Source: an uncultured Phycisphaerales bacterium (lineage in GTDB: Bacteria; Planctomycetota; Phycisphaerae; Tepidisphaerales; Tepidisphaeraceae). From it: DNA of 64,000 bases. The DNA is taken from NCBI GenBank assembly GCA_963755915.1, contig CAVWLP010000001.1:1-64000 (forward strand). The letters run 5' to 3'. The notes under the pieces are model-generated. The model made no database searches and was not told where the DNA came from. It saw only the letters and a list, made by a program, of their open reading frames with translations. The position numbers and the translations under genes are program-made. Position 1 is the first letter of the stretch; each line of letters opens with the position of its first letter. This document shows positions 1 to 64,000 of this stretch, one piece after another.

Positions 1-162
1 ACCGTAACGGTAATGCTTCCCGTGGCGTCGCTCGGCTGCGTGGCGGCCGAGCGCGCTGGGCTGCGTACTGGCCGCATCATCCGCCCGAACCGAGCGGGAC
101 GCGAAAAATCCCAGGGCCAGGACCGTCAACGTCAGCGCCGCTTTATTCATCCATCGAGTCAT
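1..162 (-). CDS. Secreted protein, N-terminal fragment (runs off left edge)
   Basis: ATG at 162 with GGAGG RBS. Reads MTRWMNKAALTLTVLALGFFASRSVRADDAASTQPS: signal peptide plus the 'TQP' linker common in Phycisphaerae secreted proteins. Probable frameshift near 50. Confidence 0.6.
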   Translation of the reverse strand, partial: MTRWMNKAALTLTVLALGFFASRSVRADDAASTQPSALGRHAAERRHGKHYRYG

Positions 163-214
163 AAAAGGTGACCTCCAGAACCCGGATTTTGGGCATAAAC
201 GAAGTTTTGTCAAC

Positions 215-244
215 AAAAAAGCCCCGGTTTCACCAACCGGGGCT
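215..244 (-). terminator. Rho-independent terminator of the porin gene
   Basis: Stem GCCCCGGTT/AACCGGGGC followed by a T-run on the minus strand, ~30 bp after the porin stop. Confidence 0.8.
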
Positions 245-274
245 GCGAAGGTTTCAGAGAATCGACCGGCTGAC

Positions 275-1646
275 TTAGAACTGCATGATCACGTCAAACG
301 CGGCCGTCAGCTCGCTGTATTCCGGCTTATAGCTGGTGTCGAACACCGGACGGTCCGCAATCGCCGCGAAGTTCCGGGCGAATCTGCAACCACTGGAAGA
401 TAGGGTCATTCGGCAGCGGGTGAATCTGGACACCGAGGGTAAGCTCGCCGTAGTTAGCCTGGTTGCCTGTCGTGGCCGCACCCTGGTCGCGATACCACTC
501 GATTCGGAGATTCGGGGTGAACATCCCGTTGATCTTGTAAGAGACATACCCAACCGCCCCATACCACTGGGCGGCCTTGCCCGCATTCAAGGCGGAGTCG
601 CCCGGCGCATCCACGTACAGGAAGTCGCCGGTGATCGTCAACTGATCAGACACCGTCCACGAAGGAATCGCTTCGATCGCCGTCCAGTAGTCCGATGAGT
701 TGTTCGTCGCTTCCGGGCCTTCTTCAAGATTGACGGTCAACGCCACCGAGCTGGTGATGCTTCCCTTCATCTCGGCCAGGAAGTCGATATCGCCGTTGTT
801 GTTCCGAAGGCTCTGATTCCAACCTTCGGTGATGCCGCCGTTGATCGTCCAGTCATTGCCGTTGATCAGCTTCGACAGCGTATACAGGCCCATGATCCCG
901 GTGTTCGTCGCCGGAATGCCGTAGAAGAAGTTATAGCTATGCGTAAAGAACGCATTGCCCAACGGACTGATCACTTCGTTGCCGAGCAGCGCCACGAACT
1001 TGCCGGCGGTGATCGTCAGACCGGTGCCAAGCGGCACCAGCAGCGACACGTTCGCCTGCAGGATGTCGTACTGGTTCTGCGGATCGTTCGGCGGCCGATT
1101 GTCGAGCAAGCCGTGCGAGTGCGTATACGAATCGTCGGTGCCGTACCCGTTTTCAAACAGGAATCCCCAGTCCCATTTCTTGGTCGTGTCCACCGTCTTC
1201 TCGAGCGTGAGGTCGAGCTGATCGAGGAGGAACCGATTGCTGTATGCTCCGGGGAAGGTGACGTATGTGGGGGAATCGCCTTTGGGGCCCGTGCCAAGGT
1301 TCGGATTGTTCGTGTCGTAGAAATATCCGCCTTCGACAAAGCCCGTGATGTTGAACTTATTGTTCGACAACCACGTCCCGACGCCCGTGTTGCCGATGAG
1401 ATACATCAAAGGCGTCGAAGTCGTCAACGCCGGCGCCGATGCCGGCGCCGCTGGCGCAGTCGATGCCTCTGTTGACGGGGCCGTTGTGTCGTCGAGCGTC
1501 ACCGGATTAACAACCGGAGTGCTCAAGGCAATCTGGGATGGATCGGCTGACTGCCCCCCATTCAACTGACCGTCATCCGCCATTGCGTAAGATCCCAAAG
1601 CCAGCACCGCAACTGCAGCTGCGCTGGCCAAACGTTTCAGTGACAT
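275..1646 (-). CDS. Outer-membrane beta-barrel porin (BBP2/OmpL-like, DUF1597 type), frameshift near 355
   Basis: Signal peptide MSLKRLAS...AMA. Motifs LDQLDL, AGKFVALLGNEVI, N-x-FFTHSY, RIEWYRD, IRPELRGD. C-terminus in the other frame ends ...FDVIMQF with the terminal Phe typical of OMPs. Confidence 0.8.
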
Positions 1647-1710
1647 GATCGATGTCTCCTTCCTTCGTGGAGTAAATGCGCGGCGTTTGCCCGTCTGATT
1701 TGAGTGCAGG

Positions 1711-1725
1711 GCAAAATGAGTGCCA
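1711..1725 (-). promoter_or_regulatory. Sigma54 (-24/-12) promoter of the porin gene
   Basis: TGGCAC-TCATT-TTGC on the minus strand matches TGGCAC-N5-TTGC exactly, ~65 bp upstream of the start codon. Confidence 0.7.
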
Positions 1726-1939
1726 TAATCCGCGTACAGGCGAGTTTTTGAACGCCCGCGATGATACCACGGCAAATCCGGGGATTCGCAATTGAGGGGG
1801 AGATATCGACAGGTGCCTAACGTCTAGGCATCCCCGGCAAAACGTAACTTTTCGTGCCGGGAATGATGGCTCTAACGACTTTTCCCATTTTCTCATCCCC
1901 AATGTTGGTATTCACAAACGACGCCAACACCCCTTCAGA

Positions 1940-2740
1940 CTACGCCTCTTTCGTCCGCCGATACGCCGCCGGCGACATCCCCGTGAACCGCTTGAACTGC
2001 CGGGAGAAAAAGAAGATATCGCCATACCCCAGCCGCTGCGAAACCGTCTTGATCGGCAGGTCCGTCGCCCCCAGCAAATGCCGTGCATGCCCGATCCGGC
2101 AGCCAATTGCATACGCTTGCGGCGACGTGCCCATTGCCTCCGCAAACCGTCGGCGAAAACTGCGCGTCGACATCCCCGCCTCCCGTGCCATCTTGCCGTA
2201 GTCAACCTGTGCCCCCAGCACGTTAATCGCCGCTAACCCCCCTTCCAGCCATTCCGGAATACTCGTCGGCTTCGCCCGGGCCTCAGCAAGTTCCGTCAGA
2301 ATCGTCTCCAGCATCAACATCGCCCGCGCGTTTCCCCACCGGTCCCCCCGCCGCGACAGCGCCAGCATCTCATCAAACCTCCCGGAATAATCAGCCGAAT
2401 AATCTGACCCGACCGGCGGCTGCTGCGGCGCAATCGGAAAAATCCCCTGCCCAATCCACTGCTTCACCAACGGCCCCTTAAACGCCAGATACCGGTGCAC
2501 CCACGTCTTCCCCTCCCCCGCCGCATGAAAGCTGATTCGCGGTCCCGGATAGCTCGACCAGAACCATCTCCCCCCCAGCCGATACACCTGCGAATCCACC
2601 CGCAGTTCGATCTCCCCCCCATCCATAAACTGAAGCACGTAGTAATCCTCAAAATACTTGTCGATGTCGTGGCTGCATTCCGGCACAAACTGCCCGAAAA
2701 GAAATTGAATGGAGCGGCGCATAATGGCCGTATAGTACAA
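1940..2740 (-). CDS. AraC family transcriptional regulator
   Basis: C-terminal double HTH (MSTRSFRRRF...LGYGDIFFFSRQFKRFTGMSPAAYR) and N-terminal cupin-like ligand domain. Divergent from the sugar operon. Start may be 2722. Confidence 0.9.
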   Translation of the reverse strand: MYYTAIMRRSIQFLFGQFVPECSHDIDKYFEDYYVLQFMDGGEIELRVDSQVYRLGGRWFWSSYPGPRISFHAAGEGKTWVHRYLAFKGPLVKQWIGQGIFPIAPQQPPVGSDYSADYSGRFDEMLALSRRGDRWGNARAMLMLETILTELAEARAKPTSIPEWLEGGLAAINVLGAQVDYGKMAREAGMSTRSFRRRFAEAMGTSPQAYAIGCRIGHARHLLGATDLPIKTVSQRLGYGDIFFFSRQFKRFTGMSPAAYRRTKEA

Positions 2741-2884
2741 AAGATGGCTATTAAATCCATACTTCAGCAGTTATTTCGACTGTAATGTATGGCCGCAGAG
2801 TACAGATCAATTCGTATAGCCGGCGAGCTTGCTCGTCGTGAGTCGGTCGAACAGCCGGCCGCGTCTCTCACATCAGGAGCAAAA

Positions 2885-4039
2885 ATGGAAACCCATCGCG
2901 TCGGGATCATCATGAACGGCGTCACCGGACGCATGGGCACCAACCAGCACCTCGAACGCTCCATCATCGCCATCCGAAAACAGGGCGGCGTCAAAATCGG
3001 CCCCAGCGACCGTCATCATGCCCGACCCCATTCTCGTCGGCCGCAACGCCGACAAGCTGAAACAACTCTCCGAACGCCACGGCGGAATCGCCTACTCCAC
3101 CGATCTTGCCTCCGCTTCTCGCAAGATCCCAAATATCCCGTCTATTTCGACGCCCAGACCACCCCCCTCCGCTTTGACGCCGCTTCCAAAGCCATCGCCG
3201 CCGGCAAGCACCTCTACTGCGAAAAGCCCGTCGCCTCCACCAGCGCCGAAGCCATGCAGCTCGTCAAAAAAGCCGAAGCCGCCGGCGTCAAAAACGGCGT
3301 CGTCCAGGACAAGCTCTGGCTGCCCGGAATGCGCAAGCTCAAACACCTCATCGACACCGGCTTCTTCGGCAGAATCCTCTCCGTCCGCGGCGAGTTCGGC
3401 TACTGGGTCTTCACCGGCGAAGACCAGCCCGCCCAGCGCCCGAGCTGGAACTACCGCAAGGAAGACGGCGGCGGAATCATCATCGACATGCTCTGCCACT
3501 GGCGATACGTCATCGACAATCTCTTCGGCAACGTCAAGGCGTCTCCTGCCTCGGCGCGACCCACATCGACCAGCGCGTCGACGAGGACGGCAAGCCGCTA
3601 CAAATGCACCGCCGACGACTCCGCCTACGCCACCTTCGATCACCGAAAACGGACATCGTCTGCCATTTCAATTCCTCCTGGTGCGTGCGCGTGCGCCGCG
3701 ACGACCTGCTGACGCTGCAGGTCGACGGCACCAACGGCTCCGCCGTCGCCGGCCTGCGCGAATGCCGCATCCAGCACGCCTGCGACACCCCCAGGCCCGT
3801 CTGGAACCCGGACATCGACAGCCCCATCGACTTCTACGACGGCTGGCCCACGGTGCCCGACGAACCAGCATTACGACAACGCCTTCAAGGTCCAGTGGGA
3901 ACTGTTCCTCCGCCACGTCGTCCTCGGCGAGCCGTTCCGCTGGACCCTCCGCGAAGGCGCCAAAGGCGTGCAGCTTGCCGAGCTGGGGATCGAATCCTGG
4001 AAACAGCGCAAGTGGATTGACATCCCGGCGCTTGCCTGA
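2885..4039 (+). CDS. Gfo/Idh/MocA family oxidoreductase (several frameshifts)
   Basis: GIIMNGVTGRMG Rossmann start, YCEKP motif, RPSWNYRKEDGGGIIIDMLCHW. Homologous sequence continues across frames to ...WIDIPALA* at 4039. Confidence 0.85.
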
Positions 4040-4048
4040 TCTGCTGCG

Positions 4049-4106
4049 CGAAATTCGAAATTCGAAACTCGAATGACGAATCAAACTCGAAACTCGAAAC
4101 CCGAAA
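4049..4106 (+). repeat. Short tandem heptamer repeat (CGAAA[T/C]T-like units)
   Basis: cgaaatt cgaaatt cgaaact cgaatga cgaat caaact cgaaact cgaaacc cgaaa, between and overlapping two genes. Confidence 0.7.
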
Positions 4107-4933
4107 ACATCTCCGCGGCCCCCCTATCGCGCCTCTGCATCCACACGATCACCACCAAACCCCTATCCCTTCCACAAGCCATCGACGCCTACCGCCTCGC
4201 GAACGTCGCCGGCATCACCGTCTGGCGCGATGCCCTCCAGCCCCAGGGCGTCAAAGAATCCGCCAAACTTCTCGCCGATTCCGGCCTCAAAGTCGTCAGT
4301 CTCTGCCGGGGCGGATTCTTCCCCGGCAAAACCCCCGCCGACCGCCAGAAAGCCATCGACGAAAACCGCGCCATCATCGACGAAGCCGCCGCCATCTCCG
4401 CCCCTCTCGTCGTCCTCGTCTGCGGCGCCGTCCCCGGCATCCCCCTGGCCGAAGCCCGCAAGCAAATCGCCGAAGGCATCGCCGCCTGCGCCTCTCACGC
4501 CGCCGCCGCCGGCGTTAAGCTCGGCATCGAACCCCTCCACCCCATGTACGCCGGCGACCGCAGCGCCATCAACACCCTCGCCCAGGCCAACGATATCGTC
4601 GAGCAACTCCGCTCCCCCGCCGTCGGCGTCACCATCGACGTCTATCACCTCTGGTGGGACGACCAGCTCCAAACCCAAATCCAACGCTCCGGCAAGCTCA
4701 ACGCCATCTTCTCCTACCACATCTGCGACTGGCGAAACCCCACCCGCGATCTCCTCCTCGATCGAGCCCTCATGGGCGACGGCTGCATCCCCCTCCGCCA
4801 GATCCGCTCCTGGGTCGACGCCGCGGGCTTCACCGGCATGATCGAAGTCGAAATCTTCTCCACCGAGCTCTGGAAAATGGATCAGCTCGAATTCGTCGGT
4901 AAAATCAAATCCCGCTACCTGGAGCATGCGTGA
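4073..4933 (+). CDS. Sugar phosphate isomerase/epimerase (AP endonuclease 2 TIM barrel, IolE-like)
   Basis: Metal-binding motifs IEPLHP, DVYH, HICDW, DRALMGDG, EVE. Confidence 0.85.
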   Translation: MTNQTRNSKPENISAAPLSRLCIHTITTKPLSLPQAIDAYRLANVAGITVWRDALQPQGVKESAKLLADSGLKVVSLCRGGFFPGKTPADRQKAIDENRAIIDEAAAISAPLVVLVCGAVPGIPLAEARKQIAEGIAACASHAAAAGVKLGIEPLHPMYAGDRSAINTLAQANDIVEQLRSPAVGVTIDVYHLWWDDQLQTQIQRSGKLNAIFSYHICDWRNPTRDLLLDRALMGDGCIPLRQIRSWVDAAGFTGMIEVEIFSTELWKMDQLEFVGKIKSRYLEHA

Positions 4934-6273
4934 AGATCGACGAGAAATTAACCGCTGCCGATCTCGCCAAGCCCGCCGCAAAAGTCCTCGAGCTCGCCGG
5001 CGAGAAAGCCCGCACCCTCCACCGCACCTGGGACCCCTCTCGCGGCACCCCCGTCTTCACGGCCGCCGGAAAATTTACCACCCGCGGCTGGACCGAATGG
5101 ACCCAGGGATTCCAATTTGGCATCCCCATCCTGGCCTTCGACGCCACCGGCGAGCCCGACCTTCTCCAAATCGGCCGCACCGCCACTCTCAAGTACATGG
5201 CCCCCCACGTCTCCCACGTCGGCGTCCACGATCACGGATTCAACAACCTCTCCACCTACGGAAACCTCCGCCGCCTCATGCGCGATGGCCGCATCCCCCG
5301 CAACGACTGGGAAATCGCCTTCTACGAGCTCGCCATCATAACCAGCGGCGCCGTCCAGGCCGCCCGATGGGTCTCCACCGACGACGGCGGCGGCTATATC
5401 TACTCCTTCAACGGTCCCCACTCCCTCTTCATCGACACCATCCGATCCTTGCGGATTCTCGCCCTCGCCCATCAGCTCGGCCACGTCCTCATGGCCGAAA
5501 ACGACGCCAAAATTTCCCTCCTCTCCCGCCTCCTTCAGCACGCGAAAACCACCGCGAAATTTAACGTCTATTACGGCAATAATCGCGACGCCTACGACCT
5601 CCCCGGCCGCGTCGCCCACGAAGCCATCTTCAACCGCAACGACGGCCGCTTCCGCTGCCCCAATTCCCAGCAGGGCTATTCCCCGTTTTCCACCTGGACC
5701 CGCGGCCTCGCCTGGGCCATCCTCGGTTTCTCCGAACAACTCGAATTTCTCCACGAAATCAACTCCCCCGAAAAATCATTCGAAGAAGCCGCCATCGCCA
5801 CGGCCGATTTCTACATCCACCACGCGACCGCCGCGGATGGAATCCCCTACTGGGACACCGGCGCGCCGAATCTCCATCGACTTGGCGACTGGCAATCGCA
5901 CCCCGCCGAACCGTTCAACGACCACGAACCCGTAGATTCCAGCGCCGCCGCCATCGCCGCGCAGGGCCTCCTGCGACTCGGAAAATTCCTCACCAACCCC
6001 GCTCAGAGAAAAAGGTATATCAATGCCGGCCTCACCGTGGCCAAAACCCTGTTCACAGCCGGCTATCTCGCCGAATCGACCGATCACGAAGGTCTGATCC
6101 TCCATTCGATTTACCATCGCCCCAATGGCTGGGACTACGTTCCCCCCGGCAAAAAAATCCCCAGCGGCGAATCCAGCATGTGGGGCGACTATCACGCCGC
6201 CGAACTCGCCCTCTATCTCCAACGCCTTGCCCCCGGCAATAGATATCTCACCTTCTTCGATGCGAAAGATTGA
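4930..6273 (+). CDS. Glycoside hydrolase family 88-like (unsaturated glucuronyl hydrolase-like)
   Basis: WTQGF, HDHGF, FIDTI, STWTRGLAW, PYWD, DSSAAAIAA, WGDY motifs of the GH88 (alpha/alpha)6 barrel. No signal peptide. Confidence 0.8.
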   Translation: MKIDEKLTAADLAKPAAKVLELAGEKARTLHRTWDPSRGTPVFTAAGKFTTRGWTEWTQGFQFGIPILAFDATGEPDLLQIGRTATLKYMAPHVSHVGVHDHGFNNLSTYGNLRRLMRDGRIPRNDWEIAFYELAIITSGAVQAARWVSTDDGGGYIYSFNGPHSLFIDTIRSLRILALAHQLGHVLMAENDAKISLLSRLLQHAKTTAKFNVYYGNNRDAYDLPGRVAHEAIFNRNDGRFRCPNSQQGYSPFSTWTRGLAWAILGFSEQLEFLHEINSPEKSFEEAAIATADFYIHHATAADGIPYWDTGAPNLHRLGDWQSHPAEPFNDHEPVDSSAAAIAAQGLLRLGKFLTNPAQRKRYINAGLTVAKTLFTAGYLAESTDHEGLILHSIYHRPNGWDYVPPGKKIPSGESSMWGDYHAAELALYLQRLAPGNRYLTFFDAKD

Positions 6274-6276
6274 CTG

Positions 6277-7059
6277 ATGCCAAATTCCAAAAAAGTCGCT
6301 CTGGTCACCGGCGGATCACGTGGAATCGGTCTTGGCATCGCAAAAGCCCTGGCCGCTGCCGGCTTCGACCTCACCATCAACGGCCGCCGCGATGCCAGTG
6401 ACGTCGCTCCAGTGATCGCCGATCTCCAATCCGCCGGCGCCAAGGTCCTTTACCTCCAGGCCGACGTCTCCGATCGCGCTTTGCGCGGCGAAATGATTAC
6501 CCACATCGAAAAAGCTTATGGCCGCCTCGACGTCCTGGTAAACAACGCCGGCGTCGCCCCCGATATCCGCGCCGACATCCTCGACGCCGGCGAAGAAAGC
6601 TTCGACCGCCTGGTCTCAATCAATTTGAAAGGCCCTTATTTCCTCACCCAGCAGGTCGCCCGCTGGATGGTCCGCCAGCGCGAATCGGCCGGAAATTCCT
6701 GGCGCGGGTGCATCATCAACATCTCCTCGGTGAGCGCCACCGTCGCTTCCGTCAACCGCGGCGACTACTGCATCACCAAGGCCGGCATCGCCATGGCGTC
6801 CCAGCTCTGGGCCGCGCGACTGGCCGAATTCAACATCGACGTTTACGAAATCCGGCCGGGTGTCATCGCTACTGACATGACGGCTGCCGTTACGGAAAAA
6901 TATGACCGGCTCATTGCCGCCGGCCTCACCATCGAAAAACGCTGGGGAACGCCGGAAGATGTAGGCCGCGCCGCGGCCGTGCTGGCCAAGGGGGAACTTT
7001 CCTACGCCACCGGACAGGTCCTCCACATCGACGGCGGCATGACCGTCGCTCGCCTCTAG
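6277..7059 (+). CDS. Short-chain dehydrogenase/reductase (3-ketoacyl-ACP reductase-like)
   Basis: TGGSRGIG, NNAG, YCITK (YxxxK), PGVIAT, IDGG. Confidence 0.9.
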   Translation: MPNSKKVALVTGGSRGIGLGIAKALAAAGFDLTINGRRDASDVAPVIADLQSAGAKVLYLQADVSDRALRGEMITHIEKAYGRLDVLVNNAGVAPDIRADILDAGEESFDRLVSINLKGPYFLTQQVARWMVRQRESAGNSWRGCIINISSVSATVASVNRGDYCITKAGIAMASQLWAARLAEFNIDVYEIRPGVIATDMTAAVTEKYDRLIAAGLTIEKRWGTPEDVGRAAAVLAKGELSYATGQVLHIDGGMTVARL

Positions 7060-7072
7060 CCGCGGATCACCG

Positions 7073-8767
7073 TCAGTCCAGTATGCCGATGATGAATGCC
7101 TGGTCGTTCACCGACCAATACGCCTGCACCACCTGGCCGTTCAATACCGTCTGATCGAATTGGGCTTCAAAATCGCCCATGAACCCGCTGAACGGTCCCC
7201 CCGTCGACCACAAACCGCCTGACTCCGTCGTCCAATTCGGCGCGCCGTTTGGATACGGGTCCGTCATCGTGTCCGACAACTGCTGGCTGACGTTCAACGT
7301 CACGGCCCCGATTTGCCCGCTGTTGTAAATCCACGCGTAATCGAAATAGCCGTTGTTCGGGTTGTAACTGTTGTGGAAGCTCTGGGTGCCATAGTTGGCT
7401 TCAGTGATTCCGGGCGGCGTGATCACCAGATATACCGCGCCCGAATCCGAACCGTGCTGGCCCGCCTGCGGCCAGTTCTGGTTTAAAATCGTCGTCACCA
7501 GCACGTTTATCAACGCAGTCCCGCTGAAATTATTCGCAGGATCACTAGTCGTGTACTGCGCGGAGCCGGCGATATGCGCCGTGTTCGATGCGCCGTACTG
7601 CGTCAACCCGCCAAAATAGCCGCTGCCGAGAATCGCACTGATCGAAGTCGTCACTCCCAACATTGACGGCGAATTTAGCAAATTATTCCACGCAGAGCCC
7701 CAGTAGATGAGGTAGACCGGCACGTTACCGGTCAGTTCCGTCCCGGAGGTCGAACCCGACGTGGATTCGATTCCGTAGATCGGCTCGAACACCAAATTTG
7801 TATCCGTGCCGTTATACGTGTCGAATACCACCGTTCCCCCATACCCCGGAGCGCTCGCCGCTCGAAGCTCCAATCCAAAGGTTGAATCGATAACGTCGCT
7901 TTCCTTCAATCCGCTCGTGTATCCGTTTCCTCCGTAGGAGCTGCACCAGACCTGCGTCGTTCCAGTCGGAATGTAATAGGCGTTGCCCGCCGCGTCGGCT
8001 GCGAATGCCTGAATCGTGCCCGAAGAGATCTGATAGGTCCCCAGCGTATTGGTGAGATAGAGCATATTGCTCACCGAATCCCAATAGTAAGCGCTGCCGG
8101 CGCTGGACATACCGAATCCCGAGATCGGATTTCCGTTGTTCAGCGCCACCTGGGCCTGGTATTGGGTGTTGATGTAAAAGTCCCCGCCGACTTCCCAGTA
8201 ATATCCCGACCCGTCCGAGCGCATGCCGAAGCCCTGAATCGGATTCGCGTCGATCGTCTGGAAGCCCGTTACCGTATTCAAAAACAGTTCGTTCGTAGCC
8301 CCATCCCAGAAATACCCCGCGCCGTCGCTGCGAACTCCGAACGCTTTGATCGGGTTCTGATCGACCAGCGCATTGCCGCCGGAGTAATTGATGTAAAGAT
8401 GATTGTCGGCCGTGCTCCAGTAGTAACAATCCCCGTCGCTGCGAAGGCCGTAGCTGTAGACGGTCGCGATCGCCGTCGTCCCGCCCCCGGTGGGCAGTTC
8501 ATTGATAGAAAGCAGGTTTCCCCACTGCTCGAAATAAGCATAGCCGCTGCGCCCGACCTCAAACGAAATCACGTTTGTAGCCACCGTTTGCGATCCGTAG
8601 GTCAAAGTTCCGTTGCTCAGGGCATAACTCGAAAGCAGGAGCCGCCCTTCGAGGCTTTCGATCGTCACCCGGTTGTGATCCGCGGCTTTCCCCCGGCAAA
8701 AGCCCCGGCCCCTCGAGGAATAAAAATGACTCAACCCCGGCAGGATTTCCCGATTTACCATCTGCAC
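7073..8767 (-). CDS. LEPR-XLL-type extracellular protein with beta-propeller-like repeats
   Basis: ESLEGRLLLS motif near the N-terminus, five to six ~37-aa repeats (FGxRSDGxGYYW...NPI), Gly/Ser/Thr/Asn-rich composition. Confidence 0.75.
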   Translation of the reverse strand: MQMVNREILPGLSHFYSSRGRGFCRGKAADHNRVTIESLEGRLLLSSYALSNGTLTYGSQTVATNVISFEVGRSGYAYFEQWGNLLSINELPTGGGTTAIATVYSYGLRSDGDCYYWSTADNHLYINYSGGNALVDQNPIKAFGVRSDGAGYFWDGATNELFLNTVTGFQTIDANPIQGFGMRSDGSGYYWEVGGDFYINTQYQAQVALNNGNPISGFGMSSAGSAYYWDSVSNMLYLTNTLGTYQISSGTIQAFAADAAGNAYYIPTGTTQVWCSSYGGNGYTSGLKESDVIDSTFGLELRAASAPGYGGTVVFDTYNGTDTNLVFEPIYGIESTSGSTSGTELTGNVPVYLIYWGSAWNNLLNSPSMLGVTTSISAILGSGYFGGLTQYGASNTAHIAGSAQYTTSDPANNFSGTALINVLVTTILNQNWPQAGQHGSDSGAVYLVITPPGITEANYGTQSFHNSYNPNNGYFDYAWIYNSGQIGAVTLNVSQQLSDTMTDPYPNGAPNWTTESGGLWSTGGPFSGFMGDFEAQFDQTVLNGQVVQAYWSVNDQAFIIGILD

Positions 8768-9043
8768 CTCCCAGAAGAATTAATCTGTCACGTCCCATAA
8801 TAAATCTGATAAGCCCTTCTCGCTAATGTTTCATTTGTTTGCGACAGGCATATTTTTCATTGCGCGAATTGAAGGAGTGCTTCGGATTCCTGCGGATCCC
8901 CCGCCGCGTTGGACGACAAAACCTCCAATCGCCACGTTGCCAAGAGGTTGCGACCAGGTCCGACCGCAACCTTCCCCGCACGCCCCGGACTTACTGGCAT
9001 AAGGAGCTGTCCTATGCGACGGGATGACAGTCCAAAGACTTTG

Positions 9044-9073
9044 ACTGAACAGAACTGAACAAAACTGAACACT
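9044..9073 (-). repeat. Triple 10-bp repeat, copy 1
   Basis: Reverse complement AGTGTTCAGTTTTGTTCAGTTCTGTTCAGT is 28/30 identical to 23922-23951. Confidence 0.6.
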
Positions 9074-9543
9074 TTCGAGAGTTTTGTTAGTAATTAGTAA
9101 CTTAGTCGATCGATGTATCTGTTGAGGCGGGAAGAGGTTCGCGTGAACTGCGTGCGCGGGGGACGGTGAGGCGGCAAAAATGTGTCCAGTTTATTGGGAA
9201 TTTGCGATTTCGGCTCATTGGGCTGGATTCTTGGTGGGATGGGTTAGCTACGTTTGCCGCTTTATCCCTCAAACGATATCCTTTTGCCGACAGAAAAAGA
9301 GTCAATTCTTGAGGGTTTTGCGTGATCGAGATCCGCTGCAAATCCGGCAGGGGCTGGATAACGACGCCATCGGGTTGGTTTTTGATGCGGGTTCGGGGAA
9401 TTCGAAGTGACGGATGGGTATGGATGGGTGAGGATCCAGCGTTTTTGTCGATTTCGCGAACAAATCAGCCAATTTTTTGAGGCCAAAAAAGGGGAAGCGA
9501 GGGCAGAGTTGTGACGCTGATCCTGAGCCCGTTGGATCTTCGA

Positions 9544-9620
9544 CCCCCTCGCCCGCCCTAACCTTCCCCTCTTCGAGCCTGAGCCTCAGAGCCGAAGGCC
9601 GGAGTACCAGGGAAGGAGAG
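9544..9620 (+). repeat. REP-like palindrome (CCCTAACCTTCCCC...CGGAGTACCAGGGAAGG) with a nested 27-bp hairpin
   Basis: Related to the palindrome at 16137-16180. Interrupted by CTTCGAGCCTGAGCCTCAGAGCCGAAG at 9571-9597. Confidence 0.55.
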
Positions 9621-9646
9621 AAGAGCGAAGGGGTGAATCGGCAAAC

Positions 9647-12600
9647 TTATTTGCCGTTCGTATTCGCCACCGCCTCGGCCAAATCCCCGGCGCGCATTCC
9701 ATTGGCCCGCATTCCCGACAGCATGTTGTACTGGAACGCGACCTGCGCCTCCTTATAGCTGAGGCCCAGCGTCGCCAGGCTGCCGCGCACCTGCCGCAGG
9801 GCGACCAGGTCGGCATAAGCACCGCCGGCGGAGGAGGTCGTCGCGCAATACTGCGCGAAGCCCGCACCGGTCAGGTCCTGTCCGCCGTTCTGCGTGGCGT
9901 AGGCATCCCAGGCGCCTTGAATGTCCGAGGCCATCTGCTGCTTGCGCGCCTGCGGATCGGTCCCGAAGGCCTGGTTATACGCCTTCAGGAAAATCTGCAC
10001 CTGGGCCGGATCCAACCGCGGCGTCGCCGCCTTGTAATCCGACGGCTTGGGCCGCGGGCGCTGCGGAACGTCTTCGTAAACCACCATCGTCCCGGTGGCG
10101 TCGACAATCTCTTCCGTCGTCACGTCGCGCGTATAAAGCCCGGTATCCTTCAGATCCTGCTCCTGGATCGGACCCGGATACGTGGCCTGGAATGCCACCT
10201 TGAAATCGGTCGGCACGTTGCCCGCCGTCAACCACTGCTGCGGATAAGCCCCGGCGATGGGATAATCAAATGGACCGGGAATCGGCGGCACAAAGCTGGG
10301 AATCGACGAGGACGTGAACGTGGAAGGCGAATAATCGATCAGTAGATTGTCCGACCCGAAGATGGTGCTGGGCGAGAAGAGCCCGATGAACGAGTAGGCG
10401 GTATTGAGCCGCCCGGCGATGCTGGCGATATTCGACGCCGGATTGAAGGAGTTAGCCACAAATCCCGGATCGTCGATTGCCCCAACGCCGTTGGACTCCT
10501 TGACGCCGATGTACTGGGCGTTGGCCGGCAGGGAAATCTGCCCCAGCGAAATCAGGTCCATACCACTGTCGACCGTGGCATTGCCGTCGGTCGTCGGCCC
10601 GCGAAGCATGAACCGGACCGTTGAAGCCTCCAGCGACATATTCCCCGTCGTGCTGATATCGCCCGTCTGGATCGTTCCGCCGTTGACGTTGATATCCAGC
10701 GGCCCAAAGACCGCCAGCTTTTCGTTGGTGCCCACGGCAAAGGTATTGGCCGAATTGGCCGCCTGCCCGGCGCCGATTTCGATCGACAGCGGGCCAAAGG
10801 AATCGATGGTCGAGTCGATCGACGAGAAATTCCGCGGGCTGGGATTCTGATCGTTCACCTCAAAGGTTCCCCCCGAGGCGATGTTGATCGTCGTCGCCGG
10901 CTGCTGCTCCGGATATGGGTTGGGCAAAAATCCCGTGCCCCAGCGAATGCCGACAAGCCCCAGTTGTCCCGGGAACAGATTCATATACGCCACCGGCGTG
11001 ACGTTGCCGACGTCGTTGTTGATGCGAATGGTGTCATCATTGACACCTTCCATGAAGACCGATAGTCCGGACGGCCCTTCGATGGCCCCGTCAAATTCGA
11101 CTTTCTGCGAGTTGGTGCTGACGTCTTCCACCGTACTGATGCCGGTCAGTTCCAGCGTGCCGCCGAAGACCACGTCGCCGTTGGAGAAGACGACTCCATT
11201 GAGGGTTGTCGTCGGCGCCGCGGAGTTGTTTCCCGCTACGGTCAGCGTCCCAATCGGCGTCGAAGTCGAGCCCAGGTTTCCCGACAGGCTCACCACCCCC
11301 GAGGAATTAATTGTCAGCGGCGAAGTCGTCCCGGAATTCACCAGCACCGTGCCAATCGTGACGTTTCCACCGGTGATCGTCGCGGCTCCGCCGTTCAGCG
11401 CCAGTGCCCCGCTGGCGAACGTCAGCGGCACCGCGGGATTCACGGTGATCGTCCCGGTCAGCACCACTCCGGTTCCCGCGCCGTAATCAAATTGCAGCGG
11501 GCTCGTGCTGGCAGCCCAGTTGATGTCCCCGTCAATGTCGATGGCGTCGTTGGGCACAGTGATCACAAACCCATTCGGATTGGTGTTGGCGACGCCCCCG
11601 TCGGTCACCACACCACCCGAGACGATGTCGAACTCAGGCGAATTGGTGATGAAGCTTCCGCCGCCGGTGCTGACGGTCGAGCCGATCTCCAGCTCGTTGT
11701 TGGCCGAAATGCTTACCTCGCCGCCGTTGGTGGCGATATTGCCGCTTCCCGCGGCGGTGAAGGTATCGCCGGCGTCTGCGAAAAATTCACCGCCGCCGGT
11801 GATGATCGGGCTGCCGACGGTGATTAGCCCTTGATCCGGGGCGGTGTCCATCGAGACGGCGCCGCCGTTGGAGGTAATGTTACCCCCCTGACTTTGCGTA
11901 ATCGACGAGGCGTTGAGGGTGACGGCGCCGTGGGTGACGATCGGGCCCTGCAGGATCATAGCGCCCGGCGTCACGCCAAGGCCGGTGACGGTGGTTGCAT
12001 TGGTATTCAATGAGAAAGTCAGCGCCGTCACCGAGCCGGTGCTGGCCGTGCCGGTGACCATGGTGTAGTTGCCGCCGTCGGTGACGAACGCGCCGGAAAT
12101 GTCGATCGGCGCGTTGATCTCCACGTTGGCGGAACTGCCCGATGTATCAATCCGGACCGGCAGGGGCGTCGCGTCGGTGGAAGTGATCGGCGCGTCAATC
12201 TGAATGTCGGAGGCGCCGACGATGGTGATCGACCGCCCGGTCCCACCGGCCCAGGTAATCGCGCCTCCAAACGTGAAGGTCGTGCCGTCTGCCGCATCCA
12301 CCGCGGGCGTCTCCACTGAAAATGCCCCGTTTGCCAGCGCCTGCCCACCGTCGGTGATTGACCCGGTGCCCGTGAAGGCAACGGTCGAAATCGTAAACGC
12401 CCCGCCGACGGTATCGATGGCTGAGTTAAACTGCACGCCCTCGGTGGTGCTCGTGTTTGTCGTCACGGTCAGCGCGCCGCCGCCGGTGTTGATCGTCCCG
12501 TTGTCTTCGGCCGTGAACTCGGCGCAGTTGGGCACGTCGAACGCTCCGCCGCCCGTGTTCACCGCTGCGCCGATGGAAATTTCGCCCGTGTTGTTGATCA

Positions 12601-15600
12601 CGTACGCGCCGCCGTGCGTCGTGACCGTGCCAGATTCATTTTCCGTAAATTCCGCCGTCCCGCCGACTGTCAACGCCCCGGTGGTGACGATCGGCCCGGA
12701 GAATTGCACCGCCCCGTTGGTGACGGCCGTGCCGCCGGGCGTCGCCGTCGCGGTGTTGATGCTGGCGGTCGTTGCGGTCAGGATCGTCGGCGCGGGCGTC
12801 TCCGAGGGCTCGCCGATCGTGAACGATCCACCCGCCGAGGTAAACGCGCCGTTGTTGGTGTCTATCACGCCATTCACGTCGATCGCGGAAGCGGATCCCG
12901 TGGTGTAAAGCGAAATCGGCAGTGCGCCCGAGCCGCTTTCGGTGATGCTGCCGGTGGTCGAGATATCGATATTGGCGCCCCCTTCAATGAGAACCGAGCG
13001 CCCGGTTCCACCGGTCCAGATGATCGCGGCATTCAGGGCGATGGGCCCGGTGCTGGCGGTGGTGTTGACCGTGAAAGCGTCATTCGACGGCGGCGACGCA
13101 AGCCCGCCGTCGGTAATCATCCCGCTATCGGAAAAACTGAACCCCGTGACGTTGAACGCCCCGCCGCCCGTGTTGACGGTTTCGCCAATGCTCACCCCTA
13201 GAGTGCTGGAGAGGGCGACGCTCCCGCCGCTGGTTGTGATCGTTCCCAGAGTGGTCGTGCTGGTGGCTCCGGTGGTGAACTCGGAGCTCATCGTCGCGGT
13301 GAGATTCCCGCCGCCGGTCGCAACCGGCGCGTCGATCGTGACGGTTCCCGTATTCGTAATGGTTATTGCACCGGTGGAAGCAAGCGACCCCGACCCTCCG
13401 GTGGTGAAGCTCGTGATTCCCCCCACCGAAATCGTACCGGTGCTGACGATCGGCCCGTTGATCGACACCGTGCCGTTCGACACGGCGGCCCCACCCGGAA
13501 TCGCCGTCGCGGTGTTGATCGTGATCGACGAAGCCGCAATGATCGTTGGCGCGGGGGTCGCATTCGGATTTCCCACCGAGAAATTTCCGCCGGCGCTGAT
13601 AAACGGCCCGGTTGTGCTGATGATCCCATTGACGGCGACCGAGTCGTCGCTCGCGGTCGAGTAAAGCGAAATCGGCAGCGCCCCGCCCGACGTCGCAGAA
13701 ATGCTCCCGGTGGCGGCGATGGTGATCGGCCCGCCGGCCTCCAAGAGGACCGCGCGATTGGCGGCGAACGTCCAGGCGATGGGCGAGGAAATCGAAATCG
13801 CGCCGGTGCCGCCGCCAGGAGTGGTGGTATTCACCGACATCGTTCCCGCGCCAGTCCCAATGCCTCCGTCCGTAATCTCCGCTGTTTCCGTGAAGCTCTC
13901 ACACGTGGCGGTAAAGGCGCCGCCGTTGGTATTAATCTCATCGCCCACGGTCACGGCTCCCGAGGGAGGCGTCAGATTCACCGCCCCGCCGGTCGTCGTA
14001 ATCGTTCCACCGGTCAAGGACGTGAACGAAAGCCCGTTGCTGGTAAACGATCCCGTTCCCGTGGTAACCGCCGCGGCCAGCGACACCGGCCCCGTCGGAT
14101 CCAGAACCACATTTCCGCCCGCGCTGCTGATCGTTCCGCCGGCCGTCGTCGTAAACGAAATCCCGGCGCCGGTGATCGGCCCGCCTCCGGAACTGAGCGC
14201 CCCCGCAATCGACGTCGAGGCCGTCGGCGAGATATCAATCGCCCCGCCCGCCGTCGTAATCGACCCGCCGGTAACCACGCTGAACGTACTCCCCCCGCCG
14301 GTGAACGATCCGCCGCCCGTCGTGATCGCATCGCCGATCGAAACGGCTCCCGAAGGCTGAATCGCCACCGTGCCCGTCCCGCTCGTCGTAATGGTTCCCC
14401 CGGTCGTCGAAGTAAAGGTGGTCCCTCCCAGCACGATGTTCCCGCCGCTGGCGAGCAGCGCCCCCGAAATGCTCACCGAGCCCGTTGTCACCGACGTTGC
14501 CCCGATCGTCGTCGTCCCCGAGGCGATCTTAATGCTCTGGGCCGTTATCCCCACGCTCGAAATCACATTTCCGCCCAAAATTGTGAAGCTTCCATTCGTT
14601 GATATCGGTGTCGTATTCAGCGTAACAGTCCCCGCCGTGCTGTTCAGCTCGTCCAGCTCCACCGTCAACGCCGCGGCTGAGCCGGCGGCAACGCTTATCC
14701 CGCCGCTCAGCGTCATCAAATTATTCGCCTGAAACGTCAGCGTCGCCGCAGTGGCCATTGTCACCGAGATCAATGCGTCCGCATCCTGAGTGAGATTCCC
14801 CAGATCCCCGCCCACGTTCTGATTGTTGGTTTGAACCGTTACGCTGGTCCCAGTGGCCAGCGCCGCTGCGATATCCCCCGCCGCCACCGTCGGTCCGTCA
14901 AACGTTCCGTTCCCCGTCCCTTGCACGATGTCAATGTCAATCGGGTCCATCAACCATGTCCCGCCCTCTCCATGCGGTGCTCCCGCATTCGGCGCAGTCC
15001 CGCCAACCGACAGGTATTCCCCCGATGTCTCAATAAACCCGCCATTCCCGCCGCCCGGACCCCCGCGCGGTAAGCGTTGCCGAAGTCTCCGTCGTATTCG
15101 TCGACCACAAAACGACCGTCCCGCCGTTGCCGTTGCTGGTTGCATCTGCGTCAATCGTCGTATTCGAATCCGCCGAGACATACTGCGACTGATCGAGGCC
15201 CGCTGCCCCATGCTCCAGCCCACCGACGTAAATTTCTCCGCCCCCCGCCGGGCCGGTCGCATCAATCGTCGCCCCGGTCAGTTCAACCTGCCCGCCGGTA
15301 ATCTCCACCGTCCCCCCGCTCGTCCCCGGCGTGGTGGACGACGCATTGATCGACCCCGAAACCTGCACCTGCCCCCCGCCTCCGTTGATGAGCACATTAT
15401 TCGCCACGATCGACCCCGTGTGCCGGATCGCCATCGAATAGACATCTCCCGCCGCCATCGGCGACGACCGCAAATCCGCCGCGCGCTGCTCCCGCGCTTC
15501 CGCTCGAAGCATTCGCCAGCGGAATCACCTTCGCCACGATATGACTGTCTTCCTCTCCCAGCAGCACGTCCGACCCCGCCACCATCGCCACCAATCCGCC

Positions 15601-16128
15601 CGGCGCGACGATCGTCCCCTGGTTCAAAACCTGCGACCCGACCAGATACACCCCGTTGGCACTAATCTGCCCGCTATTTGAAACCATCCCGGCAACGCCC
15701 GTGAAATGGTTATTCCCCGCCAGGAAATCCTGGTTGGAAATATACGCCCCCGCAGCGTAAATCTGGTTGACGTTGATGACCGCCCCCGGCCCAAAAATCA
15801 CCCCGGCCGGATTCACCAGGTAAACCGTCCCGTTGGAAATCAGCGACCCGTTAATCGCCGACGGCGCCGCCGAGTTGATCCGATTCAGCTCCCGGCTCGC
15901 CGCATTCGGCTGAATGAAATCGACGGTGCTCCCGATCGGAATATTAAACTGCGAAAAATTCAAAATCGCATTGTTGCTCGTCCGGATATTCGTCACCGAC
16001 CCCCGCTGCGAAATCGCCGCCGTCCCGGCCGCAACGCCGCTAAGCTGCACCGCTGCCCGCCCGCAAACCGGCGCCAACGCCGCCGCGATCGGCGCAATCG
16101 CCCCCAGCAGCATCATCCGCGCACGCAT
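9647..16128 (-). CDS. Filamentous haemagglutinin-like TpsA exoprotein (~2150 aa; frameshifts near 15500 and 15060)
   Basis: Signal peptide, then TPS domain (NFSQFNI, FIQP, LNRI, VYLVNPAGVIFG), GGxGGFIETSG and WLMDPIDI motifs, long Gly/Thr beta-helix repeats, and a distinct C-terminal domain. Lies directly downstream of tpsB. Confidence 0.85.
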
Positions 16129-16136
16129 TCCCCGCC

Positions 16137-16180
16137 TCTTCCCCCGCCCCCGGTAATCCGGGGGAGGGCTGGGGAGGGGG
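16137..16180 (-). repeat. REP-like palindrome between tpsB and tpsA
   Basis: Minus strand reads CCCCCTCCCCAGCCCTCCCCCGGATTACCGGGGGCGGGGG, a self-complementary C/G-rich hairpin. Confidence 0.55.
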
Positions 16181-16245
16181 CCGTAGTTTGAAAAACCATC
16201 CATCCGCGCTTCGCTGTGATATTTGCTGATCTTCACGGCTAAACC

Positions 16246-18212
16246 TCAATAAAGAATCGTCACAACCAACGTAAACCGGCTCGTCCCCACTCCCGCGCCG
16301 TTCGTCCCCGCCAATCCCGACAGCACAATCCCCCAGTCGCCACGGATATCGATGTTCTGCCTCACCTGAAGCTCCAGCCCCGCGCCGGCACTGACCAGCG
16401 TATTGTTGTTCTCCCCCGTCACGATCCGGCTCTGAAGCACCTCGCCGGCATCCACGAACCCGCGGGCAATCAGGTCCCAATCGGGCCGCTGATACGGCTG
16501 CTGCGGCACCAACCGGAAGGGCTCCCCGAAAATCGAAACATTGGTCGGATTCGGCGACGCGGACAAAATCCGCCCCAGGTGAAACCGATATTCCGCCGTC
16601 CCCACAAAAACCGTATCCCCGATCGTCGCCGCCTCCGGATAGCCTCTCACCGTGTAAAAACCGCCCGCCGACTGCTCATACTGCGGGATCAACCGGTAAT
16701 TCAGCGCCCACTGCCCACGCAGCGAAAAATACATCTCATTCGCCAGCGTGCTCCGGCCGGCCACAAAATCGTTCGGGTCCACCAGCGGCTCAAGATAAAA
16801 CGACCCGATCCCGCTCGGCTGCAGGATGATCCAATCCTGGTCCGGATTCGCCCGGCCCAGGTCGGCCAGCTCCGCCTTGCTGGTGCTGGTGATTCCCCCC
16901 TGCACGTTCAGCGCGGCCACATAGTTAAACGTCGGTTGATTGTCCTGCACCCTCACGCCGACATAAGGCAGAATGTAATTCCCCGTCTCCGAGCTGTCCG
17001 AAAACTGCGATTTCACCTGCGAGCTCTGATACCTCGCCCCCCCGATGAAATCCCAGAACATGTTGTGCGCCTGGAAGAAATTCCACTCCGCTTCCGCCCC
17101 GCCCGAATAGTCGTTGCCGCTGAAGGAGTTGTTCTGCACCCCCAGGTCCGCCGCCTCGTACTGGTCCCAAAGCCCATAGATCCGCACCCGCAGCCCATAG
17201 GTCCCGAATGCCGGATCATCCGCCAGCAGCGGAAGCTCATACGACCCCGTCACATTCGTCGATTTCTCGAAATCTGTCACCCCATCGACATTGATAATGT
17301 CGTCATTCCCCGTCAGTTGATCGTCCGTAAACCCAAACCTCTCCCGCCATTCCCCGGTGAGCGGAGTCCCCGTATTCGAAGTCTGTGCATACACGTACCA
17401 CGGCTTGGTCTCATTCACGAGATAATCCAGCGTATACTGGTCCGGCTCATCTGCCGCCGATATCGCCACGTCCACGCGCCGCCCCGGCTGCCGATCCAGC
17501 CGATCCACATAATCGTTCACCGCCACCTGATTAAAAAACGGTGTCGAATGCTTCGAAGGCTCCGTCGTCGCCTGCACCGGTGAATTATGAACGATCCGCT
17601 TCAATGCCGGATTATCGATCCGATGGTTCGAGGCAATCCGATCCCCCGACGCGATCGTCCTCACCTGCCCCGCCGTCGGCACTGACACCAGAATGTGCAG
17701 CGTCCCCTTCTTCCGAAACCGCAGATCGCTCAAATCCTGCGGATCGATATCCGTCGGGCTCGGCACCGCCAGCACCGCCCCATACCCCCGCGCGTTCAGC
17801 CCCGCCACAATCCCCTTATCGATCGCCAGGATCGCCCCTTCGCTGAACTGCACGACCCTTCCAGGTTCAACTCCGCGATCTTCCTCTGCGCCGTTGGAAT
17901 ATTTTTCCCCGGCGCGACATACCCCTCCGACGACTGGCCCAGCACAACCTCGGTATCCCCGATGATCGCATCCAGGTTCGCCTGAAACGCCGGATCGGCC
18001 GTAGGCTGCCCTTCCCGCGTCTCAAACACCGGCGAAAAATAATCGATGTCGTAAAACTTCTCCGTAGGCGCCTCGGTGCCGCTGGAATTGTCATCCCCTC
18101 GTGCCCTTGACCCGAAAACTCCCGCCCCAACCATCCCTGCCAGGCAGAAAATCGAGAAGCGCCGAATTGTTTTAGACACACGCTGTTTGCAGGGAGCCGG
18201 AAGACTTCGCAT
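16246..18212 (-). CDS. ShlB/FhaC/HecB family TpsB outer-membrane transporter (frameshift near 17855)
   Basis: POTRA-like region (LNARGY), SNTGT...GEWR, LTGNDD, GGFYTVRGYPE (VRGY motif), FVDAG, SAGAGL, and a C-terminal aromatic residue. Confidence 0.85.
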
Positions 18213-18442
18213 GAGATCAGACCCTGTTGGACATACTTTGAAGCGTCAGACGAGAGCCGCCGAAAAAATTTCGCCCCGCCATTACACGTGAACGGATATG
18301 AGAGGTCAAGTGCCGCGTAGAACGGGTGTTAAGGTTGGCAATTTACCCCAAACTCCGCACCCCCATCTCCCGTGTAGCCGCCGCACTTGTGCGGCGCGTC
18401 CCAGGTATTTAATCTCTAGCATAAGTTTCCAGCGTCGAGACT

Positions 18443-19006
18443 ATGCAAAAGGGGAAGACGTTGCCTGTCCGCACCATCGCTCTGCTCGCCGTCGAGCTGA
18501 TCACGATCGTTGTCGGCCTGCTCTACCTCACATCCCTTCTCAATAGCCCCAATCTCCCCACGGATGCATCGACCATCTCAGCCCCCACAACCCAGCCCCA
18601 GGACCTCGTCTTCCGCACCACCCACAGCCGCTACCACCAAACCGGCCACCCCCAGCCCGACGGCTGGGTCGCCACTCCCAACGATCGCATCAACGCCTAC
18701 CTCAACTACGGCCCCTACACCCACCTCGTCCCCTCCGGCCCCGCCGTTGCAACCTTTCGCTTGATGATCGACAACGTCACCGCCGACAACGCCACCGTCC
18801 TCAATCTCGACATCAAGGATAACGCCTCAAAGCAGCAGCTCGCCGACCTTACCCTCACCCGCCACCAGTTCACTCAACCAAACGTCTACCAGGATTTCCA
18901 GATCCCCTTCACCGCCCCGCCCCACGCCAGCCTGGAGTTCCGCACCTGGTACCTGGGCCAGTGCACCGTCACCCAGCAAAGCGTAACCATCCAACCCCAA
19001 AGATAA
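18443..19006 (+). CDS. Membrane-anchored protein with a galactose-binding/CBM-like domain
   Basis: N-terminal TM helix, TTQP linker, and YGPY...ATFRL...YQDF...LEFR jelly-roll-like signature. Genome-typical codon use. Confidence 0.6.
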   Translation: MQKGKTLPVRTIALLAVELITIVVGLLYLTSLLNSPNLPTDASTISAPTTQPQDLVFRTTHSRYHQTGHPQPDGWVATPNDRINAYLNYGPYTHLVPSGPAVATFRLMIDNVTADNATVLNLDIKDNASKQQLADLTLTRHQFTQPNVYQDFQIPFTAPPHASLEFRTWYLGQCTVTQQSVTIQPQR

Positions 19007-19021
19007 CTCCACCCCCGTTTA

Positions 19022-19183
19022 GAAGCTGTTTCATAACCTCCCGCGAGCCGATGCACCGCGGCTGGCGAATGCTGGCAAGGCGCGACGACGAACAATATTG
19101 ACCGGAAATATGGGGAGGAGGAGCAACGCCGCCAGCCTTCCCCAGACGCAAGCAGCGGCCGCGCGAGGTTATGAAACAGCTTC
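19022..19183. mobile_element. MITE (162 bp, non-coding)
   Basis: Perfect 19-bp terminal inverted repeats GAAGCTGTTTCATAACCTC / GAGGTTATGAAACAGCTTC, flanked by TTA on both sides (19019-21, 19184-86), between convergent genes. Confidence 0.8.
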
Positions 19184-19216
19184 TTAGCGGCCGCGTTTAC
19201 CCGGCGTTCTCTGAAT

Positions 19217-20049
19217 TTAGATTCGCCCCTCGGCCGAATCTGATTTGCCCGCAGAATTCGCCGTAATCAGCACCACGGTCTTGGAAACGAGCCACGGTCC
19301 GGCCCTGAGTCGCCCGGCGACCGTTTCAGCAAACATTTGTCTCGCCGCCATCCATTCCTGCTCACTGAACCCCTTCAATGTTCGGCACGAATCAAAATAG
19401 CGAAGCGCAGGCTCCGCCGAATCGAAACGCAATGCCGCCTCGACCCTTGTGACCGCTGCGTTGCCAAAAACATTCTTTATCAGCGAGGGCCCGTTCTGTT
19501 CATTGAATACATCCGATGCCGGAACAACGATCCTGAGCACGTCGGCAATCTGGCCCTTCAACTGATCGGCTGCTTCGCCCAGGGCTTTGCGATAGTCGCC
19601 CATGTTGTCGCGAATATTCGTGACCGCGAGGAAACGGCCGTTGGGCCGCAGCACGCGCAGGGCCTCGCGCAGTGCCGCGGAATGTCCCCGACGTGATACA
19701 GCATGTGCCGCGCGGTGACGACGTCGAACGAGTCGTCGGGAAAGGGAAGAGACTGGGCATCGGCCTGAAGGAATTCGACCCCGGCTCCGGCGGCTTTGGC
19801 TTTGGCGATCATGCCAGGCGATGCATCGATGCCGACAAGCCGCCCCCGATGGCCCGTTCGGCGCAGGCGCTGGGGAAAATCGCCGGGACCGGTTCCAACG
19901 TCGAGAAGGGACTCGTCCGGCTGCAACGCGATGGCTCTATCGATCGCCGGTTCCAGGGGGGGTCCCACTGTGTAACGCTGGTGTGTTTCAATGCGCACGC
20001 GAAGATTTTCGTCGGTCTTGTATTGAGCAGTGAGGTCGTGGTGGACCAT
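19217..20049 (-). CDS. Class I SAM-dependent methyltransferase (frameshift near 19670)
   Basis: LLDVGTGPG, DASPGM, ADAQSLPFPDDSFDVV, HMLYHV, then LRPNGRF in the next frame. Confidence 0.85.
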
Positions 20050-20115
20050 TAAAGCCGAGTTTCCGCCGGGTCGTGGAATGTACCAAGCCGGTGAACGGTT
20101 TCCAGTCTCTGGTTT

Positions 20116-21591
20116 ATGCACTATCTTTCCCACGCGATGCACGCAACCAAACGCGCATGGCTGCTCGCGCTCCTCGTCGCCGCGGTAATCCCCCTCCTCC
20201 CCTCCCTCGCCGCCTCACCCAATCCAAATCCCACCCCCGCCCCAATCATCTACCCCGCCCCTCCCGGCGAGCCCCTCTCCTCCGACTTCACGCTCCAGGC
20301 CAACGATCTCAACGTCCCCGTCTACCTCGCCCGCGTCGTCGCCCTCAGCCCCGAAGACCGCGAAAAACTCCACGGATCCTGGCCTCTCTCCGCCACCACC
20401 CAAACCTCCTTCGCCTCCTTCGACATCGCCGCCCCCACACAAATCTCCATCACCTCCGCCCGACCGATCACCAGCGCCAAAATCCTCCCCACGTCCCTCC
20501 GCCTGACGCCGACCATCGCCTCCCCAACCCAACTCCGCTTCACAATCCCCACCCCCGCCCAGCTCACCATAGAAATCAACGGCGACTGGCTCCACTCCCT
20601 CCACCTCTTCGCCAATCCCATCGACCCCGCCGCCCCCTCCCCCACCGATCCCAACGTCATCTATTTCCCGCCCGGCATCCACGAAATCCCCCTGCTCCAG
20701 ATCGGCTCCAACAAAACCGTCTTCATCGCCGGCGGTGCCGTCCTCTACGGCAAACCCGGAAAACGAATCGGCCCCGCCCTCATCAACCTCATCGGCTCTA
20801 ACATCACCCTCCGCGGCCGCGGCATCATCGACGGCAGCCTTATGCCCCGCCCAAACCCCGGCATCCTCTTCGCCCAGGGCCAAAACATCACCATTCAAGG
20901 CGTCATCCTCCGCGATTCCCCCTCCTGGACCTGCCACCTCGCCCGCTCCGATGACCTCATCGTGAGCAACCTCAAAGTCTTCGGCTGGCGCGGCAACTCC
21001 GACGGCATCGACATCTGCAACAGCCAAAACGTCTCCGTCTCCAACTCCTTCCTCCGCACCTTCGACGACCTGGTCGTCGTCAAAACCAACGACCCCACCG
21101 CCGGCCCCTCGCAAAACATCTCCGTCAAACGCTGCGTCCTCTGGAATGAATTCGCCCACGCCCTCAGCCTCGGCGCCGAACTCCGAACGCCCCTGCAGAA
21201 CATCTCCTTTTCCGATTGCGACATCATCCACGACAAAGGCCGCGAATGGGATTTACGGGTTTACAATTGCGATTCCGCCCCCGTCTCCAACATACTCTTC
21301 AGCAACATAAGAATCGAAGAATCCCGCCGCCTGATCTCTCTATGGATCGGCAAAGCCATCTGGAGCCAACAATCCGACCGCGGCCACATCGACGGCATCA
21401 CCTTCTCCAACATCACGTCGGTCCTCCCCACCCGCCCGGGCTCCGCCGGCGTGGAACTTGTGGGCTTCGACCCCGATCACGCCATCCACAACGTCCGCTT
21501 CGATCACATAACCATCGCCGGCCAACCCCTGCGATTTCAGGACATCCATCAAAACCAGTTTGTTCAGGGAATCACCGTAACCCCCAAATAA
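20116..21591 (+). CDS. Secreted pectin-lyase-fold glycoside hydrolase (GH28/GH49-like)
   Basis: Signal peptide, YFPPGIH, GRGIIDGS, NSDGID, RTFDD and right-handed beta-helix repeats. Start may be 20137. Confidence 0.8.
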   Translation: MHYLSHAMHATKRAWLLALLVAAVIPLLPSLAASPNPNPTPAPIIYPAPPGEPLSSDFTLQANDLNVPVYLARVVALSPEDREKLHGSWPLSATTQTSFASFDIAAPTQISITSARPITSAKILPTSLRLTPTIASPTQLRFTIPTPAQLTIEINGDWLHSLHLFANPIDPAAPSPTDPNVIYFPPGIHEIPLLQIGSNKTVFIAGGAVLYGKPGKRIGPALINLIGSNITLRGRGIIDGSLMPRPNPGILFAQGQNITIQGVILRDSPSWTCHLARSDDLIVSNLKVFGWRGNSDGIDICNSQNVSVSNSFLRTFDDLVVVKTNDPTAGPSQNISVKRCVLWNEFAHALSLGAELRTPLQNISFSDCDIIHDKGREWDLRVYNCDSAPVSNILFSNIRIEESRRLISLWIGKAIWSQQSDRGHIDGITFSNITSVLPTRPGSAGVELVGFDPDHAIHNVRFDHITIAGQPLRFQDIHQNQFVQGITVTPK

Positions 21592-21686
21592 CATCCTCCC
21601 CGCCGAATAGCGCTGGCCTGCGACGGCTCGCGCTTAACGGGAATGGGGCGAATTTTACAAAATTTTACGTTTTTTTACATTTTAAG

Positions 21687-23208
21687 CAATAGTGTCCGGA
21701 ACGCAGGCTCACAAATAACACAATCTTGCGCTTCGCGAAGCAGCGTTTTGTGGTTCACTGCCGCCACGTGCACGCGGACCTTTGCCCAGCTTCTGGATTG
21801 CCCGCCAAGCCGGGACGAAAGCCGCGGCCGGCGGTGCGGGGGGAGGATTTGTTCGGCGGCAAGTACGTCGGTATTTTGCAGGATCATCTGGCCCGCCTGC
21901 GGGCGGCGCATCCCCACCCCAATCGCACGCTTTTTTATGACGATGTGACCCTTGCCTATCTGCTGGCGTTTTTCACGCCGGCGATTCGCAGCCTGCGGAC
22001 GATGGAGGATTTCAGCCAGACCGAGCAGATGCAGGAGCAGCTTTCGGTCGATCGCCTGCCGCGTTCCACGCTTTCCGATGCCAACGCCCTGTTCGATCCG
22101 ACGCTGCTGGAGCCGATCATCGAGGAGTTGCGGGCGCGGCTGCCGCACCTGCGTCACGGCGATCCGAAGCTGGCGGAGTTGACCGAGCGGGTACGGGTGG
22201 TGGATGGGTCGCTGTTCACCGTTGCCGCCGACGTGGCCTGGGCGCTGCATCAAAGTCGACCCAACGGAAAGCCCATGGACACGATTCGCCTGAATCTTCA
22301 ATGGGCGGCGGGCGTGGGGGTTCCCGAGGGAGTGACGATCAGCGGCGCGGGATGCTCCGAGGCGCAGGCGCTGATGCAGTCCCTGGAGCCGGGACAGATT
22401 TACGTCATGGACCGCGGCTACGTCTGTTTCGAGCTGCTGGAGCGGATCGTACATGCCTGCAGCGATTTTGTGCTCCGGCTCAAGTCAAACAACTATTTCA
22501 TTCCCATCGAAAACAATGACTTGACCCCCAAGTCCCTGCCGCTGAGCGATGAAGACCGCGCTGCCGGCATTCTCAGCGACCGGATCGGATACCTGGGCTC
22601 AGAAGGGCCACGCTTTGCTCCTCCGGCGGGAAAATGGCTTCGGGAAGTGACGATCTTCGACCCGGACAAACCCGACAGGCCCCTGCGGCTGCTGACCAAT
22701 CTTCTTAACATTCCCGCCCATGTCATCGGTCTGCTCTACCGCTGGCGATGGAAGATCGAGCTGTTTTTCCGCTGGCTGAAAGTGCACGCCCACTTCCGCC
22801 ATCTCACCAGCCACAGCAAAAACGGCGTCACCACCGGGTTCTACATCGCGGTCATCGGGGTGCTGTTGATCTATCTGCACACGCAGCGTCCGGTGAGCAA
22901 ATATGCCTACGCGATGCTGAGCCTGGTCGCCGCGGGAGGGGCCACGTTGCAAGAGATTATTCCCATCCTGCAGCGCCGAGAACGGGAATGCGAGCTGCAG
23001 CGTCAGCGTGTGGCACGGAAGAAGGCTGAAAAAATCGTCAAGTAAGTCACCGGGGGTTTTTGTTGTCCGGCCGCCGGTGAACGCCGCGGCATGCGCTGCA
23101 GGAGCAGCGCTGAACCTTCCACGCCGTTGCCCATCGAGGCAACGCAGCCTTTCGAGTGAAAACCCGAAAAATCCCAGCTCTAAGACGCGGAAGTCCCGGA
23201 CAATATTG
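21687..23208 (+). mobile_element. IS4 family insertion sequence
   Basis: Terminal IRs CAATAGTGTCCGG / CCGGACAATATTG enclose the transposase. No adjacent target duplication visible. Confidence 0.8.
21726..23045 (+). CDS. IS4 family DDE transposase
   Basis: VVDGS, MDRGY, LLTN, YRWRWKIELFFRWLK (YREK motif). Confidence 0.92.
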   Translation: MRFAKQRFVVHCRHVHADLCPASGLPAKPGRKPRPAVRGEDLFGGKYVGILQDHLARLRAAHPHPNRTLFYDDVTLAYLLAFFTPAIRSLRTMEDFSQTEQMQEQLSVDRLPRSTLSDANALFDPTLLEPIIEELRARLPHLRHGDPKLAELTERVRVVDGSLFTVAADVAWALHQSRPNGKPMDTIRLNLQWAAGVGVPEGVTISGAGCSEAQALMQSLEPGQIYVMDRGYVCFELLERIVHACSDFVLRLKSNNYFIPIENNDLTPKSLPLSDEDRAAGILSDRIGYLGSEGPRFAPPAGKWLREVTIFDPDKPDRPLRLLTNLLNIPAHVIGLLYRWRWKIELFFRWLKVHAHFRHLTSHSKNGVTTGFYIAVIGVLLIYLHTQRPVSKYAYAMLSLVAAGGATLQEIIPILQRRERECELQRQRVARKKAEKIVK

Positions 23209-23340
23209 CGTTTTTTTGAATTATATTAGTGTATGCTAACTATCGTCGTCGGCTTGGCGTTTGGTAAAGCGATAACAAATCTGCCACGAATTCTCCGCGT
23301 CTCCGGCGCATGGCGCAGACGGGCGACCAGAACGTCACCC

Positions 23341-23508
23341 CTAATTCGAAGTCTTGTCGATAATCAGAGTCGTGGTTTCCTGCATCACCACCGTTGTTTC
23401 CTGCTTCGGCTGATTATCGAGGACGTCATTCCAAATGTCTTCATTCCTATCGGCGAAATCTATGTTGCCCGTGTCCACGTTCACCAGGACGACGTACGCA
23501 TCATTCAT
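23341..23508 (-). CDS. Small acidic hypothetical protein (55 aa)
   Basis: Open frame MNDAYVVLVNVDTGNIDFADRNEDIWNDVLDNQPKQETTVVMQETTTLIIDKTSN in a lower-GC patch. No family recognised. Confidence 0.3.
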   Translation of the reverse strand: MNDAYVVLVNVDTGNIDFADRNEDIWNDVLDNQPKQETTVVMQETTTLIIDKTSN

Positions 23509-23684
23509 GTGCTTGATGTTGTGGTATAATCCGCCGCACGCCGAGCAAGGTTAATAGACCCGCGGAAAAGGCGAAGGCTAAGCCCGGCCCAAAGGCTGAA
23601 GTACTAAAGCTGGAAGGCGACTGGAAAGAGAATATCCGTAAGTCGATGCAGACGGCCAAGCCATCGACGAAACCGGCATGAACA

Positions 23685-23816
23685 ATGGCAACCATCGACT
23701 ATGAGCCAGCCCGGCCGCGCCCGCAGAAAAGAGCCAATCGGCGATGGCTTGCCAAGATCGTTCTGGCCGTGTTCGTGATTGCGGTTATCTGGTGTATCGC
23801 GAATGGCGGACTCTGA
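23685..23816 (+). CDS. Small single-pass membrane protein (43 aa)
   Basis: MATIDYEPARPRPQKRANRRWLAKIVLAVFVIAVIWCIANGGL: 'xDYE' plus basic stretch plus TM helix. Confidence 0.45.
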   Translation: MATIDYEPARPRPQKRANRRWLAKIVLAVFVIAVIWCIANGGL

Positions 23817-23921
23817 TAGCTCCCGGCCTACTCAGCAAAAATCCGAGATTGCGTCAGGTATACACTTCCGAAACAATTAAGAACTCACAAGGAGTTAGCA
23901 TCCACAAATAAAACTTCAAAG

Positions 23922-23951
23922 AGTGTTCCGTTTTGTTCCGTTCTGTTCAGT
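23922..23951 (+). repeat. Triple 10-bp repeat, copy 2
   Basis: AGTGTTCCGTTTTGTTCCGTTCTGTTCAGT, matches 9044-9073 in reverse complement. Confidence 0.6.
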
Positions 23952-24767
23952 GACCCATCGGCTGCTCCACCTTCCCCGCCATCATATCCCCCAGCAACTC
24001 ATTCATCGCATCCGCCCAAACCTGATACCCCGCCGCATTCGGATGCAGCGCATCCGGCATGATCTGCGGCGGAAGCGTCCCGTCCGCCTGCAAAAACTTC
24101 TCCCCAATATCCAAAAACCGCGTCTTGTCCCCATCGTCCAGCTTCGCCAGACCCGCGTTCACAAACTTGATCTTCCCCCGCATCTCGGCCGTCAGCGGGT
24201 CCTGCGGATTCCGCCCCCGCGGAAAAATCCCCAGCACCAGTAACCGCGCATTCGGCAGCTTCTCGTGAATCCGCTCAACGATCAGCTCATCCGCCCGCAG
24301 AATATCCTCCTGCGGATACCCAATGTTGTTCGTCCCGATGAGCAGCACCACGACTTTCGGATCGATCCCATCCAGCTCCCCGTTGGCGATTCGCCACAGC
24401 ACGTGCTGCGTCTGATCCCCCCCAATCCCGAAATTCGCCGCGTTCAGCGGCGCATAATATTTCAACCACACCGACTTGCCCGGCCCACTCCACAGCTCAG
24501 TAATCGAGTCCCCCAGAAACAATACCCCGATCGGCCCCTCCGACCGCCGAGCGAGAAACGAATTATGCATTTGCTCGAAGTGCGGATTCATCCGCCCATC
24601 AGGCATGAGCTTGGGCGCGGGAACATCCGCAGGTTGCGCGCCGGCGGCTGGTCAACCGACGGCGCCGTCGTCGTCGTCTGCGCACCCAAGCGTCCGCAAA
24701 AGCCAATAGAGAACCCAACCGCCAGAATAACGCCAAAAATCGCGCGAGATTTCATCATACCCGCCAT
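23947..24767 (-). CDS. Secreted SGNH/GDSL esterase (PAF-acetylhydrolase IB-like; frameshift near 24630)
   Basis: FLGDSIT, NFGIGGD, IGTNN, DALHP blocks. Signal peptide lies in the upstream frame (MAGMMKSRAIFGVILAV...). Confidence 0.85.
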
Positions 24768-24817
24768 TCTCCGATCTCCCGTTTCCAGTTTCCAGTCTCC
24801 GGTTAACATATCCTTCG

Positions 24818-26365
24818 ATGACCGTCATCAGCGAACCTCACGCGACCGCAGGAACCAAACCGCGCACCTCGCAAGGCCACAGCACAACCGACCTGCTCCT
24901 CTGGCTCGCCCTAGCCGCCGGCGCCGTTCTGCGCATCGCCCGCTGGTGGCACTGGCGCACTCTTTGGCTCGATGAAATCTACCTCGCCCGCAGCATCACC
25001 CATCGCTCCCTGACCGGCCTGCTCCTTCACCCCCTCGACGATTGGCAAGCCGCCCCGGCGGGTTTCCTCGCGATGGTCTACGCCATCAGCAAAACCATCG
25101 GCGACGCCGAGCGATGGATCCGCCTCCCCTCGATCCTCTTCGCCCTGGCGTCTCTCCCCATGATGCTCGCCGTCTCGCGCCGGGTCCTGGGCAAGAGCGG
25201 CGCCGTCATCGCGATGACCGCCTTCACCGTGCTCGGTCCACTCATCTATTACAGCAACGAGCTGAAGCCCTATTCCTGCGACGTGGCCGCATCACTGGCC
25301 ATCACGCTCCTCGCCCTGCGCTGGGCCGAAAATCCCAGCACCCGGCGTACGGCCGCCGCCGCAATCATCGGCGCTCTGGCAATCTTCTTCTCCTTCCCCG
25401 CGATCTTCGTCCTCGCCGGCGCCGGCGTCTGGATGTTCTGGAAGCACCGCGAGCGCGACGCCATCGCGCGAGCCGCGATCATCTTTATCGCCTGGGCCGT
25501 GGCTCTCGCCGCCGATTATTTCATCTTTATCCGCCCCCAGGCGTCCGGCGACGCTTACCCCCATCTCGTGCAATATTGGACTGCCCAAAACGCTTTCATG
25601 CCCTCCGACCCCATGGGCGCCTTTCGCTGGCTCTTCCCCGCGCTCAGCGCCATCGCCGCCAGTCCCGGCGCGATGTGGCTCGCGTTTCCGGATGTCGCCC
25701 TGATCGGCCTGATCGTCGGCAGCGCCATCGCATTCGCCCGCCGCAGCGACCTGCTCCTGATTCTTGCGCCCCTCCCGATAGCTTTGGCCGCATCGGCCCT
25801 GCATCAATACCCCTTCGCCGACCGACTGGCCCTTTTCTTCGTCCCGCAATATCTCATCCTGATCGCCGCCGCCGTTGAATCTCTCTGGACCCGGCTCCCC
25901 GCCAAAGTCGCGGCCATCGCCATCGCCGGGCTGATTATTCTTCCCTCCGCCGACCGCGCCTGGAATCTGCTGCTTCATCCTCCCGGCCGCGAAGAATCCC
26001 TGCCCATCTATCAATGGGTCGCCCAGCGATACCGAGCCGGCGACCAGATTTATCTCTCCCATTTCGCCGAGCCATCCTTTGACTATTACGGCCCCCAATC
26101 CGGCTGGCCCCCCGACCTTCAATCCGCCGGCGTCCTGCACATACAGCCCAACCTGACCGAACCCCGCCAGGTTCTCGACGACGCGAAAACAATGACCGGC
26201 CACCGCCGCGTGTGGGTCATCCTCATCCACGACTTCATTGGCAATATGGACTTCCACACGCCAACAATCACGGCGTTCAACTCCATCGGTCACCCGCTGC
26301 TTCAGCACAGCGAAAGCGGCGCATGGGCGGGCCTTTATGATTGCAACAAAGGAAGCGGAAACTGA
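24818..26365 (+). CDS. GT-C family membrane glycosyltransferase (PMT/GT39/ArnT-like)
   Basis: LWLDE after the first TM, RLPS, YYSNELKPY, many TM helices, periplasmic C-terminal domain. Confidence 0.8.
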   Translation: MTVISEPHATAGTKPRTSQGHSTTDLLLWLALAAGAVLRIARWWHWRTLWLDEIYLARSITHRSLTGLLLHPLDDWQAAPAGFLAMVYAISKTIGDAERWIRLPSILFALASLPMMLAVSRRVLGKSGAVIAMTAFTVLGPLIYYSNELKPYSCDVAASLAITLLALRWAENPSTRRTAAAAIIGALAIFFSFPAIFVLAGAGVWMFWKHRERDAIARAAIIFIAWAVALAADYFIFIRPQASGDAYPHLVQYWTAQNAFMPSDPMGAFRWLFPALSAIAASPGAMWLAFPDVALIGLIVGSAIAFARRSDLLLILAPLPIALAASALHQYPFADRLALFFVPQYLILIAAAVESLWTRLPAKVAAIAIAGLIILPSADRAWNLLLHPPGREESLPIYQWVAQRYRAGDQIYLSHFAEPSFDYYGPQSGWPPDLQSAGVLHIQPNLTEPRQVLDDAKTMTGHRRVWVILIHDFIGNMDFHTPTITAFNSIGHPLLQHSESGAWAGLYDCNKGSGN

Positions 26366-26526
26366 CCCCCGCGCCGGAAACGAAATCATTCACGCTCGGG
26401 TTTCGCCTCTGAAACATAAGTGCATGTCATTAGCGACAGATTCTTTTGCCGGCACGCGCCGATGATCGGTACACTTCCGCAGGATTATGACAGGGGGTGT
26501 CCGGCCACTCACACCTGGAGACGCCG

Positions 26527-26886
26527 ATGAAAAAAGCGGAACTGAAAAACTTTTCAAGAGCCGACGAAGTTCGCGAATTTCCCAAGGGGAGACTGGAGTT
26601 GCTCAAAGTCGCCGGCGCTACCGTCGGACGGGCCGTCTTCGAGCCGGGCTGGCGCTGGGCAACATCCGTCCAGCCGATCGCAAAAACCAAGAGCTGCGAA
26701 GCGCCGCACTTCCAATATCACGTCTCGGGAATTCTGCGCGTTCGCATGGACGATGGAACCGAATTCGACTGCAAGCCCGGCGACGTCTCCATGCTCCCGT
26801 CCGGCCACGACGCCTGGGTCGTCGGAAACGAACCGGCCGTGATCGTGGATTTCCAGGGAATGATCGACTACGCCAAGTCGCTTTAA
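26527..26886 (+). CDS. Cupin domain protein
   Basis: GGAG RBS. Cupin motifs EPGWRW, CEAPH, PSGHDAWVVG. Confidence 0.85.
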   Translation: MKKAELKNFSRADEVREFPKGRLELLKVAGATVGRAVFEPGWRWATSVQPIAKTKSCEAPHFQYHVSGILRVRMDDGTEFDCKPGDVSMLPSGHDAWVVGNEPAVIVDFQGMIDYAKSL

Positions 26887-26973
26887 CTCTGATACTTGGA
26901 GGCGACGGCCCGAAAGGCTTATCGCATGCCCTCTCGCACGGCTTGATCGTCATACCGGCCGCGTGGGGGTAGA

Positions 26974-27555
26974 GTGGTTGGCTTGATCTTCCTGCCTCTC
27001 GCAATCCTGGCCGCAATCCTCGGAATCCTCTGGCAACGCATCATCCGCCGCCGACGGATTCTCGCCGTCGTCGCGATCCTCGCGGCCGCATGCTTCACCC
27101 TGTCGGCCGGCCCCTTCCCCTTCGCCGGCATCAACTCGCCCGGGCTATTAAACCTCGCGGCCGTCATCTCCCTCGCCGCGGTCATCGGCCTGGTCCTCGA
27201 TCTCGCCAGCGATCCCTCCCCCGCCAAACCGCGCGAACTCCTCACCCTCATCGGCCTGGCGATTCTCGTGATGTCCATCATCACCCCCTGGGTCGTGCGC
27301 GGCCGATATCTTTCCGATCTCGACTGGACGTGCGACGGCAAAATCGCCGAGATCTACCACTCCCCGGACCACGGCGTCCCCTCCGTCGCCGTCGTTAACG
27401 CCGACGGCTCCGAAACGCGCATGGAAAACGTCACCAACCTCCTCTTCAATCACGCCAGGATCGGCGATCAACTCCAAAAATCCCCCGGCCAGGGCAAAGG
27501 ATTGCTCAACGGCCAGCCCATCCAGATCGTCCAGCCCCCCTGGTGGACCCAATAG
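26974..27555 (+). CDS. Hypothetical membrane protein (4 TM plus soluble C-terminus)
   Basis: Hydrophobic segments and C-ending codon bias. Confidence 0.6.
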   Translation: MVGLIFLPLAILAAILGILWQRIIRRRRILAVVAILAAACFTLSAGPFPFAGINSPGLLNLAAVISLAAVIGLVLDLASDPSPAKPRELLTLIGLAILVMSIITPWVVRGRYLSDLDWTCDGKIAEIYHSPDHGVPSVAVVNADGSETRMENVTNLLFNHARIGDQLQKSPGQGKGLLNGQPIQIVQPPWWTQ

Positions 27556-27828
27556 AACTCAAACTGCAGAACCCACATTTTTCAGTTGAATTTCGCAAAA
27601 CCCCCGCGCATAATCCCCCGCCGCTCGTGCGACATACAAACATCGCCGGGCCGAAAGAGGTGTCATTTGCAGAGTTACGTTTACTTCCGTTCCCTCCCGC
27701 CCATCGGCTGACGCCAGGCTTTGTCCGTTTGCCTGGGCATCTTCAGGCGGACGGGTTTCTCTAGTTGTGAAGTTTATTAAACGGACCACCGGTCGCATTT
27801 GCGGCCACCTTGTGCCATGGGATTTTTT

Positions 27829-28100
27829 ATGGGCGAGAAGTCCGAAAATAATAACGGCGAACTGCCGCCGAGGATCAAAGCCGCGTTCGATTATCTGGAA
27901 CACGCGCGCGACGTTACGACCCAGTGGCACGCCGCCATTCCCGCGCGATCTTTCCAAGCTCGAAAAAAGCGTCGAGACGGCGGCGCTGCGCATTGCAGCA
28001 ATACATCCTCGGTGAAATGGATTATGTGGAACCCTCTTCTTCCTCAAAGCGCGACGGCGAAGAGGGCACATCCTCCGCCCCGACCGTTTCCCCGACATAA
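27829..28100 (+). CDS. Small hypothetical protein (frameshifted)
   Basis: Pieces MGEKSENNNGELPPRIKAAFDYLEH.. / RDLSKLEKSVETAALR / LQQYILGEMDYVEP join into a plausible helical protein. Confidence 0.4.
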
Positions 28101-28115
28101 GAGCTGATAATCCAG

Positions 28116-29936
28116 CTAAAGTCCGCTCGTGTCCCCCTTGTCGTTGACGACGCACTGCGCACTGTCGATGTCCAGCCACAGTTTCCCCGTCCCGTTCATT
28201 ACCACGCCCCAGTCGATCTCCGTCGCCTGCGGTGGCACATCTACCTCAGCTCTGTACTGCTTCCAGTCGGTCGTGCCCTTCAGAGGCCGGTGGCCGATCT
28301 GCCCCTCATCGGCGAGTGGCGCTGATTCCGTGCCCCACACCTTGATCCACGGCCCGGTCCCGCTGGTCACGCCGCGCGATTTCAACCAAAGCGTGACCAC
28401 AATGTGATGCCCGCGAAATCCCTCGACATTCAGGTCCGTGCAGTTGTAACTGACCCATTGCGAACGCCGCGCCAGCGAGTTGGAAGAAATGCACACCGTC
28501 GCGTTCCCATCATGCGTCACCGCCGGGTCCGCAACTGCCGTGTAGTTGGCGTCGAAAAAGCTCCAGAGGTGCCACTGCCCCTGGTCCGTCAGCGGCGTCT
28601 GCGGATCGACGATTTCAAGCTGCATATCGTCCGACCAGACTTCACCCCTGCCGTATAGAAACGTCCCAACGGCAATCCGCGTCATGTCGCTCGGCACTTC
28701 GACCACAGCCTGCAAGAGCGTCCAGTCGTTCGTGCCGTGAACCGGCCGGTCCGACATATCGTCATTCAGGATCAATTTATTGTCTTGTCCAATCAGGATG
28801 ACCCGCAACCCGCACCATTGGCTCACGCTTTTCGTCTTCACCCACACCGAAACACGAACCCGCTTCCCGCGCAAATCGCTGTAGGGTCCACCGAAAATCC
28901 GCAACCCGGCATTCTGATTGTTCGGCGGATAACTCGTCCGAAGCGATTTGATGTACCCCGCCGGCCATGAACCGGGTGTCCGTTTCGTGTTGGCGTCGAG
29001 GCCAATATAAAAGTCTCCCGGATTGGTCCTCACAAGAAATAATCCATTGGGAACCTTGTAAACCCCCGACCCCGCCGTCGGCTGCGTCGAGGGCGCAGCC
29101 GCACCCGCCAGTGCAGCCGCCGTAACCGGCTGCGATGTCTGCGCCATCGCCGGCGTCGCCATCCATCCACGCAGCACAACTACGCTCGATGGAATCGTCA
29201 GAACCAGCACGGTCGCCGCAATGGCCGCTGCTTTGAACGCGGCCAGGCTCATCGACATTTGAATCTGCTTCGCAACCGGCGCCAGATGACTCCCAGACGC
29301 CGATGCCGAAATTTGCAGCGACGCCGGCGCCGCGCTGACCGCATGTTTCGCCAGCAGCCCCTCGATCGCGCTCGCCGAAAACGCCGCGTCCGAGCTTACG
29401 TTTCTCACCAGAATCCCCCGGAGCCGATCCAGCGCCCGGCTCAACCGCTTCTGCGAGGCTTCCAGCGAAATTCCCAGCAGCGCCGCGATCTCGGCATGCG
29501 TCTTCTGCTCGTAAAACCGCAGCAGCACCGCCGCCCTCTCGCGCGGCCCGAGCCGATCCAGCGCCGACTCCAAATCCCCCTCAATCGCCCACCACTGCGA
29601 ATCGGCCGAAGAGTCTGCGTGAATGGGTTTCATCTTCGCCGCCTCCGATTCATGGCACTCGCGCCGGCGGCGCGCCCGCAGCATGTTCAAGGCACAATAC
29701 TTTGCCGCCTGATGAAGCCAGGGGCTGAGAGTGTTGAGCTTCATGAGCCGCGGCGCTCGCTGCGCCAGCGCCAGGAACACCGCCTGTGTCGCGTCTTCCG
29801 CCAGCGCACGATCACCCAGCCGCCGCAGGCAAACGCTGTGAAGCCAGCGCGAATGCCTTTCGACGATCTGGCGAAACGCCGCATCAGATCGTTCGGCGAC
29901 AAACTGCCCGATAAGTTGACGGTCGTGGAGCATCAT
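28116..29936 (-). CDS. ECF sigma-70 factor with TM helix and C-terminal tandem carbohydrate-binding-like domains
   Basis: Sigma2 (DAAF..IVERH, AEDATQAVF, WL), sigma4 (LLRFYE..EIAALLG..KRLSRAL), TM segment, and two RGKRVRVSVWVK/GTxDW jelly-roll repeats. Confidence 0.85.
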   Translation of the reverse strand: MMLHDRQLIGQFVAERSDAAFRQIVERHSRWLHSVCLRRLGDRALAEDATQAVFLALAQRAPRLMKLNTLSPWLHQAAKYCALNMLRARRRRECHESEAAKMKPIHADSSADSQWWAIEGDLESALDRLGPRERAAVLLRFYEQKTHAEIAALLGISLEASQKRLSRALDRLRGILVRNVSSDAAFSASAIEGLLAKHAVSAAPASLQISASASGSHLAPVAKQIQMSMSLAAFKAAAIAATVLVLTIPSSVVVLRGWMATPAMAQTSQPVTAAALAGAAAPSTQPTAGSGVYKVPNGLFLVRTNPGDFYIGLDANTKRTPGSWPAGYIKSLRTSYPPNNQNAGLRIFGGPYSDLRGKRVRVSVWVKTKSVSQWCGLRVILIGQDNKLILNDDMSDRPVHGTNDWTLLQAVVEVPSDMTRIAVGTFLYGRGEVWSDDMQLEIVDPQTPLTDQGQWHLWSFFDANYTAVADPAVTHDGNATVCISSNSLARRSQWVSYNCTDLNVEGFRGHHIVVTLWLKSRGVTSGTGPWIKVWGTESAPLADEGQIGHRPLKGTTDWKQYRAEVDVPPQATEIDWGVVMNGTGKLWLDIDSAQCVVNDKGDTSGL

Positions 29937-30018
29937 GCGAGTCTGCTGATATACACCCGCTCTCCCCTTCAATCTGACGCCGCCAAGTCGAGATATTTCA
30001 GCGCGATCTATAAATCTA

Positions 30019-31143
30019 TTATTTGCCGGGCGTTGCAACCGGATACCCCTGCCACAAATACTCCAGCGCCTCCGCCAGCGTCTGCCCCTTCACCGCCCGG
30101 TCCGTATGCCCCGCATTCCGCGCAAAGATGAATTGGTAATGATACCCCTTGGCGGCGAGAACCTTCGCCATGTTTTCGTTCGCCACAACCCAGTCATGCA
30201 TGCCGTCCCGCATCGCATTGGGGTTAAAATTGTCCCGATCCCCCACTTCCATCCAGATCCGAATCGGCTTCGCCGGACTCTCCGCAATTAGATGCTCATG
30301 AAACTCCCAAGCCCCATGCGGCAAGTTCGGATCGCTCGGCCACTGCTGATTCACAAACGTCCCCGAATAGCTCAACACCCGGTGATACCACTCTGGATGA
30401 AACCAGGCCATGATCATCGCCGCCGCCCCGCCCGAGCTTCCCCCCATCGTCGCCCGCCCGTCCGGATCGTTCGTCAGCTTCACCCCGCAATTCGCTTCCA
30501 CCACCGGCAACACTTCCGTCTCCACAAACTCCGCATATTTTCCCGACATCGTGTCATATTCCAACCCGCGCTCGCTCCCCTGCGCATCCCCGCCCCCATT
30601 CCCGATCGAAATCGCCACCATCGCCGGAACCTTCCCCTCGGCAATCAGATTATCCAGCGCCGTAAACAACGCTCGATCCGGCCCATCCGCCCCGACGATA
30701 AACGGCGCTGCCGTCCCCGCCACATATTGCGCCGGAACGTACACGGAAACCTTCCGCGTATAGGGCGCCGGATGGCTGGTCGTCACAATCATCTTCGCCG
30801 GATCGGCTGGATCCGGCGCCCCAGACGTATGCGGCTCCCGTGCAATCCCCGGATAAATCCGGCTATCCGCAGAGTTCATCGTAAAATTAAAAATCTTCCC
30901 CCGCCGCACCCCATCCTGCACCGTCATCTCCCCCGCCCGCGGATGCGCCGGCCCGATGATAAAATTCCCATCCGCATCCGCCGCCGGCAACTGCCCATCC
31001 GGCAACTCCGTGGCCGTCACATATCCCGGCGTATGCGGATCCCGCGTCGGCGGCGCAGGGCGCGTCGCCTGCGCGCTGCACACGGCGCCATCCACGCCAG
31101 CCGTCAAAACCACCAGCAATCCAATTCTACAAAACCCTCTCAT
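30019..31143 (-). CDS. Secreted alpha/beta hydrolase (enterochelin esterase-like)
   Basis: Signal peptide, VYVPAQY, ERGLEYD, GGSSGG nucleophile elbow, C-terminal GH. Confidence 0.85.
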   Translation of the reverse strand: MRGFCRIGLLVVLTAGVDGAVCSAQATRPAPPTRDPHTPGYVTATELPDGQLPAADADGNFIIGPAHPRAGEMTVQDGVRRGKIFNFTMNSADSRIYPGIAREPHTSGAPDPADPAKMIVTTSHPAPYTRKVSVYVPAQYVAGTAAPFIVGADGPDRALFTALDNLIAEGKVPAMVAISIGNGGGDAQGSERGLEYDTMSGKYAEFVETEVLPVVEANCGVKLTNDPDGRATMGGSSGGAAAMIMAWFHPEWYHRVLSYSGTFVNQQWPSDPNLPHGAWEFHEHLIAESPAKPIRIWMEVGDRDNFNPNAMRDGMHDWVVANENMAKVLAAKGYHYQFIFARNAGHTDRAVKGQTLAEALEYLWQGYPVATPGK

Positions 31144-31179
31144 GCCAACGGCCGATTCTATTTCGCGATCGCCAGGCGT

Positions 31180-32749
31180 TCAATTCTGTGTCGTCGGCGG
31201 CGCATCGGCCGGTAGAATCATCATCCGCTGTGATTCCAACCCAAATTTTCTTCTGACTCTCGTTATCGCCGAATTCAACCCTTTTTCTGCCGCCGCCTCG
31301 GTTGGATATCGATGTTCCAAAATCGCCTTCGCCACCCAATCGCAAGCCTGTGCCGTCGCCAAAAAGATCGGCACCACCGCCGATGGATCGGCCGTCGGCG
31401 TCCCGTGAAGCTGAACATTCACCACCACCCGCATCGAACGATCGATATCAAATTGCCACTTCCCCTCCCGCCGCTCCACGTGCAACCGCGCCGACGCCCA
31501 CGCCGCCAGGATATCCCGATAATTTTCCGGCGCCAGTGCGATCAGTTGCGGCGGAATTCGGATCGTAAATGTCGCGCCGTCACCCTCTATCTCGGCCGGC
31601 GGGACATTGGCAATCAGCTCCGCCACCGAGTCCAGTGTAACTCCGGTTCGAAACCCCGAACCATCGCCCCCAAACGTCGCAGCGCCCGCGTGGATCAGCC
31701 GATTCTGCGCCAGGTCCTGGGCAACAATCCCATCCATCATCGTCGGCGCGATTCGGATCAACATCGAGGCAAGCATACGCCGAATCGCGATCCCCCTGCC
31801 ACATCGCGGAGAAAAACGACCTCAGAGCGCCGCGCGGTGTCGTTAGGTCGATCATCGCCGGTTGCGTCGCCGGCGGTGACGCGGGCAGCGTCAACGTAGA
31901 AACCTGCGGCATCGGCGTCGCCACCTGCAATGTTTTCGCTGGAGCTGGGAACGATTGACCCCCATATCCACGGAAGATCGCCCATCCCCCCGTCGTCAGC
32001 GCCGCGACGGCCGCCGCCGCGATCGCGGCCAACTTCACCTGGTTGATGAGCATCATCGCCTTGGTCCCTTTTGCAATCGCAACCCCCGGCCCGCTGCCTG
32101 GAATCGGCGCACGAACCACCCGAATCACGCCCTGTGCTACCGCCCGGCGAGCTTCCACACTGATCCCGCTGCCGCGCAACTGTTCGCTCAAAACCCCCGC
32201 CAGCAGCGACGAATCGGCTGTGATCCCGCGACGCCGGAAATAGCTTCGCAGCTTCTCCATCGCACGGACAACGCGCTTTTGCGCCGCCGGCTCCGAAACC
32301 GCCAGGTTCGCCGCCACCTCCGCGATCGGCTGCTCGCGCAGAAAACTCAGGATCAGCGCCTCGCGATCGCCGGCGCTCAGCCGTCCTAGCGCGTCGTCCA
32401 GAAAATCGAGCATATCGACGGAATTTTTCTGCTCGGATTTTTCATCCCGGTTCATGGCAACCACCTGCTCCCGGCGCTGCCGTCGCTGCCGGCTTTTGCG
32501 AATGTTGGCGCACACGAAACGCGACGTCGTCAACAGCCAGCTCCCCAAACGGTCCCCCGCCACCGAGCCCGCCTTTTCGCTGAGAAGCAAAAACACCGCC
32601 TGCGTCGCGTCCTCGGCCAGATGCCGGTCCCGAAGCTGCCGGCAGCAGGCCGAAAACACCAGCCCAAGATAAAACTCCACCACCCCCCTGAACGCCTCCT
32701 CCGATCCCGTGGCGGCATATTCCGCGAGCAATTCCGATGGTTCCGCCAT
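31180..32749 (-). CDS. ECF sigma-70 factor with TM helix and extracytoplasmic extension (frameshifts near 31750-31650)
   Basis: AEDATQAVF, WLL, AAQKRVVRAMEKLR, TM helix, ATQP linker, DLTTPRGALRSF. Confidence 0.8.
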
Positions 32750-32895
32750 AGCCACTTCGTCTCTCATTACCCAGGCAATGTGCGCCAAACCTTCCTTTTG
32801 GACAAATAATCCCCGCGGCGCCCTCTCAACGTCGCCACCCGCGAGGTTGCCGGACAATGGAAAGCCTGACCTGAACTGAGATATTCTCAATACGC

Positions 32896-33273
32896 ATGAA
32901 ACCCAAACCAATCGCCTACTGGACCACCACGACACTCCTCGCCTTCTTCCTCCTCACCGGCGGCATCGGCGAGCTCCTTCGTCCCCCCGACGCCGTCAAA
33001 GGCATGGCCCTCATCGGATACCGGCCCTACGTCATGACCCTCCTCGGCGTCTGGAAAATCCTCGGCTTTGTAGCCATCCTGATCCCCCGTTTCCCGCGCC
33101 TGAAAGAATGGGCCTACGCCGGCATTTTCTTCGACCTCACCGGCGCCGCCATCTCCCACGCGGCCAGCGCGGATTACGGCCCCGGCGCGTTCCACATCAT
33201 CGTCCCCCTCGCCCTCGCGGGACTCGCCATTGCATCGTGGGCGCTGCGACCTGCTTCCCGAAGACTCGCATAA
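32896..33273 (+). CDS. DoxX-like membrane protein
   Basis: YWTTT, GY.PY, LGVWKILG, LKEWAYAG..FDLTGA..SH. Confidence 0.85.
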   Translation: MKPKPIAYWTTTTLLAFFLLTGGIGELLRPPDAVKGMALIGYRPYVMTLLGVWKILGFVAILIPRFPRLKEWAYAGIFFDLTGAAISHAASADYGPGAFHIIVPLALAGLAIASWALRPASRRLA

Positions 33274-33301
33274 AGTGTGAGCTCCCCTCTTAATCCGCGC
33301 C

Positions 33302-33327
33302 GGCTCGACTGAGCGCTCGCCGAAGTC
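33302..33327 (-). repeat. ~25-bp hairpin element (GACTTCGxCGAGC..TCAGTCGAGxC)
   Basis: Reverse-complement relative of 33396-33419 and 35999-36022, inserted in an ATCCGCGC repeat. Confidence 0.65.
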
Positions 33328-33328
33328 C

Positions 33329-33489
33329 ATCCGCGCAATCCGCGGTTCCATCATTTCTCTGTCACCAGATTTCAGAAGAGATGGTTCGCGCAGAGGACTT
33401 CGACGAGCTCAGTCGAGTCGCGCAGGGCCCGCAGAGAAATTCAATTAAAAACTCAGCGCCTCTGCGCGAACTTATCTTCTTCCCGCTAA
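33329..33489 (+). repeat. ~160-bp composite repeat, left copy
   Basis: Colinear with 35931-36098: ATCCGCGGTTC..CCAGATTTCA..TCGCGCAGAGGACTTCGA.GAGCTCAGTCGAGTCGCGCAG..CGCAGAGAAATTCAATT..GCGCCTCTGCGCGAA. Confidence 0.8.
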
Positions 33490-34053
33490 CCCGCCTTATG
33501 CACACCGATGCCCCACACCGACATCCGATCCAGAAGCTTGTCCCGCAGGACGACCGTATGAAACAGCACCGCGCATAAAGTGAGCCAGAAAAGTCGCGAA
33601 CAGCGCATAAGCGAGAATCGTGTGCGACTTGCGTAAGACCGCATAAAGCATCGGACTGGCCGGCAAAATGGGCGGGAGGTGCAGCGATCCAACCATCACG
33701 ATCGGATAGCTCCCCGCCGACAGCATTCCCCAGCCCACCAGTGGAAGCACGAACATCAGCGAATACAGGAGAATCTCCGACACGTGCGCCACGCGCCGCT
33801 CCTGCCGTGACATCGTCGGCGGAAAAGGAGGCAGTCTGCTGATCTTCCGATTCACAAAACGAATCACCACCACGATCAAAATCAGAATTCCCAGCGGCCG
33901 GTGGATCGACACCAGCCGATGATAATCCGCCAGCGACGCCACCATCGCCACTCCGATGAACAGCATCGCCAGAACCATCGCCGCCATCAGCCAATGCAGA
34001 ATCCGCATCAGCACCGGAAACCGTGCCGGTTCAGTTGTGCCCTGCTCACTCAT
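33486..34053 (-). CDS. Cytochrome b561 / Ni-hydrogenase cytochrome b family (frameshift near 33575)
   Basis: Heme-ligand His pattern LHWLMA, HRPLG, H...AH. The C-terminus AVLFH...RDKLLDRM is in the adjacent frame. Coupled to the catalase-like gene. Confidence 0.85.
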
Positions 34054-35162
34054 TTCCCCACCTCCGCACTCGTTACCGCACTGGGCTCCTTCGTCTCCCC
34101 TTCCCTCCTGGTAAACGACTGTGAGTAGACCGCCGACCGGGCACTCAGCAGCGGATCATCCGAAGGCTCGATTCCTGCCGGAAGCACCAGCGGATCGAAA
34201 TTGATATCCCGCGCCGCGCCGGTGTCGTCGCTCTCAACTCGGTCAAGCGTAACCGTTCCCACGTCCACCTGCTGCCGATCCGCCGGCCATGGAATCGTCG
34301 CGTCGTTGGTCGGATCGCCGCTTTGGCCAACGATGATGATGAGGTGCCACTGCAATGGCTGTTCATGGATCTTTTCGATCAGTGCGTCGAACAGATAATT
34401 CTTATCCGGCGAATTCGAATCCATGCTCGCCGCCTCGAACGGCTGCATTGGCGTCAGAATCCAGCGCACCGGGACGGAAGTCCCTGCCGCGCTGACAAAC
34501 CAAAATGCATTAAGGCTATGGAAAGTGCTGTTGTCGAATCCCGAGGAAGGCGCCTGGCTTTTAATGATCTTCAGCGCCGCCTGCGTTTCCGGATAGCGTT
34601 CGAGGAATGCCTTCATCATTGCGGGATCGGGCTTACCCGTTGTGGGATCGGGTTTCGACGCCAGTAGCTGATCGTAAAAAGCCTGGGGCGTACTGAACGG
34701 GAACACCGGCAAGTTGACCATCGCCATTCGCCAATATTCACCGTCGGGCAGCGCAAACTGAAGCCCAAAACCGCGAACCGCGTCAGGCCGGTCGGCAGCA
34801 TAGGGCTCTCCACCCCCCAGAGAGAACCGGCCTATTAACGGGATCCGCCCAGGGCGAAATACCGCCGCCTTGCAGAGGCCGACGCCATTGCCGTTGCTCT
34901 CAAAGAACCCGTAAACGTCCACCCCCTTGGCATGGTTCCGACGGAACCCGGGATGGACGCCATTGACCTGTTCGAACCCGTTGGCAAACCGCACGGGCGT
35001 CAGTTCATCGGGAGTCAGCCAACCCCCGCAGTAAAGAAAGACGCACGCGATGCCCCCCACCACCATCGCTATAAAGGCAAGCCTGGGAGAGTCCTTCCTT
35101 GGGGTGATCGCCATCCTGCGGTCCTCCGAATCCTTAAAACTCTGAGCGCGCGCCATGGACAT
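34050..35162 (-). CDS. Catalase-related heme peroxidase (SrpA-like)
   Basis: FRRNHAKG, GRFSLGGG, FDP.VLP.GIEPSDDPLL.ARSAVY, N-terminal TM/signal. Start may be ~35114. Confidence 0.9.
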   Translation of the reverse strand: MSMARAQSFKDSEDRRMAITPRKDSPRLAFIAMVVGGIACVFLYCGGWLTPDELTPVRFANGFEQVNGVHPGFRRNHAKGVDVYGFFESNGNGVGLCKAAVFRPGRIPLIGRFSLGGGEPYAADRPDAVRGFGLQFALPDGEYWRMAMVNLPVFPFSTPQAFYDQLLASKPDPTTGKPDPAMMKAFLERYPETQAALKIIKSQAPSSGFDNSTFHSLNAFWFVSAAGTSVPVRWILTPMQPFEAASMDSNSPDKNYLFDALIEKIHEQPLQWHLIIIVGQSGDPTNDATIPWPADRQQVDVGTVTLDRVESDDTGAARDINFDPLVLPAGIEPSDDPLLSARSAVYSQSFTRREGETKEPSAVTSAEVGK

Positions 35163-35233
35163 TTCCCGTACTGCCCTCCGGCAATCATTGTCTGACCCCC
35201 CCGCTCAATTTCGTGAACCAACACGGAAGCGCA

Positions 35234-35434
35234 ATGACACGAAAAACGGAAATGAATCTACTGGAATTGGCTCGCAAGGATGAGCTTGCCATCCCCGCCA
35301 TCGCGGCTGCCTTGGCCGGTGTCCGCGGAGCACTTCGCGAGATCGCATGCGATCTTGAACTAAGGCGCACGCCCTCGCAAATCAGTCCCCTTGCCACTTC
35401 CCATCCTGACAGATCGGCGGCCTGCAATGACTGA
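35234..35434 (+). CDS. Small hypothetical protein
   Basis: Helical-looking ORF MTRKTEMNLLELARKDELAIP..., overlapping the start of the next small ORF. Confidence 0.35.
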   Translation: MTRKTEMNLLELARKDELAIPAIAAALAGVRGALREIACDLELRRTPSQISPLATSHPDRSAACND

Positions 35435-35585
35435 GTCAACAAACAATTTAAAGCGTGCGCCAGCAGCGGTCGATTCAATTGACCGCACCGCTTCCGCGCG
35501 AAGGCTCGATCGCATCACCGGATACGCAATTCTCAGCGTTGCCCTCGTTGGATTTGCCTCGCTGATCCTCTACTGCGGCCGGTAA
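35427..35585 (+). CDS. Small membrane protein (52 aa)
   Basis: MTESTNNLK...ITGYAILSVALVGFASLILYCGR with a C-terminal TM helix. Confidence 0.4.
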   Translation: MTESTNNLKRAPAAVDSIDRTASARRLDRITGYAILSVALVGFASLILYCGR

Positions 35586-35745
35586 TTCAGTAAACTGCCC
35601 CAGCTCTCCCGGCGTGAGGGATTATCGGCGGGTCGTTATGCAACCCTTCATGTTCCGTCGGTTATCTAATTTTGCCCTGCTTTGTGGACGATGGGTCTAA
35701 GTATGGCCCGCACACCGCGAGGCTAAATACCAGGGAGAATCGGCG

Positions 35746-35823
35746 ATGAAACATAAAACCATGGGTTGGATCATTCTGGCCGGCAGCGTGCTTTCCGTGG
35801 CCCTTGCGATCTTCAGCAGCTGA
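35746..35823 (+). CDS. Hydrophobic micropeptide (25 aa)
   Basis: GGGAG RBS, then MKHKTMGWIILAGSVLSVALAIFSS*. Confidence 0.3.
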   Translation: MKHKTMGWIILAGSVLSVALAIFSS

Positions 35824-35930
35824 TTTGGCCGTCAGAACGAAGCTCACTTCCCGAAATGACGGCGCCGTCGCGCCTTTTATTTTTGGCGCGACGGATTAGC
35901 CGGATTCTCGGAATAACAAATCTTCTCCTC

Positions 35931-36098
35931 ATCCGCGCCCATCCGCGGTTCGATCATCTTTCAGTACCCAGATTTCAAAACCGCTAGATCGCGCAGAGGA
36001 CTTCGATGAGCTCAGTCGAGTCGCGCAGAGCTCGCAGAGAAATTCAATTTAAAACCTCGGCGCTCCGCGCCTCTGCGCGAAAATCTCCTCTTCCTTAA
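35931..36098 (+). repeat. ~160-bp composite repeat, right copy
   Basis: Direct repeat of 33329-33489. Confidence 0.8.
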
Positions 36099-36137
36099 CA
36101 ATGGAAAGATTCAGCGCTGCGATTTACGCTTACGCCG

Positions 36138-36884
36138 ATGCAAGCCCGCGCGATTCTTTGGGACGTCGGCGGAACCCTCGTCGACTTCGCCTGCACCTTG
36201 CCCACCGCGGTTCGAAGCAGATTGTCGACATGTGGCGTGAATCACTCCCGCCTTTCAGACAACCGAATCGAGCACACCTACACGGAATTTATCGCCGCTG
36301 AACGAACCTGGCGGACGATCGAGCACGAGCGAGAGGCGGAAACGCGGTGGCTCCACGATTTGCTCGCCGATACGGGCCTGGACCCAACAACAATCAACCG
36401 CGCCGCCCGCGAAATGCCCCGATATTTCAACCTCTACCGCCCCGTAGAAGGAATCCTCGAACTGCTCGCCGAATTGCAAACGCGCGGCACGAAGATGGCA
36501 ATCGTCTCCAATTGGCCTCCCTCCCTGCCGGAATTCTTAAATCACCACGGCCTGCTCTCATTTTTCGACGCAGTCATCTTTTCCGCCCAGGACAGCATCC
36601 ACAAGCCCGACCCCAAAATCTTCCTCCGCGCCCTCGCTGCCATCCGCGCCCGCCCAGAAGAGTCTATTTTCATCGGCAACGATTTAGTTCAGGACATCGC
36701 GGGCGCAGCGCTCGTGGGAATGACAACGATTCATTTCGATCCGCGAAAACAATGCGAGACGTGCGACGCCGATGAGATTACCGGCCTGCGCCGAATTCTT
36801 GGCGCGAAATTAAACCGCGAAAGGCGCCGCGGACCTGGTGAGGAAACCGAATCTGGCGAAATTGGTAACCGTGCATTTTATTGA
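36138..36884 (+). CDS. HAD superfamily hydrolase
   Basis: WDVGGTL (motif I), VSN, KPDPKIF, IGNDLVQDI. Confidence 0.88.
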   Translation: MQARAILWDVGGTLVDFACTLPTAVRSRLSTCGVNHSRLSDNRIEHTYTEFIAAERTWRTIEHEREAETRWLHDLLADTGLDPTTINRAAREMPRYFNLYRPVEGILELLAELQTRGTKMAIVSNWPPSLPEFLNHHGLLSFFDAVIFSAQDSIHKPDPKIFLRALAAIRARPEESIFIGNDLVQDIAGAALVGMTTIHFDPRKQCETCDADEITGLRRILGAKLNRERRRGPGEETESGEIGNRAFY

Positions 36885-36894
36885 CGAGTAGCCC

Positions 36895-37122
36895 ATGCAA
36901 TTGCCCGGAAAACGAGTAAAGCGTACGCGTCTGGTTCGAACCGATCGGTACGTCGTGGCGGTCGAGGTGGAGGCCGTGATCCTCGACGCCGCCCCCGAAG
37001 AACCGTGCTACGAGCCCCAGGTCGTAGAGCTGCTGCACCAGATTGAAGCACATGCAAGGAACGGAGACCTAGATTGGCTTAAGCAGCACGGAAAAGTCTA
37101 TGCAGCGGTAGAGGCCGCCTGA
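36895..37122 (+). CDS. Small conserved-looking hypothetical protein (75 aa)
   Basis: Clean ORF in operon position with a beta-beta-alpha-alpha pattern (YVVAVEVE...ARNGDL...GKVY). Confidence 0.65.
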   Translation: MQLPGKRVKRTRLVRTDRYVVAVEVEAVILDAAPEEPCYEPQVVELLHQIEAHARNGDLDWLKQHGKVYAAVEAA

Positions 37123-37159
37123 TCAGAAATCCCCGCGAATCTCTGTCCAACTCCCCCTG

Positions 37160-39433
37160 CTACACCTTCCCCAAAATCGTCGAAGGCCGATTCTCCATCG
37201 GCATCGTCGTCACCCGCACACTGTGCGGCTCCTCCAGCCACAGCGCCGCGGTAATAATCCTCGGATAATACCGGCTCCCCTTCGCCTCCCCGCTGACGAA
37301 CTGGTCCGAGCACGCCCAGTACCCGCTCCCATCCGTCTGCCAGCGAACGTGCGCCCCATCCGCCTTGCGCATGATCGCCGCCACGCGCGGGTCCGTCTGC
37401 TCCAGCCGCAGGATCGCACGGGCGACATACTGGAAGATGGCAATCTTGCTCATCCACGAGTTGCTCGAGGTGGACGACAGCTTGATCCCCCCATCCGCAA
37501 ACAAGTTCGCGGTCTCACGATCGGTCAGCAGCTTGACCGTATGCCGACGCAGCGCCGCGATCAGGTCTCCCTGAAGATGCCGCGCCAGCATTTCCGGCGC
37601 ATCCCCTGCCGTAAGGATCGGCCACTGCCGAATCAAATCCAGCCAATACGCCGGATAAACCAGCGCCTCCGCCACGGGCAAAATCCTCGACGCATACCCC
37701 GGATTATTCTTCTCCAGCACCGCGGGAATGGCCCCATCCACAGCCGAATCCACCAGCGTCTGCGCCAGTTGATCCGCCAGACTCCCCAGCGGCTCCGCCG
37801 GCACGTCGCCCGCCACAATCCGCAGCCGCGACATCACCTCCAGCGCGATCCACGTCGCCCAGCACTTGGTACCCAGATAGGTATTCGCCCGCGCCTGCCC
37901 CAGCGATTCATCCAGCGAGTCATACGTGGTGATTTCCTTCCCATCCTCGCACCGCGAGCTGTCATGGGCCATCAGCCCGGTTCGCGGATTGGCCCGCGCC
38001 GCCATGCTCTGGGCGCACGCATCCAGCAGATGCTTGTTGGCCAGCATCCAGTCGATATCCCGCGTCGCCACGACATATGAAGCAGCCATCAGCACCCAAT
38101 TACAAAGCTGCTCCTGCGTCATGTATGAGAAGCACCCCTTCAGATGCGCCAGCTCATAGCTGCTGTCGCCCGGCGGGGAAAAATTGTTGTTGATACCCAT
38201 GTCATGACAAAACGAAATCCCCCCCGGCAGCAGCGCCGAGCGCGATTTCACCTGGTCGTGATAGCTATACCTTCGCGCCGCCAGCGAAAGAATATTCCGC
38301 ACCGCCCACGGATTATATTTCAGCTCCCAGAACATCTGATCGACCGCCAAGTCGAGGGTGTTCATCATGCAGTATTCACCCTCGTTCACGATCCACACCG
38401 GCTCCCCGCCCACATCGAGCAGTTGCGTATTCCCGTAATATCCGCGCGTCCCCTGCGCGATCTGAAACTGCTGGTCTTCAGAAAGTCCCGAATCCATCAG
38501 CTTCGAATCCAGATCCGCCGCCGTCGCGCGAAGCTCGCCGGCGCGATCCAGCCCCGTCATCAGGACTTCGTCGAGATTTGTGTAATAGCGGTTGTAGTAA
38601 TACTGCCCTTCAAGCCCGGTAGTCGCGATGCCATCGAGATGTACGCCGATCGAAAGCACCAATGTTTTGCGGCACCCCGCCGGCACTTCCATCGCCAGCC
38701 CCGCGCAAGTTCCCAGCGCATGCACCGAATTGATATCCGTCAGTCCCTCAGCTACCAGCCAGCGCTGAAGCGGAAAAAATTCCCCGCCGGCATTTGGAAA
38801 ATCAGATTCGATGGTTCCCAGCACGCCCATGCTTCGCCGCCAGGCAAAGCCGATCTTCGTCTGACCCGGATCGTTGGACTCAAATTGCAAAATGCGCGCG
38901 CCGGGGTTGATGAAATCGATGGCAAAGACCCCGGTCTTGGTTTCCGTCCCCAGCCGGTTATCCACTTCAAGCGTTGCAACGACGCCCGGCAAGAGGCAGG
39001 CCTTCAGCGTTTCCGATTCGCCATTGGGCTCGGGAATTGGAAAAAAGGGTGAATAGATTGTGAACTTGAAATCAGGCGTCTGCCAGGTGTCGGTTGCCCA
39101 CCCAAACGTGCGCCGAATTTCGCTGACTTTGTACGGCTGAAGCGAGTGATGCACCGGCGGCGCATGCTCTTCATTGACTTCGTAAGATGAAGCCGGGTCG
39201 TGCAGCCCCGATCCCACCTTGAAAAACGGGAGGCAGCGGATGGGGTTAAACGACTTTTTTCCGCCGTGCTTCACACCGATGTAAAGGTTTTGATTGGCGG
39301 GCTTTCCGATTTCGACACCAATGCCGCCGGCGGTGTTGAAATGCCCGCAGGTAAAGCTCATGTACGCACCAATGGGCGCGTGCTGGGCGTTGAAGTTGAT
39401 ATTGCCCTGAAAGGGCAAGAGTTCACAAAACAC
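37160..39433 (-). CDS. Glycoside hydrolase family 52 beta-xylosidase
   Basis: FNAQHAPIGA.SFT, VNEGEY (nucleophile), MMNTLDL, HDMG, CFSYMT, TTYDSLD (acid/base), SRYYPR. No signal peptide. Confidence 0.9.
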   Translation of the reverse strand: MFCELLPFQGNINFNAQHAPIGAYMSFTCGHFNTAGGIGVEIGKPANQNLYIGVKHGGKKSFNPIRCLPFFKVGSGLHDPASSYEVNEEHAPPVHHSLQPYKVSEIRRTFGWATDTWQTPDFKFTIYSPFFPIPEPNGESETLKACLLPGVVATLEVDNRLGTETKTGVFAIDFINPGARILQFESNDPGQTKIGFAWRRSMGVLGTIESDFPNAGGEFFPLQRWLVAEGLTDINSVHALGTCAGLAMEVPAGCRKTLVLSIGVHLDGIATTGLEGQYYYNRYYTNLDEVLMTGLDRAGELRATAADLDSKLMDSGLSEDQQFQIAQGTRGYYGNTQLLDVGGEPVWIVNEGEYCMMNTLDLAVDQMFWELKYNPWAVRNILSLAARRYSYHDQVKSRSALLPGGISFCHDMGINNNFSPPGDSSYELAHLKGCFSYMTQEQLCNWVLMAASYVVATRDIDWMLANKHLLDACAQSMAARANPRTGLMAHDSSRCEDGKEITTYDSLDESLGQARANTYLGTKCWATWIALEVMSRLRIVAGDVPAEPLGSLADQLAQTLVDSAVDGAIPAVLEKNNPGYASRILPVAEALVYPAYWLDLIRQWPILTAGDAPEMLARHLQGDLIAALRRHTVKLLTDRETANLFADGGIKLSSTSSNSWMSKIAIFQYVARAILRLEQTDPRVAAIMRKADGAHVRWQTDGSGYWACSDQFVSGEAKGSRYYPRIITAALWLEEPHSVRVTTMPMENRPSTILGKV

Positions 39434-39455
39434 GACTGATACCCGGGCTCCCTTC

Positions 39456-39467
39456 GTAAGCGTTTAC
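39456..39467. promoter_or_regulatory. LacI-type operator 1 (upstream of GH52)
   Basis: GTAAGCGTTTAC just downstream of a minus-strand TAGAAT -10 box. Confidence 0.75.
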
Positions 39468-39545
39468 TTGACCTGAATCATTCTAGCGATTTTTAGGTGC
39501 AAGGGAAGAGAAATCGTTTGCTAGGCGAAACCAGCTCAAAAACGA

Positions 39546-40467
39546 CTATTGCTTCACCGCACCGCTGGTAAGCCCGCTAATAAACTCCTTCTGGAGCGAA
39601 AAGAACAGGATTGCCGGGGGAATCATGGCAATCAGCGTTCCCGCCAGAAAGATGCCGTAGTGCTCGACATACGTGCCCATGTACTGGTTCAGCACCACCG
39701 GCAAAGTCAGCTTCGCCTGCGATGTCAAAAAGATGTTCGGGCCGAGGAAGGCGTTCCACGCCCCCATAAAACTGATCAGGCAGAATGCCCCGCTCATGGG
39801 GCGAACCAAAGGCATGACCAGGGTCAGATATATCCGAAACTCACTGCATCCGTCGATCCGGGCCGCCTCCAGAAGTTCGTTGGGAACATTGAACATCGCC
39901 TGGCGGAAAAGAAATATTCCGAAGGCGCTGACTGCGCCGGGGATGATCAGGGCTTTGTAGGTGTCCATCCAGCCTAAACGCCAGATAACTTCGAAATTGG
40001 GCGCGAGAAGAACGACGCGCGGGAATGGTCATGGACGCCAGCATGTAAACCATCAAAACATTGCGCCCGCGAAAGCGATATTTGGCCAGCGCAAATCCAC
40101 CCAGTGAGCTGAAGAAAAGGGAGATGAACGTGATCGCGGAGGCGAGGAAAAGGGAGTTCACAACATATCGCCAGAAGCCGATCGGCCCGTCGCGGGTGAG
40201 GGTGGGTTCGAACAGACCCCGAAAGTTCGAGAGGTTCACGGTTTGCGAGGAGATCTGCGAAGGAGGCGGAAGGAACGAATACTGATTCATGATGTTCGTG
40301 TCCTTAAACGCCGAGCAGATGAGCCAGGCAAAGGGCGTCAGCATGATCGTCGCGACCAGAATCAGCACGGCCAGGCGCGCATATTTTAAGGCCGCGTGCC
40401 GCGAGATCGGCAACAGCACCACGAAGATGCCGGCAAGAACGAGGAGAAAAATCTGCATCCCGTTCAT
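39546..40467 (-). CDS. Carbohydrate ABC transporter permease (MalG-like; frameshift near 40015)
   Basis: NSL, GFALAK, ELLEAARIDG (EAA loop), LQKEFISGLTSGAVK. Confidence 0.88.
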
Positions 40468-41412
40468 GTTTCGCTCCCGACGGAACTGATGATGCGAATC
40501 TGGATCAGGCTGATAATTAGAATGATCCCCGTCAGGAGCCAGCCGACGACGGCCCCGGTGCCGAGGTCGCCGTTGGTGAAGGCGTTCTGATAGAGATAGC
40601 CAACGACGGTCAGCCCGCTGTTACTCGGTCCGTACCCTCCGCCATTGTTCTGAAGGAGGTTGAAAGGAAGTTCGAAGAGCTGGTAGGAGCCGATGGTGCT
40701 GGTGACGACAACGAAGGTTGCGACGGGCGCGATCGCCGGGACGGTGACATTCCAGAAAATCCCGCCGGCCCGGCGCCGTCGATGCGGGCGGCTTCGATCA
40801 GGCTTTGATCCACATTCTGCAGTGCCGCCAGGAAGTAGATCATGTTGAAGCCCACGTACATCCACATGGCCGCGATGATGATCGCCGGCATCACAAGCTG
40901 CGGATTTCCCAGCCATTGCTCTTCCAGCCCCCAGCCAACCAGCGCGTGCAGGGCGACGTTCAGCAGCCCGTAGTGCGGAGCAAACAGCACAGAGAAAATA
41001 ATTCCAACAAAGACCTGGCCGACAAGATTTGGCGCAAAGATCGCCAGGCGAAAGATGCCCTTGAGCCGGTCATTCTTGGCGTTGAGCAACATCGCCAGGC
41101 CAAGACTGAGCGGAAGCTGAAGGCAAATCGAAAATACGGCGAAAATCGTCGTGTTCCAGAGCGCCCTGTGGAAGTCCGGGTCTTTGATCACGAAGGAGAA
41201 ATTCCCCCAACCCACAAACGCCCGGCTGCGCCGGGCCGTCGGTCTCATAGAACGCCAAAATGGTCGCGTAAATCAGCGGATAAAGGAAAAACACGAGATT
41301 GAGAATGACATACGGCGCAGAAAAAATAAGGAGCAGCCCGCCCGCGCGGCCGGCGAACCACGGCCGGTTTCCGCGTGATGACTGCGGGTTTGGGAAGTGT
41401 GGCGGCGGTCAT
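40464..41412 (-). CDS. Carbohydrate ABC transporter permease (MalF-like; frameshifts)
   Basis: APYFF, FVGWGNF, LWNT, YFLAALQ, LIEAARIDGA, YLYQNAF. ATGA overlap with the next gene. Confidence 0.85.
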
Positions 41413-42778
41413 TGGGAATTCAAAAAAACATTTCGGCTCATGGCTACCCGCACCCGGTCCGCACATCGCTTCAATTCGGCACGCCCATACTCGCGCAGCC
41501 CGTCGGTGCCGTGCTGTTTGTAATAAAGCGAAATGTTGGTAAACGCTTCGGAAAGCTTCGCCTTCCCCAGGACGTTATAGGCGGTGTCATGCTCCTGCGG
41601 CACCAGGGCGCCAGCGCCGAGTAAACCTTCCCAAGCGAAAGGTTGCTGTAGAACGGATCCGGCTGCTGAAGCTCCGGCCGTCCCCAGGCCGCCTTCAGCG
41701 GCGGCAGAATGTGAGTCTCGGCAAATCGCGGGCCGAGCTGCGCCGGGTCATAGTAAAGATACATCGCCAGCTTCCAGGCAAGATCGAAATTCCTGCAATG
41801 CTTCGTGATCGCCAGCCCGCACCCGCCCCAGGTGCTGGTAGGCAGCCCGCCCGGTTCCCACACGGGCAGCGGCATCAAGGCAAGTTTTCCGGAGAGGCTG
41901 GGGATTTCCAGTTCGATTCGGTTGGAGCGCCAATCAGGACAAAAATAGAAGAGGCACAACCCGTCGATCATGGCCATCGCGAAGTTCTGCCCCTCGCCGC
42001 ACGGGAACGCGATTTGGCCCGGGCCTTCGATCTGCTGCACATACCAGCAGATCACATCCAGGGCGGCTTCGTTGTCGAAACTGACGCGCCCCTGCGCGTC
42101 GAAAACGGTGACGCCGTGCTGAAGGAGAAGGAGAATCAGCGTGTCGTTGCCGTCGGTCTGGAGATCGAGCATGTAGTGCTTGGGAACGCCGTCGGCTTGC
42201 GTGGTCTCCTTCACGACCTGCCGACCCACTCGCGCAAATTCATCCCACGTGGTGAGCTTATTGACGTCGATCCCAAGCTGCTCGCAAAGATCCCGCCGGT
42301 AAACCAGCATCACCGGATGAACATCGTGCGGCAACGCAAAAACATGCCCGCGCGACGACCATTTCGCCAGACGGTTGCTGACGAGCTGATCGCCAAGCCC
42401 GCTGGATTTAATCTTGTCGGTCAGATCGACGAAACCGACATCCTGAATCGGGCCCCTGGTGAAAAAGCCGATGGAGCCGTACATCAGCTCCACCATGTCC
42501 GGCACATCCGCGCCGACTTGAAGCGCCGCCTGAAGCCGGCTCTGAAGCGCGTTCTGATCGGTCAACTGGATCTGCACGTTGCAGTGGTTTTCCTCATCGA
42601 AACGCTCGACGGCCGCGCGATAGACGTCCGCCTGTTCCGGTACAAATGTCGCCAGGACCAGGTCCGGCTCCTGATAACCATGATGTCGGGAAACCGGCAC
42701 CCAAAGTGCCAGGCAAATGCCCGTGGCTAGAGCGATGATCAGAATCGCCAGTGGAACGGGGCCGAAGGGGAATTTCAT
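41409..42778 (-). CDS. Sugar ABC transporter solute-binding protein (frameshift near 41605)
   Basis: N-terminal hydrophobic anchor, DVPD, FVDLTD, LVYRRDL, TWDEF, WGGCGLAI (SBP family 1). Confidence 0.85.
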
Positions 42779-44421
42779 GGCGCCTCCGGTGGTGCGGTAA
42801 GGCACAGCGTGCTCACGCTGAACGGCGGCATCGCGTAATCCAACTCGTGCGAAGCGCCAATCGCCTGCCCGCCGGCATATTTCGGATCGGCGCCGCCCGC
42901 GGTGAGCTGATAGATCTCAGCATGGGTGTAGTCATCCGCATTGTGAAGTGAAACGCGTCCTTCAAGCGGGTGCTGCGTTTTGTTGATCAGAACCACGACC
43001 ATCCGCCCGTCCACTTGCGAATCAATGCTGGCGTAGATGGAGCATTTGGCGGCATTGCCGCTGACGGCGTGGATGGAAATATCGCCAAACGTCGCGCTTT
43101 TACCGTCGTAATTCCGATACATCTCGAACGCGCCGCCGATAAAAGGCATTTTTCCCATGTCCGGCCAAAGCGCCGCGGCAAAAACTCCTTCACGCCCGAA
43201 GATTCCGAGCACATCCGCCTGGGCGATCGCGCCGGAAATATCCCCCCCACCGCCGTAATTGTATTCGCTGATCGAAAGCTTCGTGCCGGGATAGCACTTC
43301 TCGATTTTGGCCCGCAGGGCGGGAATGAGACAGATCGGCGCACCGGTCGAATCCTGGGTGATCCAACTGTTTTCGGTGTAAGTCGGGTCCCAAAGAGACC
43401 GCGGCGCCTGGACCCGTGCGGCCACGACCGCCGGAGAGCTGTTTGTCGCTGGCCCGGTAATTCGCACCCCCCCGCCGGTGGCTTCCGGATACCAGTGAAC
43501 ATCCAGCACATCCAGAAGCCGGCGGCCCTGCGATTTCTCGGCCGCAGCCATGCGCTGAAGGTAATATTCCTGGAAATCGCGATTCTGCGCGTCGGCCGCC
43601 CCCTGGAGCCGGATATATCCAAACCATCCGTAGTTCACCGGCCCAAAAATGAGCGTCGAATCCATAACGTTCTTGATCGCGCCCGCATAGACGATCGATT
43701 GATCCACCAGCTCTTCGTAGGTGATCGGGTCGGAACGAATCTCCGGGTGCGTCTTGGTCCACCAGTCCGGCTCATTATCGAGGCTGAACCAAATCGGGCG
43801 ATTGATGTCGCTCAGGCAGTAGGGATAATTTGTCTTCACCCAATTGACGAATTCATCCTGATAAACAGCCGGGGCGTTGGACGATGGCCAAAGATAAAAC
43901 GGTCCATTTTTAGAAGGCCGGCTCGGTTTGAATCGCTTGCGAAGATAATCGGGGCCGCCGCTGCGCACATCGCCCGGCGGAGATTTGTCGGAGGAAACAT
44001 AACCGGCCATCGGAATCGTCAGCAGAATTCCCGCGTTGTGCTGGGAAGCAGCATCGAGTGCCGGCATGAGCGCGCCGCCGGGCGTATCCTCCTTCCCCTT
44101 AAACATATCGCCTGAAACCAGGTAGTCGTCGTTCTGGCAGAGGTAATCTGTGCCGGCATTCGAGGCGTTGTTGGTCCAGTTAAACGCGGTGAAGCGATTT
44201 CCGCCGAGGCGGGTGAATGTCAGGTTCGAATATTGGCCGCCCAGACCGTCGACGTAGCCGTGGAACTGATTGATTCCGTAGATGAATCGGGAAATCGGTT
44301 TGACGTCCTGCTGGGTATCGACGTCGAGTTGAACGGTCGCAACTTCCTGTCCGGCAGCGATGCCAAACAAGAAAAAGAGAGTGAGGATCGATGTAAAAAA
44401 GCGAATCATGGACGCCGCCAT
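42775..44421 (-). CDS. Secreted glycoside hydrolase family 44 (endoglucanase/xyloglucanase)
   Basis: ISRFIYG, RLGGNR..FNW..NASNAG.D, LDNEP..W..TH, LDVHWYPEA, RSLWDPTY, ISEYNYG. Signal peptide. Start 44421 or 44409. Confidence 0.9.
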   Translation of the reverse strand: MAASMIRFFTSILTLFFLFGIAAGQEVATVQLDVDTQQDVKPISRFIYGINQFHGYVDGLGGQYSNLTFTRLGGNRFTAFNWTNNASNAGTDYLCQNDDYLVSGDMFKGKEDTPGGALMPALDAASQHNAGILLTIPMAGYVSSDKSPPGDVRSGGPDYLRKRFKPSRPSKNGPFYLWPSSNAPAVYQDEFVNWVKTNYPYCLSDINRPIWFSLDNEPDWWTKTHPEIRSDPITYEELVDQSIVYAGAIKNVMDSTLIFGPVNYGWFGYIRLQGAADAQNRDFQEYYLQRMAAAEKSQGRRLLDVLDVHWYPEATGGGVRITGPATNSSPAVVAARVQAPRSLWDPTYTENSWITQDSTGAPICLIPALRAKIEKCYPGTKLSISEYNYGGGGDISGAIAQADVLGIFGREGVFAAALWPDMGKMPFIGGAFEMYRNYDGKSATFGDISIHAVSGNAAKCSIYASIDSQVDGRMVVVLINKTQHPLEGRVSLHNADDYTHAEIYQLTAGGADPKYAGGQAIGASHELDYAMPPFSVSTLCLTAPPEAP

Positions 44422-44489
44422 GGGAGTACCATCATCGCTGGATGGGACGAGAAGCTCAATTTTCCTCCGCCGCTTGACGTAATCGCCAC

Positions 44490-44501
44490 GTAATCGTTTA
44501 C
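44490..44501. promoter_or_regulatory. LacI-type operator 2 (upstream of GH44-ABC operon)
   Basis: GTAATCGTTTAC, 3 bp downstream of a minus-strand TG-n-TACAAT extended -10. Confidence 0.75.
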
Positions 44502-44613
44502 GCGATTGTACCAAAAAAAGTCCCCTACTCGTGGTAAGCAGGGGAACTTCAAAGAGGAGGGTATGTTACGTCAAATCATCCCGGATCACAAAAACCGGGA
44601 GGAAATTTCGTCA

Positions 44614-45609
44614 TCAGACCTTTTTGGCCCGGCGGCGGGCCATTAAACCAACAGCGCCGAGGCCGAGCAAACTTAGGGTCGCCGGCTCTGGGACAAGGGC
44701 GACCTGGAATCCGTCGAGGTACGTTGAATCGGAATTCTGGCCAGAGCCGGTGCCGCCGAATCCGTATACGGTGACTGAGCCGTTGCCGTTCGCCGTCAGA
44801 TTGAACACCGCCGGAGCCGGGGTGGTGCCGGCCGCCCAGGTAATGGACTGCATGTCAGAGGGCGCGGTGAAGGTATTGTTGTTGGCTGGAGTCGCCGCCC
44901 ACCATCCGTCCAAACCGCCGGACGTTGTTGGTGCGGTTGCCGTCCAATTCGTGGTGTGGCTGCCGCTGGAATCATAGGAATAGAGAGCGATTTCGTAGGG
45001 CGCATCTGGAATCAGACCGCCAAACTGTACCTGGACGTAGTTCGTGCCCTGGACGTTGCTGCCGCTGGTACCAGCAAAGATAAAGTCCTGAAACATATCA
45101 TTGTCGCCCGCGCCGTTCGGGCCGGTGGGGCTGCCGCGATCGCGCGAATTCATCGACGCCGTGCCGTTCACCTGCGCATAGTCGGCCGAATTGTTTGTGG
45201 TATCGATGCCGATCGTCACCGTCGTAGGCGTGATTGGATTTTGCGGACCATAGTTGTAAGGACTAATTAAGGGAGGACCATTGAAGGTGAAAGTTTTCGT
45301 TATGCTCGAGGCATTCACGTTGGGGCTCGACTGACTCGAGGGCAATTGGGTGTTATCGCCGCCCGAATAGGCATTACCTCCCCAGGGGGACCAAAGAACG
45401 CCGTAAGGATCGGCCGTGAAAGCGCCGCTACTTACATTTTCATTCCAGCCATTCGTAGGTGTTTGGGCGCCGCTGAGCGGGCCGCCGTTGAGATCCACCG
45501 ACAAAAAGGCGTTGGTCAGAGGCCCAGTGAAAGTACCGGTGGAAGCGAATGCTCCCGAGGCGTACAGGCCCAAAGTTGATACCGCCAGGACTGCAAGATT
45601 CCGCCGCAT
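44614..45609 (-). CDS. PEP-CTERM sorted surface protein
   Basis: GGAGG RBS, signal peptide, beta-rich body, VPEPATLSLLGLGAVGLMARRRAKKV. Confidence 0.9.
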   Translation of the reverse strand: MRRNLAVLAVSTLGLYASGAFASTGTFTGPLTNAFLSVDLNGGPLSGAQTPTNGWNENVSSGAFTADPYGVLWSPWGGNAYSGGDNTQLPSSQSSPNVNASSITKTFTFNGPPLISPYNYGPQNPITPTTVTIGIDTTNNSADYAQVNGTASMNSRDRGSPTGPNGAGDNDMFQDFIFAGTSGSNVQGTNYVQVQFGGLIPDAPYEIALYSYDSSGSHTTNWTATAPTTSGGLDGWWAATPANNNTFTAPSDMQSITWAAGTTPAPAVFNLTANGNGSVTVYGFGGTGSGQNSDSTYLDGFQVALVPEPATLSLLGLGAVGLMARRRAKKV

Positions 45610-45733
45610 AAGAGCCCTCCAAAGAGTTGAAAATAGGACCTGTTCGAGCGGCGCCTGAGATGAGAACTGAACTGCAACTATCTCCCGCTTCCAGGTCGTC
45701 CGCATTTTCTGGTTCGCGGCGTGAACACGCCAC

Positions 45734-45775
45734 GTAAACGATTACTGAATTTACACTGCCCAGGACGCGTGTCAA
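45734..45775 (-). promoter_or_regulatory. Sigma70 promoter plus LacI-type operator 3
   Basis: Minus strand TTGACA-N16-TAAATT, followed 2 bp later by the operator (plus strand GTAAACGATTAC, 45734-45745). Confidence 0.75.
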
Positions 45776-46066
45776 GAAAATTTTTGCGGTTTTTGTCGTA
45801 ATCAAGGCGCGGCGTTGCGGAAAACGGGCGAACCACCCTTGCCCGCGACGGGATACGCCGACATCCGCACAAGCGACCGATCCTGCCCGTGATTTTCTGC
45901 ACAATCTACCCCCCGATTCTCCAATAGAATATGCGCGGGAAATCCTCAAATCGGCTGTATAATCGTACCCTTTGGGGAGGCGGACAACGCGGACGCAAAA
46001 TCGGTTTCAGGAGCTGACGGCGGTTCGGTTTGCGACCCCGGGGACTGCGGAATAGCAAAAATTATG

Positions 46067-46110
46067 TTGACAACGCGAAGAGGGACAAGTTATAACTAGT
46101 AATCGGTTAC
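46067..46110 (+). promoter_or_regulatory. Sigma70 promoter plus LacI-type operator 4
   Basis: TTGACA-N18-TATAAC, followed 2 bp later by GTAATCGGTTAC (46099-46110). Confidence 0.78.
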
Positions 46111-46189
46111 TTGAAGGTTTGGACACGTGGCTGGCGGGTATTCGGTGCGGTTTAGGGGCTTGGCGGAGGTCCGGAAAGGCGAGAACTTC

Positions 46190-47251
46190 ATGTCCACACA
46201 GACCCTTAGACAATCCAAAGAGTGCCCCAGCCGAGCAGGCGGTTTTACCTTGGTTGAGTTGCTCGTTGTCATCGGAATTATCGCATTACTGGTTGCAATT
46301 CTCCTTCCCGCACTGAACCCGCGCGAGCAGGCCATGTTGGTGCAGTGCCAATCGAACGAGCGCCAGATCGGCCTGGCGATCTTCATGTATGCGGGTGACA
46401 ACCAGGGGTCTCTGCCGATGGGGTATTGGGACGGGTCGTGTGTGAATGGAACTTTTACTGGTATCGCAGCCGGCTCCGCACAGCAAGGCAATTATGCCAC
46501 CTTCTGGTCAGTCGAAATTATGCCCTACATCGCCAAAGGCGGTGCTACGTGGAATAGCAACGCCCAAAACGGCGGAACGAACAGCTCGATTCGAAGGGTA
46601 TTTTGCTGCCCGGAAGTCCCTGCCGACGAATATAGTCTGACAACGTCCGCCACAGTCACGCAATACGTAAGCCATCCGCGCCTGATGCCGTGGATGCCTG
46701 GTGGACTGACCTCAACCGGCGGCACCCCATGGCCCAATCCTGATCCGATTACAGGGAAATATCCCCAGCCTTATCGGCTGGCCCACATCAAACAAAGCGC
46801 AGAGATCGGAATGATTTTCGACGCCGCATTGGTGGTTGACCCACCTCCCCCCACGGGCAGCGGTTCGGGAATGAATGCTTTTGATACGGTTCCCGTGGGA
46901 TGCCAGATCGATGGTGGGGTCATGAATCCGGATAACCAGCCGACCACTTACATGACGGATCAATATTCGTATTCCGGAAACACCAGCAGTTCGCTTAACG
47001 GCGGACAGTCGATTAGCGCAGCCGCCGCGCATTACGTCCCCTATTCAAACCCCCTGAACATAAACATGGATACCGCCATCAATGATGGCATTGGCACAAA
47101 CGGGGGACAGTTCGGAAACCTCCGATTCAGGCATGTCGGCAACACCCAGTGCAATGTGCTTTTTGCCGATGGGCACGTCCAGGCCTTTACCTACACCGCA
47201 AAGACTCGAGTAACCGATCTGCTTCGCAAAAACCTCTATGTGAATCCCTGA
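46190..47251 (+). CDS. DUF1559 prepilin-type N-terminal cleavage/methylation protein with H-X9-DG C-terminal motif
   Basis: G^[35 protein letters not shown], and RH...NVLFADGHV. Confidence 0.92.
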
Positions 47252-47282
47252 GTGGTCGGTGGAAACGGCTTGGGAATAGCAC

Positions 47283-47759
47283 ATGGGTTTCCGCGAACAG
47301 CTCAATCGGAAGCCAACCTTGAGCGCTGGGGTCGTATTCGGACTCCTGGCGCTGCTGGCTGTCTGGGCTCTGGTTGTGCGGTTGACGAACCGCGCATCTT
47401 TGCAGGCAGGTGGCGAAATCTATTTCAGCACCAATGATGGAAAAACCTGGTTCGCGAACCCGGCCATGAATCAGCCGCCGTTTGACTACGATGGCGCCAC
47501 GGCCGTGCGCTGCTACGTCTTTCGCGTTGGTGATTCAGCCTCTTTTGTCGGCTATTTGGAAACCAATACTCCCCAGATGTACGATCTGCTCACCGGTGTT
47601 TCGCACGGTCCAGGCGCGCTGCCCGCCGGTGGAACGCTGGTCAAAAAGCCTGGCGCTGGAACTTGGGTGCCGGCGATGAGCCCCGCCGGAATGAAGATTA
47701 CCAACGTAACTGATCCCGCCGGCTCCGGCGAAGAACCGCAACCAGTCTTACCGGAGTAA
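47283..47759 (+). CDS. Small membrane-anchored hypothetical protein
   Basis: Single N-terminal TM, then YFSTNDGKTWF...PPFDYDG..AVRCYVF...FVGYLE...LVKKPG..WV. Directly follows the DUF1559 gene. Confidence 0.75.
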   Translation: MGFREQLNRKPTLSAGVVFGLLALLAVWALVVRLTNRASLQAGGEIYFSTNDGKTWFANPAMNQPPFDYDGATAVRCYVFRVGDSASFVGYLETNTPQMYDLLTGVSHGPGALPAGGTLVKKPGAGTWVPAMSPAGMKITNVTDPAGSGEEPQPVLPE

Positions 47760-47773
47760 AGGGAAACCACCCG

Positions 47774-49591
47774 ATGCCAAACCCGCGGCTGAACATTCTT
47801 TTCAATTCTTTTGCCGCGATTGCCGTTGCCGGTGCGATCATCGCCTGCACCGCGTGCAGCTCCACCACCGAAACATCCCCCAAGCCCGACCGCCAGATGC
47901 TTCCCCCAACCGGGCTCCGCGCTTTCACGCCTTTTGGCGATCAGATGGCACTCGAACGGCTCCAGATCGTCGCCGTCGATCATCCGAAGTTCAATTCCGC
48001 CATTCAGGTCCAGACCCAGGGCGGCGCAAGGGTCGATTGGAACACCGAAATCATCGCGCCGGTCACCGAGCCTGTTAAGCGCGGCGAGGTGCTTCTCGCA
48101 CATTTCTGGCTGCGCTGCACAAATTCCATGACCGGCGAAGGATATACCTCCTTCGAATTCGAGCTGAACCACGGCGAATACGACAAGGCCGTCGATTTTC
48201 GAATCAGCGCCGAGCAGCAATGGAAAGAGGTTTTCGTACCCTTCGAGGCCGACCGCGATTTCCCCCTTGGCGAGGCCCGCATCTGCTTTCGAACCGGGTT
48301 CGATCAGCAGACCATCCAGCTCGGCGGCATCGAGCTTTTGAATTTTCACGACCGCGTGAAGTTGTCACAACTGCCGGCGACCAAGATCACCTATGCGGGC
48401 CGTGACCCCAACGCCCAGTGGCGCAAAGACGCCCTGGCCCGCATCGAGAAAATCCGCAAAGGAAATCTGGACATTTACGTGACCGATTCCGATGGCCGGC
48501 CCATCGAAGGCGCGACCGCCCACGCGGTGCTTCGCCGGCATGCCTTTGGATTCGGGACCTGCGTGGACGCCAGTTTCCTGACAGGAAATACGCCCGATGA
48601 CGAGCGGTATCGCCAAACGGTTCTGGCGCTCTTTAACCGCGCGGTCTTTGAGAACGACATGAAGTGGCCGGAGATTTACGACGGTGTTCCCCCGATGGTC
48701 GACCAATCCGTGAAATGGCTTCTCGATCACCACTTCAAGATCCGTGGCCACAACCTGATCTGGCCAAGCTGGCAATGGATGCCCCCGCAACTGGAGGCGT
48801 ATGCCTACGATCCGAAAAAGCTGCGCCAAATCATCGCCAAACACATCACGGACACCGTAACCCATTTTCGCGGCCAGATGATCGACTGGGACGTGGTAAA
48901 CGAGCCGTTCACCAATTACGACCTGTTCGACGACCTGGGAATGGGCGCCGGGCAGCTCGTGGTGCAGTGGTACAAGCTCGCCCACCAGGCCGATCCGAAC
49001 TGCCGATTGTTTCTCAACGACTTCGGCATTCTCGACGGCCCCGCCTTTAGCGAGCATCGCGAAAACTTTTCCGAAAACATCTCCTATCTCCAGCAGAGCG
49101 GCGCCCCCATCGGCGGCATCGGAATTCAATCTCACTTCGGAACCGAAATCCCACCGCCCGAAAACATCATCAAGATCCTCGACCGGTTTTCCAAATTCAA
49201 TCTGCCCATCGAATTGACCGAAGTGAGCATCAATCTCCAGGACCGCCAGCTCCAGGCGGATTACCTGCGCGATTACCTGATCGCCTGCTTCTCCGAGCCG
49301 CGCGTCGAAGCAATCATGATGTGGGGATTCTGGGCCGGCCGCCACTGGCGGCCCGAAGCCGCGCTCTATGACCTCCAATGGAACATCCGGCCGATCGGCC
49401 AGACATGGATCGACCTCACGCAAAAACAGTGGACCACCGACGCGACGGCCATGACGGACTCCAGCGGCGTCGCCAATGTGCGCGGTTTTTACGGAACCTA
49501 CGAAATCACCATTACCGCCGGATCGAAGCAGCAGACCGTAACCACCGAATTGAAGCCCGGCGGTTCTCGCCTTGACGTTCACATGGAGTGA
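47774..49591 (+). CDS. Glycoside hydrolase family 10 (endo-xylanase-like) with N-terminal CBM-like domain
   Basis: ENDMKW, RGHNLIW, WDVVNEP (acid/base), GIGIQSH, ELTE (nucleophile), WGFW. Signal peptide, possibly lipoprotein. Confidence 0.9.
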   Translation: MPNPRLNILFNSFAAIAVAGAIIACTACSSTTETSPKPDRQMLPPTGLRAFTPFGDQMALERLQIVAVDHPKFNSAIQVQTQGGARVDWNTEIIAPVTEPVKRGEVLLAHFWLRCTNSMTGEGYTSFEFELNHGEYDKAVDFRISAEQQWKEVFVPFEADRDFPLGEARICFRTGFDQQTIQLGGIELLNFHDRVKLSQLPATKITYAGRDPNAQWRKDALARIEKIRKGNLDIYVTDSDGRPIEGATAHAVLRRHAFGFGTCVDASFLTGNTPDDERYRQTVLALFNRAVFENDMKWPEIYDGVPPMVDQSVKWLLDHHFKIRGHNLIWPSWQWMPPQLEAYAYDPKKLRQIIAKHITDTVTHFRGQMIDWDVVNEPFTNYDLFDDLGMGAGQLVVQWYKLAHQADPNCRLFLNDFGILDGPAFSEHRENFSENISYLQQSGAPIGGIGIQSHFGTEIPPPENIIKILDRFSKFNLPIELTEVSINLQDRQLQADYLRDYLIACFSEPRVEAIMMWGFWAGRHWRPEAALYDLQWNIRPIGQTWIDLTQKQWTTDATAMTDSSGVANVRGFYGTYEITITAGSKQQTVTTELKPGGSRLDVHME

Positions 49592-51315
49592 AAATCCGCG
49601 CCATGACGATGGCAACGATGAAAACATCTCTCGCCGCGGATCTCGTCGATGGAACCCTGATCCAGCTCAACGACAACGGCGCCTGGTGCTGGTTTCAGGA
49701 CCCGCGGATGGTCATCGACCGCACAAACAACACCGTGCTGATCTCCTCGATCGCCAGCTCGCAGGGAACCGGCGGCGAAAATCGAGCCGGAGACGTGGAC
49801 ATAGTGACGTTTCATCCGGACACGGCACAGACCACGCGATCTGTCTTGCATCGCGGCCTCCAGCCCCAGGACGATCACAATGCAGCGGCACTCCTGATCC
49901 GTCCGGACGGGCGCTACCTGGCGATGTATTCACGCCACAATCGCGACAATCTCTCGTATTACCGAATATCGACGCGTCCCCACGATGCCAGCGATTGGGA
50001 GGCTGAGCGCACGTTCGACTGGTCGGATGCGATCACCGCGGCCGGAGCCAATTGCCACGTCACCTATTCCAATCTCTTCCATCTCCCTGCCGAAAGAAGG
50101 GCATACAATTTCTCACGCGCACTCAACGATGACCCCTCAATCCTGATCTCCACCAATGATGGCGACGACTGGACCTTTGGCGCCAAACTCCTCACGGAAG
50201 CAAAGCTCGGATACGTCAACGGCTACACAAAATACGCCTCGAACGGCATCGACCGAATCGATTTCCTCACCACCGAGCACCACCCGCGCGATTTCAACAA
50301 CAGCATCTACCACGGCTTTATCAAGGGCGGCAAACTTTACCGTTCGGATGGATCCGTCGTGGAGCAAAACCTCTTCGCATCCCCCGGCCATTCGCAAACC
50401 GAACTCACAAAAGCCTTCGCGGCCGGCAGCATTTTCCACGGCGAAAAGATGACGCACGCGTGGACAATTGCAATCGGCGTTGACGCTCGCGGCAATCCCT
50501 ACGGCCTGATCTCCGCGCGGGCCAACGATCAGCCGGAAAATACCAATTTCCAGGATCACCGCTTCTTCTACATCCGATACGACGGCAGGCAATGGCAGGC
50601 CCGTCAGCTCGCCAAAGCCGGCGCCAGCCTCTGGGACGCTGAGGAAGATTACACAGGCCTCGCCTCCCTGAATCCCGCCAATCCGAATGAAGTCTTTATC
50701 TCGACCACAATCGATCCGCGCGATGATTCGCCCCTTTCACTGCACGAAATTTTCCACGGCACAACCGAAGATGAAGGACAAACTTGGACCTGGCGCCCCA
50801 TCACACGGAACTCGACGGTCGAAAATCTCCGCCCTCTCGTGGTCGCGTGGGACCGCGACAGTTCGTTGCTCGCTTGGTTCCGGGGAACGATGAGCCGCTC
50901 GCAGGTCTACGACTGTGCGATGGTCGGCGTTCTGCTTCGAAAAGATGAAACGCGGGAAAGGATCCAGTTTTTTCCGTCGGCCGCGCTGGGCAATCCGAAT
51001 GGCGCCCTGGCCCTGCCAGCCGTCGATCAGAGCGGGGGCTACGACGTATACGCTTTCTTCTGGTGCAAATCGGGCCGCGACGGACAGTTCACGGCCGGCC
51101 TCGCGCCCGATCGAATTATGACTCATCGGACGCGCTCCGCACAACAGGCAGAACCCTCCCAGTTTGCCAGCGAGGTCGCCATCGCTAATGGCAACCGTTT
51201 ACTATATCGTGTCTATCTTGGTCGAGCCCTCGTAAGATCGGGCCAGCCGATTCGAATCATCGCCGGCAGCCCGAATTTCGCCGGAGCAGGCTATTGCAAA
51301 GTTCAGCAGCCATGA
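49588..51315 (+). CDS. BNR-4 repeat (beta-propeller) protein
   Basis: NGAWCWFQDPR, DDHN, TYSN, STNDGDDW, TEHHPR, TEDEGQTW Asp-boxes. Confidence 0.8.
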   Translation: MKIRAMTMATMKTSLAADLVDGTLIQLNDNGAWCWFQDPRMVIDRTNNTVLISSIASSQGTGGENRAGDVDIVTFHPDTAQTTRSVLHRGLQPQDDHNAAALLIRPDGRYLAMYSRHNRDNLSYYRISTRPHDASDWEAERTFDWSDAITAAGANCHVTYSNLFHLPAERRAYNFSRALNDDPSILISTNDGDDWTFGAKLLTEAKLGYVNGYTKYASNGIDRIDFLTTEHHPRDFNNSIYHGFIKGGKLYRSDGSVVEQNLFASPGHSQTELTKAFAAGSIFHGEKMTHAWTIAIGVDARGNPYGLISARANDQPENTNFQDHRFFYIRYDGRQWQARQLAKAGASLWDAEEDYTGLASLNPANPNEVFISTTIDPRDDSPLSLHEIFHGTTEDEGQTWTWRPITRNSTVENLRPLVVAWDRDSSLLAWFRGTMSRSQVYDCAMVGVLLRKDETRERIQFFPSAALGNPNGALALPAVDQSGGYDVYAFFWCKSGRDGQFTAGLAPDRIMTHRTRSAQQAEPSQFASEVAIANGNRLLYRVYLGRALVRSGQPIRIIAGSPNFAGAGYCKVQQP

Positions 51316-51341
51316 ATCGATTCGTGTATAATTCGGGTGAA

Positions 51342-52348
51342 ATGAGCAAACGGCCAACGATCACCGATGTTGCCCGCCTCTGCGGCGTCACTGCCGCAAC
51401 GGTCAGCCGGGTTCTCAACGACAAGAAAAAGAACTTTTCAACCACCGAAGCCGTTCGCCAGAAAATCTGGGACACCGCGCGAACTGGGATACGTTCCCGA
51501 TCTAAGCGCGAAGCCTTAGCCTGCGAAACACGCGCGTCATCGGCTTGTTCGCCTCGCCGCAGACCCACGTCGCCGAAGGCATCAACGAATCTTTGCTGGA
51601 AGGAATCGCCGAAACGCTCCACTCAGGCGGCTACGACGTTTTCTTCGGCATGAGCCCCATCCGCAGCACCAAAAACCCGCTCCCCTTCTGGCGATTCGAC
51701 GGCGCAATTCTCATGCAGGCCCCCAAACCCGAGACCGTAACCGAGCTGGGTTTGCGGCGCGTGCCCTACGTCTGCGTGAACGAACGCGTCGGAAATCCAG
51801 CCGCTTACGTGGTTGCCGACGACGCCATGGGAATGAAACGTGCCATCTCCCATCTCACCCAACTCGGCCACAAGCGTTTCGCTTACGCCAACGCCCGGGC
51901 GGCTTATTTCAGCCACTACAGTGTCAACGAAAGATACGGAACATTGCTGGCAGCGGCGCGCGATGGGACCATCAAGCTGGTCCCCGGTCACGACACGCCC
52001 TTCCACTCACCCGCGGAATTCCTGAAAGTGATGGTTGGCGAAGGGGGCGCCACCGCAGTGATCACCTACGATCACCAGATCGCCGTGATGCTGCTCGGTG
52101 CCGCGTATGGAATGGGGATACGGATTCCACAGGACTTCAGCCTGATTTGCTTTAACGATGTTTTCCCGGTGGCGATGCTCTATCCGCCGCTGACGGCCGT
52201 GGCCGTCGCCGGCCGTGAGATGGGTCGCCTTGGCGCGGACTTGCTGCTGAATCATTTGCTTTCGCCGCAGCCGCATAGTGGACGGGAGATTCGAGTTTCC
52301 GAAGACCTGATCGTCCGCGGTTCGACGGCCCCCCCCCCGGCCGCGTAA
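51342..52348 (+). CDS. LacI family transcriptional regulator (frameshifts near 51480-51520)
   Basis: TITDVARLCGVTAATVSRVLN HTH, and sugar-binding domain with HLTQLGHKR, IPQDFSLICFND, PPLT, LIVRGST. Confidence 0.9.
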
Positions 52349-52402
52349 AGCGCAGATTCCTCAAATTGTTCCCCGTTTAACTTCTGAATTGCCCTTTTTT
52401 TC

Positions 52403-52445
52403 TTGACAGCTATTCGCGCCACAGTAATATATAGTAAGCGTTTAC
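52403..52445 (+). promoter_or_regulatory. Sigma70 promoter plus LacI-type operator 5
   Basis: TTGACA at 52403, AT-rich -10 region at ~52425-52433, then GTAAGCGTTTAC (52434-52445). Confidence 0.75.
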
Positions 52446-52489
52446 GTCAGCACATTCCAGTATTTTGCGGTTTTTGGCGGAGGGCCAAT

Positions 52490-54565
52490 ATGTCACGCGG
52501 AAAAAAGGCGTTGTGTATAGCGTCCAGCGCGGCGGCGTCGATCATTTTATCCCGCTCTGTCTATGCGGGTTTGACAATCACTCCTGGTCCCAATAGCGGG
52601 GCCGTCGGCGCCTATTGGCCTTCTTCGACCAGTGGCCCGGATCCCTCATCCGCTGTTGGTTACGACCCCTCGATCGATAGCGGCGACGGCATCACCACCG
52701 GGTCGCCCAACAACGATGGACAAACCGAAGTCCAGGAGGGAATTGGCAGCGGCTATTTCTCGGTCCTTGCCCAAACCTTCCAGACCGGTTCCACAGGATT
52801 TACTCTCGGTGAAATTGCATTCGTTGCCGAGGCTTCGGGAGATGGCAATGATACTACCGATTTTAGTCTTCATCTTTTCCAGCTAAACAGCACGGTGACA
52901 CCCACATCCACTGGTTATACTCTAAGCACTGCCGAAGCTGCCGGAACGAACGATTTGCTGGGTGGCGGCCATGGACTTAACTTTACGTTTGGAAGCGGGG
53001 GAATTCCCGAGAGCGTTCAGCAATTCGTGCTTAACGCCAGCGGCACAGACGATCAAGTTAACCTTCTGCCAAATACGGAGTATGCGATTGAGCTCTGGGG
53101 CAATCAGCTTTCCACGCACAATGTCCTTCTCTTTCGCCCCAGCGGTAGCGACACCGCTCCCGGGGGCCCCTACCCCTACACGGGCGGACAGGCCTACCAG
53201 CTCTCCAGTTCCACCATCACGAATGCCGGCCAATCCGACCATAGCACTGTTTCGCGCGGCGAAGTCGCCGGCTCCACGCGCGATCTTCTCTTCGCGCTTT
53301 ATCAGGCGCCCCCGCCAAATGTAACGGCAACCTGGACCGGCGCTTCGACCGCCAACAATAGCAACTGGACAGACTCCACCAACTGGACCGGCGGCGTTCC
53401 GGGAACGACGCCGGGCGACACCGCCCTGTTTCCAGCGATGGCATCGTCGACCACCGCCGACCTGAACGGATCGCAAACGCTCGGCATGGTCACCTTCAAC
53501 GGCCCTGCTTACACCATCGCCCAGGGCACCGGCGGCGGTTCGCTGGTGCTGGAAAATGTCAACAATACAACCGCGACCATCAACGATCTCTTCGGCAGTT
53601 CAACGATTACGGCCCCGATTAACCTCGAATCCAGCGTACAGATCGCCGTCGGACAAACGGACAATACACTGACCCTTTCCGGTGCAATCAGCGGCGTCGG
53701 GGGGATCTCCCTCGCCGGCGACACCAATGCCCTCATGGCCGGCACCGTCGAACTCAGCGGCACCAACAGCTATTCCGGCACAACCTCCGTCGCCAGCGGC
53801 GAACTCCTCGTTGCACCCAGTGGTTCCGCCACTGTCAGCCCCTTGCCCATCGGCGGCGCTGTCACCATCACCGGCGGGTCAGTTGTCCTAGCATCTAACG
53901 TAACCCTCGGATCAGGAACCATTCCTCACCCCGCCAGCAATGTGACCCTCAGCTCGCTCACGATCTCCGGCAACGGCGTTTTCGACATCGGTAACAACCA
54001 CATCATCCTCACCTACACCGGCGCCAGCCCCATGTCCACGATCCTGGGCTATATGCAATCCGGCTACAACAACGGCGCTTGGAACGGTCCCGGCATCATC
54101 TCCTCGGCCGCTGCCCTTGAAAACTCCACGGCCAACGCTCTCCAATATGGCATCGGCTGGGCAGACGGCGGCGACAAAGTTGGCGATGTTGCCGGCCTCA
54201 CCAGTGGTGAAATCGAACTCAAGTACACGCTGCTCGGTGACGCCAATCTTGACGGCAGTGTCAACGGGACCGACTTCTCGATCCTGGCCGCGAACTTCGG
54301 GCTAGGCCTTACGAACTGGGACCAAGGCAACTTCCTGTTTGGCAGCTCTGTGAACGGTTCGGACTTCAGCGCGTTAGCTTCGAACTTCGGCCAGGGTGAC
54401 AGCGGAAACGCTGTAACTGTTGCCGACGTCGCGGCCCTCGACGCCTTTGCGGCCGCCAATGGCTTGGCGATACCTTCCTTCAGCGCGGTGCCAGAGCCCG
54501 CCTCCCTTGGATTGCTGGCAATCGGCACTCTCAGCCTGATGAATCGGCGCAAACGCCACCACTGA
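52490..54565 (+). CDS. PEP-CTERM surface protein with autotransporter-associated beta-strand repeat and dockerin-like Ca-binding repeats
   Basis: GGAGG RBS, signal peptide, GTVELSGTNSYSGTTSVASGEL repeat, GDANLDGSVNGTDF / GNFLFGSSVNGSDF, VPEPASLGLL...RRKR. Confidence 0.88.
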   Translation: MSRGKKALCIASSAAASIILSRSVYAGLTITPGPNSGAVGAYWPSSTSGPDPSSAVGYDPSIDSGDGITTGSPNNDGQTEVQEGIGSGYFSVLAQTFQTGSTGFTLGEIAFVAEASGDGNDTTDFSLHLFQLNSTVTPTSTGYTLSTAEAAGTNDLLGGGHGLNFTFGSGGIPESVQQFVLNASGTDDQVNLLPNTEYAIELWGNQLSTHNVLLFRPSGSDTAPGGPYPYTGGQAYQLSSSTITNAGQSDHSTVSRGEVAGSTRDLLFALYQAPPPNVTATWTGASTANNSNWTDSTNWTGGVPGTTPGDTALFPAMASSTTADLNGSQTLGMVTFNGPAYTIAQGTGGGSLVLENVNNTTATINDLFGSSTITAPINLESSVQIAVGQTDNTLTLSGAISGVGGISLAGDTNALMAGTVELSGTNSYSGTTSVASGELLVAPSGSATVSPLPIGGAVTITGGSVVLASNVTLGSGTIPHPASNVTLSSLTISGNGVFDIGNNHIILTYTGASPMSTILGYMQSGYNNGAWNGPGIISSAAALENSTANALQYGIGWADGGDKVGDVAGLTSGEIELKYTLLGDANLDGSVNGTDFSILAANFGLGLTNWDQGNFLFGSSVNGSDFSALASNFGQGDSGNAVTVADVAALDAFAAANGLAIPSFSAVPEPASLGLLAIGTLSLMNRRKRHH

Positions 54566-54592
54566 GCGCAGCCAATAGCGCCTGTCGAAACC

Positions 54593-54628
54593 AATGGCCC
54601 CTTCGCCAAGGCGGGGCCATTTTCGTTT
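54593..54628 (+). terminator. Rho-independent terminator
   Basis: AATGGCCCC/GGGGCCATT stem plus T-rich tail between convergent genes. Confidence 0.65.
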
Positions 54629-54647
54629 GCGGGAAACTCTCGATCGT

Positions 54648-55217
54648 TCAGGGAAGCGCCGAACCCTCATTGCGCCCGAACATCAGCCGCAGAACAACCA
54701 CCGCCAGGAGGTATGTGACGAGCGCCAGCGCAGCGCCCAGAAGGATTCCACCCAGCATCCAGGAGACGAAGATCGAATTAAAAACCGCCAAAGACATTCG
54801 CGGCAACTGCGGATTACGCCAGTCCGCGATGTGCGGAACTTTGCCCGTAATCAGAAATCGCCCGGCGATGATAGAAACGATGCTCAATACCGGCCCGATC
54901 GGAGGAGCCGACAATTGCGATCCCGCGATAACCGACAGCGGATGAAGCGAAAACCGCCGGGCGGTGTAAAGGCTCAGAATCGTCTGCAGCCCGTAAACGG
55001 GGATACACGCGATAAAGACGCCAACCGCCAGGCCCGCCGCGAAATTCTTGCGGGCCGTTTGCGCCAGCTTCAGTTCCCGCCAGGCACGCACGGGGCTGAA
55101 CCAGAAAATAAGCCGCCAGACCACGCGGGAGATCCAGCTTCCACGCCTTGGCGCTGGTGTTCCCTCGGCCCGATCCGACTCAAGGGTGGATGTTGACGGC
55201 ATAGGCTCGACTTGCAT
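54648..55217 (-). CDS. DUF2062 family membrane protein
   Basis: AAGLAVGVFIACIPVYGLQT, S.PP, WMLGG..LG. Start uncertain. Confidence 0.75.
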   Translation of the reverse strand: MQVEPMPSTSTLESDRAEGTPAPRRGSWISRVVWRLIFWFSPVRAWRELKLAQTARKNFAAGLAVGVFIACIPVYGLQTILSLYTARRFSLHPLSVIAGSQLSAPPIGPVLSIVSIIAGRFLITGKVPHIADWRNPQLPRMSLAVFNSIFVSWMLGGILLGAALALVTYLLAVVVLRLMFGRNEGSALP

Positions 55218-55275
55218 AATCCCGATGGGAATATCGGCGGCACCCGCATGATTACCGCACCCGCGACGGGCGTCA

Positions 55276-55887
55276 ATGTTGGAAATGGCAATGAAATCGG
55301 CCACCGCCGCAATAATCGCCCTGCTGATCTTTTGCTCTCACGTTTACGCCGACGAACCGGGCTCAGAGCTCTTCCCCACCACCCTTGCCAGCAATGTCGA
55401 TTCGCCCGACCCATATCCCCGCGGCCTGCGCCTGGTCACGGTTTATAGCGGCTACGCCCAGCAGCCAACCGGCGAGCGCGAGCAGATCGGATTCTGCAAT
55501 GTGGGGCTCAATTACTATTTCGCCGATAACTGGGCCTTCGGATTCGAGGCCACAGGTGTCGGCGTCTCCCAGGATGATAACAACATTGCCGCCGGCGGCG
55601 CCGACATTATCCTGCGCACCCATCTCTGGAACTATGAACGATTTTCCTTCTACGGCGACTTCTCCGCCGGCGTGCTCGAAGCCGACTACCGGCTGCCGCC
55701 CGGCGGCACCGATTTCAATTTCACCGTCCGCACCGGCATCGGCTCCGCGTTCCGTCTCACCGAGAATACCTCGCTGATGTTCGGATTGAGGTACTGGCAC
55801 CTTTCCAACGCCCGGCAGGAGGGTCCCGATCGAAACCCCTCCCTCAACGCCATCGAAGGATATGTGGGGCTGATGTTTCGCATGTAA
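55276..55887 (+). CDS. Acyloxyacyl hydrolase / PagL-like outer-membrane beta-barrel
   Basis: Signal peptide, GTDFNF, R.WHLSNA (His-Ser dyad), NPSLN. Confidence 0.8.
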   Translation: MLEMAMKSATAAIIALLIFCSHVYADEPGSELFPTTLASNVDSPDPYPRGLRLVTVYSGYAQQPTGEREQIGFCNVGLNYYFADNWAFGFEATGVGVSQDDNNIAAGGADIILRTHLWNYERFSFYGDFSAGVLEADYRLPPGGTDFNFTVRTGIGSAFRLTENTSLMFGLRYWHLSNARQEGPDRNPSLNAIEGYVGLMFRM

Positions 55888-56060
55888 CCGGCCGCCGCTG
55901 GATTCCCGCCCGATACACTTCCCGAAGCAGCGCAAATACTGCCGTGGCCATCTGCCGCTCCTCGTCCGCAGCGCCCGCAAATAATCCGCCGATGGGTAGA
56001 AATCCCTATTTAATGCTGCGCGCACCGCGTCGATTAGATGGTCACATACGCTTGATTTGC

Positions 56061-56361
56061 ACGGAAGAGATCAGCGGGAGAAGGAGAAAGTGGTTTTGAC
56101 CCGCTGGGTGCCCTTAAGACAGGAGGGTCTGAAGGGCGCCCAGCAGCTTAAGAAAAAGAAACCAGGAGCCCTACGAGAGATATTTCCATGGATTGTGCGG
56201 CTTTTGCTTAACGAAATACGCAGCTTCCGGGGAATCGCGCATATTCCTTAATTTGCGCTTCACGGATGCTGCCCCAGGCCCCAGTTCCCCCATCCCCGTC
56301 CAGCCTGGTTGATGGTGACGTTCTGTTACAGTCGTCATCGACCGGCTGGACGTTTTTGTTT
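56061..56361 (+). ncRNA. Candidate structured small RNA (GGA-rich, possibly CsrA-binding)
   Basis: Eight GGA motifs in ~210 nt, a long hairpin (56103-56144) with an AGGAGG apical loop, and a 3' terminator. No convincing ORF. Confidence 0.3.
56297..56361 (+). terminator. Long hairpin with T-tract
   Basis: CGTCCAGCC..GGTTGATGGTGAC / GTCGTCATCGACC GGCTGGACG TTTTTGTTT. Confidence 0.7.
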
Positions 56362-56564
56362 AGAAGCTCCCAACAAGACGGCCACGCCGCCCCCGGCAGA
56401 ATCTGCGCCGGTTAAGCGAAAATACTGAATTCGCGTCCAAATAACTTTGGAAGAATTAATTTACAACCGATGCAGTATCGGGCAGAGTAAAGTAGCATTT
56501 ACGGTGCCAATCGCCCCGAATAGAGCTATCTGCAATCAGGAAGGGAAATTGGGAAGGCGGGCCA

Positions 56565-58426
56565 TTGAATTCGGCCATAACGTTTAAATCGGATGCCGAG
56601 CTGGATCAGCCGGCGAAGGCGCGCCTGGCTGCCATCGTCGAATCCTCCGACGACGCCATCATCGGCAAGACGCTCGATGGAATCATCACCGATTGGAACC
56701 GGGGCGCACAGCGCATATTCGGCTACACCCCGGAAGAGGCGATAGGGCAGCCAGTCTCCATGCTGATTCCGCCCGAGCGCCGCGCCGAGGAGCAGGAGAT
56801 CCTGCGCGCATTGCGCAGGGCAAGCGGGTCGAGCATTTCGAAACCGTACGCCGCGCCAAAGACGGGCATCTCATCGAAGTCTCCCTGTCGGTTTCCCCGA
56901 TTCGAGACGAAGAGGGGCAAATCATAGGCGCGTCGAAAATAGCCCGCGACATAACCGAGCTAAAACGGACCCGCGCCGAATCCGATCGCCTGCTGCGCCT
57001 GATGGACCTTGCCAGCCTCATCGTGCGCGATGAAGAAGACTGCATCATCCACTGGAACAAGGGCGCCGAAAAACTCTACGGCTATACCGCCGAGGAAGCC
57101 ATCGGACGCCGGAGCCATGAGCTTCTCAGAAGCGAGTTTCCGCAGTCCCTGGACAAAATCTTGGGACAATTGTGGTCCACCGGATCCTGGGAGGGAGAAC
57201 TTCTGCACACGACCAGCGACGGGAGGCAGATCGCCGTCGCCAGCCAATGGACGGTCTATCGCGGTCCTGGCGGAGAGGTCCCCGCCGTGCTTGAGTCCAA
57301 CATTGACATTTCTGCACGCAAGGCGGCCGAGACCGAGAAACGGGAAGTCGACGAGCGCTATCGCAATCTTTTCACCTCCATGAGCGAAGGGTTCTGCCTC
57401 TGCCAGATGCTCTACGATGAAAACGGAAAGCCCAACGATTTCATCTTCCTCGCGGTAAATCCGGCGCAGAAAATCCTGGGGATGAAGGCCCAGGACGTCG
57501 TAGGCAAACGGGTAAAGGAAATTCTTCCCGGCCTGGAAGACCACTGGATTCAGGTCCTGGCAACCCCCGCCCTCACCGGAGAGGCCGTTCGTTACACCAA
57601 CTACGTCGCCCAGCTCGACCGCTATTTCGACGTCTACGCCTACAGCCCCGGCATCGGTCAGTTCGCCGCACTGGCGATGGATGTAACCGACAGGAAAAAG
57701 GCCGAGGAGGGCATGGCACGCCAGGCCGAAGCCCTGGCGCGCTCCAATACCGAGCTTGAGCGCTTCGCTTACATCGCCTCGCACGATCTCCAGGAACCGC
57801 TCCGAACCGTCAGCAGCTTCGCAAAGCTGCTCGACCGAAAGCATTCCAAAGAGCTCAACGAGGAAGCAAGGGAGTACCTGAAATTCATCACCGGCGGCGT
57901 AGAGCGGATGGAGACTCTGATCCGCGACCTACTGAATTACTCCCGCATCGATTCGCGGGGAGACTCCTTCAAAAAAGCAGATTGCAATGCGATCGTGCAA
58001 CTGGTTATCGAGAATCTCAAGGCGTCGATCGATTCGCGCAATGCGAAGTTAACCGTCGACACCCTCCCCACGCTCGTCGGCGATCCCACGCAGCTCGGCC
58101 AGGTCTTTCAGAACCTCCTCTCCAACGCCATCAAGTTCTGCAAGGAATCCGAGCCTCACGTCCACATCTGGGCCAAGGAAGATGAGGAAAACTGGACGTT
58201 CTCCGTTCACGACAACGGCATCGGCATCGCCCCCCAATACTTCCAGCGCATCTTCATCGTCTTCCAGCGCCTTCACACCATCGAGGAATACAGCGGAACC
58301 GGCATCGGTCTTGCCATCTGTAAAAAAATCGTCGAGCGCCACAAGGGCCGAATCTGGGTGGAATCCACCCTCGGAAAGAGCTCCACCTTCCACTTCACCA
58401 TCCCCAAGCGGAAGAGCGTTTCATGA
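56565..58426 (+). CDS. Cytoplasmic multi-PAS sensor histidine kinase (frameshift near 56815)
   Basis: Three PAS domains (SSDDAIIG..WNRGA), ASHDLQEPLR H-box, NLLSNAIKF, DNGIG, GTGIGL. Confidence 0.9.
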
Positions 58427-58857
58427 CACCGGAAAATCTCGAGATCCTGATGGTTGAAGACAACCCCGCCGACGTGCTTCTCACCAAAGAAGCCTTCCGC
58501 GAAGGCAACATCGCCAGCAGGTTGAACGTCGTCAAGGACGGGGTTGAGGCCCTGGCATATCTCCGCCGCGAAGGCCCCTACGGAACCGCCTGCCGCCCCG
58601 ACCTCATCTTCCTCGATCTCAATCTTCCTCGCAAAAATGGCCAGGAGGTCCTTCAGGAGATCAAGACCGACGAGAACTTCAGAAAAATCCCGGTCATCGT
58701 CCTCACTACTTCCAGCTCCGAATCCGACATCGCCAGGAGCTACCAGCATTACGCCAACGCCTATGTCGTGAAGCCCGTCGACATGGACCGGTTCAACGAC
58801 GCGCTGAAGTGCATTGACCGCTTCTGGCGTCGGACGGCAACCCTGCCACCAAAATGA
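58423..58857 (+). CDS. Single-domain response regulator (Rcp1-like)
   Basis: VEDNPAD, LDLNLP, LTTS, ANAYVVKP. Confidence 0.92.
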   Translation: MTPENLEILMVEDNPADVLLTKEAFREGNIASRLNVVKDGVEALAYLRREGPYGTACRPDLIFLDLNLPRKNGQEVLQEIKTDENFRKIPVIVLTTSSSESDIARSYQHYANAYVVKPVDMDRFNDALKCIDRFWRRTATLPPK

Positions 58858-60385
58858 GCGACCGATATCTGCAAATTCTGCTGGTCGAGGACAGTCTCGG
58901 CGACGCCGCCCTGCTGGAAATGTCGCTCACTGAATCCGTTTACGGAAATTTCCAGGTAACCATGGTCAGGCGTCTGGATGAGGCCATTTCGCGCCTCTCC
59001 CGCGAATCGTTTGACGCCATCCTCCTCGATCTGGGTCTCCCCGAATCCCAGGGCCTCCAGACGCTGCAGCGCATGAAGCCCAAAGCGGGCAACGCGCCCA
59101 TCATCGTCCTCACCGGTCTCTCGGATGAGAACCTCGCCATCCAGGCCATGAAGGAGGGAGCGCAGGATTACCTGGTCAAAAGCGAAGTCGAGCGCGGCTT
59201 GGTTGGCCGGGCCGTGCGATATGTTATCGAGCGCACCCGCGCCAGCGCGCCTCCGTCGACGCCGAACGCCGCCTCCAGCTTGCCGTCGAGGCCGCCGAAA
59301 TCGGAATCTGGGATTGGGATCTGAAGCGCGACAGCATTGTCTGGTCCCCGATCCAGGCCCATCTCTTGGGAATTGAAGGCCGCGAGTGCTCATTCGAAGC
59401 CTTCGACCGCTGCATCCATCCCAACGATCGCCTGGAAGTCCACAAAACCTCCCGCGACGCAATCACCTCGCACGAGCCTTTTCGAATCGAGTATCGAGTC
59501 GTCTGGCCCGACGGCAGTCTGCACTGGCTCGAGGGACGGGGCCGCGCGTTTTTCGACGACGACGGCAAAGCCAGCCGGATGATGGGCACGATCGTCGAAA
59601 TCACCCAGCGCAAGGCCGCCGAAGAAGCCGCCAAGACTCGCGAGGCCGATCTGGCGCACCTCTCGCGCGTCAGCACAATGGGCCAGATGGCGTCGGGCCT
59701 GGCCCACGAGCTCAATCAGCCCCTCGGCGCGATTCTGAGCTATGGCGGCGCCTGCCTCGCCCAGATGGATGGCACAAACCAGTCGCTCACAACCCTAAAA
59801 ACCGGCCTCGAAGAGATGATGAACGAAACGCGCCGCGCCGGCCAGATCGTCACCCGAATGCGCGAATTCGTCCAAAAGCGCCAACCCAGGACCAAACCCG
59901 TCGATCTCAATCAAGTTGTCCAAAGATCGCTTCAGTTGCTCCAGTTCGATTTGGACCGCCACACCATCGCCGCCGACGTCGATCTCGCTCCCGACCTCCC
60001 GCCGGTCCTCGCCGACGAGATCCAGATCGAACAGGTCCTCGTCAACCTGATCTGCAACGCAATCGAAGCAATCGCCGAAAACCCCGGCGGTCCGCGGAAA
60101 ATCTCCGTCCAAACCCAGCGGCAGCCCGATTCAAACCAGGTCTGGGCCACGGTGATCGATACCGGAGCCGGAATGTCCGACCAAAACATTCGCCAGCTCT
60201 TCGACCCGTTCTTCACGACTAAACCCAATGGCCTCGGCATGGGCCTGAATATCAGCCGTTCGATCATCGAAAGTCATGGCGGCCGGCTCACGCCCTCAGC
60301 AAATCCCGACGGAGGCATGCGCTTTCGTTTTACGCTTCCAATCGAAACAGGGGTGGCGGCATGTCCGACCAATCAAAGCCGGTAG
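58854..60385 (+). CDS. REC-PAS-histidine kinase (FixL-like C-terminus; frameshift near 59240)
   Basis: REC (VEDS, LDLGLP, GAQDYLVK), PAS_3 (IHPND), AHELNQPL, NLICNA, FFTTKPNGLGMGL. Confidence 0.88.
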
Positions 60386-61011
60386 TCCACATCATCGATG
60401 ACGATCCCGGAATGCGCAAGAGCCTCACCATGCTCGCCCAATCGGCGTCGCTGCCCATGCATGCATATCAATCCGCCGAGGAATTTCTTGCCGAAGCCGA
60501 TGTCGCCCAGCCCGGCTGCATCGTGCTCGACCTCCGCATGCCCGGAATGAGCGGCATCGAACTCCTTCAGCAACTCCGCGCCGAGATGGTCGACATTCCC
60601 GTAATCCTCATCAGCGGCCACGCCGACGTCCCCACCGCCGTCCGCGGAATGAAGCTCGGCGCCGTCGACCTCCTGCAAAAACCCGTCGAGCCGGAGGTTC
60701 TCATCGAGGCAATTCGCCGCAGCCTCGATCTGTCCGCATCAATGCACCGCCTCCGCAGCGATCAGGAATCGGTTCGCCAGCGCTTCGACTCGCTGACCCC
60801 GCGCGAATTGGAACTCTTGAAATGGATTGTCGAGGGGCATTCAAACAAACGGATCGCCTTCGACATGGGCATATCCATCAAAACCGTCGCCAACCATCGC
60901 GCCAGCCTGATGACCAAGACCGGCGCAAGCAATGCCGCCGACCTGGCCCGGCTTTACATGATGGCCGACTCCACGCCGGCATCCGCCCATCGCGGCAAAG
61001 TCTCCAGCTAA
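60361..61011 (+). CDS. FixJ/LuxR-type DNA-binding response regulator
   Basis: IDDD, LDLRMPGMSG, KP, LTPRE...NKRIA...KTV..HR. Confidence 0.92.
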   Translation: MSDQSKPVVHIIDDDPGMRKSLTMLAQSASLPMHAYQSAEEFLAEADVAQPGCIVLDLRMPGMSGIELLQQLRAEMVDIPVILISGHADVPTAVRGMKLGAVDLLQKPVEPEVLIEAIRRSLDLSASMHRLRSDQESVRQRFDSLTPRELELLKWIVEGHSNKRIAFDMGISIKTVANHRASLMTKTGASNAADLARLYMMADSTPASAHRGKVSS

Positions 61012-61124
61012 CAAAGAATCTGTCATTTCTGGGTAAAAGTACCCATTCCCCATCTCGTTTCGATTTCCGATATTTCCGCCATAGGCTATCACCATCGCTG
61101 CGACGCGCCTTTGCAGAAAATCTT

Positions 61125-61547
61125 ATGGGTCTGAAACGAAATAGCTGGCGCGGACTGGTCGTGGACGACGTCGCTTGCAACTGCCAGGCGACTGGAATAG
61201 CACTCACTTCCATGGGCGGCCAAATCACCACTGCCAATAATGGCGCCCAAGCCGTCGAGATTGTCCGCCTCGCAGACGAGCATGGCTTGGCCTTCGACAT
61301 CGTCTTTACGGACGTTCAAATGCCCGTCATGGGCGGCATCGAAGCCACTCGCCTCATGCGCACACTCGGGTTCAAAGGCCCAATCGTCGCGATCAGCGGC
61401 AGCGACGAGCAGAACCTCGCCGATCGCTGCCGCGCCGCCGGATGCGACGAGTTCATTCGCAAACCCACATCGCTCGATGGGCTTTCCAGCGTATTGGCTC
61501 GTTTTTTCCCTCCCAAAAGCCAGTGGCCGCCTCTGGTTCACGTCTGA
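61125..61547 (+). CDS. Single-domain response regulator
   Basis: LVVDD, DVQMPVMGGIEAT, AGCDEFIRKP. Confidence 0.85.
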   Translation: MGLKRNSWRGLVVDDVACNCQATGIALTSMGGQITTANNGAQAVEIVRLADEHGLAFDIVFTDVQMPVMGGIEATRLMRTLGFKGPIVAISGSDEQNLADRCRAAGCDEFIRKPTSLDGLSSVLARFFPPKSQWPPLVHV

Positions 61548-61691
61548 GAATATCGCCGCTCCTTTCATCGCGGTTGGGTATAAATCCCTATTTTGCGGGG
61601 TTTGCTTTCGTTCGATGTTTTTTGAGTAAGCGCGGGGCCGGGAAGTCATTTTCCATAGCCGCCGCATCGCGCAATTCGCCGAACGGAACGG

Positions 61692-64000
61692 ATGGGACAA
61701 ATGACATTGCCAACGCTGACAACTACCCAGGACACCGAGCCTGTTTCCCGACTGAGCGAACTCCGGTACGTCGCGCTGGTCATCGTCCTTGGCCTGATCG
61801 GGTCCCTGGTCTCGTGGAGATTCCTCAATCGCACCGCAGTGATTCGGGCAACCCAGCTTGCCAGTGCAGACTACGAGGACGACTTCAGTCACGGCAAAAA
61901 AATAATTGAAGACCAGTTCGACCGGATTTACGACGCCATACGCCTGATCGCGATTGTGCCCGGCGTCAAGAAAATTGACTGCAACACCGCCGATTTTGAC
62001 CAGAACGCGCAAATCGCGGCGGCCGCGATCTACGAAAACCTCGTTAGCGATGTTGGTGTATCCAACATCTTTATCGTTTCCAAGGATTTCACGCCCGGGC
62101 AACTCAACTCGGCGACCGGCCGGCCACAGACGCCCATCATCGCCTTCAGCGGTGGACCCGGTGCCGTCAGCGCCCTCAGCGATTTACGCTCCTCCGGTGA
62201 CTCTTATCGCGCCATGTTGCCGCTGTACGAAACCATGGCCGCCCAGATCCAAAGTTTTCGACGCAATTGTCCGGACGCCGGCTCGGTTCGACAAGGGCTT
62301 GCTCCGGCTTTGGCCAGCGACGAAATTGAGTTCGCCCGCACCAACACCGGCGCCGGCGTCCGCGGCATCGTCTACGCCGTACCAATCTACGGCGCCGACG
62401 GGAAATTTGCCGGAATCGTCGCCTGCACCCTCCGGACGTCCGTCATGGCGGGCTGGCTCGACATCCATTTCCTGACCCTCCTGCGGCAGTCCGGATTCCG
62501 CACCATGTTCGCCGACGATTCCGCCCCGCCGCCCAATGAACAATTCGGTTATACCCAGTCAGACAGCGTCTTTATCGTCGACATGGCGCCCTGGAGACTC
62601 GACATTTCCGTCCCCGCCGACGTCTTCTATAAGGGCGACGATTTCGGCTGGGTCGCCGCACAATCCCGATTCATATTGGGATTTGGAAGCATCCTGACTA
62701 TCGCCTTCGCCGCCGTGGCGTGGACGCTTTCCAAAAGCCGCCACAGGGCGCTGGCCCTCGCCAAGTCGATGACCGCCTCGCTCAACCTCGCCAAGGAGGC
62801 CGCGGAATCCGCCAGTCACGCAAAAAGCGAGTTTCTCGCGCGCATGAGCCACGAAATTCGCACTCCCCTCAACGGCGTCGTCGGAATGATCGACCTGCTG
62901 GGAGAAACAGAACTCGCATCCAACCAACGGCGTTACACCGATTCCGCGCGCACCGCCGCCGCGAATCTCCTCTCCGTCATCAATGACATCCTCGATTTCT
63001 CGAAAATCGAAGCCGGCAAAGTAGAAATTGAGGCTATCGAATTCGACCTCCACCGCGTCGTCGAGGACCTGATCGAACTCCTCGCACCTATCGCAGCAAA
63101 GAAACATCTCGCCCTCGGTTGCCTTCTTCCCGACAACATTCCACACCGCATGGTCGGAGATCCGATCCGCATCGGCCAGGTCCTCACCAATCTCGTCGGC
63201 AACGCGATCAAATTCACCGCACGGGGTTCGGTCAGCGTTCGCGTCGAGCTCGCCGCTCAGATCGGGCCTCGCCGCACCATCCGCGTCAATGTTGAGGACA
63301 CCGGCATTGGCATTCCCCAGAGCCGAATGGACAGGCTCTTCAAGGGTTTCTCACAAGTCGATACGTCAACCACCCGCAAATTCGGCGGAACCGGCCTCGG
63401 ACTGGCGATCTGCAAACGATTGGTTGAGCTGATGGGAGGAGAAATCGGCGTTCACAGCCAGGAGGGCCGCGGGGCCACCTTCTGGTTCAGCATGGACCTG
63501 CCCGCTGTCGACGTCGCCGCCGACTCCGGTTGCCGGCCCGGGAGCCAGATTCGCGTCCTCGCCCTGGAACCCGATCCGGCGTACCGCGCAATCCTTCAAA
63601 AGCAGTTGGAACAACGTTTTTCCTCGGTAACAATCGTAGCCGATACCCAAAGCGCGCTCTGCGGCGCTCAAGCGCGGCGCCGCCGCGGGCTCTACGTTTG
63701 AAGTCGCCCTTCTCCCCCATCAGAGTGATGAATTTCGCCCGCTGGTCCAGGCGATCAAGTCTGACCCCCGGCTCCAGACGACCAAGCTGCTCGCCATCCT
63801 CGACATCGACGACCGCACCGAACTTGAAATGTTACGCGGACTGGGGTTTTCGGCCCGTTTGCACCGGCCTCTCACCCAATCTCGTCTCCTCGACGCCATC
63901 TGCTCACTGGTCGAGCCCCGCGAAGGCTGCCCGGATCCCTCCGCCGTCCCCGCCCAGCACCCGCGAAAACTGCATTTCCTGGTTGCCGAAGACAACGAGA
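61692..64000 (+). CDS. Hybrid membrane sensor histidine kinase/receiver (frameshift near 63660; runs off right edge)
   Basis: Two TM helices around a periplasmic domain, [31 protein letters not shown], a degenerate REC, then FLVAEDNE at the window end. Confidence 0.9.

Follow-up and report, generated by a model that had tools for sequence, protein, structure and literature searches.

A shared palindromic operator accompanies xylan-degrading, pilin-like and PEP-CTERM genes in a Tepidisphaeraceae locus

A locus within the 64-kb window (the whole stretch of DNA analysed, 64,000 nucleotides) encodes GH52, GH44 and GH10 enzymes, a BNR_4 propeller, an ABC importer and a LacI-family repressor together with a DUF1559 pilin-like protein, a small membrane protein and two PEP-CTERM proteins, and raises the question of what the latter four have to do with polysaccharide use. 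The original prediction was that the pilin-like and PEP-CTERM proteins are probably dedicated parts of the pathway, possibly a capture and outer-membrane uptake module standing in for SusC/SusD. A Pfam search locates every gene that was claimed for 37160-54565 (Table 1), and there is no TonB-dependent receptor or porin among the 14 ORFs scanned, so the observation itself is confirmed; its interpretation is partly supported, as set out below. The closest PDB match of the GH10 protein is the beta-xylanase 7d88; its C-terminus is CarboxypepD_reg-like, and it is a probable lipoprotein, with an IIAC lipobox recognized by eye. The GH44 protein is predicted to start at Met32 of its listed ORF and to carry an N-terminal signal peptide. 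By contrast, the GH52 domain begins at residue 27, leaving, as judged by eye, no space for a signal peptide, and this beta-xylosidase is therefore probably cytoplasmic. No signal peptide is evident in the BNR_4 propeller, and a PDB sequence search with it gave no match.

Table 1. Positions of genes, operators and other features in the window.
Feature	Coordinates	Strand	Basis or remarks
GH52 beta-xylosidase	37160-39433	-	Pfam PF03512, 432 bits
Operator O1 GTAAGCGTTTAC	39456..39467		23 nt upstream of GH52 start, 12 nt downstream of TAGAAT -10-like hexamer
BPD_transp_1 permease pieces, as-read ORFs	39546-41248	-	Pfam
ABC permease 2	39546..40467	-	Pfam BPD_transp_1; 306 aa after indel correction
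ABC permease 1	40464..41466	-	Pfam BPD_transp_1; 334 aa after indel correction
ABC importer sugar-binding protein, membrane-anchored	41409..42805 (as-read ORF 41471-42805)	-	Pfam SBP_bac_8, SBP_bac_1; corrected 465 aa
GH44 glycanase	42775..44421 (listed ORF 42775-44514)	-	Pfam PF12891, 165 bits
Operator O2 GTAATCGTTTAC	44490..44501		Upstream of GH44, 3 nt downstream of TACAAT hexamer
Terminator-like hairpin, PEP1	44545-44521
PEP1, PEP-CTERM surface protein	44614..45609 (listed ORF 44614-45705)	-	Pfam PF07589, TIGR02595
Operator O3	45734..45745		2 nt downstream of PEP1 promoter TTGACA-16-TAAATT
Operator O4 GTAATCGGTTAC	46099..46110		TTGACA-N18-TATAAC 2 nt upstream; DUF1559 operon promoter
DUF1559 type-IV-pilin-like protein	46190..47251 (listed ORF 46127-47251)	+	N_methyl 27.8 bits, PF07596 45.2 bits
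Swapped cassette, 1.5 kb	46400..47918	+	Pilin head, small partner, GH10 leader
Small partner, 158 aa	47283..47759	+	N-terminal membrane helix; ORF without family
GH10 endoxylanase	47774..49591	+	Pfam PF00331, 162 bits
BNR_4 beta-propeller	49588..51315	+	Pfam PF15892, 57.6 bits
LacI-family repressor	51342..52348	+	HTH PF00356 51342-51473; Peripla_BP_3 PF13377 51545-52348; corrected 352 aa
Operator O5	52434..52445		3 nt downstream of PEP2 promoter TTGACA-16-TAATAT
PEP2, PATR and PEP-CTERM surface protein	52490..54565 (listed ORF 52403-54565)	+	Pfam PATR, PEP-CTERM
Terminator-like hairpin after PEP2	54601-54616

As deposited, the permease, binding-protein and LacI genes appear frameshifted. Contigs from four public soil-metagenome runs contain eight small indels in these genes, and once the eight are applied all four ORFs are intact. 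They include a 1-nt error at 40017 in permease 2 (the indel is present in run X1), indels at 40760, 41231 and 41319 in permease 1 (with +C at 40760 in all four runs), a +G at 41605 that opens the binding-protein frame, and +CG at 51475 and +GC at 51505 in the LacI gene. Because the short-read contigs restore all of the frames, the frameshifts are assembly errors.

The palindrome GTAANCGNTTAC is present in the window in five exact copies and one with a single mismatch, all six of them within the locus, where 0.59 would be expected in the window and six were reached in none of 100 shuffles. Each exact copy lies at or just past a -10-like hexamer (12 nt past it at GH52 and 2–3 nt past it at the other four; at O4 the alternative hexamer TTATAA gives N17 spacing and a distance of 3 nt), which bears out the prediction that five transcription units share an operator. 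The region's two best promoter matches abut O3 and O5, in a promoter scan whose overall yield (7 found, 6.9 expected) is no better than chance, and PEP1 forms a unit with a promoter, an operator and a terminator-like hairpin to itself. With the palindrome closely behind five sigma-70-like promoters, a repressor without inducer should therefore shut all five units together. Such a LacI-family repressor may control a xylan/xyloglucan-oligosaccharide regulon in this soil member of the Tepidisphaeraceae (class Phycisphaerae).

Five of the ten exact sites in the 6.63-Mb genome fall in the locus. Since a reversed-pattern control also gives 10 sites genome-wide, isolated sites may be due to chance; by comparison with the genome's 10, the window and 14 related loci, 15 sources that add up to 314 kb, contain 52 sites. 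Outside the locus, copies of the motif in the genome lie upstream of a GH10-PATR fusion, a second DUF1559-PATR pair and a PEP-CTERM/GDSL/PcRGLX unit. A TonB-dependent receptor elsewhere with the same operator had been named as the contrary case, and the operator, allowing up to one mismatch, is absent upstream of all three such receptors in the genome.

The arrangement is also conserved. First, five congeners (Tepidisphaeraceae) retain the locus and its operators, with PEP1 divergent from, or directly adjoining, the DUF1559, small-partner and GH10 genes. Second, a reduced arrangement extends to other Planctomycetota and to the cultured Fontivita pretiosa, which has a minimal operator-PATR-DUF1559-GH10 operon amid housekeeping genes. 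Third, 11 of 26 Planctomycetota loci, but none of 28 Bacteroidota loci, have a DUF1559 gene no more than 1 kb upstream of their GH10 homologue. As read from the DNA, the CAZyme, pilin-like and PEP-CTERM genes are co-regulated and conserved together. The shared operator and conserved arrangement favor the view that the pilin-like and PEP-CTERM proteins are dedicated parts of the pathway; against it, three loci (L098, L099 and L100) keep GH10, GH52 and GH44, and all but L098 the ABC genes, in the absence of a DUF1559 gene, and the pilin head can be replaced by a distant one (see below).

The DUF1559 protein has a class III leader (G|FTLVE) and a long alpha-1 helix, and its head spans about 280 aa. 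In a VIA search with its structure model (pLDDT 83.9) all 24 matches at Z ≥ 2 are type IV pilins or pseudopilins, including ComP, EpsG and PulG. The match is weak (top Z 4.4), and Foldseek returned nothing at E ≤ 0.001. Some 240 residues of the head have no structural match, so a sugar-binding fold is not seen there. The PilA model score is far under its cut-off, and the protein falls short of the H-X9-DG model, scoring 16.8 bits where 19 are required; the actual spacing is H-X11-DG. Like type IV pilins and T2SS pseudopilins (PilA, GspG/PulG/EpsG and the minor pilin ComP), the protein combines an N_methyl leader (G-1, F+1, E+5) with a long alpha-1 and a C-terminal sheet; unlike them, it is 353 aa long with a large unmatched head, and its approximately 70 paralogues are spread over sugar loci and not beside assembly genes. 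It seems very improbable that it is instead an inner-membrane periplasmic solute-binding-type protein feeding oligosaccharides to the ABC importer. The Pfam name is SBP_bac_10, the importer belongs to the same regulon, and a passage in one paper calls the family solute-binding proteins (PMC4807772). However, the 24 structural matches include no periplasmic binding protein, an SBP_bac_1/8 binding protein is already encoded in the locus, and the Fontivita operon region (21.7 kb, ORFs scanned) contains ABC genes of other kinds but no sugar-type importer or binding-protein gene.

There are 71 DUF1559 ORFs in the genome, of which 23 have a LacI-family gene within 3 kb (random mean 3.0, maximum 8, 100 trials), 38 a PEP-CTERM ORF within 3 kb (random mean 12.2) and 10 a small-partner gene within 500 nt (random mean 0.4). 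All seven of the other cassettes of DUF1559 and small partner are located in loci for other sugars. The small partner has no match in Pfam and NCBIfam searches; 44 of 151 genomes in the class have a member of its family. Only 10 of 30 loci examined place a DUF1559 gene immediately before it, and elsewhere it adjoins housekeeping or HEAT-repeat genes. A literature search did not find DUF1559 linked to polysaccharide use.

Comparison of G000 with its close relative G001 reveals an exchange that is new here. The pilin head (from residue ~70), the small partner and roughly 48 codons at the start of GH10 have no nucleotide similarity in G001, whereas the flanks are 90–92% identical; the enzymes are 92–100% identical (GH52, 98%), the pilin 38% and the partner 40%. 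Judged from these alignments, pilin head, partner gene and GH10 leader are exchanged as one cassette between relatives about 90% identical. The breakpoint lies just past the conserved N-terminal helix of the pilin, and the swap is absent from a second DUF1559 locus compared. In Pseudomonas aeruginosa, pilA groups are paired with accessory genes tfpO-tfpZ, and a variable pilin head and small downstream gene are likewise exchanged as a unit; here, the exchanged unit is embedded in a catabolic operon and also takes in the leader of the enzyme gene that follows.

The travel of the GH10 leader with the pilin head favors a role in export, in which the DUF1559 protein would be a locus-specific pseudopilin fitting a type II secretion-like machine to the co-encoded GH10 lipoprotein and GH44, with the small partner aiding assembly. 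Both enzymes carry signals for export and need to arrive at, or pass through, the outer membrane; the structural matches include EpsG and PulG; the genome has secretins and several GspE/PilB-like ATPases; and the pilin gene is immediately before the GH10 gene in 12 of 64 loci. Nonetheless, we consider export unlikely, if not negligibly so. First, the best ATPase scores 615 bits against the GspE equivalog cut-off of 630, and the GspG and GspH models fall far short with the DUF1559 protein (24.5 against 88.85, and 19.3 against 80). Second, the pilin-free enzyme loci would be left with no exporter adaptor. Finally, we know of no cargo-specific pseudopilin.

The two PEP-CTERM proteins both score above curated cut-offs (PF07589, TIGR02595). 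PEP2, one of 123 paralogues, consists of a head, a stalk of PATR beta-strand repeats, a dockerin-like pair (by eye) and the PEP-CTERM signal; two homologues have a dockerin in place of that signal. PEP1 is modeled as a beta-jelly-roll (pLDDT 89.9) with VIA matches at Z 10.2-7 to CBM-like domains, including the xylan-binding CBM22, and this predicted jelly roll probably binds polymer, in keeping with the proposal that a PEP-CTERM protein is a candidate capture part. Adhesion or surface remodeling, by which the pilin-like and PEP-CTERM proteins would anchor the cell on plant debris or alter its surface on sensing xylan products and take no part in glycan transport, is a doubtful alternative. Interchangeable pilin alleles and the rapid divergence of the four envelope proteins (43–51% identical where enzymes are 61–90%) would fit exposed adhesins under diversifying selection, but some 70 pilin genes, each in a different sugar's locus, exceed general adhesion needs, and the PEP1 fold suggests specific polymer recognition, although recognition also serves adhesion.

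We favor a xylan regulon with a private pilin and PEP-CTERM capture and uptake module, a proposal that as a whole we hold to be evenly poised between right and wrong. From family membership, the lipoprotein GH10 and secreted GH44 would cleave polymer outside the cytoplasm, the binding-protein-dependent ABC importer would bring in oligosaccharides, and GH52, probably with the BNR_4 propeller, would complete breakdown in the cytoplasm. Two exosortase-sorted proteins would stand at the cell surface, PEP1 as a CBM-like jelly roll and PEP2 as a beta-helix stalk with its head. The DUF1559 protein would be a private type-IV-pilin-like subunit, processed by the genome's prepilin peptidase and taken up by a type IV filament machine that is shared, is equipped with PilT and has its secretin, and the small membrane protein may be its cognate accessory factor. 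The genome encodes three exosortases, at least four secretins, a prepilin peptidase and two PilT-family ATPases that pass the curated cut-off. On the model of DNA-uptake pili, the filament would most likely help glycan chains to reach or cross the outer membrane; a passage in one paper describes dextran binding to pili-like fibers in other planctomycetes (PMC5394234). Against this proposal, conservation is what one would expect of a xylan-specific receptor, yet the pilin differs strongly between G000 and G001.

Several known systems share parts of this organization. Bacteroidota SusC/SusD PULs likewise bring CAZymes and sorted surface proteins together with an envelope step in one substrate-regulated cluster, and in 7 of 15 Bacteroidota loci sampled (among the part of their ORFs that was scanned) SusC, SusD and a T9SS-sorted protein precede the GH10 homologue, the position occupied by PEP-CTERM and DUF1559 genes in planctomycetes. 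The DUF1559 and PEP-CTERM proteins may thus be called a SusC/SusD stand-in by positional analogy only. In contrast to those PULs, TonB-dependent transporter and SusD are absent here, control is by a LacI repressor and not a hybrid two-component or ECF system, an ABC importer and cytoplasmic GH52 are present, and sorting is by PEP-CTERM/exosortase rather than T9SS. Gram-positive LacI/ABC xylo-oligosaccharide loci, as in Geobacillus stearothermophilus, share the extracellular GH10, CUT1-type ABC importer, intracellular GH52 and repressor operators overlapping promoters, whereas here there is an outer membrane and the regulon adds pilin-like and PEP-CTERM proteins. Unlike in usual PEP-CTERM/exosortase systems, the substrates here are in catabolic, sugar-repressed units, and one is CBM-like. 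The regulon thereby offers a testable role for DUF1559, a huge family.

A Pfam scan of the locus (window 37160-54565) recovers every gene named in the original prediction, each in its place; the helix-turn-helix of the regulator came from a separate search. The arrangement is shown in the table below. The GH10, GH44 and GH52 domains all score above their family cut-offs, which assigns these proteins to the three glycoside hydrolase families by predicted domain, and GH10 matches 140 xylanase sequences in PDB; BNR_4 has no sequence match in PDB. The block had been read as lacking any TonB-dependent receptor or porin, and none is present among its 14 ORFs, for which Pfam gives no match to Plug, TonB_dep_Rec or SusD. 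The adjacent SusC-like transporter and SusD-like lipoprotein that mark a SusC/SusD polysaccharide utilization locus are thus absent.

Features of the locus, of the remainder of the window and of three other loci of the genome, with identity between the source genome (G000) and its congener G001
Feature	Coordinates	Strand	Identity	Remarks
GH52	37160-39433	-	98%	Pfam, 432.1 bits
Two ABC permeases		-	98-100%	Pfam
Sugar-binding protein		-	97%	Pfam
GH44		-	92%	Pfam, 165 bits
PEP1 (PEP-CTERM protein)		-	88%	Pfam
DUF1559 pilin-like protein		+	38%	Pfam, N_methyl and DUF1559
Small partner		+	40%	158-aa ORF without family
GH10		+	93%	Pfam, 161.8 bits
BNR_4		+	79%	Pfam
LacI-type regulator		+	100%	Pfam
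PEP2 (PATR and PEP-CTERM protein)	end 54565	+	75%	Pfam
Short-read indels	40017, 40760, 41231, 41319, 41605, 46319, 51475, 51505			run contigs versus window
BBP2 (OmpL-like) beta-barrel porin	330-1775	-		adjoins AraC regulator gene
AraC regulator	1943-2740
Split ORFs	2789-4933, 4926-6273
Two-partner secretion set	9650-17853	-
1872-aa ORF of the set	9650-15265			no Pfam match
TPS-domain ORF of the set	15400-16236
ShlB/FhaC-type transporter of the set	16249-17853
GH28 pectinase-like gene, then DDE transposase gene	20116-23042
HEAT-repeat protein (1122 aa) and small-partner paralogue	L055:8166-12025			G000, contig C2
HEAT-repeat protein (951 aa) and small-partner paralogue	L059:8068-11453			G000, contig C2
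GH10 domain fused to PATR stalk	L011:6227-9250			G000:C2:2372226-2375249

In the window the reading frame shifts in both permease genes, near the 3′ end of the gene for the binding protein, and in the gene for LacI. Among the seven public runs found, no RNA data set is listed. Contigs from four public soil-metagenome runs of one study cover the locus and show eight small indels relative to the window, the one at 40760 being present in all four runs; the context is G+C-rich at most of the eight and CGCG-like at several. The depth of several of the correcting contigs is below 5, and we take the short-read versions to be right because they restore five reading frames, with unbroken ORFs of 306, 334, 465, 352 and 375 aa. 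Since every frame is restored, the permease, binding-protein and LacI genes are ruled out as pseudogenes, and five genes are broken by eight small indel errors within 18 kb (window 37000-55000). The assembly of the source genome, which has three contigs and is rated 81% complete, fits systematic errors of this kind, and the completeness estimate probably reflects them. Such errors may also account for further split ORFs in the window, and in the two-partner secretion set the TPS-domain ORF and the 1872-aa ORF are probably one exoprotein divided by assembly error. The locus itself lies on contig C1 (93,186 bases), and its G001 orthologue lies within a 1.4-Mb contig.

Several properties of the 12-nt palindrome GTAANCGNTTAC point to its being an operator. 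First, it is present in the window in five exact copies and one with a single mismatch, and all six lie inside the locus; the expectation is 0.59, and none of 100 shuffles reached six. The whole genome has ten exact copies, half of them in the locus, and a reversed-pattern control also gives ten, so the argument rests on clustering and context and not on the total. Second, each exact copy in the locus is at or shortly after a -10-like hexamer, by 2-3 nt at four of them and by 12 nt at the GH52 one: the promoters read TTGACA-16-TAAATT at PEP1, TTGACA-N18-TATAAC at DUF1559 and TTGACA-16-TAATAT at PEP2, and the hexamers before the GH44 and GH52 sites are TACAAT and TAGAAT. The promoter scan overall is at chance (7 found versus 6.9 expected), and its two best matches are the PEP1 and PEP2 promoters. 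PEP1 and PEP2 are each trailed by a terminator-like hairpin, and sites, promoters and hairpins therefore divide the locus into five predicted units: GH52; GH44, binding protein and permeases; PEP1; DUF1559, small partner, GH10, BNR_4 and LacI, spaced -4 to 31 nt apart; and PEP2. The earlier claim that all five units share an operator is thus borne out, one exact site belonging to each. Finally, LacI-family repressors usually bind a palindrome with a central CG, and the regulator, a single 352-aa ORF once two read-supported 2-nt insertions are made, has both a LacI helix-turn-helix (PF00356, 40.2 bits) and a periplasmic-binding-protein-like effector domain (PF13377, 85.4 bits). An apparently intact repressor and putative palindromic, central-CG operators at the promoters are what a LacI-family regulon comprises.

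The window taken together with 14 related loci has 52 sites of the motif in 314 kb, and the regulon appears to extend past the locus. Three of the five other exact sites in the genome front related genes: one precedes a 1008-aa GH10-PATR fusion, and two, 1 kb apart, precede a second DUF1559-PATR pair and a unit of PEP-CTERM, GDSL esterase and PcRGLX genes. The remaining two, by an MTHFR gene and by an ORF of no known kind (C3:1395093), may be chance occurrences. A TonB-dependent receptor elsewhere that carried the operator had been named as an alternative that could account for uptake; none was found, no site with up to one mismatch lying upstream of any of the genome's three such receptors. 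One single-mismatch site falls inside a TonB-dependent receptor ORF.

The closest GH10 loci come from soil and peat, in genomes of Tepidisphaeraceae and further Phycisphaerae. Synteny, proposed earlier as a check, is found in five congeneric genomes: in G001 all twelve genes and the five operators keep their positions, G009 and G005 retain the locus but lack GH44 (G005 lacks BNR_4 as well and carries two pilin genes in tandem), and partial contigs of G002 and G004 carry DUF1559, small partner and GH10. It does not hold everywhere, however; three loci (L098, L099 and L100) keep GH10, GH52 and GH44, and except for L098 the ABC genes too, but have neither a DUF1559 gene nor a prepilin motif in the available DNA. 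The complete genome of the cultured Fontivita pretiosa B-254 has a compact unit of operator, 1011-aa PATR protein, DUF1559 and GH10, flanked by purH, CTP synthase and other housekeeping genes. Among 64 GH10-homologue loci, a same-strand DUF1559 gene lies no more than 1 kb upstream in 8 of 15 in Phycisphaerae, 3 of 11 in other Planctomycetota, 1 of 4 in Armatimonadota, 0 of 28 in Bacteroidota and 0 of 6 in other groups. To our knowledge DUF1559 is usually described as confined to PVC bacteria; L129, from a Fimbriimonadaceae MAG (Armatimonadota, outside PVC), has a LacI gene followed by a DUF1559-like prepilin gene and a GH10 homologue.

A different set of genes is found beside several of the Bacteroidota enzymes. 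In 7 of 15 loci sampled through some of their large ORFs (31 proteins altogether) the GH10 homologue is directly preceded by SusC, SusD and a T9SS-sorted protein, and one further locus has SusD beside a truncated ORF. The SusC/SusD/T9SS set and the pilin/PEP-CTERM pair thus hold the same place beside homologous enzymes, a likeness that we read as one of position, not of mechanism. The window also encodes a porin of the BBP2 type, about 35 kb from the locus and without the operator, which is a candidate general outer-membrane channel.

Comparison of G000 with G001 reveals a replaced segment within the otherwise conserved locus (identities in the table). DNA identity is 90% up to 46399, undetectable over 46400-47918, and 92% from 47919 onwards; the left edge coincides with the end of pilin helix alpha-1 (residue ~70) and the right edge with GH10 codon ~48, past the leader. 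Of all the orthologues, it is the G001 pilin allele that stands apart (35-43% identity). At a second DUF1559 locus (L013), its pilin gene among the aligned genes, the two genomes are collinear over 10 kb with 89% identity; general hypervariability of DUF1559 is thereby ruled out, and the cassette is therefore a local replacement, not a product of general hypermutation. Short-read contigs from two runs stop at 46402 and 46408, a weak hint that the soil sampled contains both alleles. From the swap we would argue that pilin head and small partner operate as a pair and are probably interchangeable within the pathway, as would be expected of exposed pilins more than of a receptor specific for xylan.

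The DUF1559 protein has a class III signal peptide (G-1, F+1, E+5), scores 27.8 bits against N_methyl PF07963 (cut-off 21.2) and 19.5 against TIGR02532 (16.3), and matches DUF1559 itself (PF07596, SBP_bac_10) at 45.2 bits (gathering cut-off 23.3) over profile positions 4-134 of 268 only. The H-X9-DG label originally attached to it has to be dropped, since TIGR04294 in NCBIfam gives 16.8 bits against a curated cut-off of 19 and the spacing, in the protein and in alignment A2, is H-X11-DG. A model from 110 sequences (pLDDT 83.9, pTM 0.83) has a helix at residues 21-70. Foldseek finds nothing in PDB at E <=0.001, and in a VIA all-against-all structural search all 24 chains at Z >=2 are type IV pilins or pseudopilins, at scores that are uniformly low (PilA4 4.4, the best; ComP 3.6; EpsG 3.4; PulG 2.7). 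The large head is without structural match, and we read the modelled protein as a pilin-type scaffold with a novel head. A sequence search gives 14,450 representative clusters at E <=1e-10; at E <=0.001 there are 193,903, many of which probably owe their match to nothing but the leader helix. The literature found that mentions the family gives no function for it; one planctomycete has 68 DUF1559 paralogues (PMC10632474), a 2024 Phycisphaerae genomics paper does not mention pili, pilin, PEP-CTERM, TonB or SusC, and we found no paper that joins pseudopilin, Phycisphaerae and glycoside hydrolase. A Thermogutta transcriptome is reported to show higher expression on xanthan of genes for type IV pili and for secretion.

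It is possible that such a protein belongs to a secretion-type pseudopilus that exports the enzymes. The source genome encodes at least four secretins and a prepilin peptidase, and the DUF1559 protein falls below the GspG equivalog cut-off (TIGR01710), at 24.5 bits versus 88.85, with a match in the N-terminal helix alone. No ATPase in the genome reaches the GspE cut-off; two PilT-family ATPases are above their curated cut-off, and PilB-like ATPases are also present.

The two PEP-CTERM proteins score 28.1 and 23.9 bits against PF07589 (cut-off 20.7) and 25.8 and 23.7 against TIGR02595 (16). With a PEP motif, a hydrophobic helix and a basic tail, in a genome with three EpsH-type exosortases, PEP1 and PEP2 are predicted exosortase substrates. 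PEP1 has no family beyond PEP-CTERM in Pfam or NCBIfam, its ESM Atlas matches are generic PEP-CTERM clusters, and its 97 homologues, mostly from Tepidisphaeraceae where a taxon is given, are named only PEP-CTERM or hypothetical; in two of them a dockerin replaces the sorting signal. Its model (pLDDT 89.9) is a beta-jelly roll resembling CBM-like domains at the C-terminus of Bacteroides GH2 enzymes (Z 10.2, 9.0 and 8.7), YxiM (8.4), CBM22 modules that bind xylan in GH10 xylanases (7.8-6.6) and a CBM4-2 variant that binds xyloglucan (7.0). PEP1 is thus CBM-like by predicted fold, and sharing that fold is no proof of glycan binding. Adhesion alone is also a possible role for the pilin-like and PEP-CTERM proteins. 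In the GH10-PATR fusion (L011) the GH10 catalytic domain is joined to a PEP2-family PATR stalk behind the same operator, and L057 has a Laminin_G_3 head; with its 123 members the PEP2 family thus resembles a scaffold for display whose heads can be exchanged.

The small partner matches no family in Pfam or NCBIfam and only unnamed Planctomycetota clusters in the ESM Atlas, and a word-index search returned four proteins only. A profile run over whole genomes finds it in 44 of 151 of the class and in 18 of 20 genera of its own family. A DUF1559 gene is directly upstream in 10 of the best 30 loci, and other copies adjoin housekeeping or HEAT-repeat genes. Two paralogues in the source genome lie directly 3′ of HEAT-repeat genes, and in two other genomes the domain occurs within open frames of 877 and 1009 aa.

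The linkage seen at the locus recurs across the source genome, which has 63-71 DUF1559 ORFs, 12-14 small-partner genes, 123 PEP2 paralogues and 45 LacI-family ORFs, some of these counts including frameshift-made fragments. Set against 100 random placements, 23 of 71 DUF1559 ORFs have a LacI-family gene within 3 kb (random mean 3.0, max 8), 38 a PEP-CTERM ORF (12.2, max 20) and 33 a PEP2-family gene (9.1, max 18); 10 have a small-partner gene within 500 nt (0.4, max 3). All seven other cassettes of DUF1559 and small partner that were examined are in loci for other sugars (a count without random control), the neighbors being an alginate lyase; a heparinase-like protein and sodium-solute symporter; oxidoreductases and NagB; LacI with sortilin/BNR and F5/8-C proteins; three GH53 and two GH2; LacI and GH130; and LacI, GH43 and GH16.

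Together these comparisons establish, at the level of shared putative operators and gene order, that the pilin-like, partner and PEP-CTERM genes are co-regulated and conservedly linked with xylan enzymes, and most likely their products are the envelope part of the xylan pathway. The polymer would be caught by lectin-like PEP-CTERM proteins at the surface, and a private pilin would join a shared retractile type IV filament that would help the glycan to move to or through the outer membrane. The precedents for a glycan-moving filament are DNA-uptake pili and planctomycete fibres, which are described as binding dextran in one report (PMC5394234). We put forward tentatively, as a rather unlikely extension, that a retractile type IV filament reels polysaccharide through a secretin into the enlarged periplasm of planctomycetes, with DUF1559 proteins as its interchangeable subunits, induced by substrate; this would be a "glycan-uptake pilus" comparable to the competence pili of DNA uptake. 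PEP-CTERM lectin-like proteins would then be surface catchers, and each sugar locus would equip one common machine with a pilin, an accessory protein and lectins of its own.

The locus makes the DUF1559 question experimental, with a defined putative repressor site, five promoters, a known substrate class and a natural allele swap of pilin head and partner. Cultured relatives are also usable, namely Fontivita pretiosa with its three-gene minimal operon and Terricella alpina, for which growth on xylan is reported (PMC13514998). Planctomycete CAZyme clusters lack functional characterization according to a 2024 survey (PMC11131199), and the locus touches on how planctomycetes move polysaccharides over the outer membrane without SusC/SusD. 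Both that uptake and the function of DUF1559, a very large family, bear on this locus; a glycan-uptake pilus, if it exists, would tell us what the dextran-binding fibres of crateriform structures are, and would give a function to one of the largest PVC families of unknown function.
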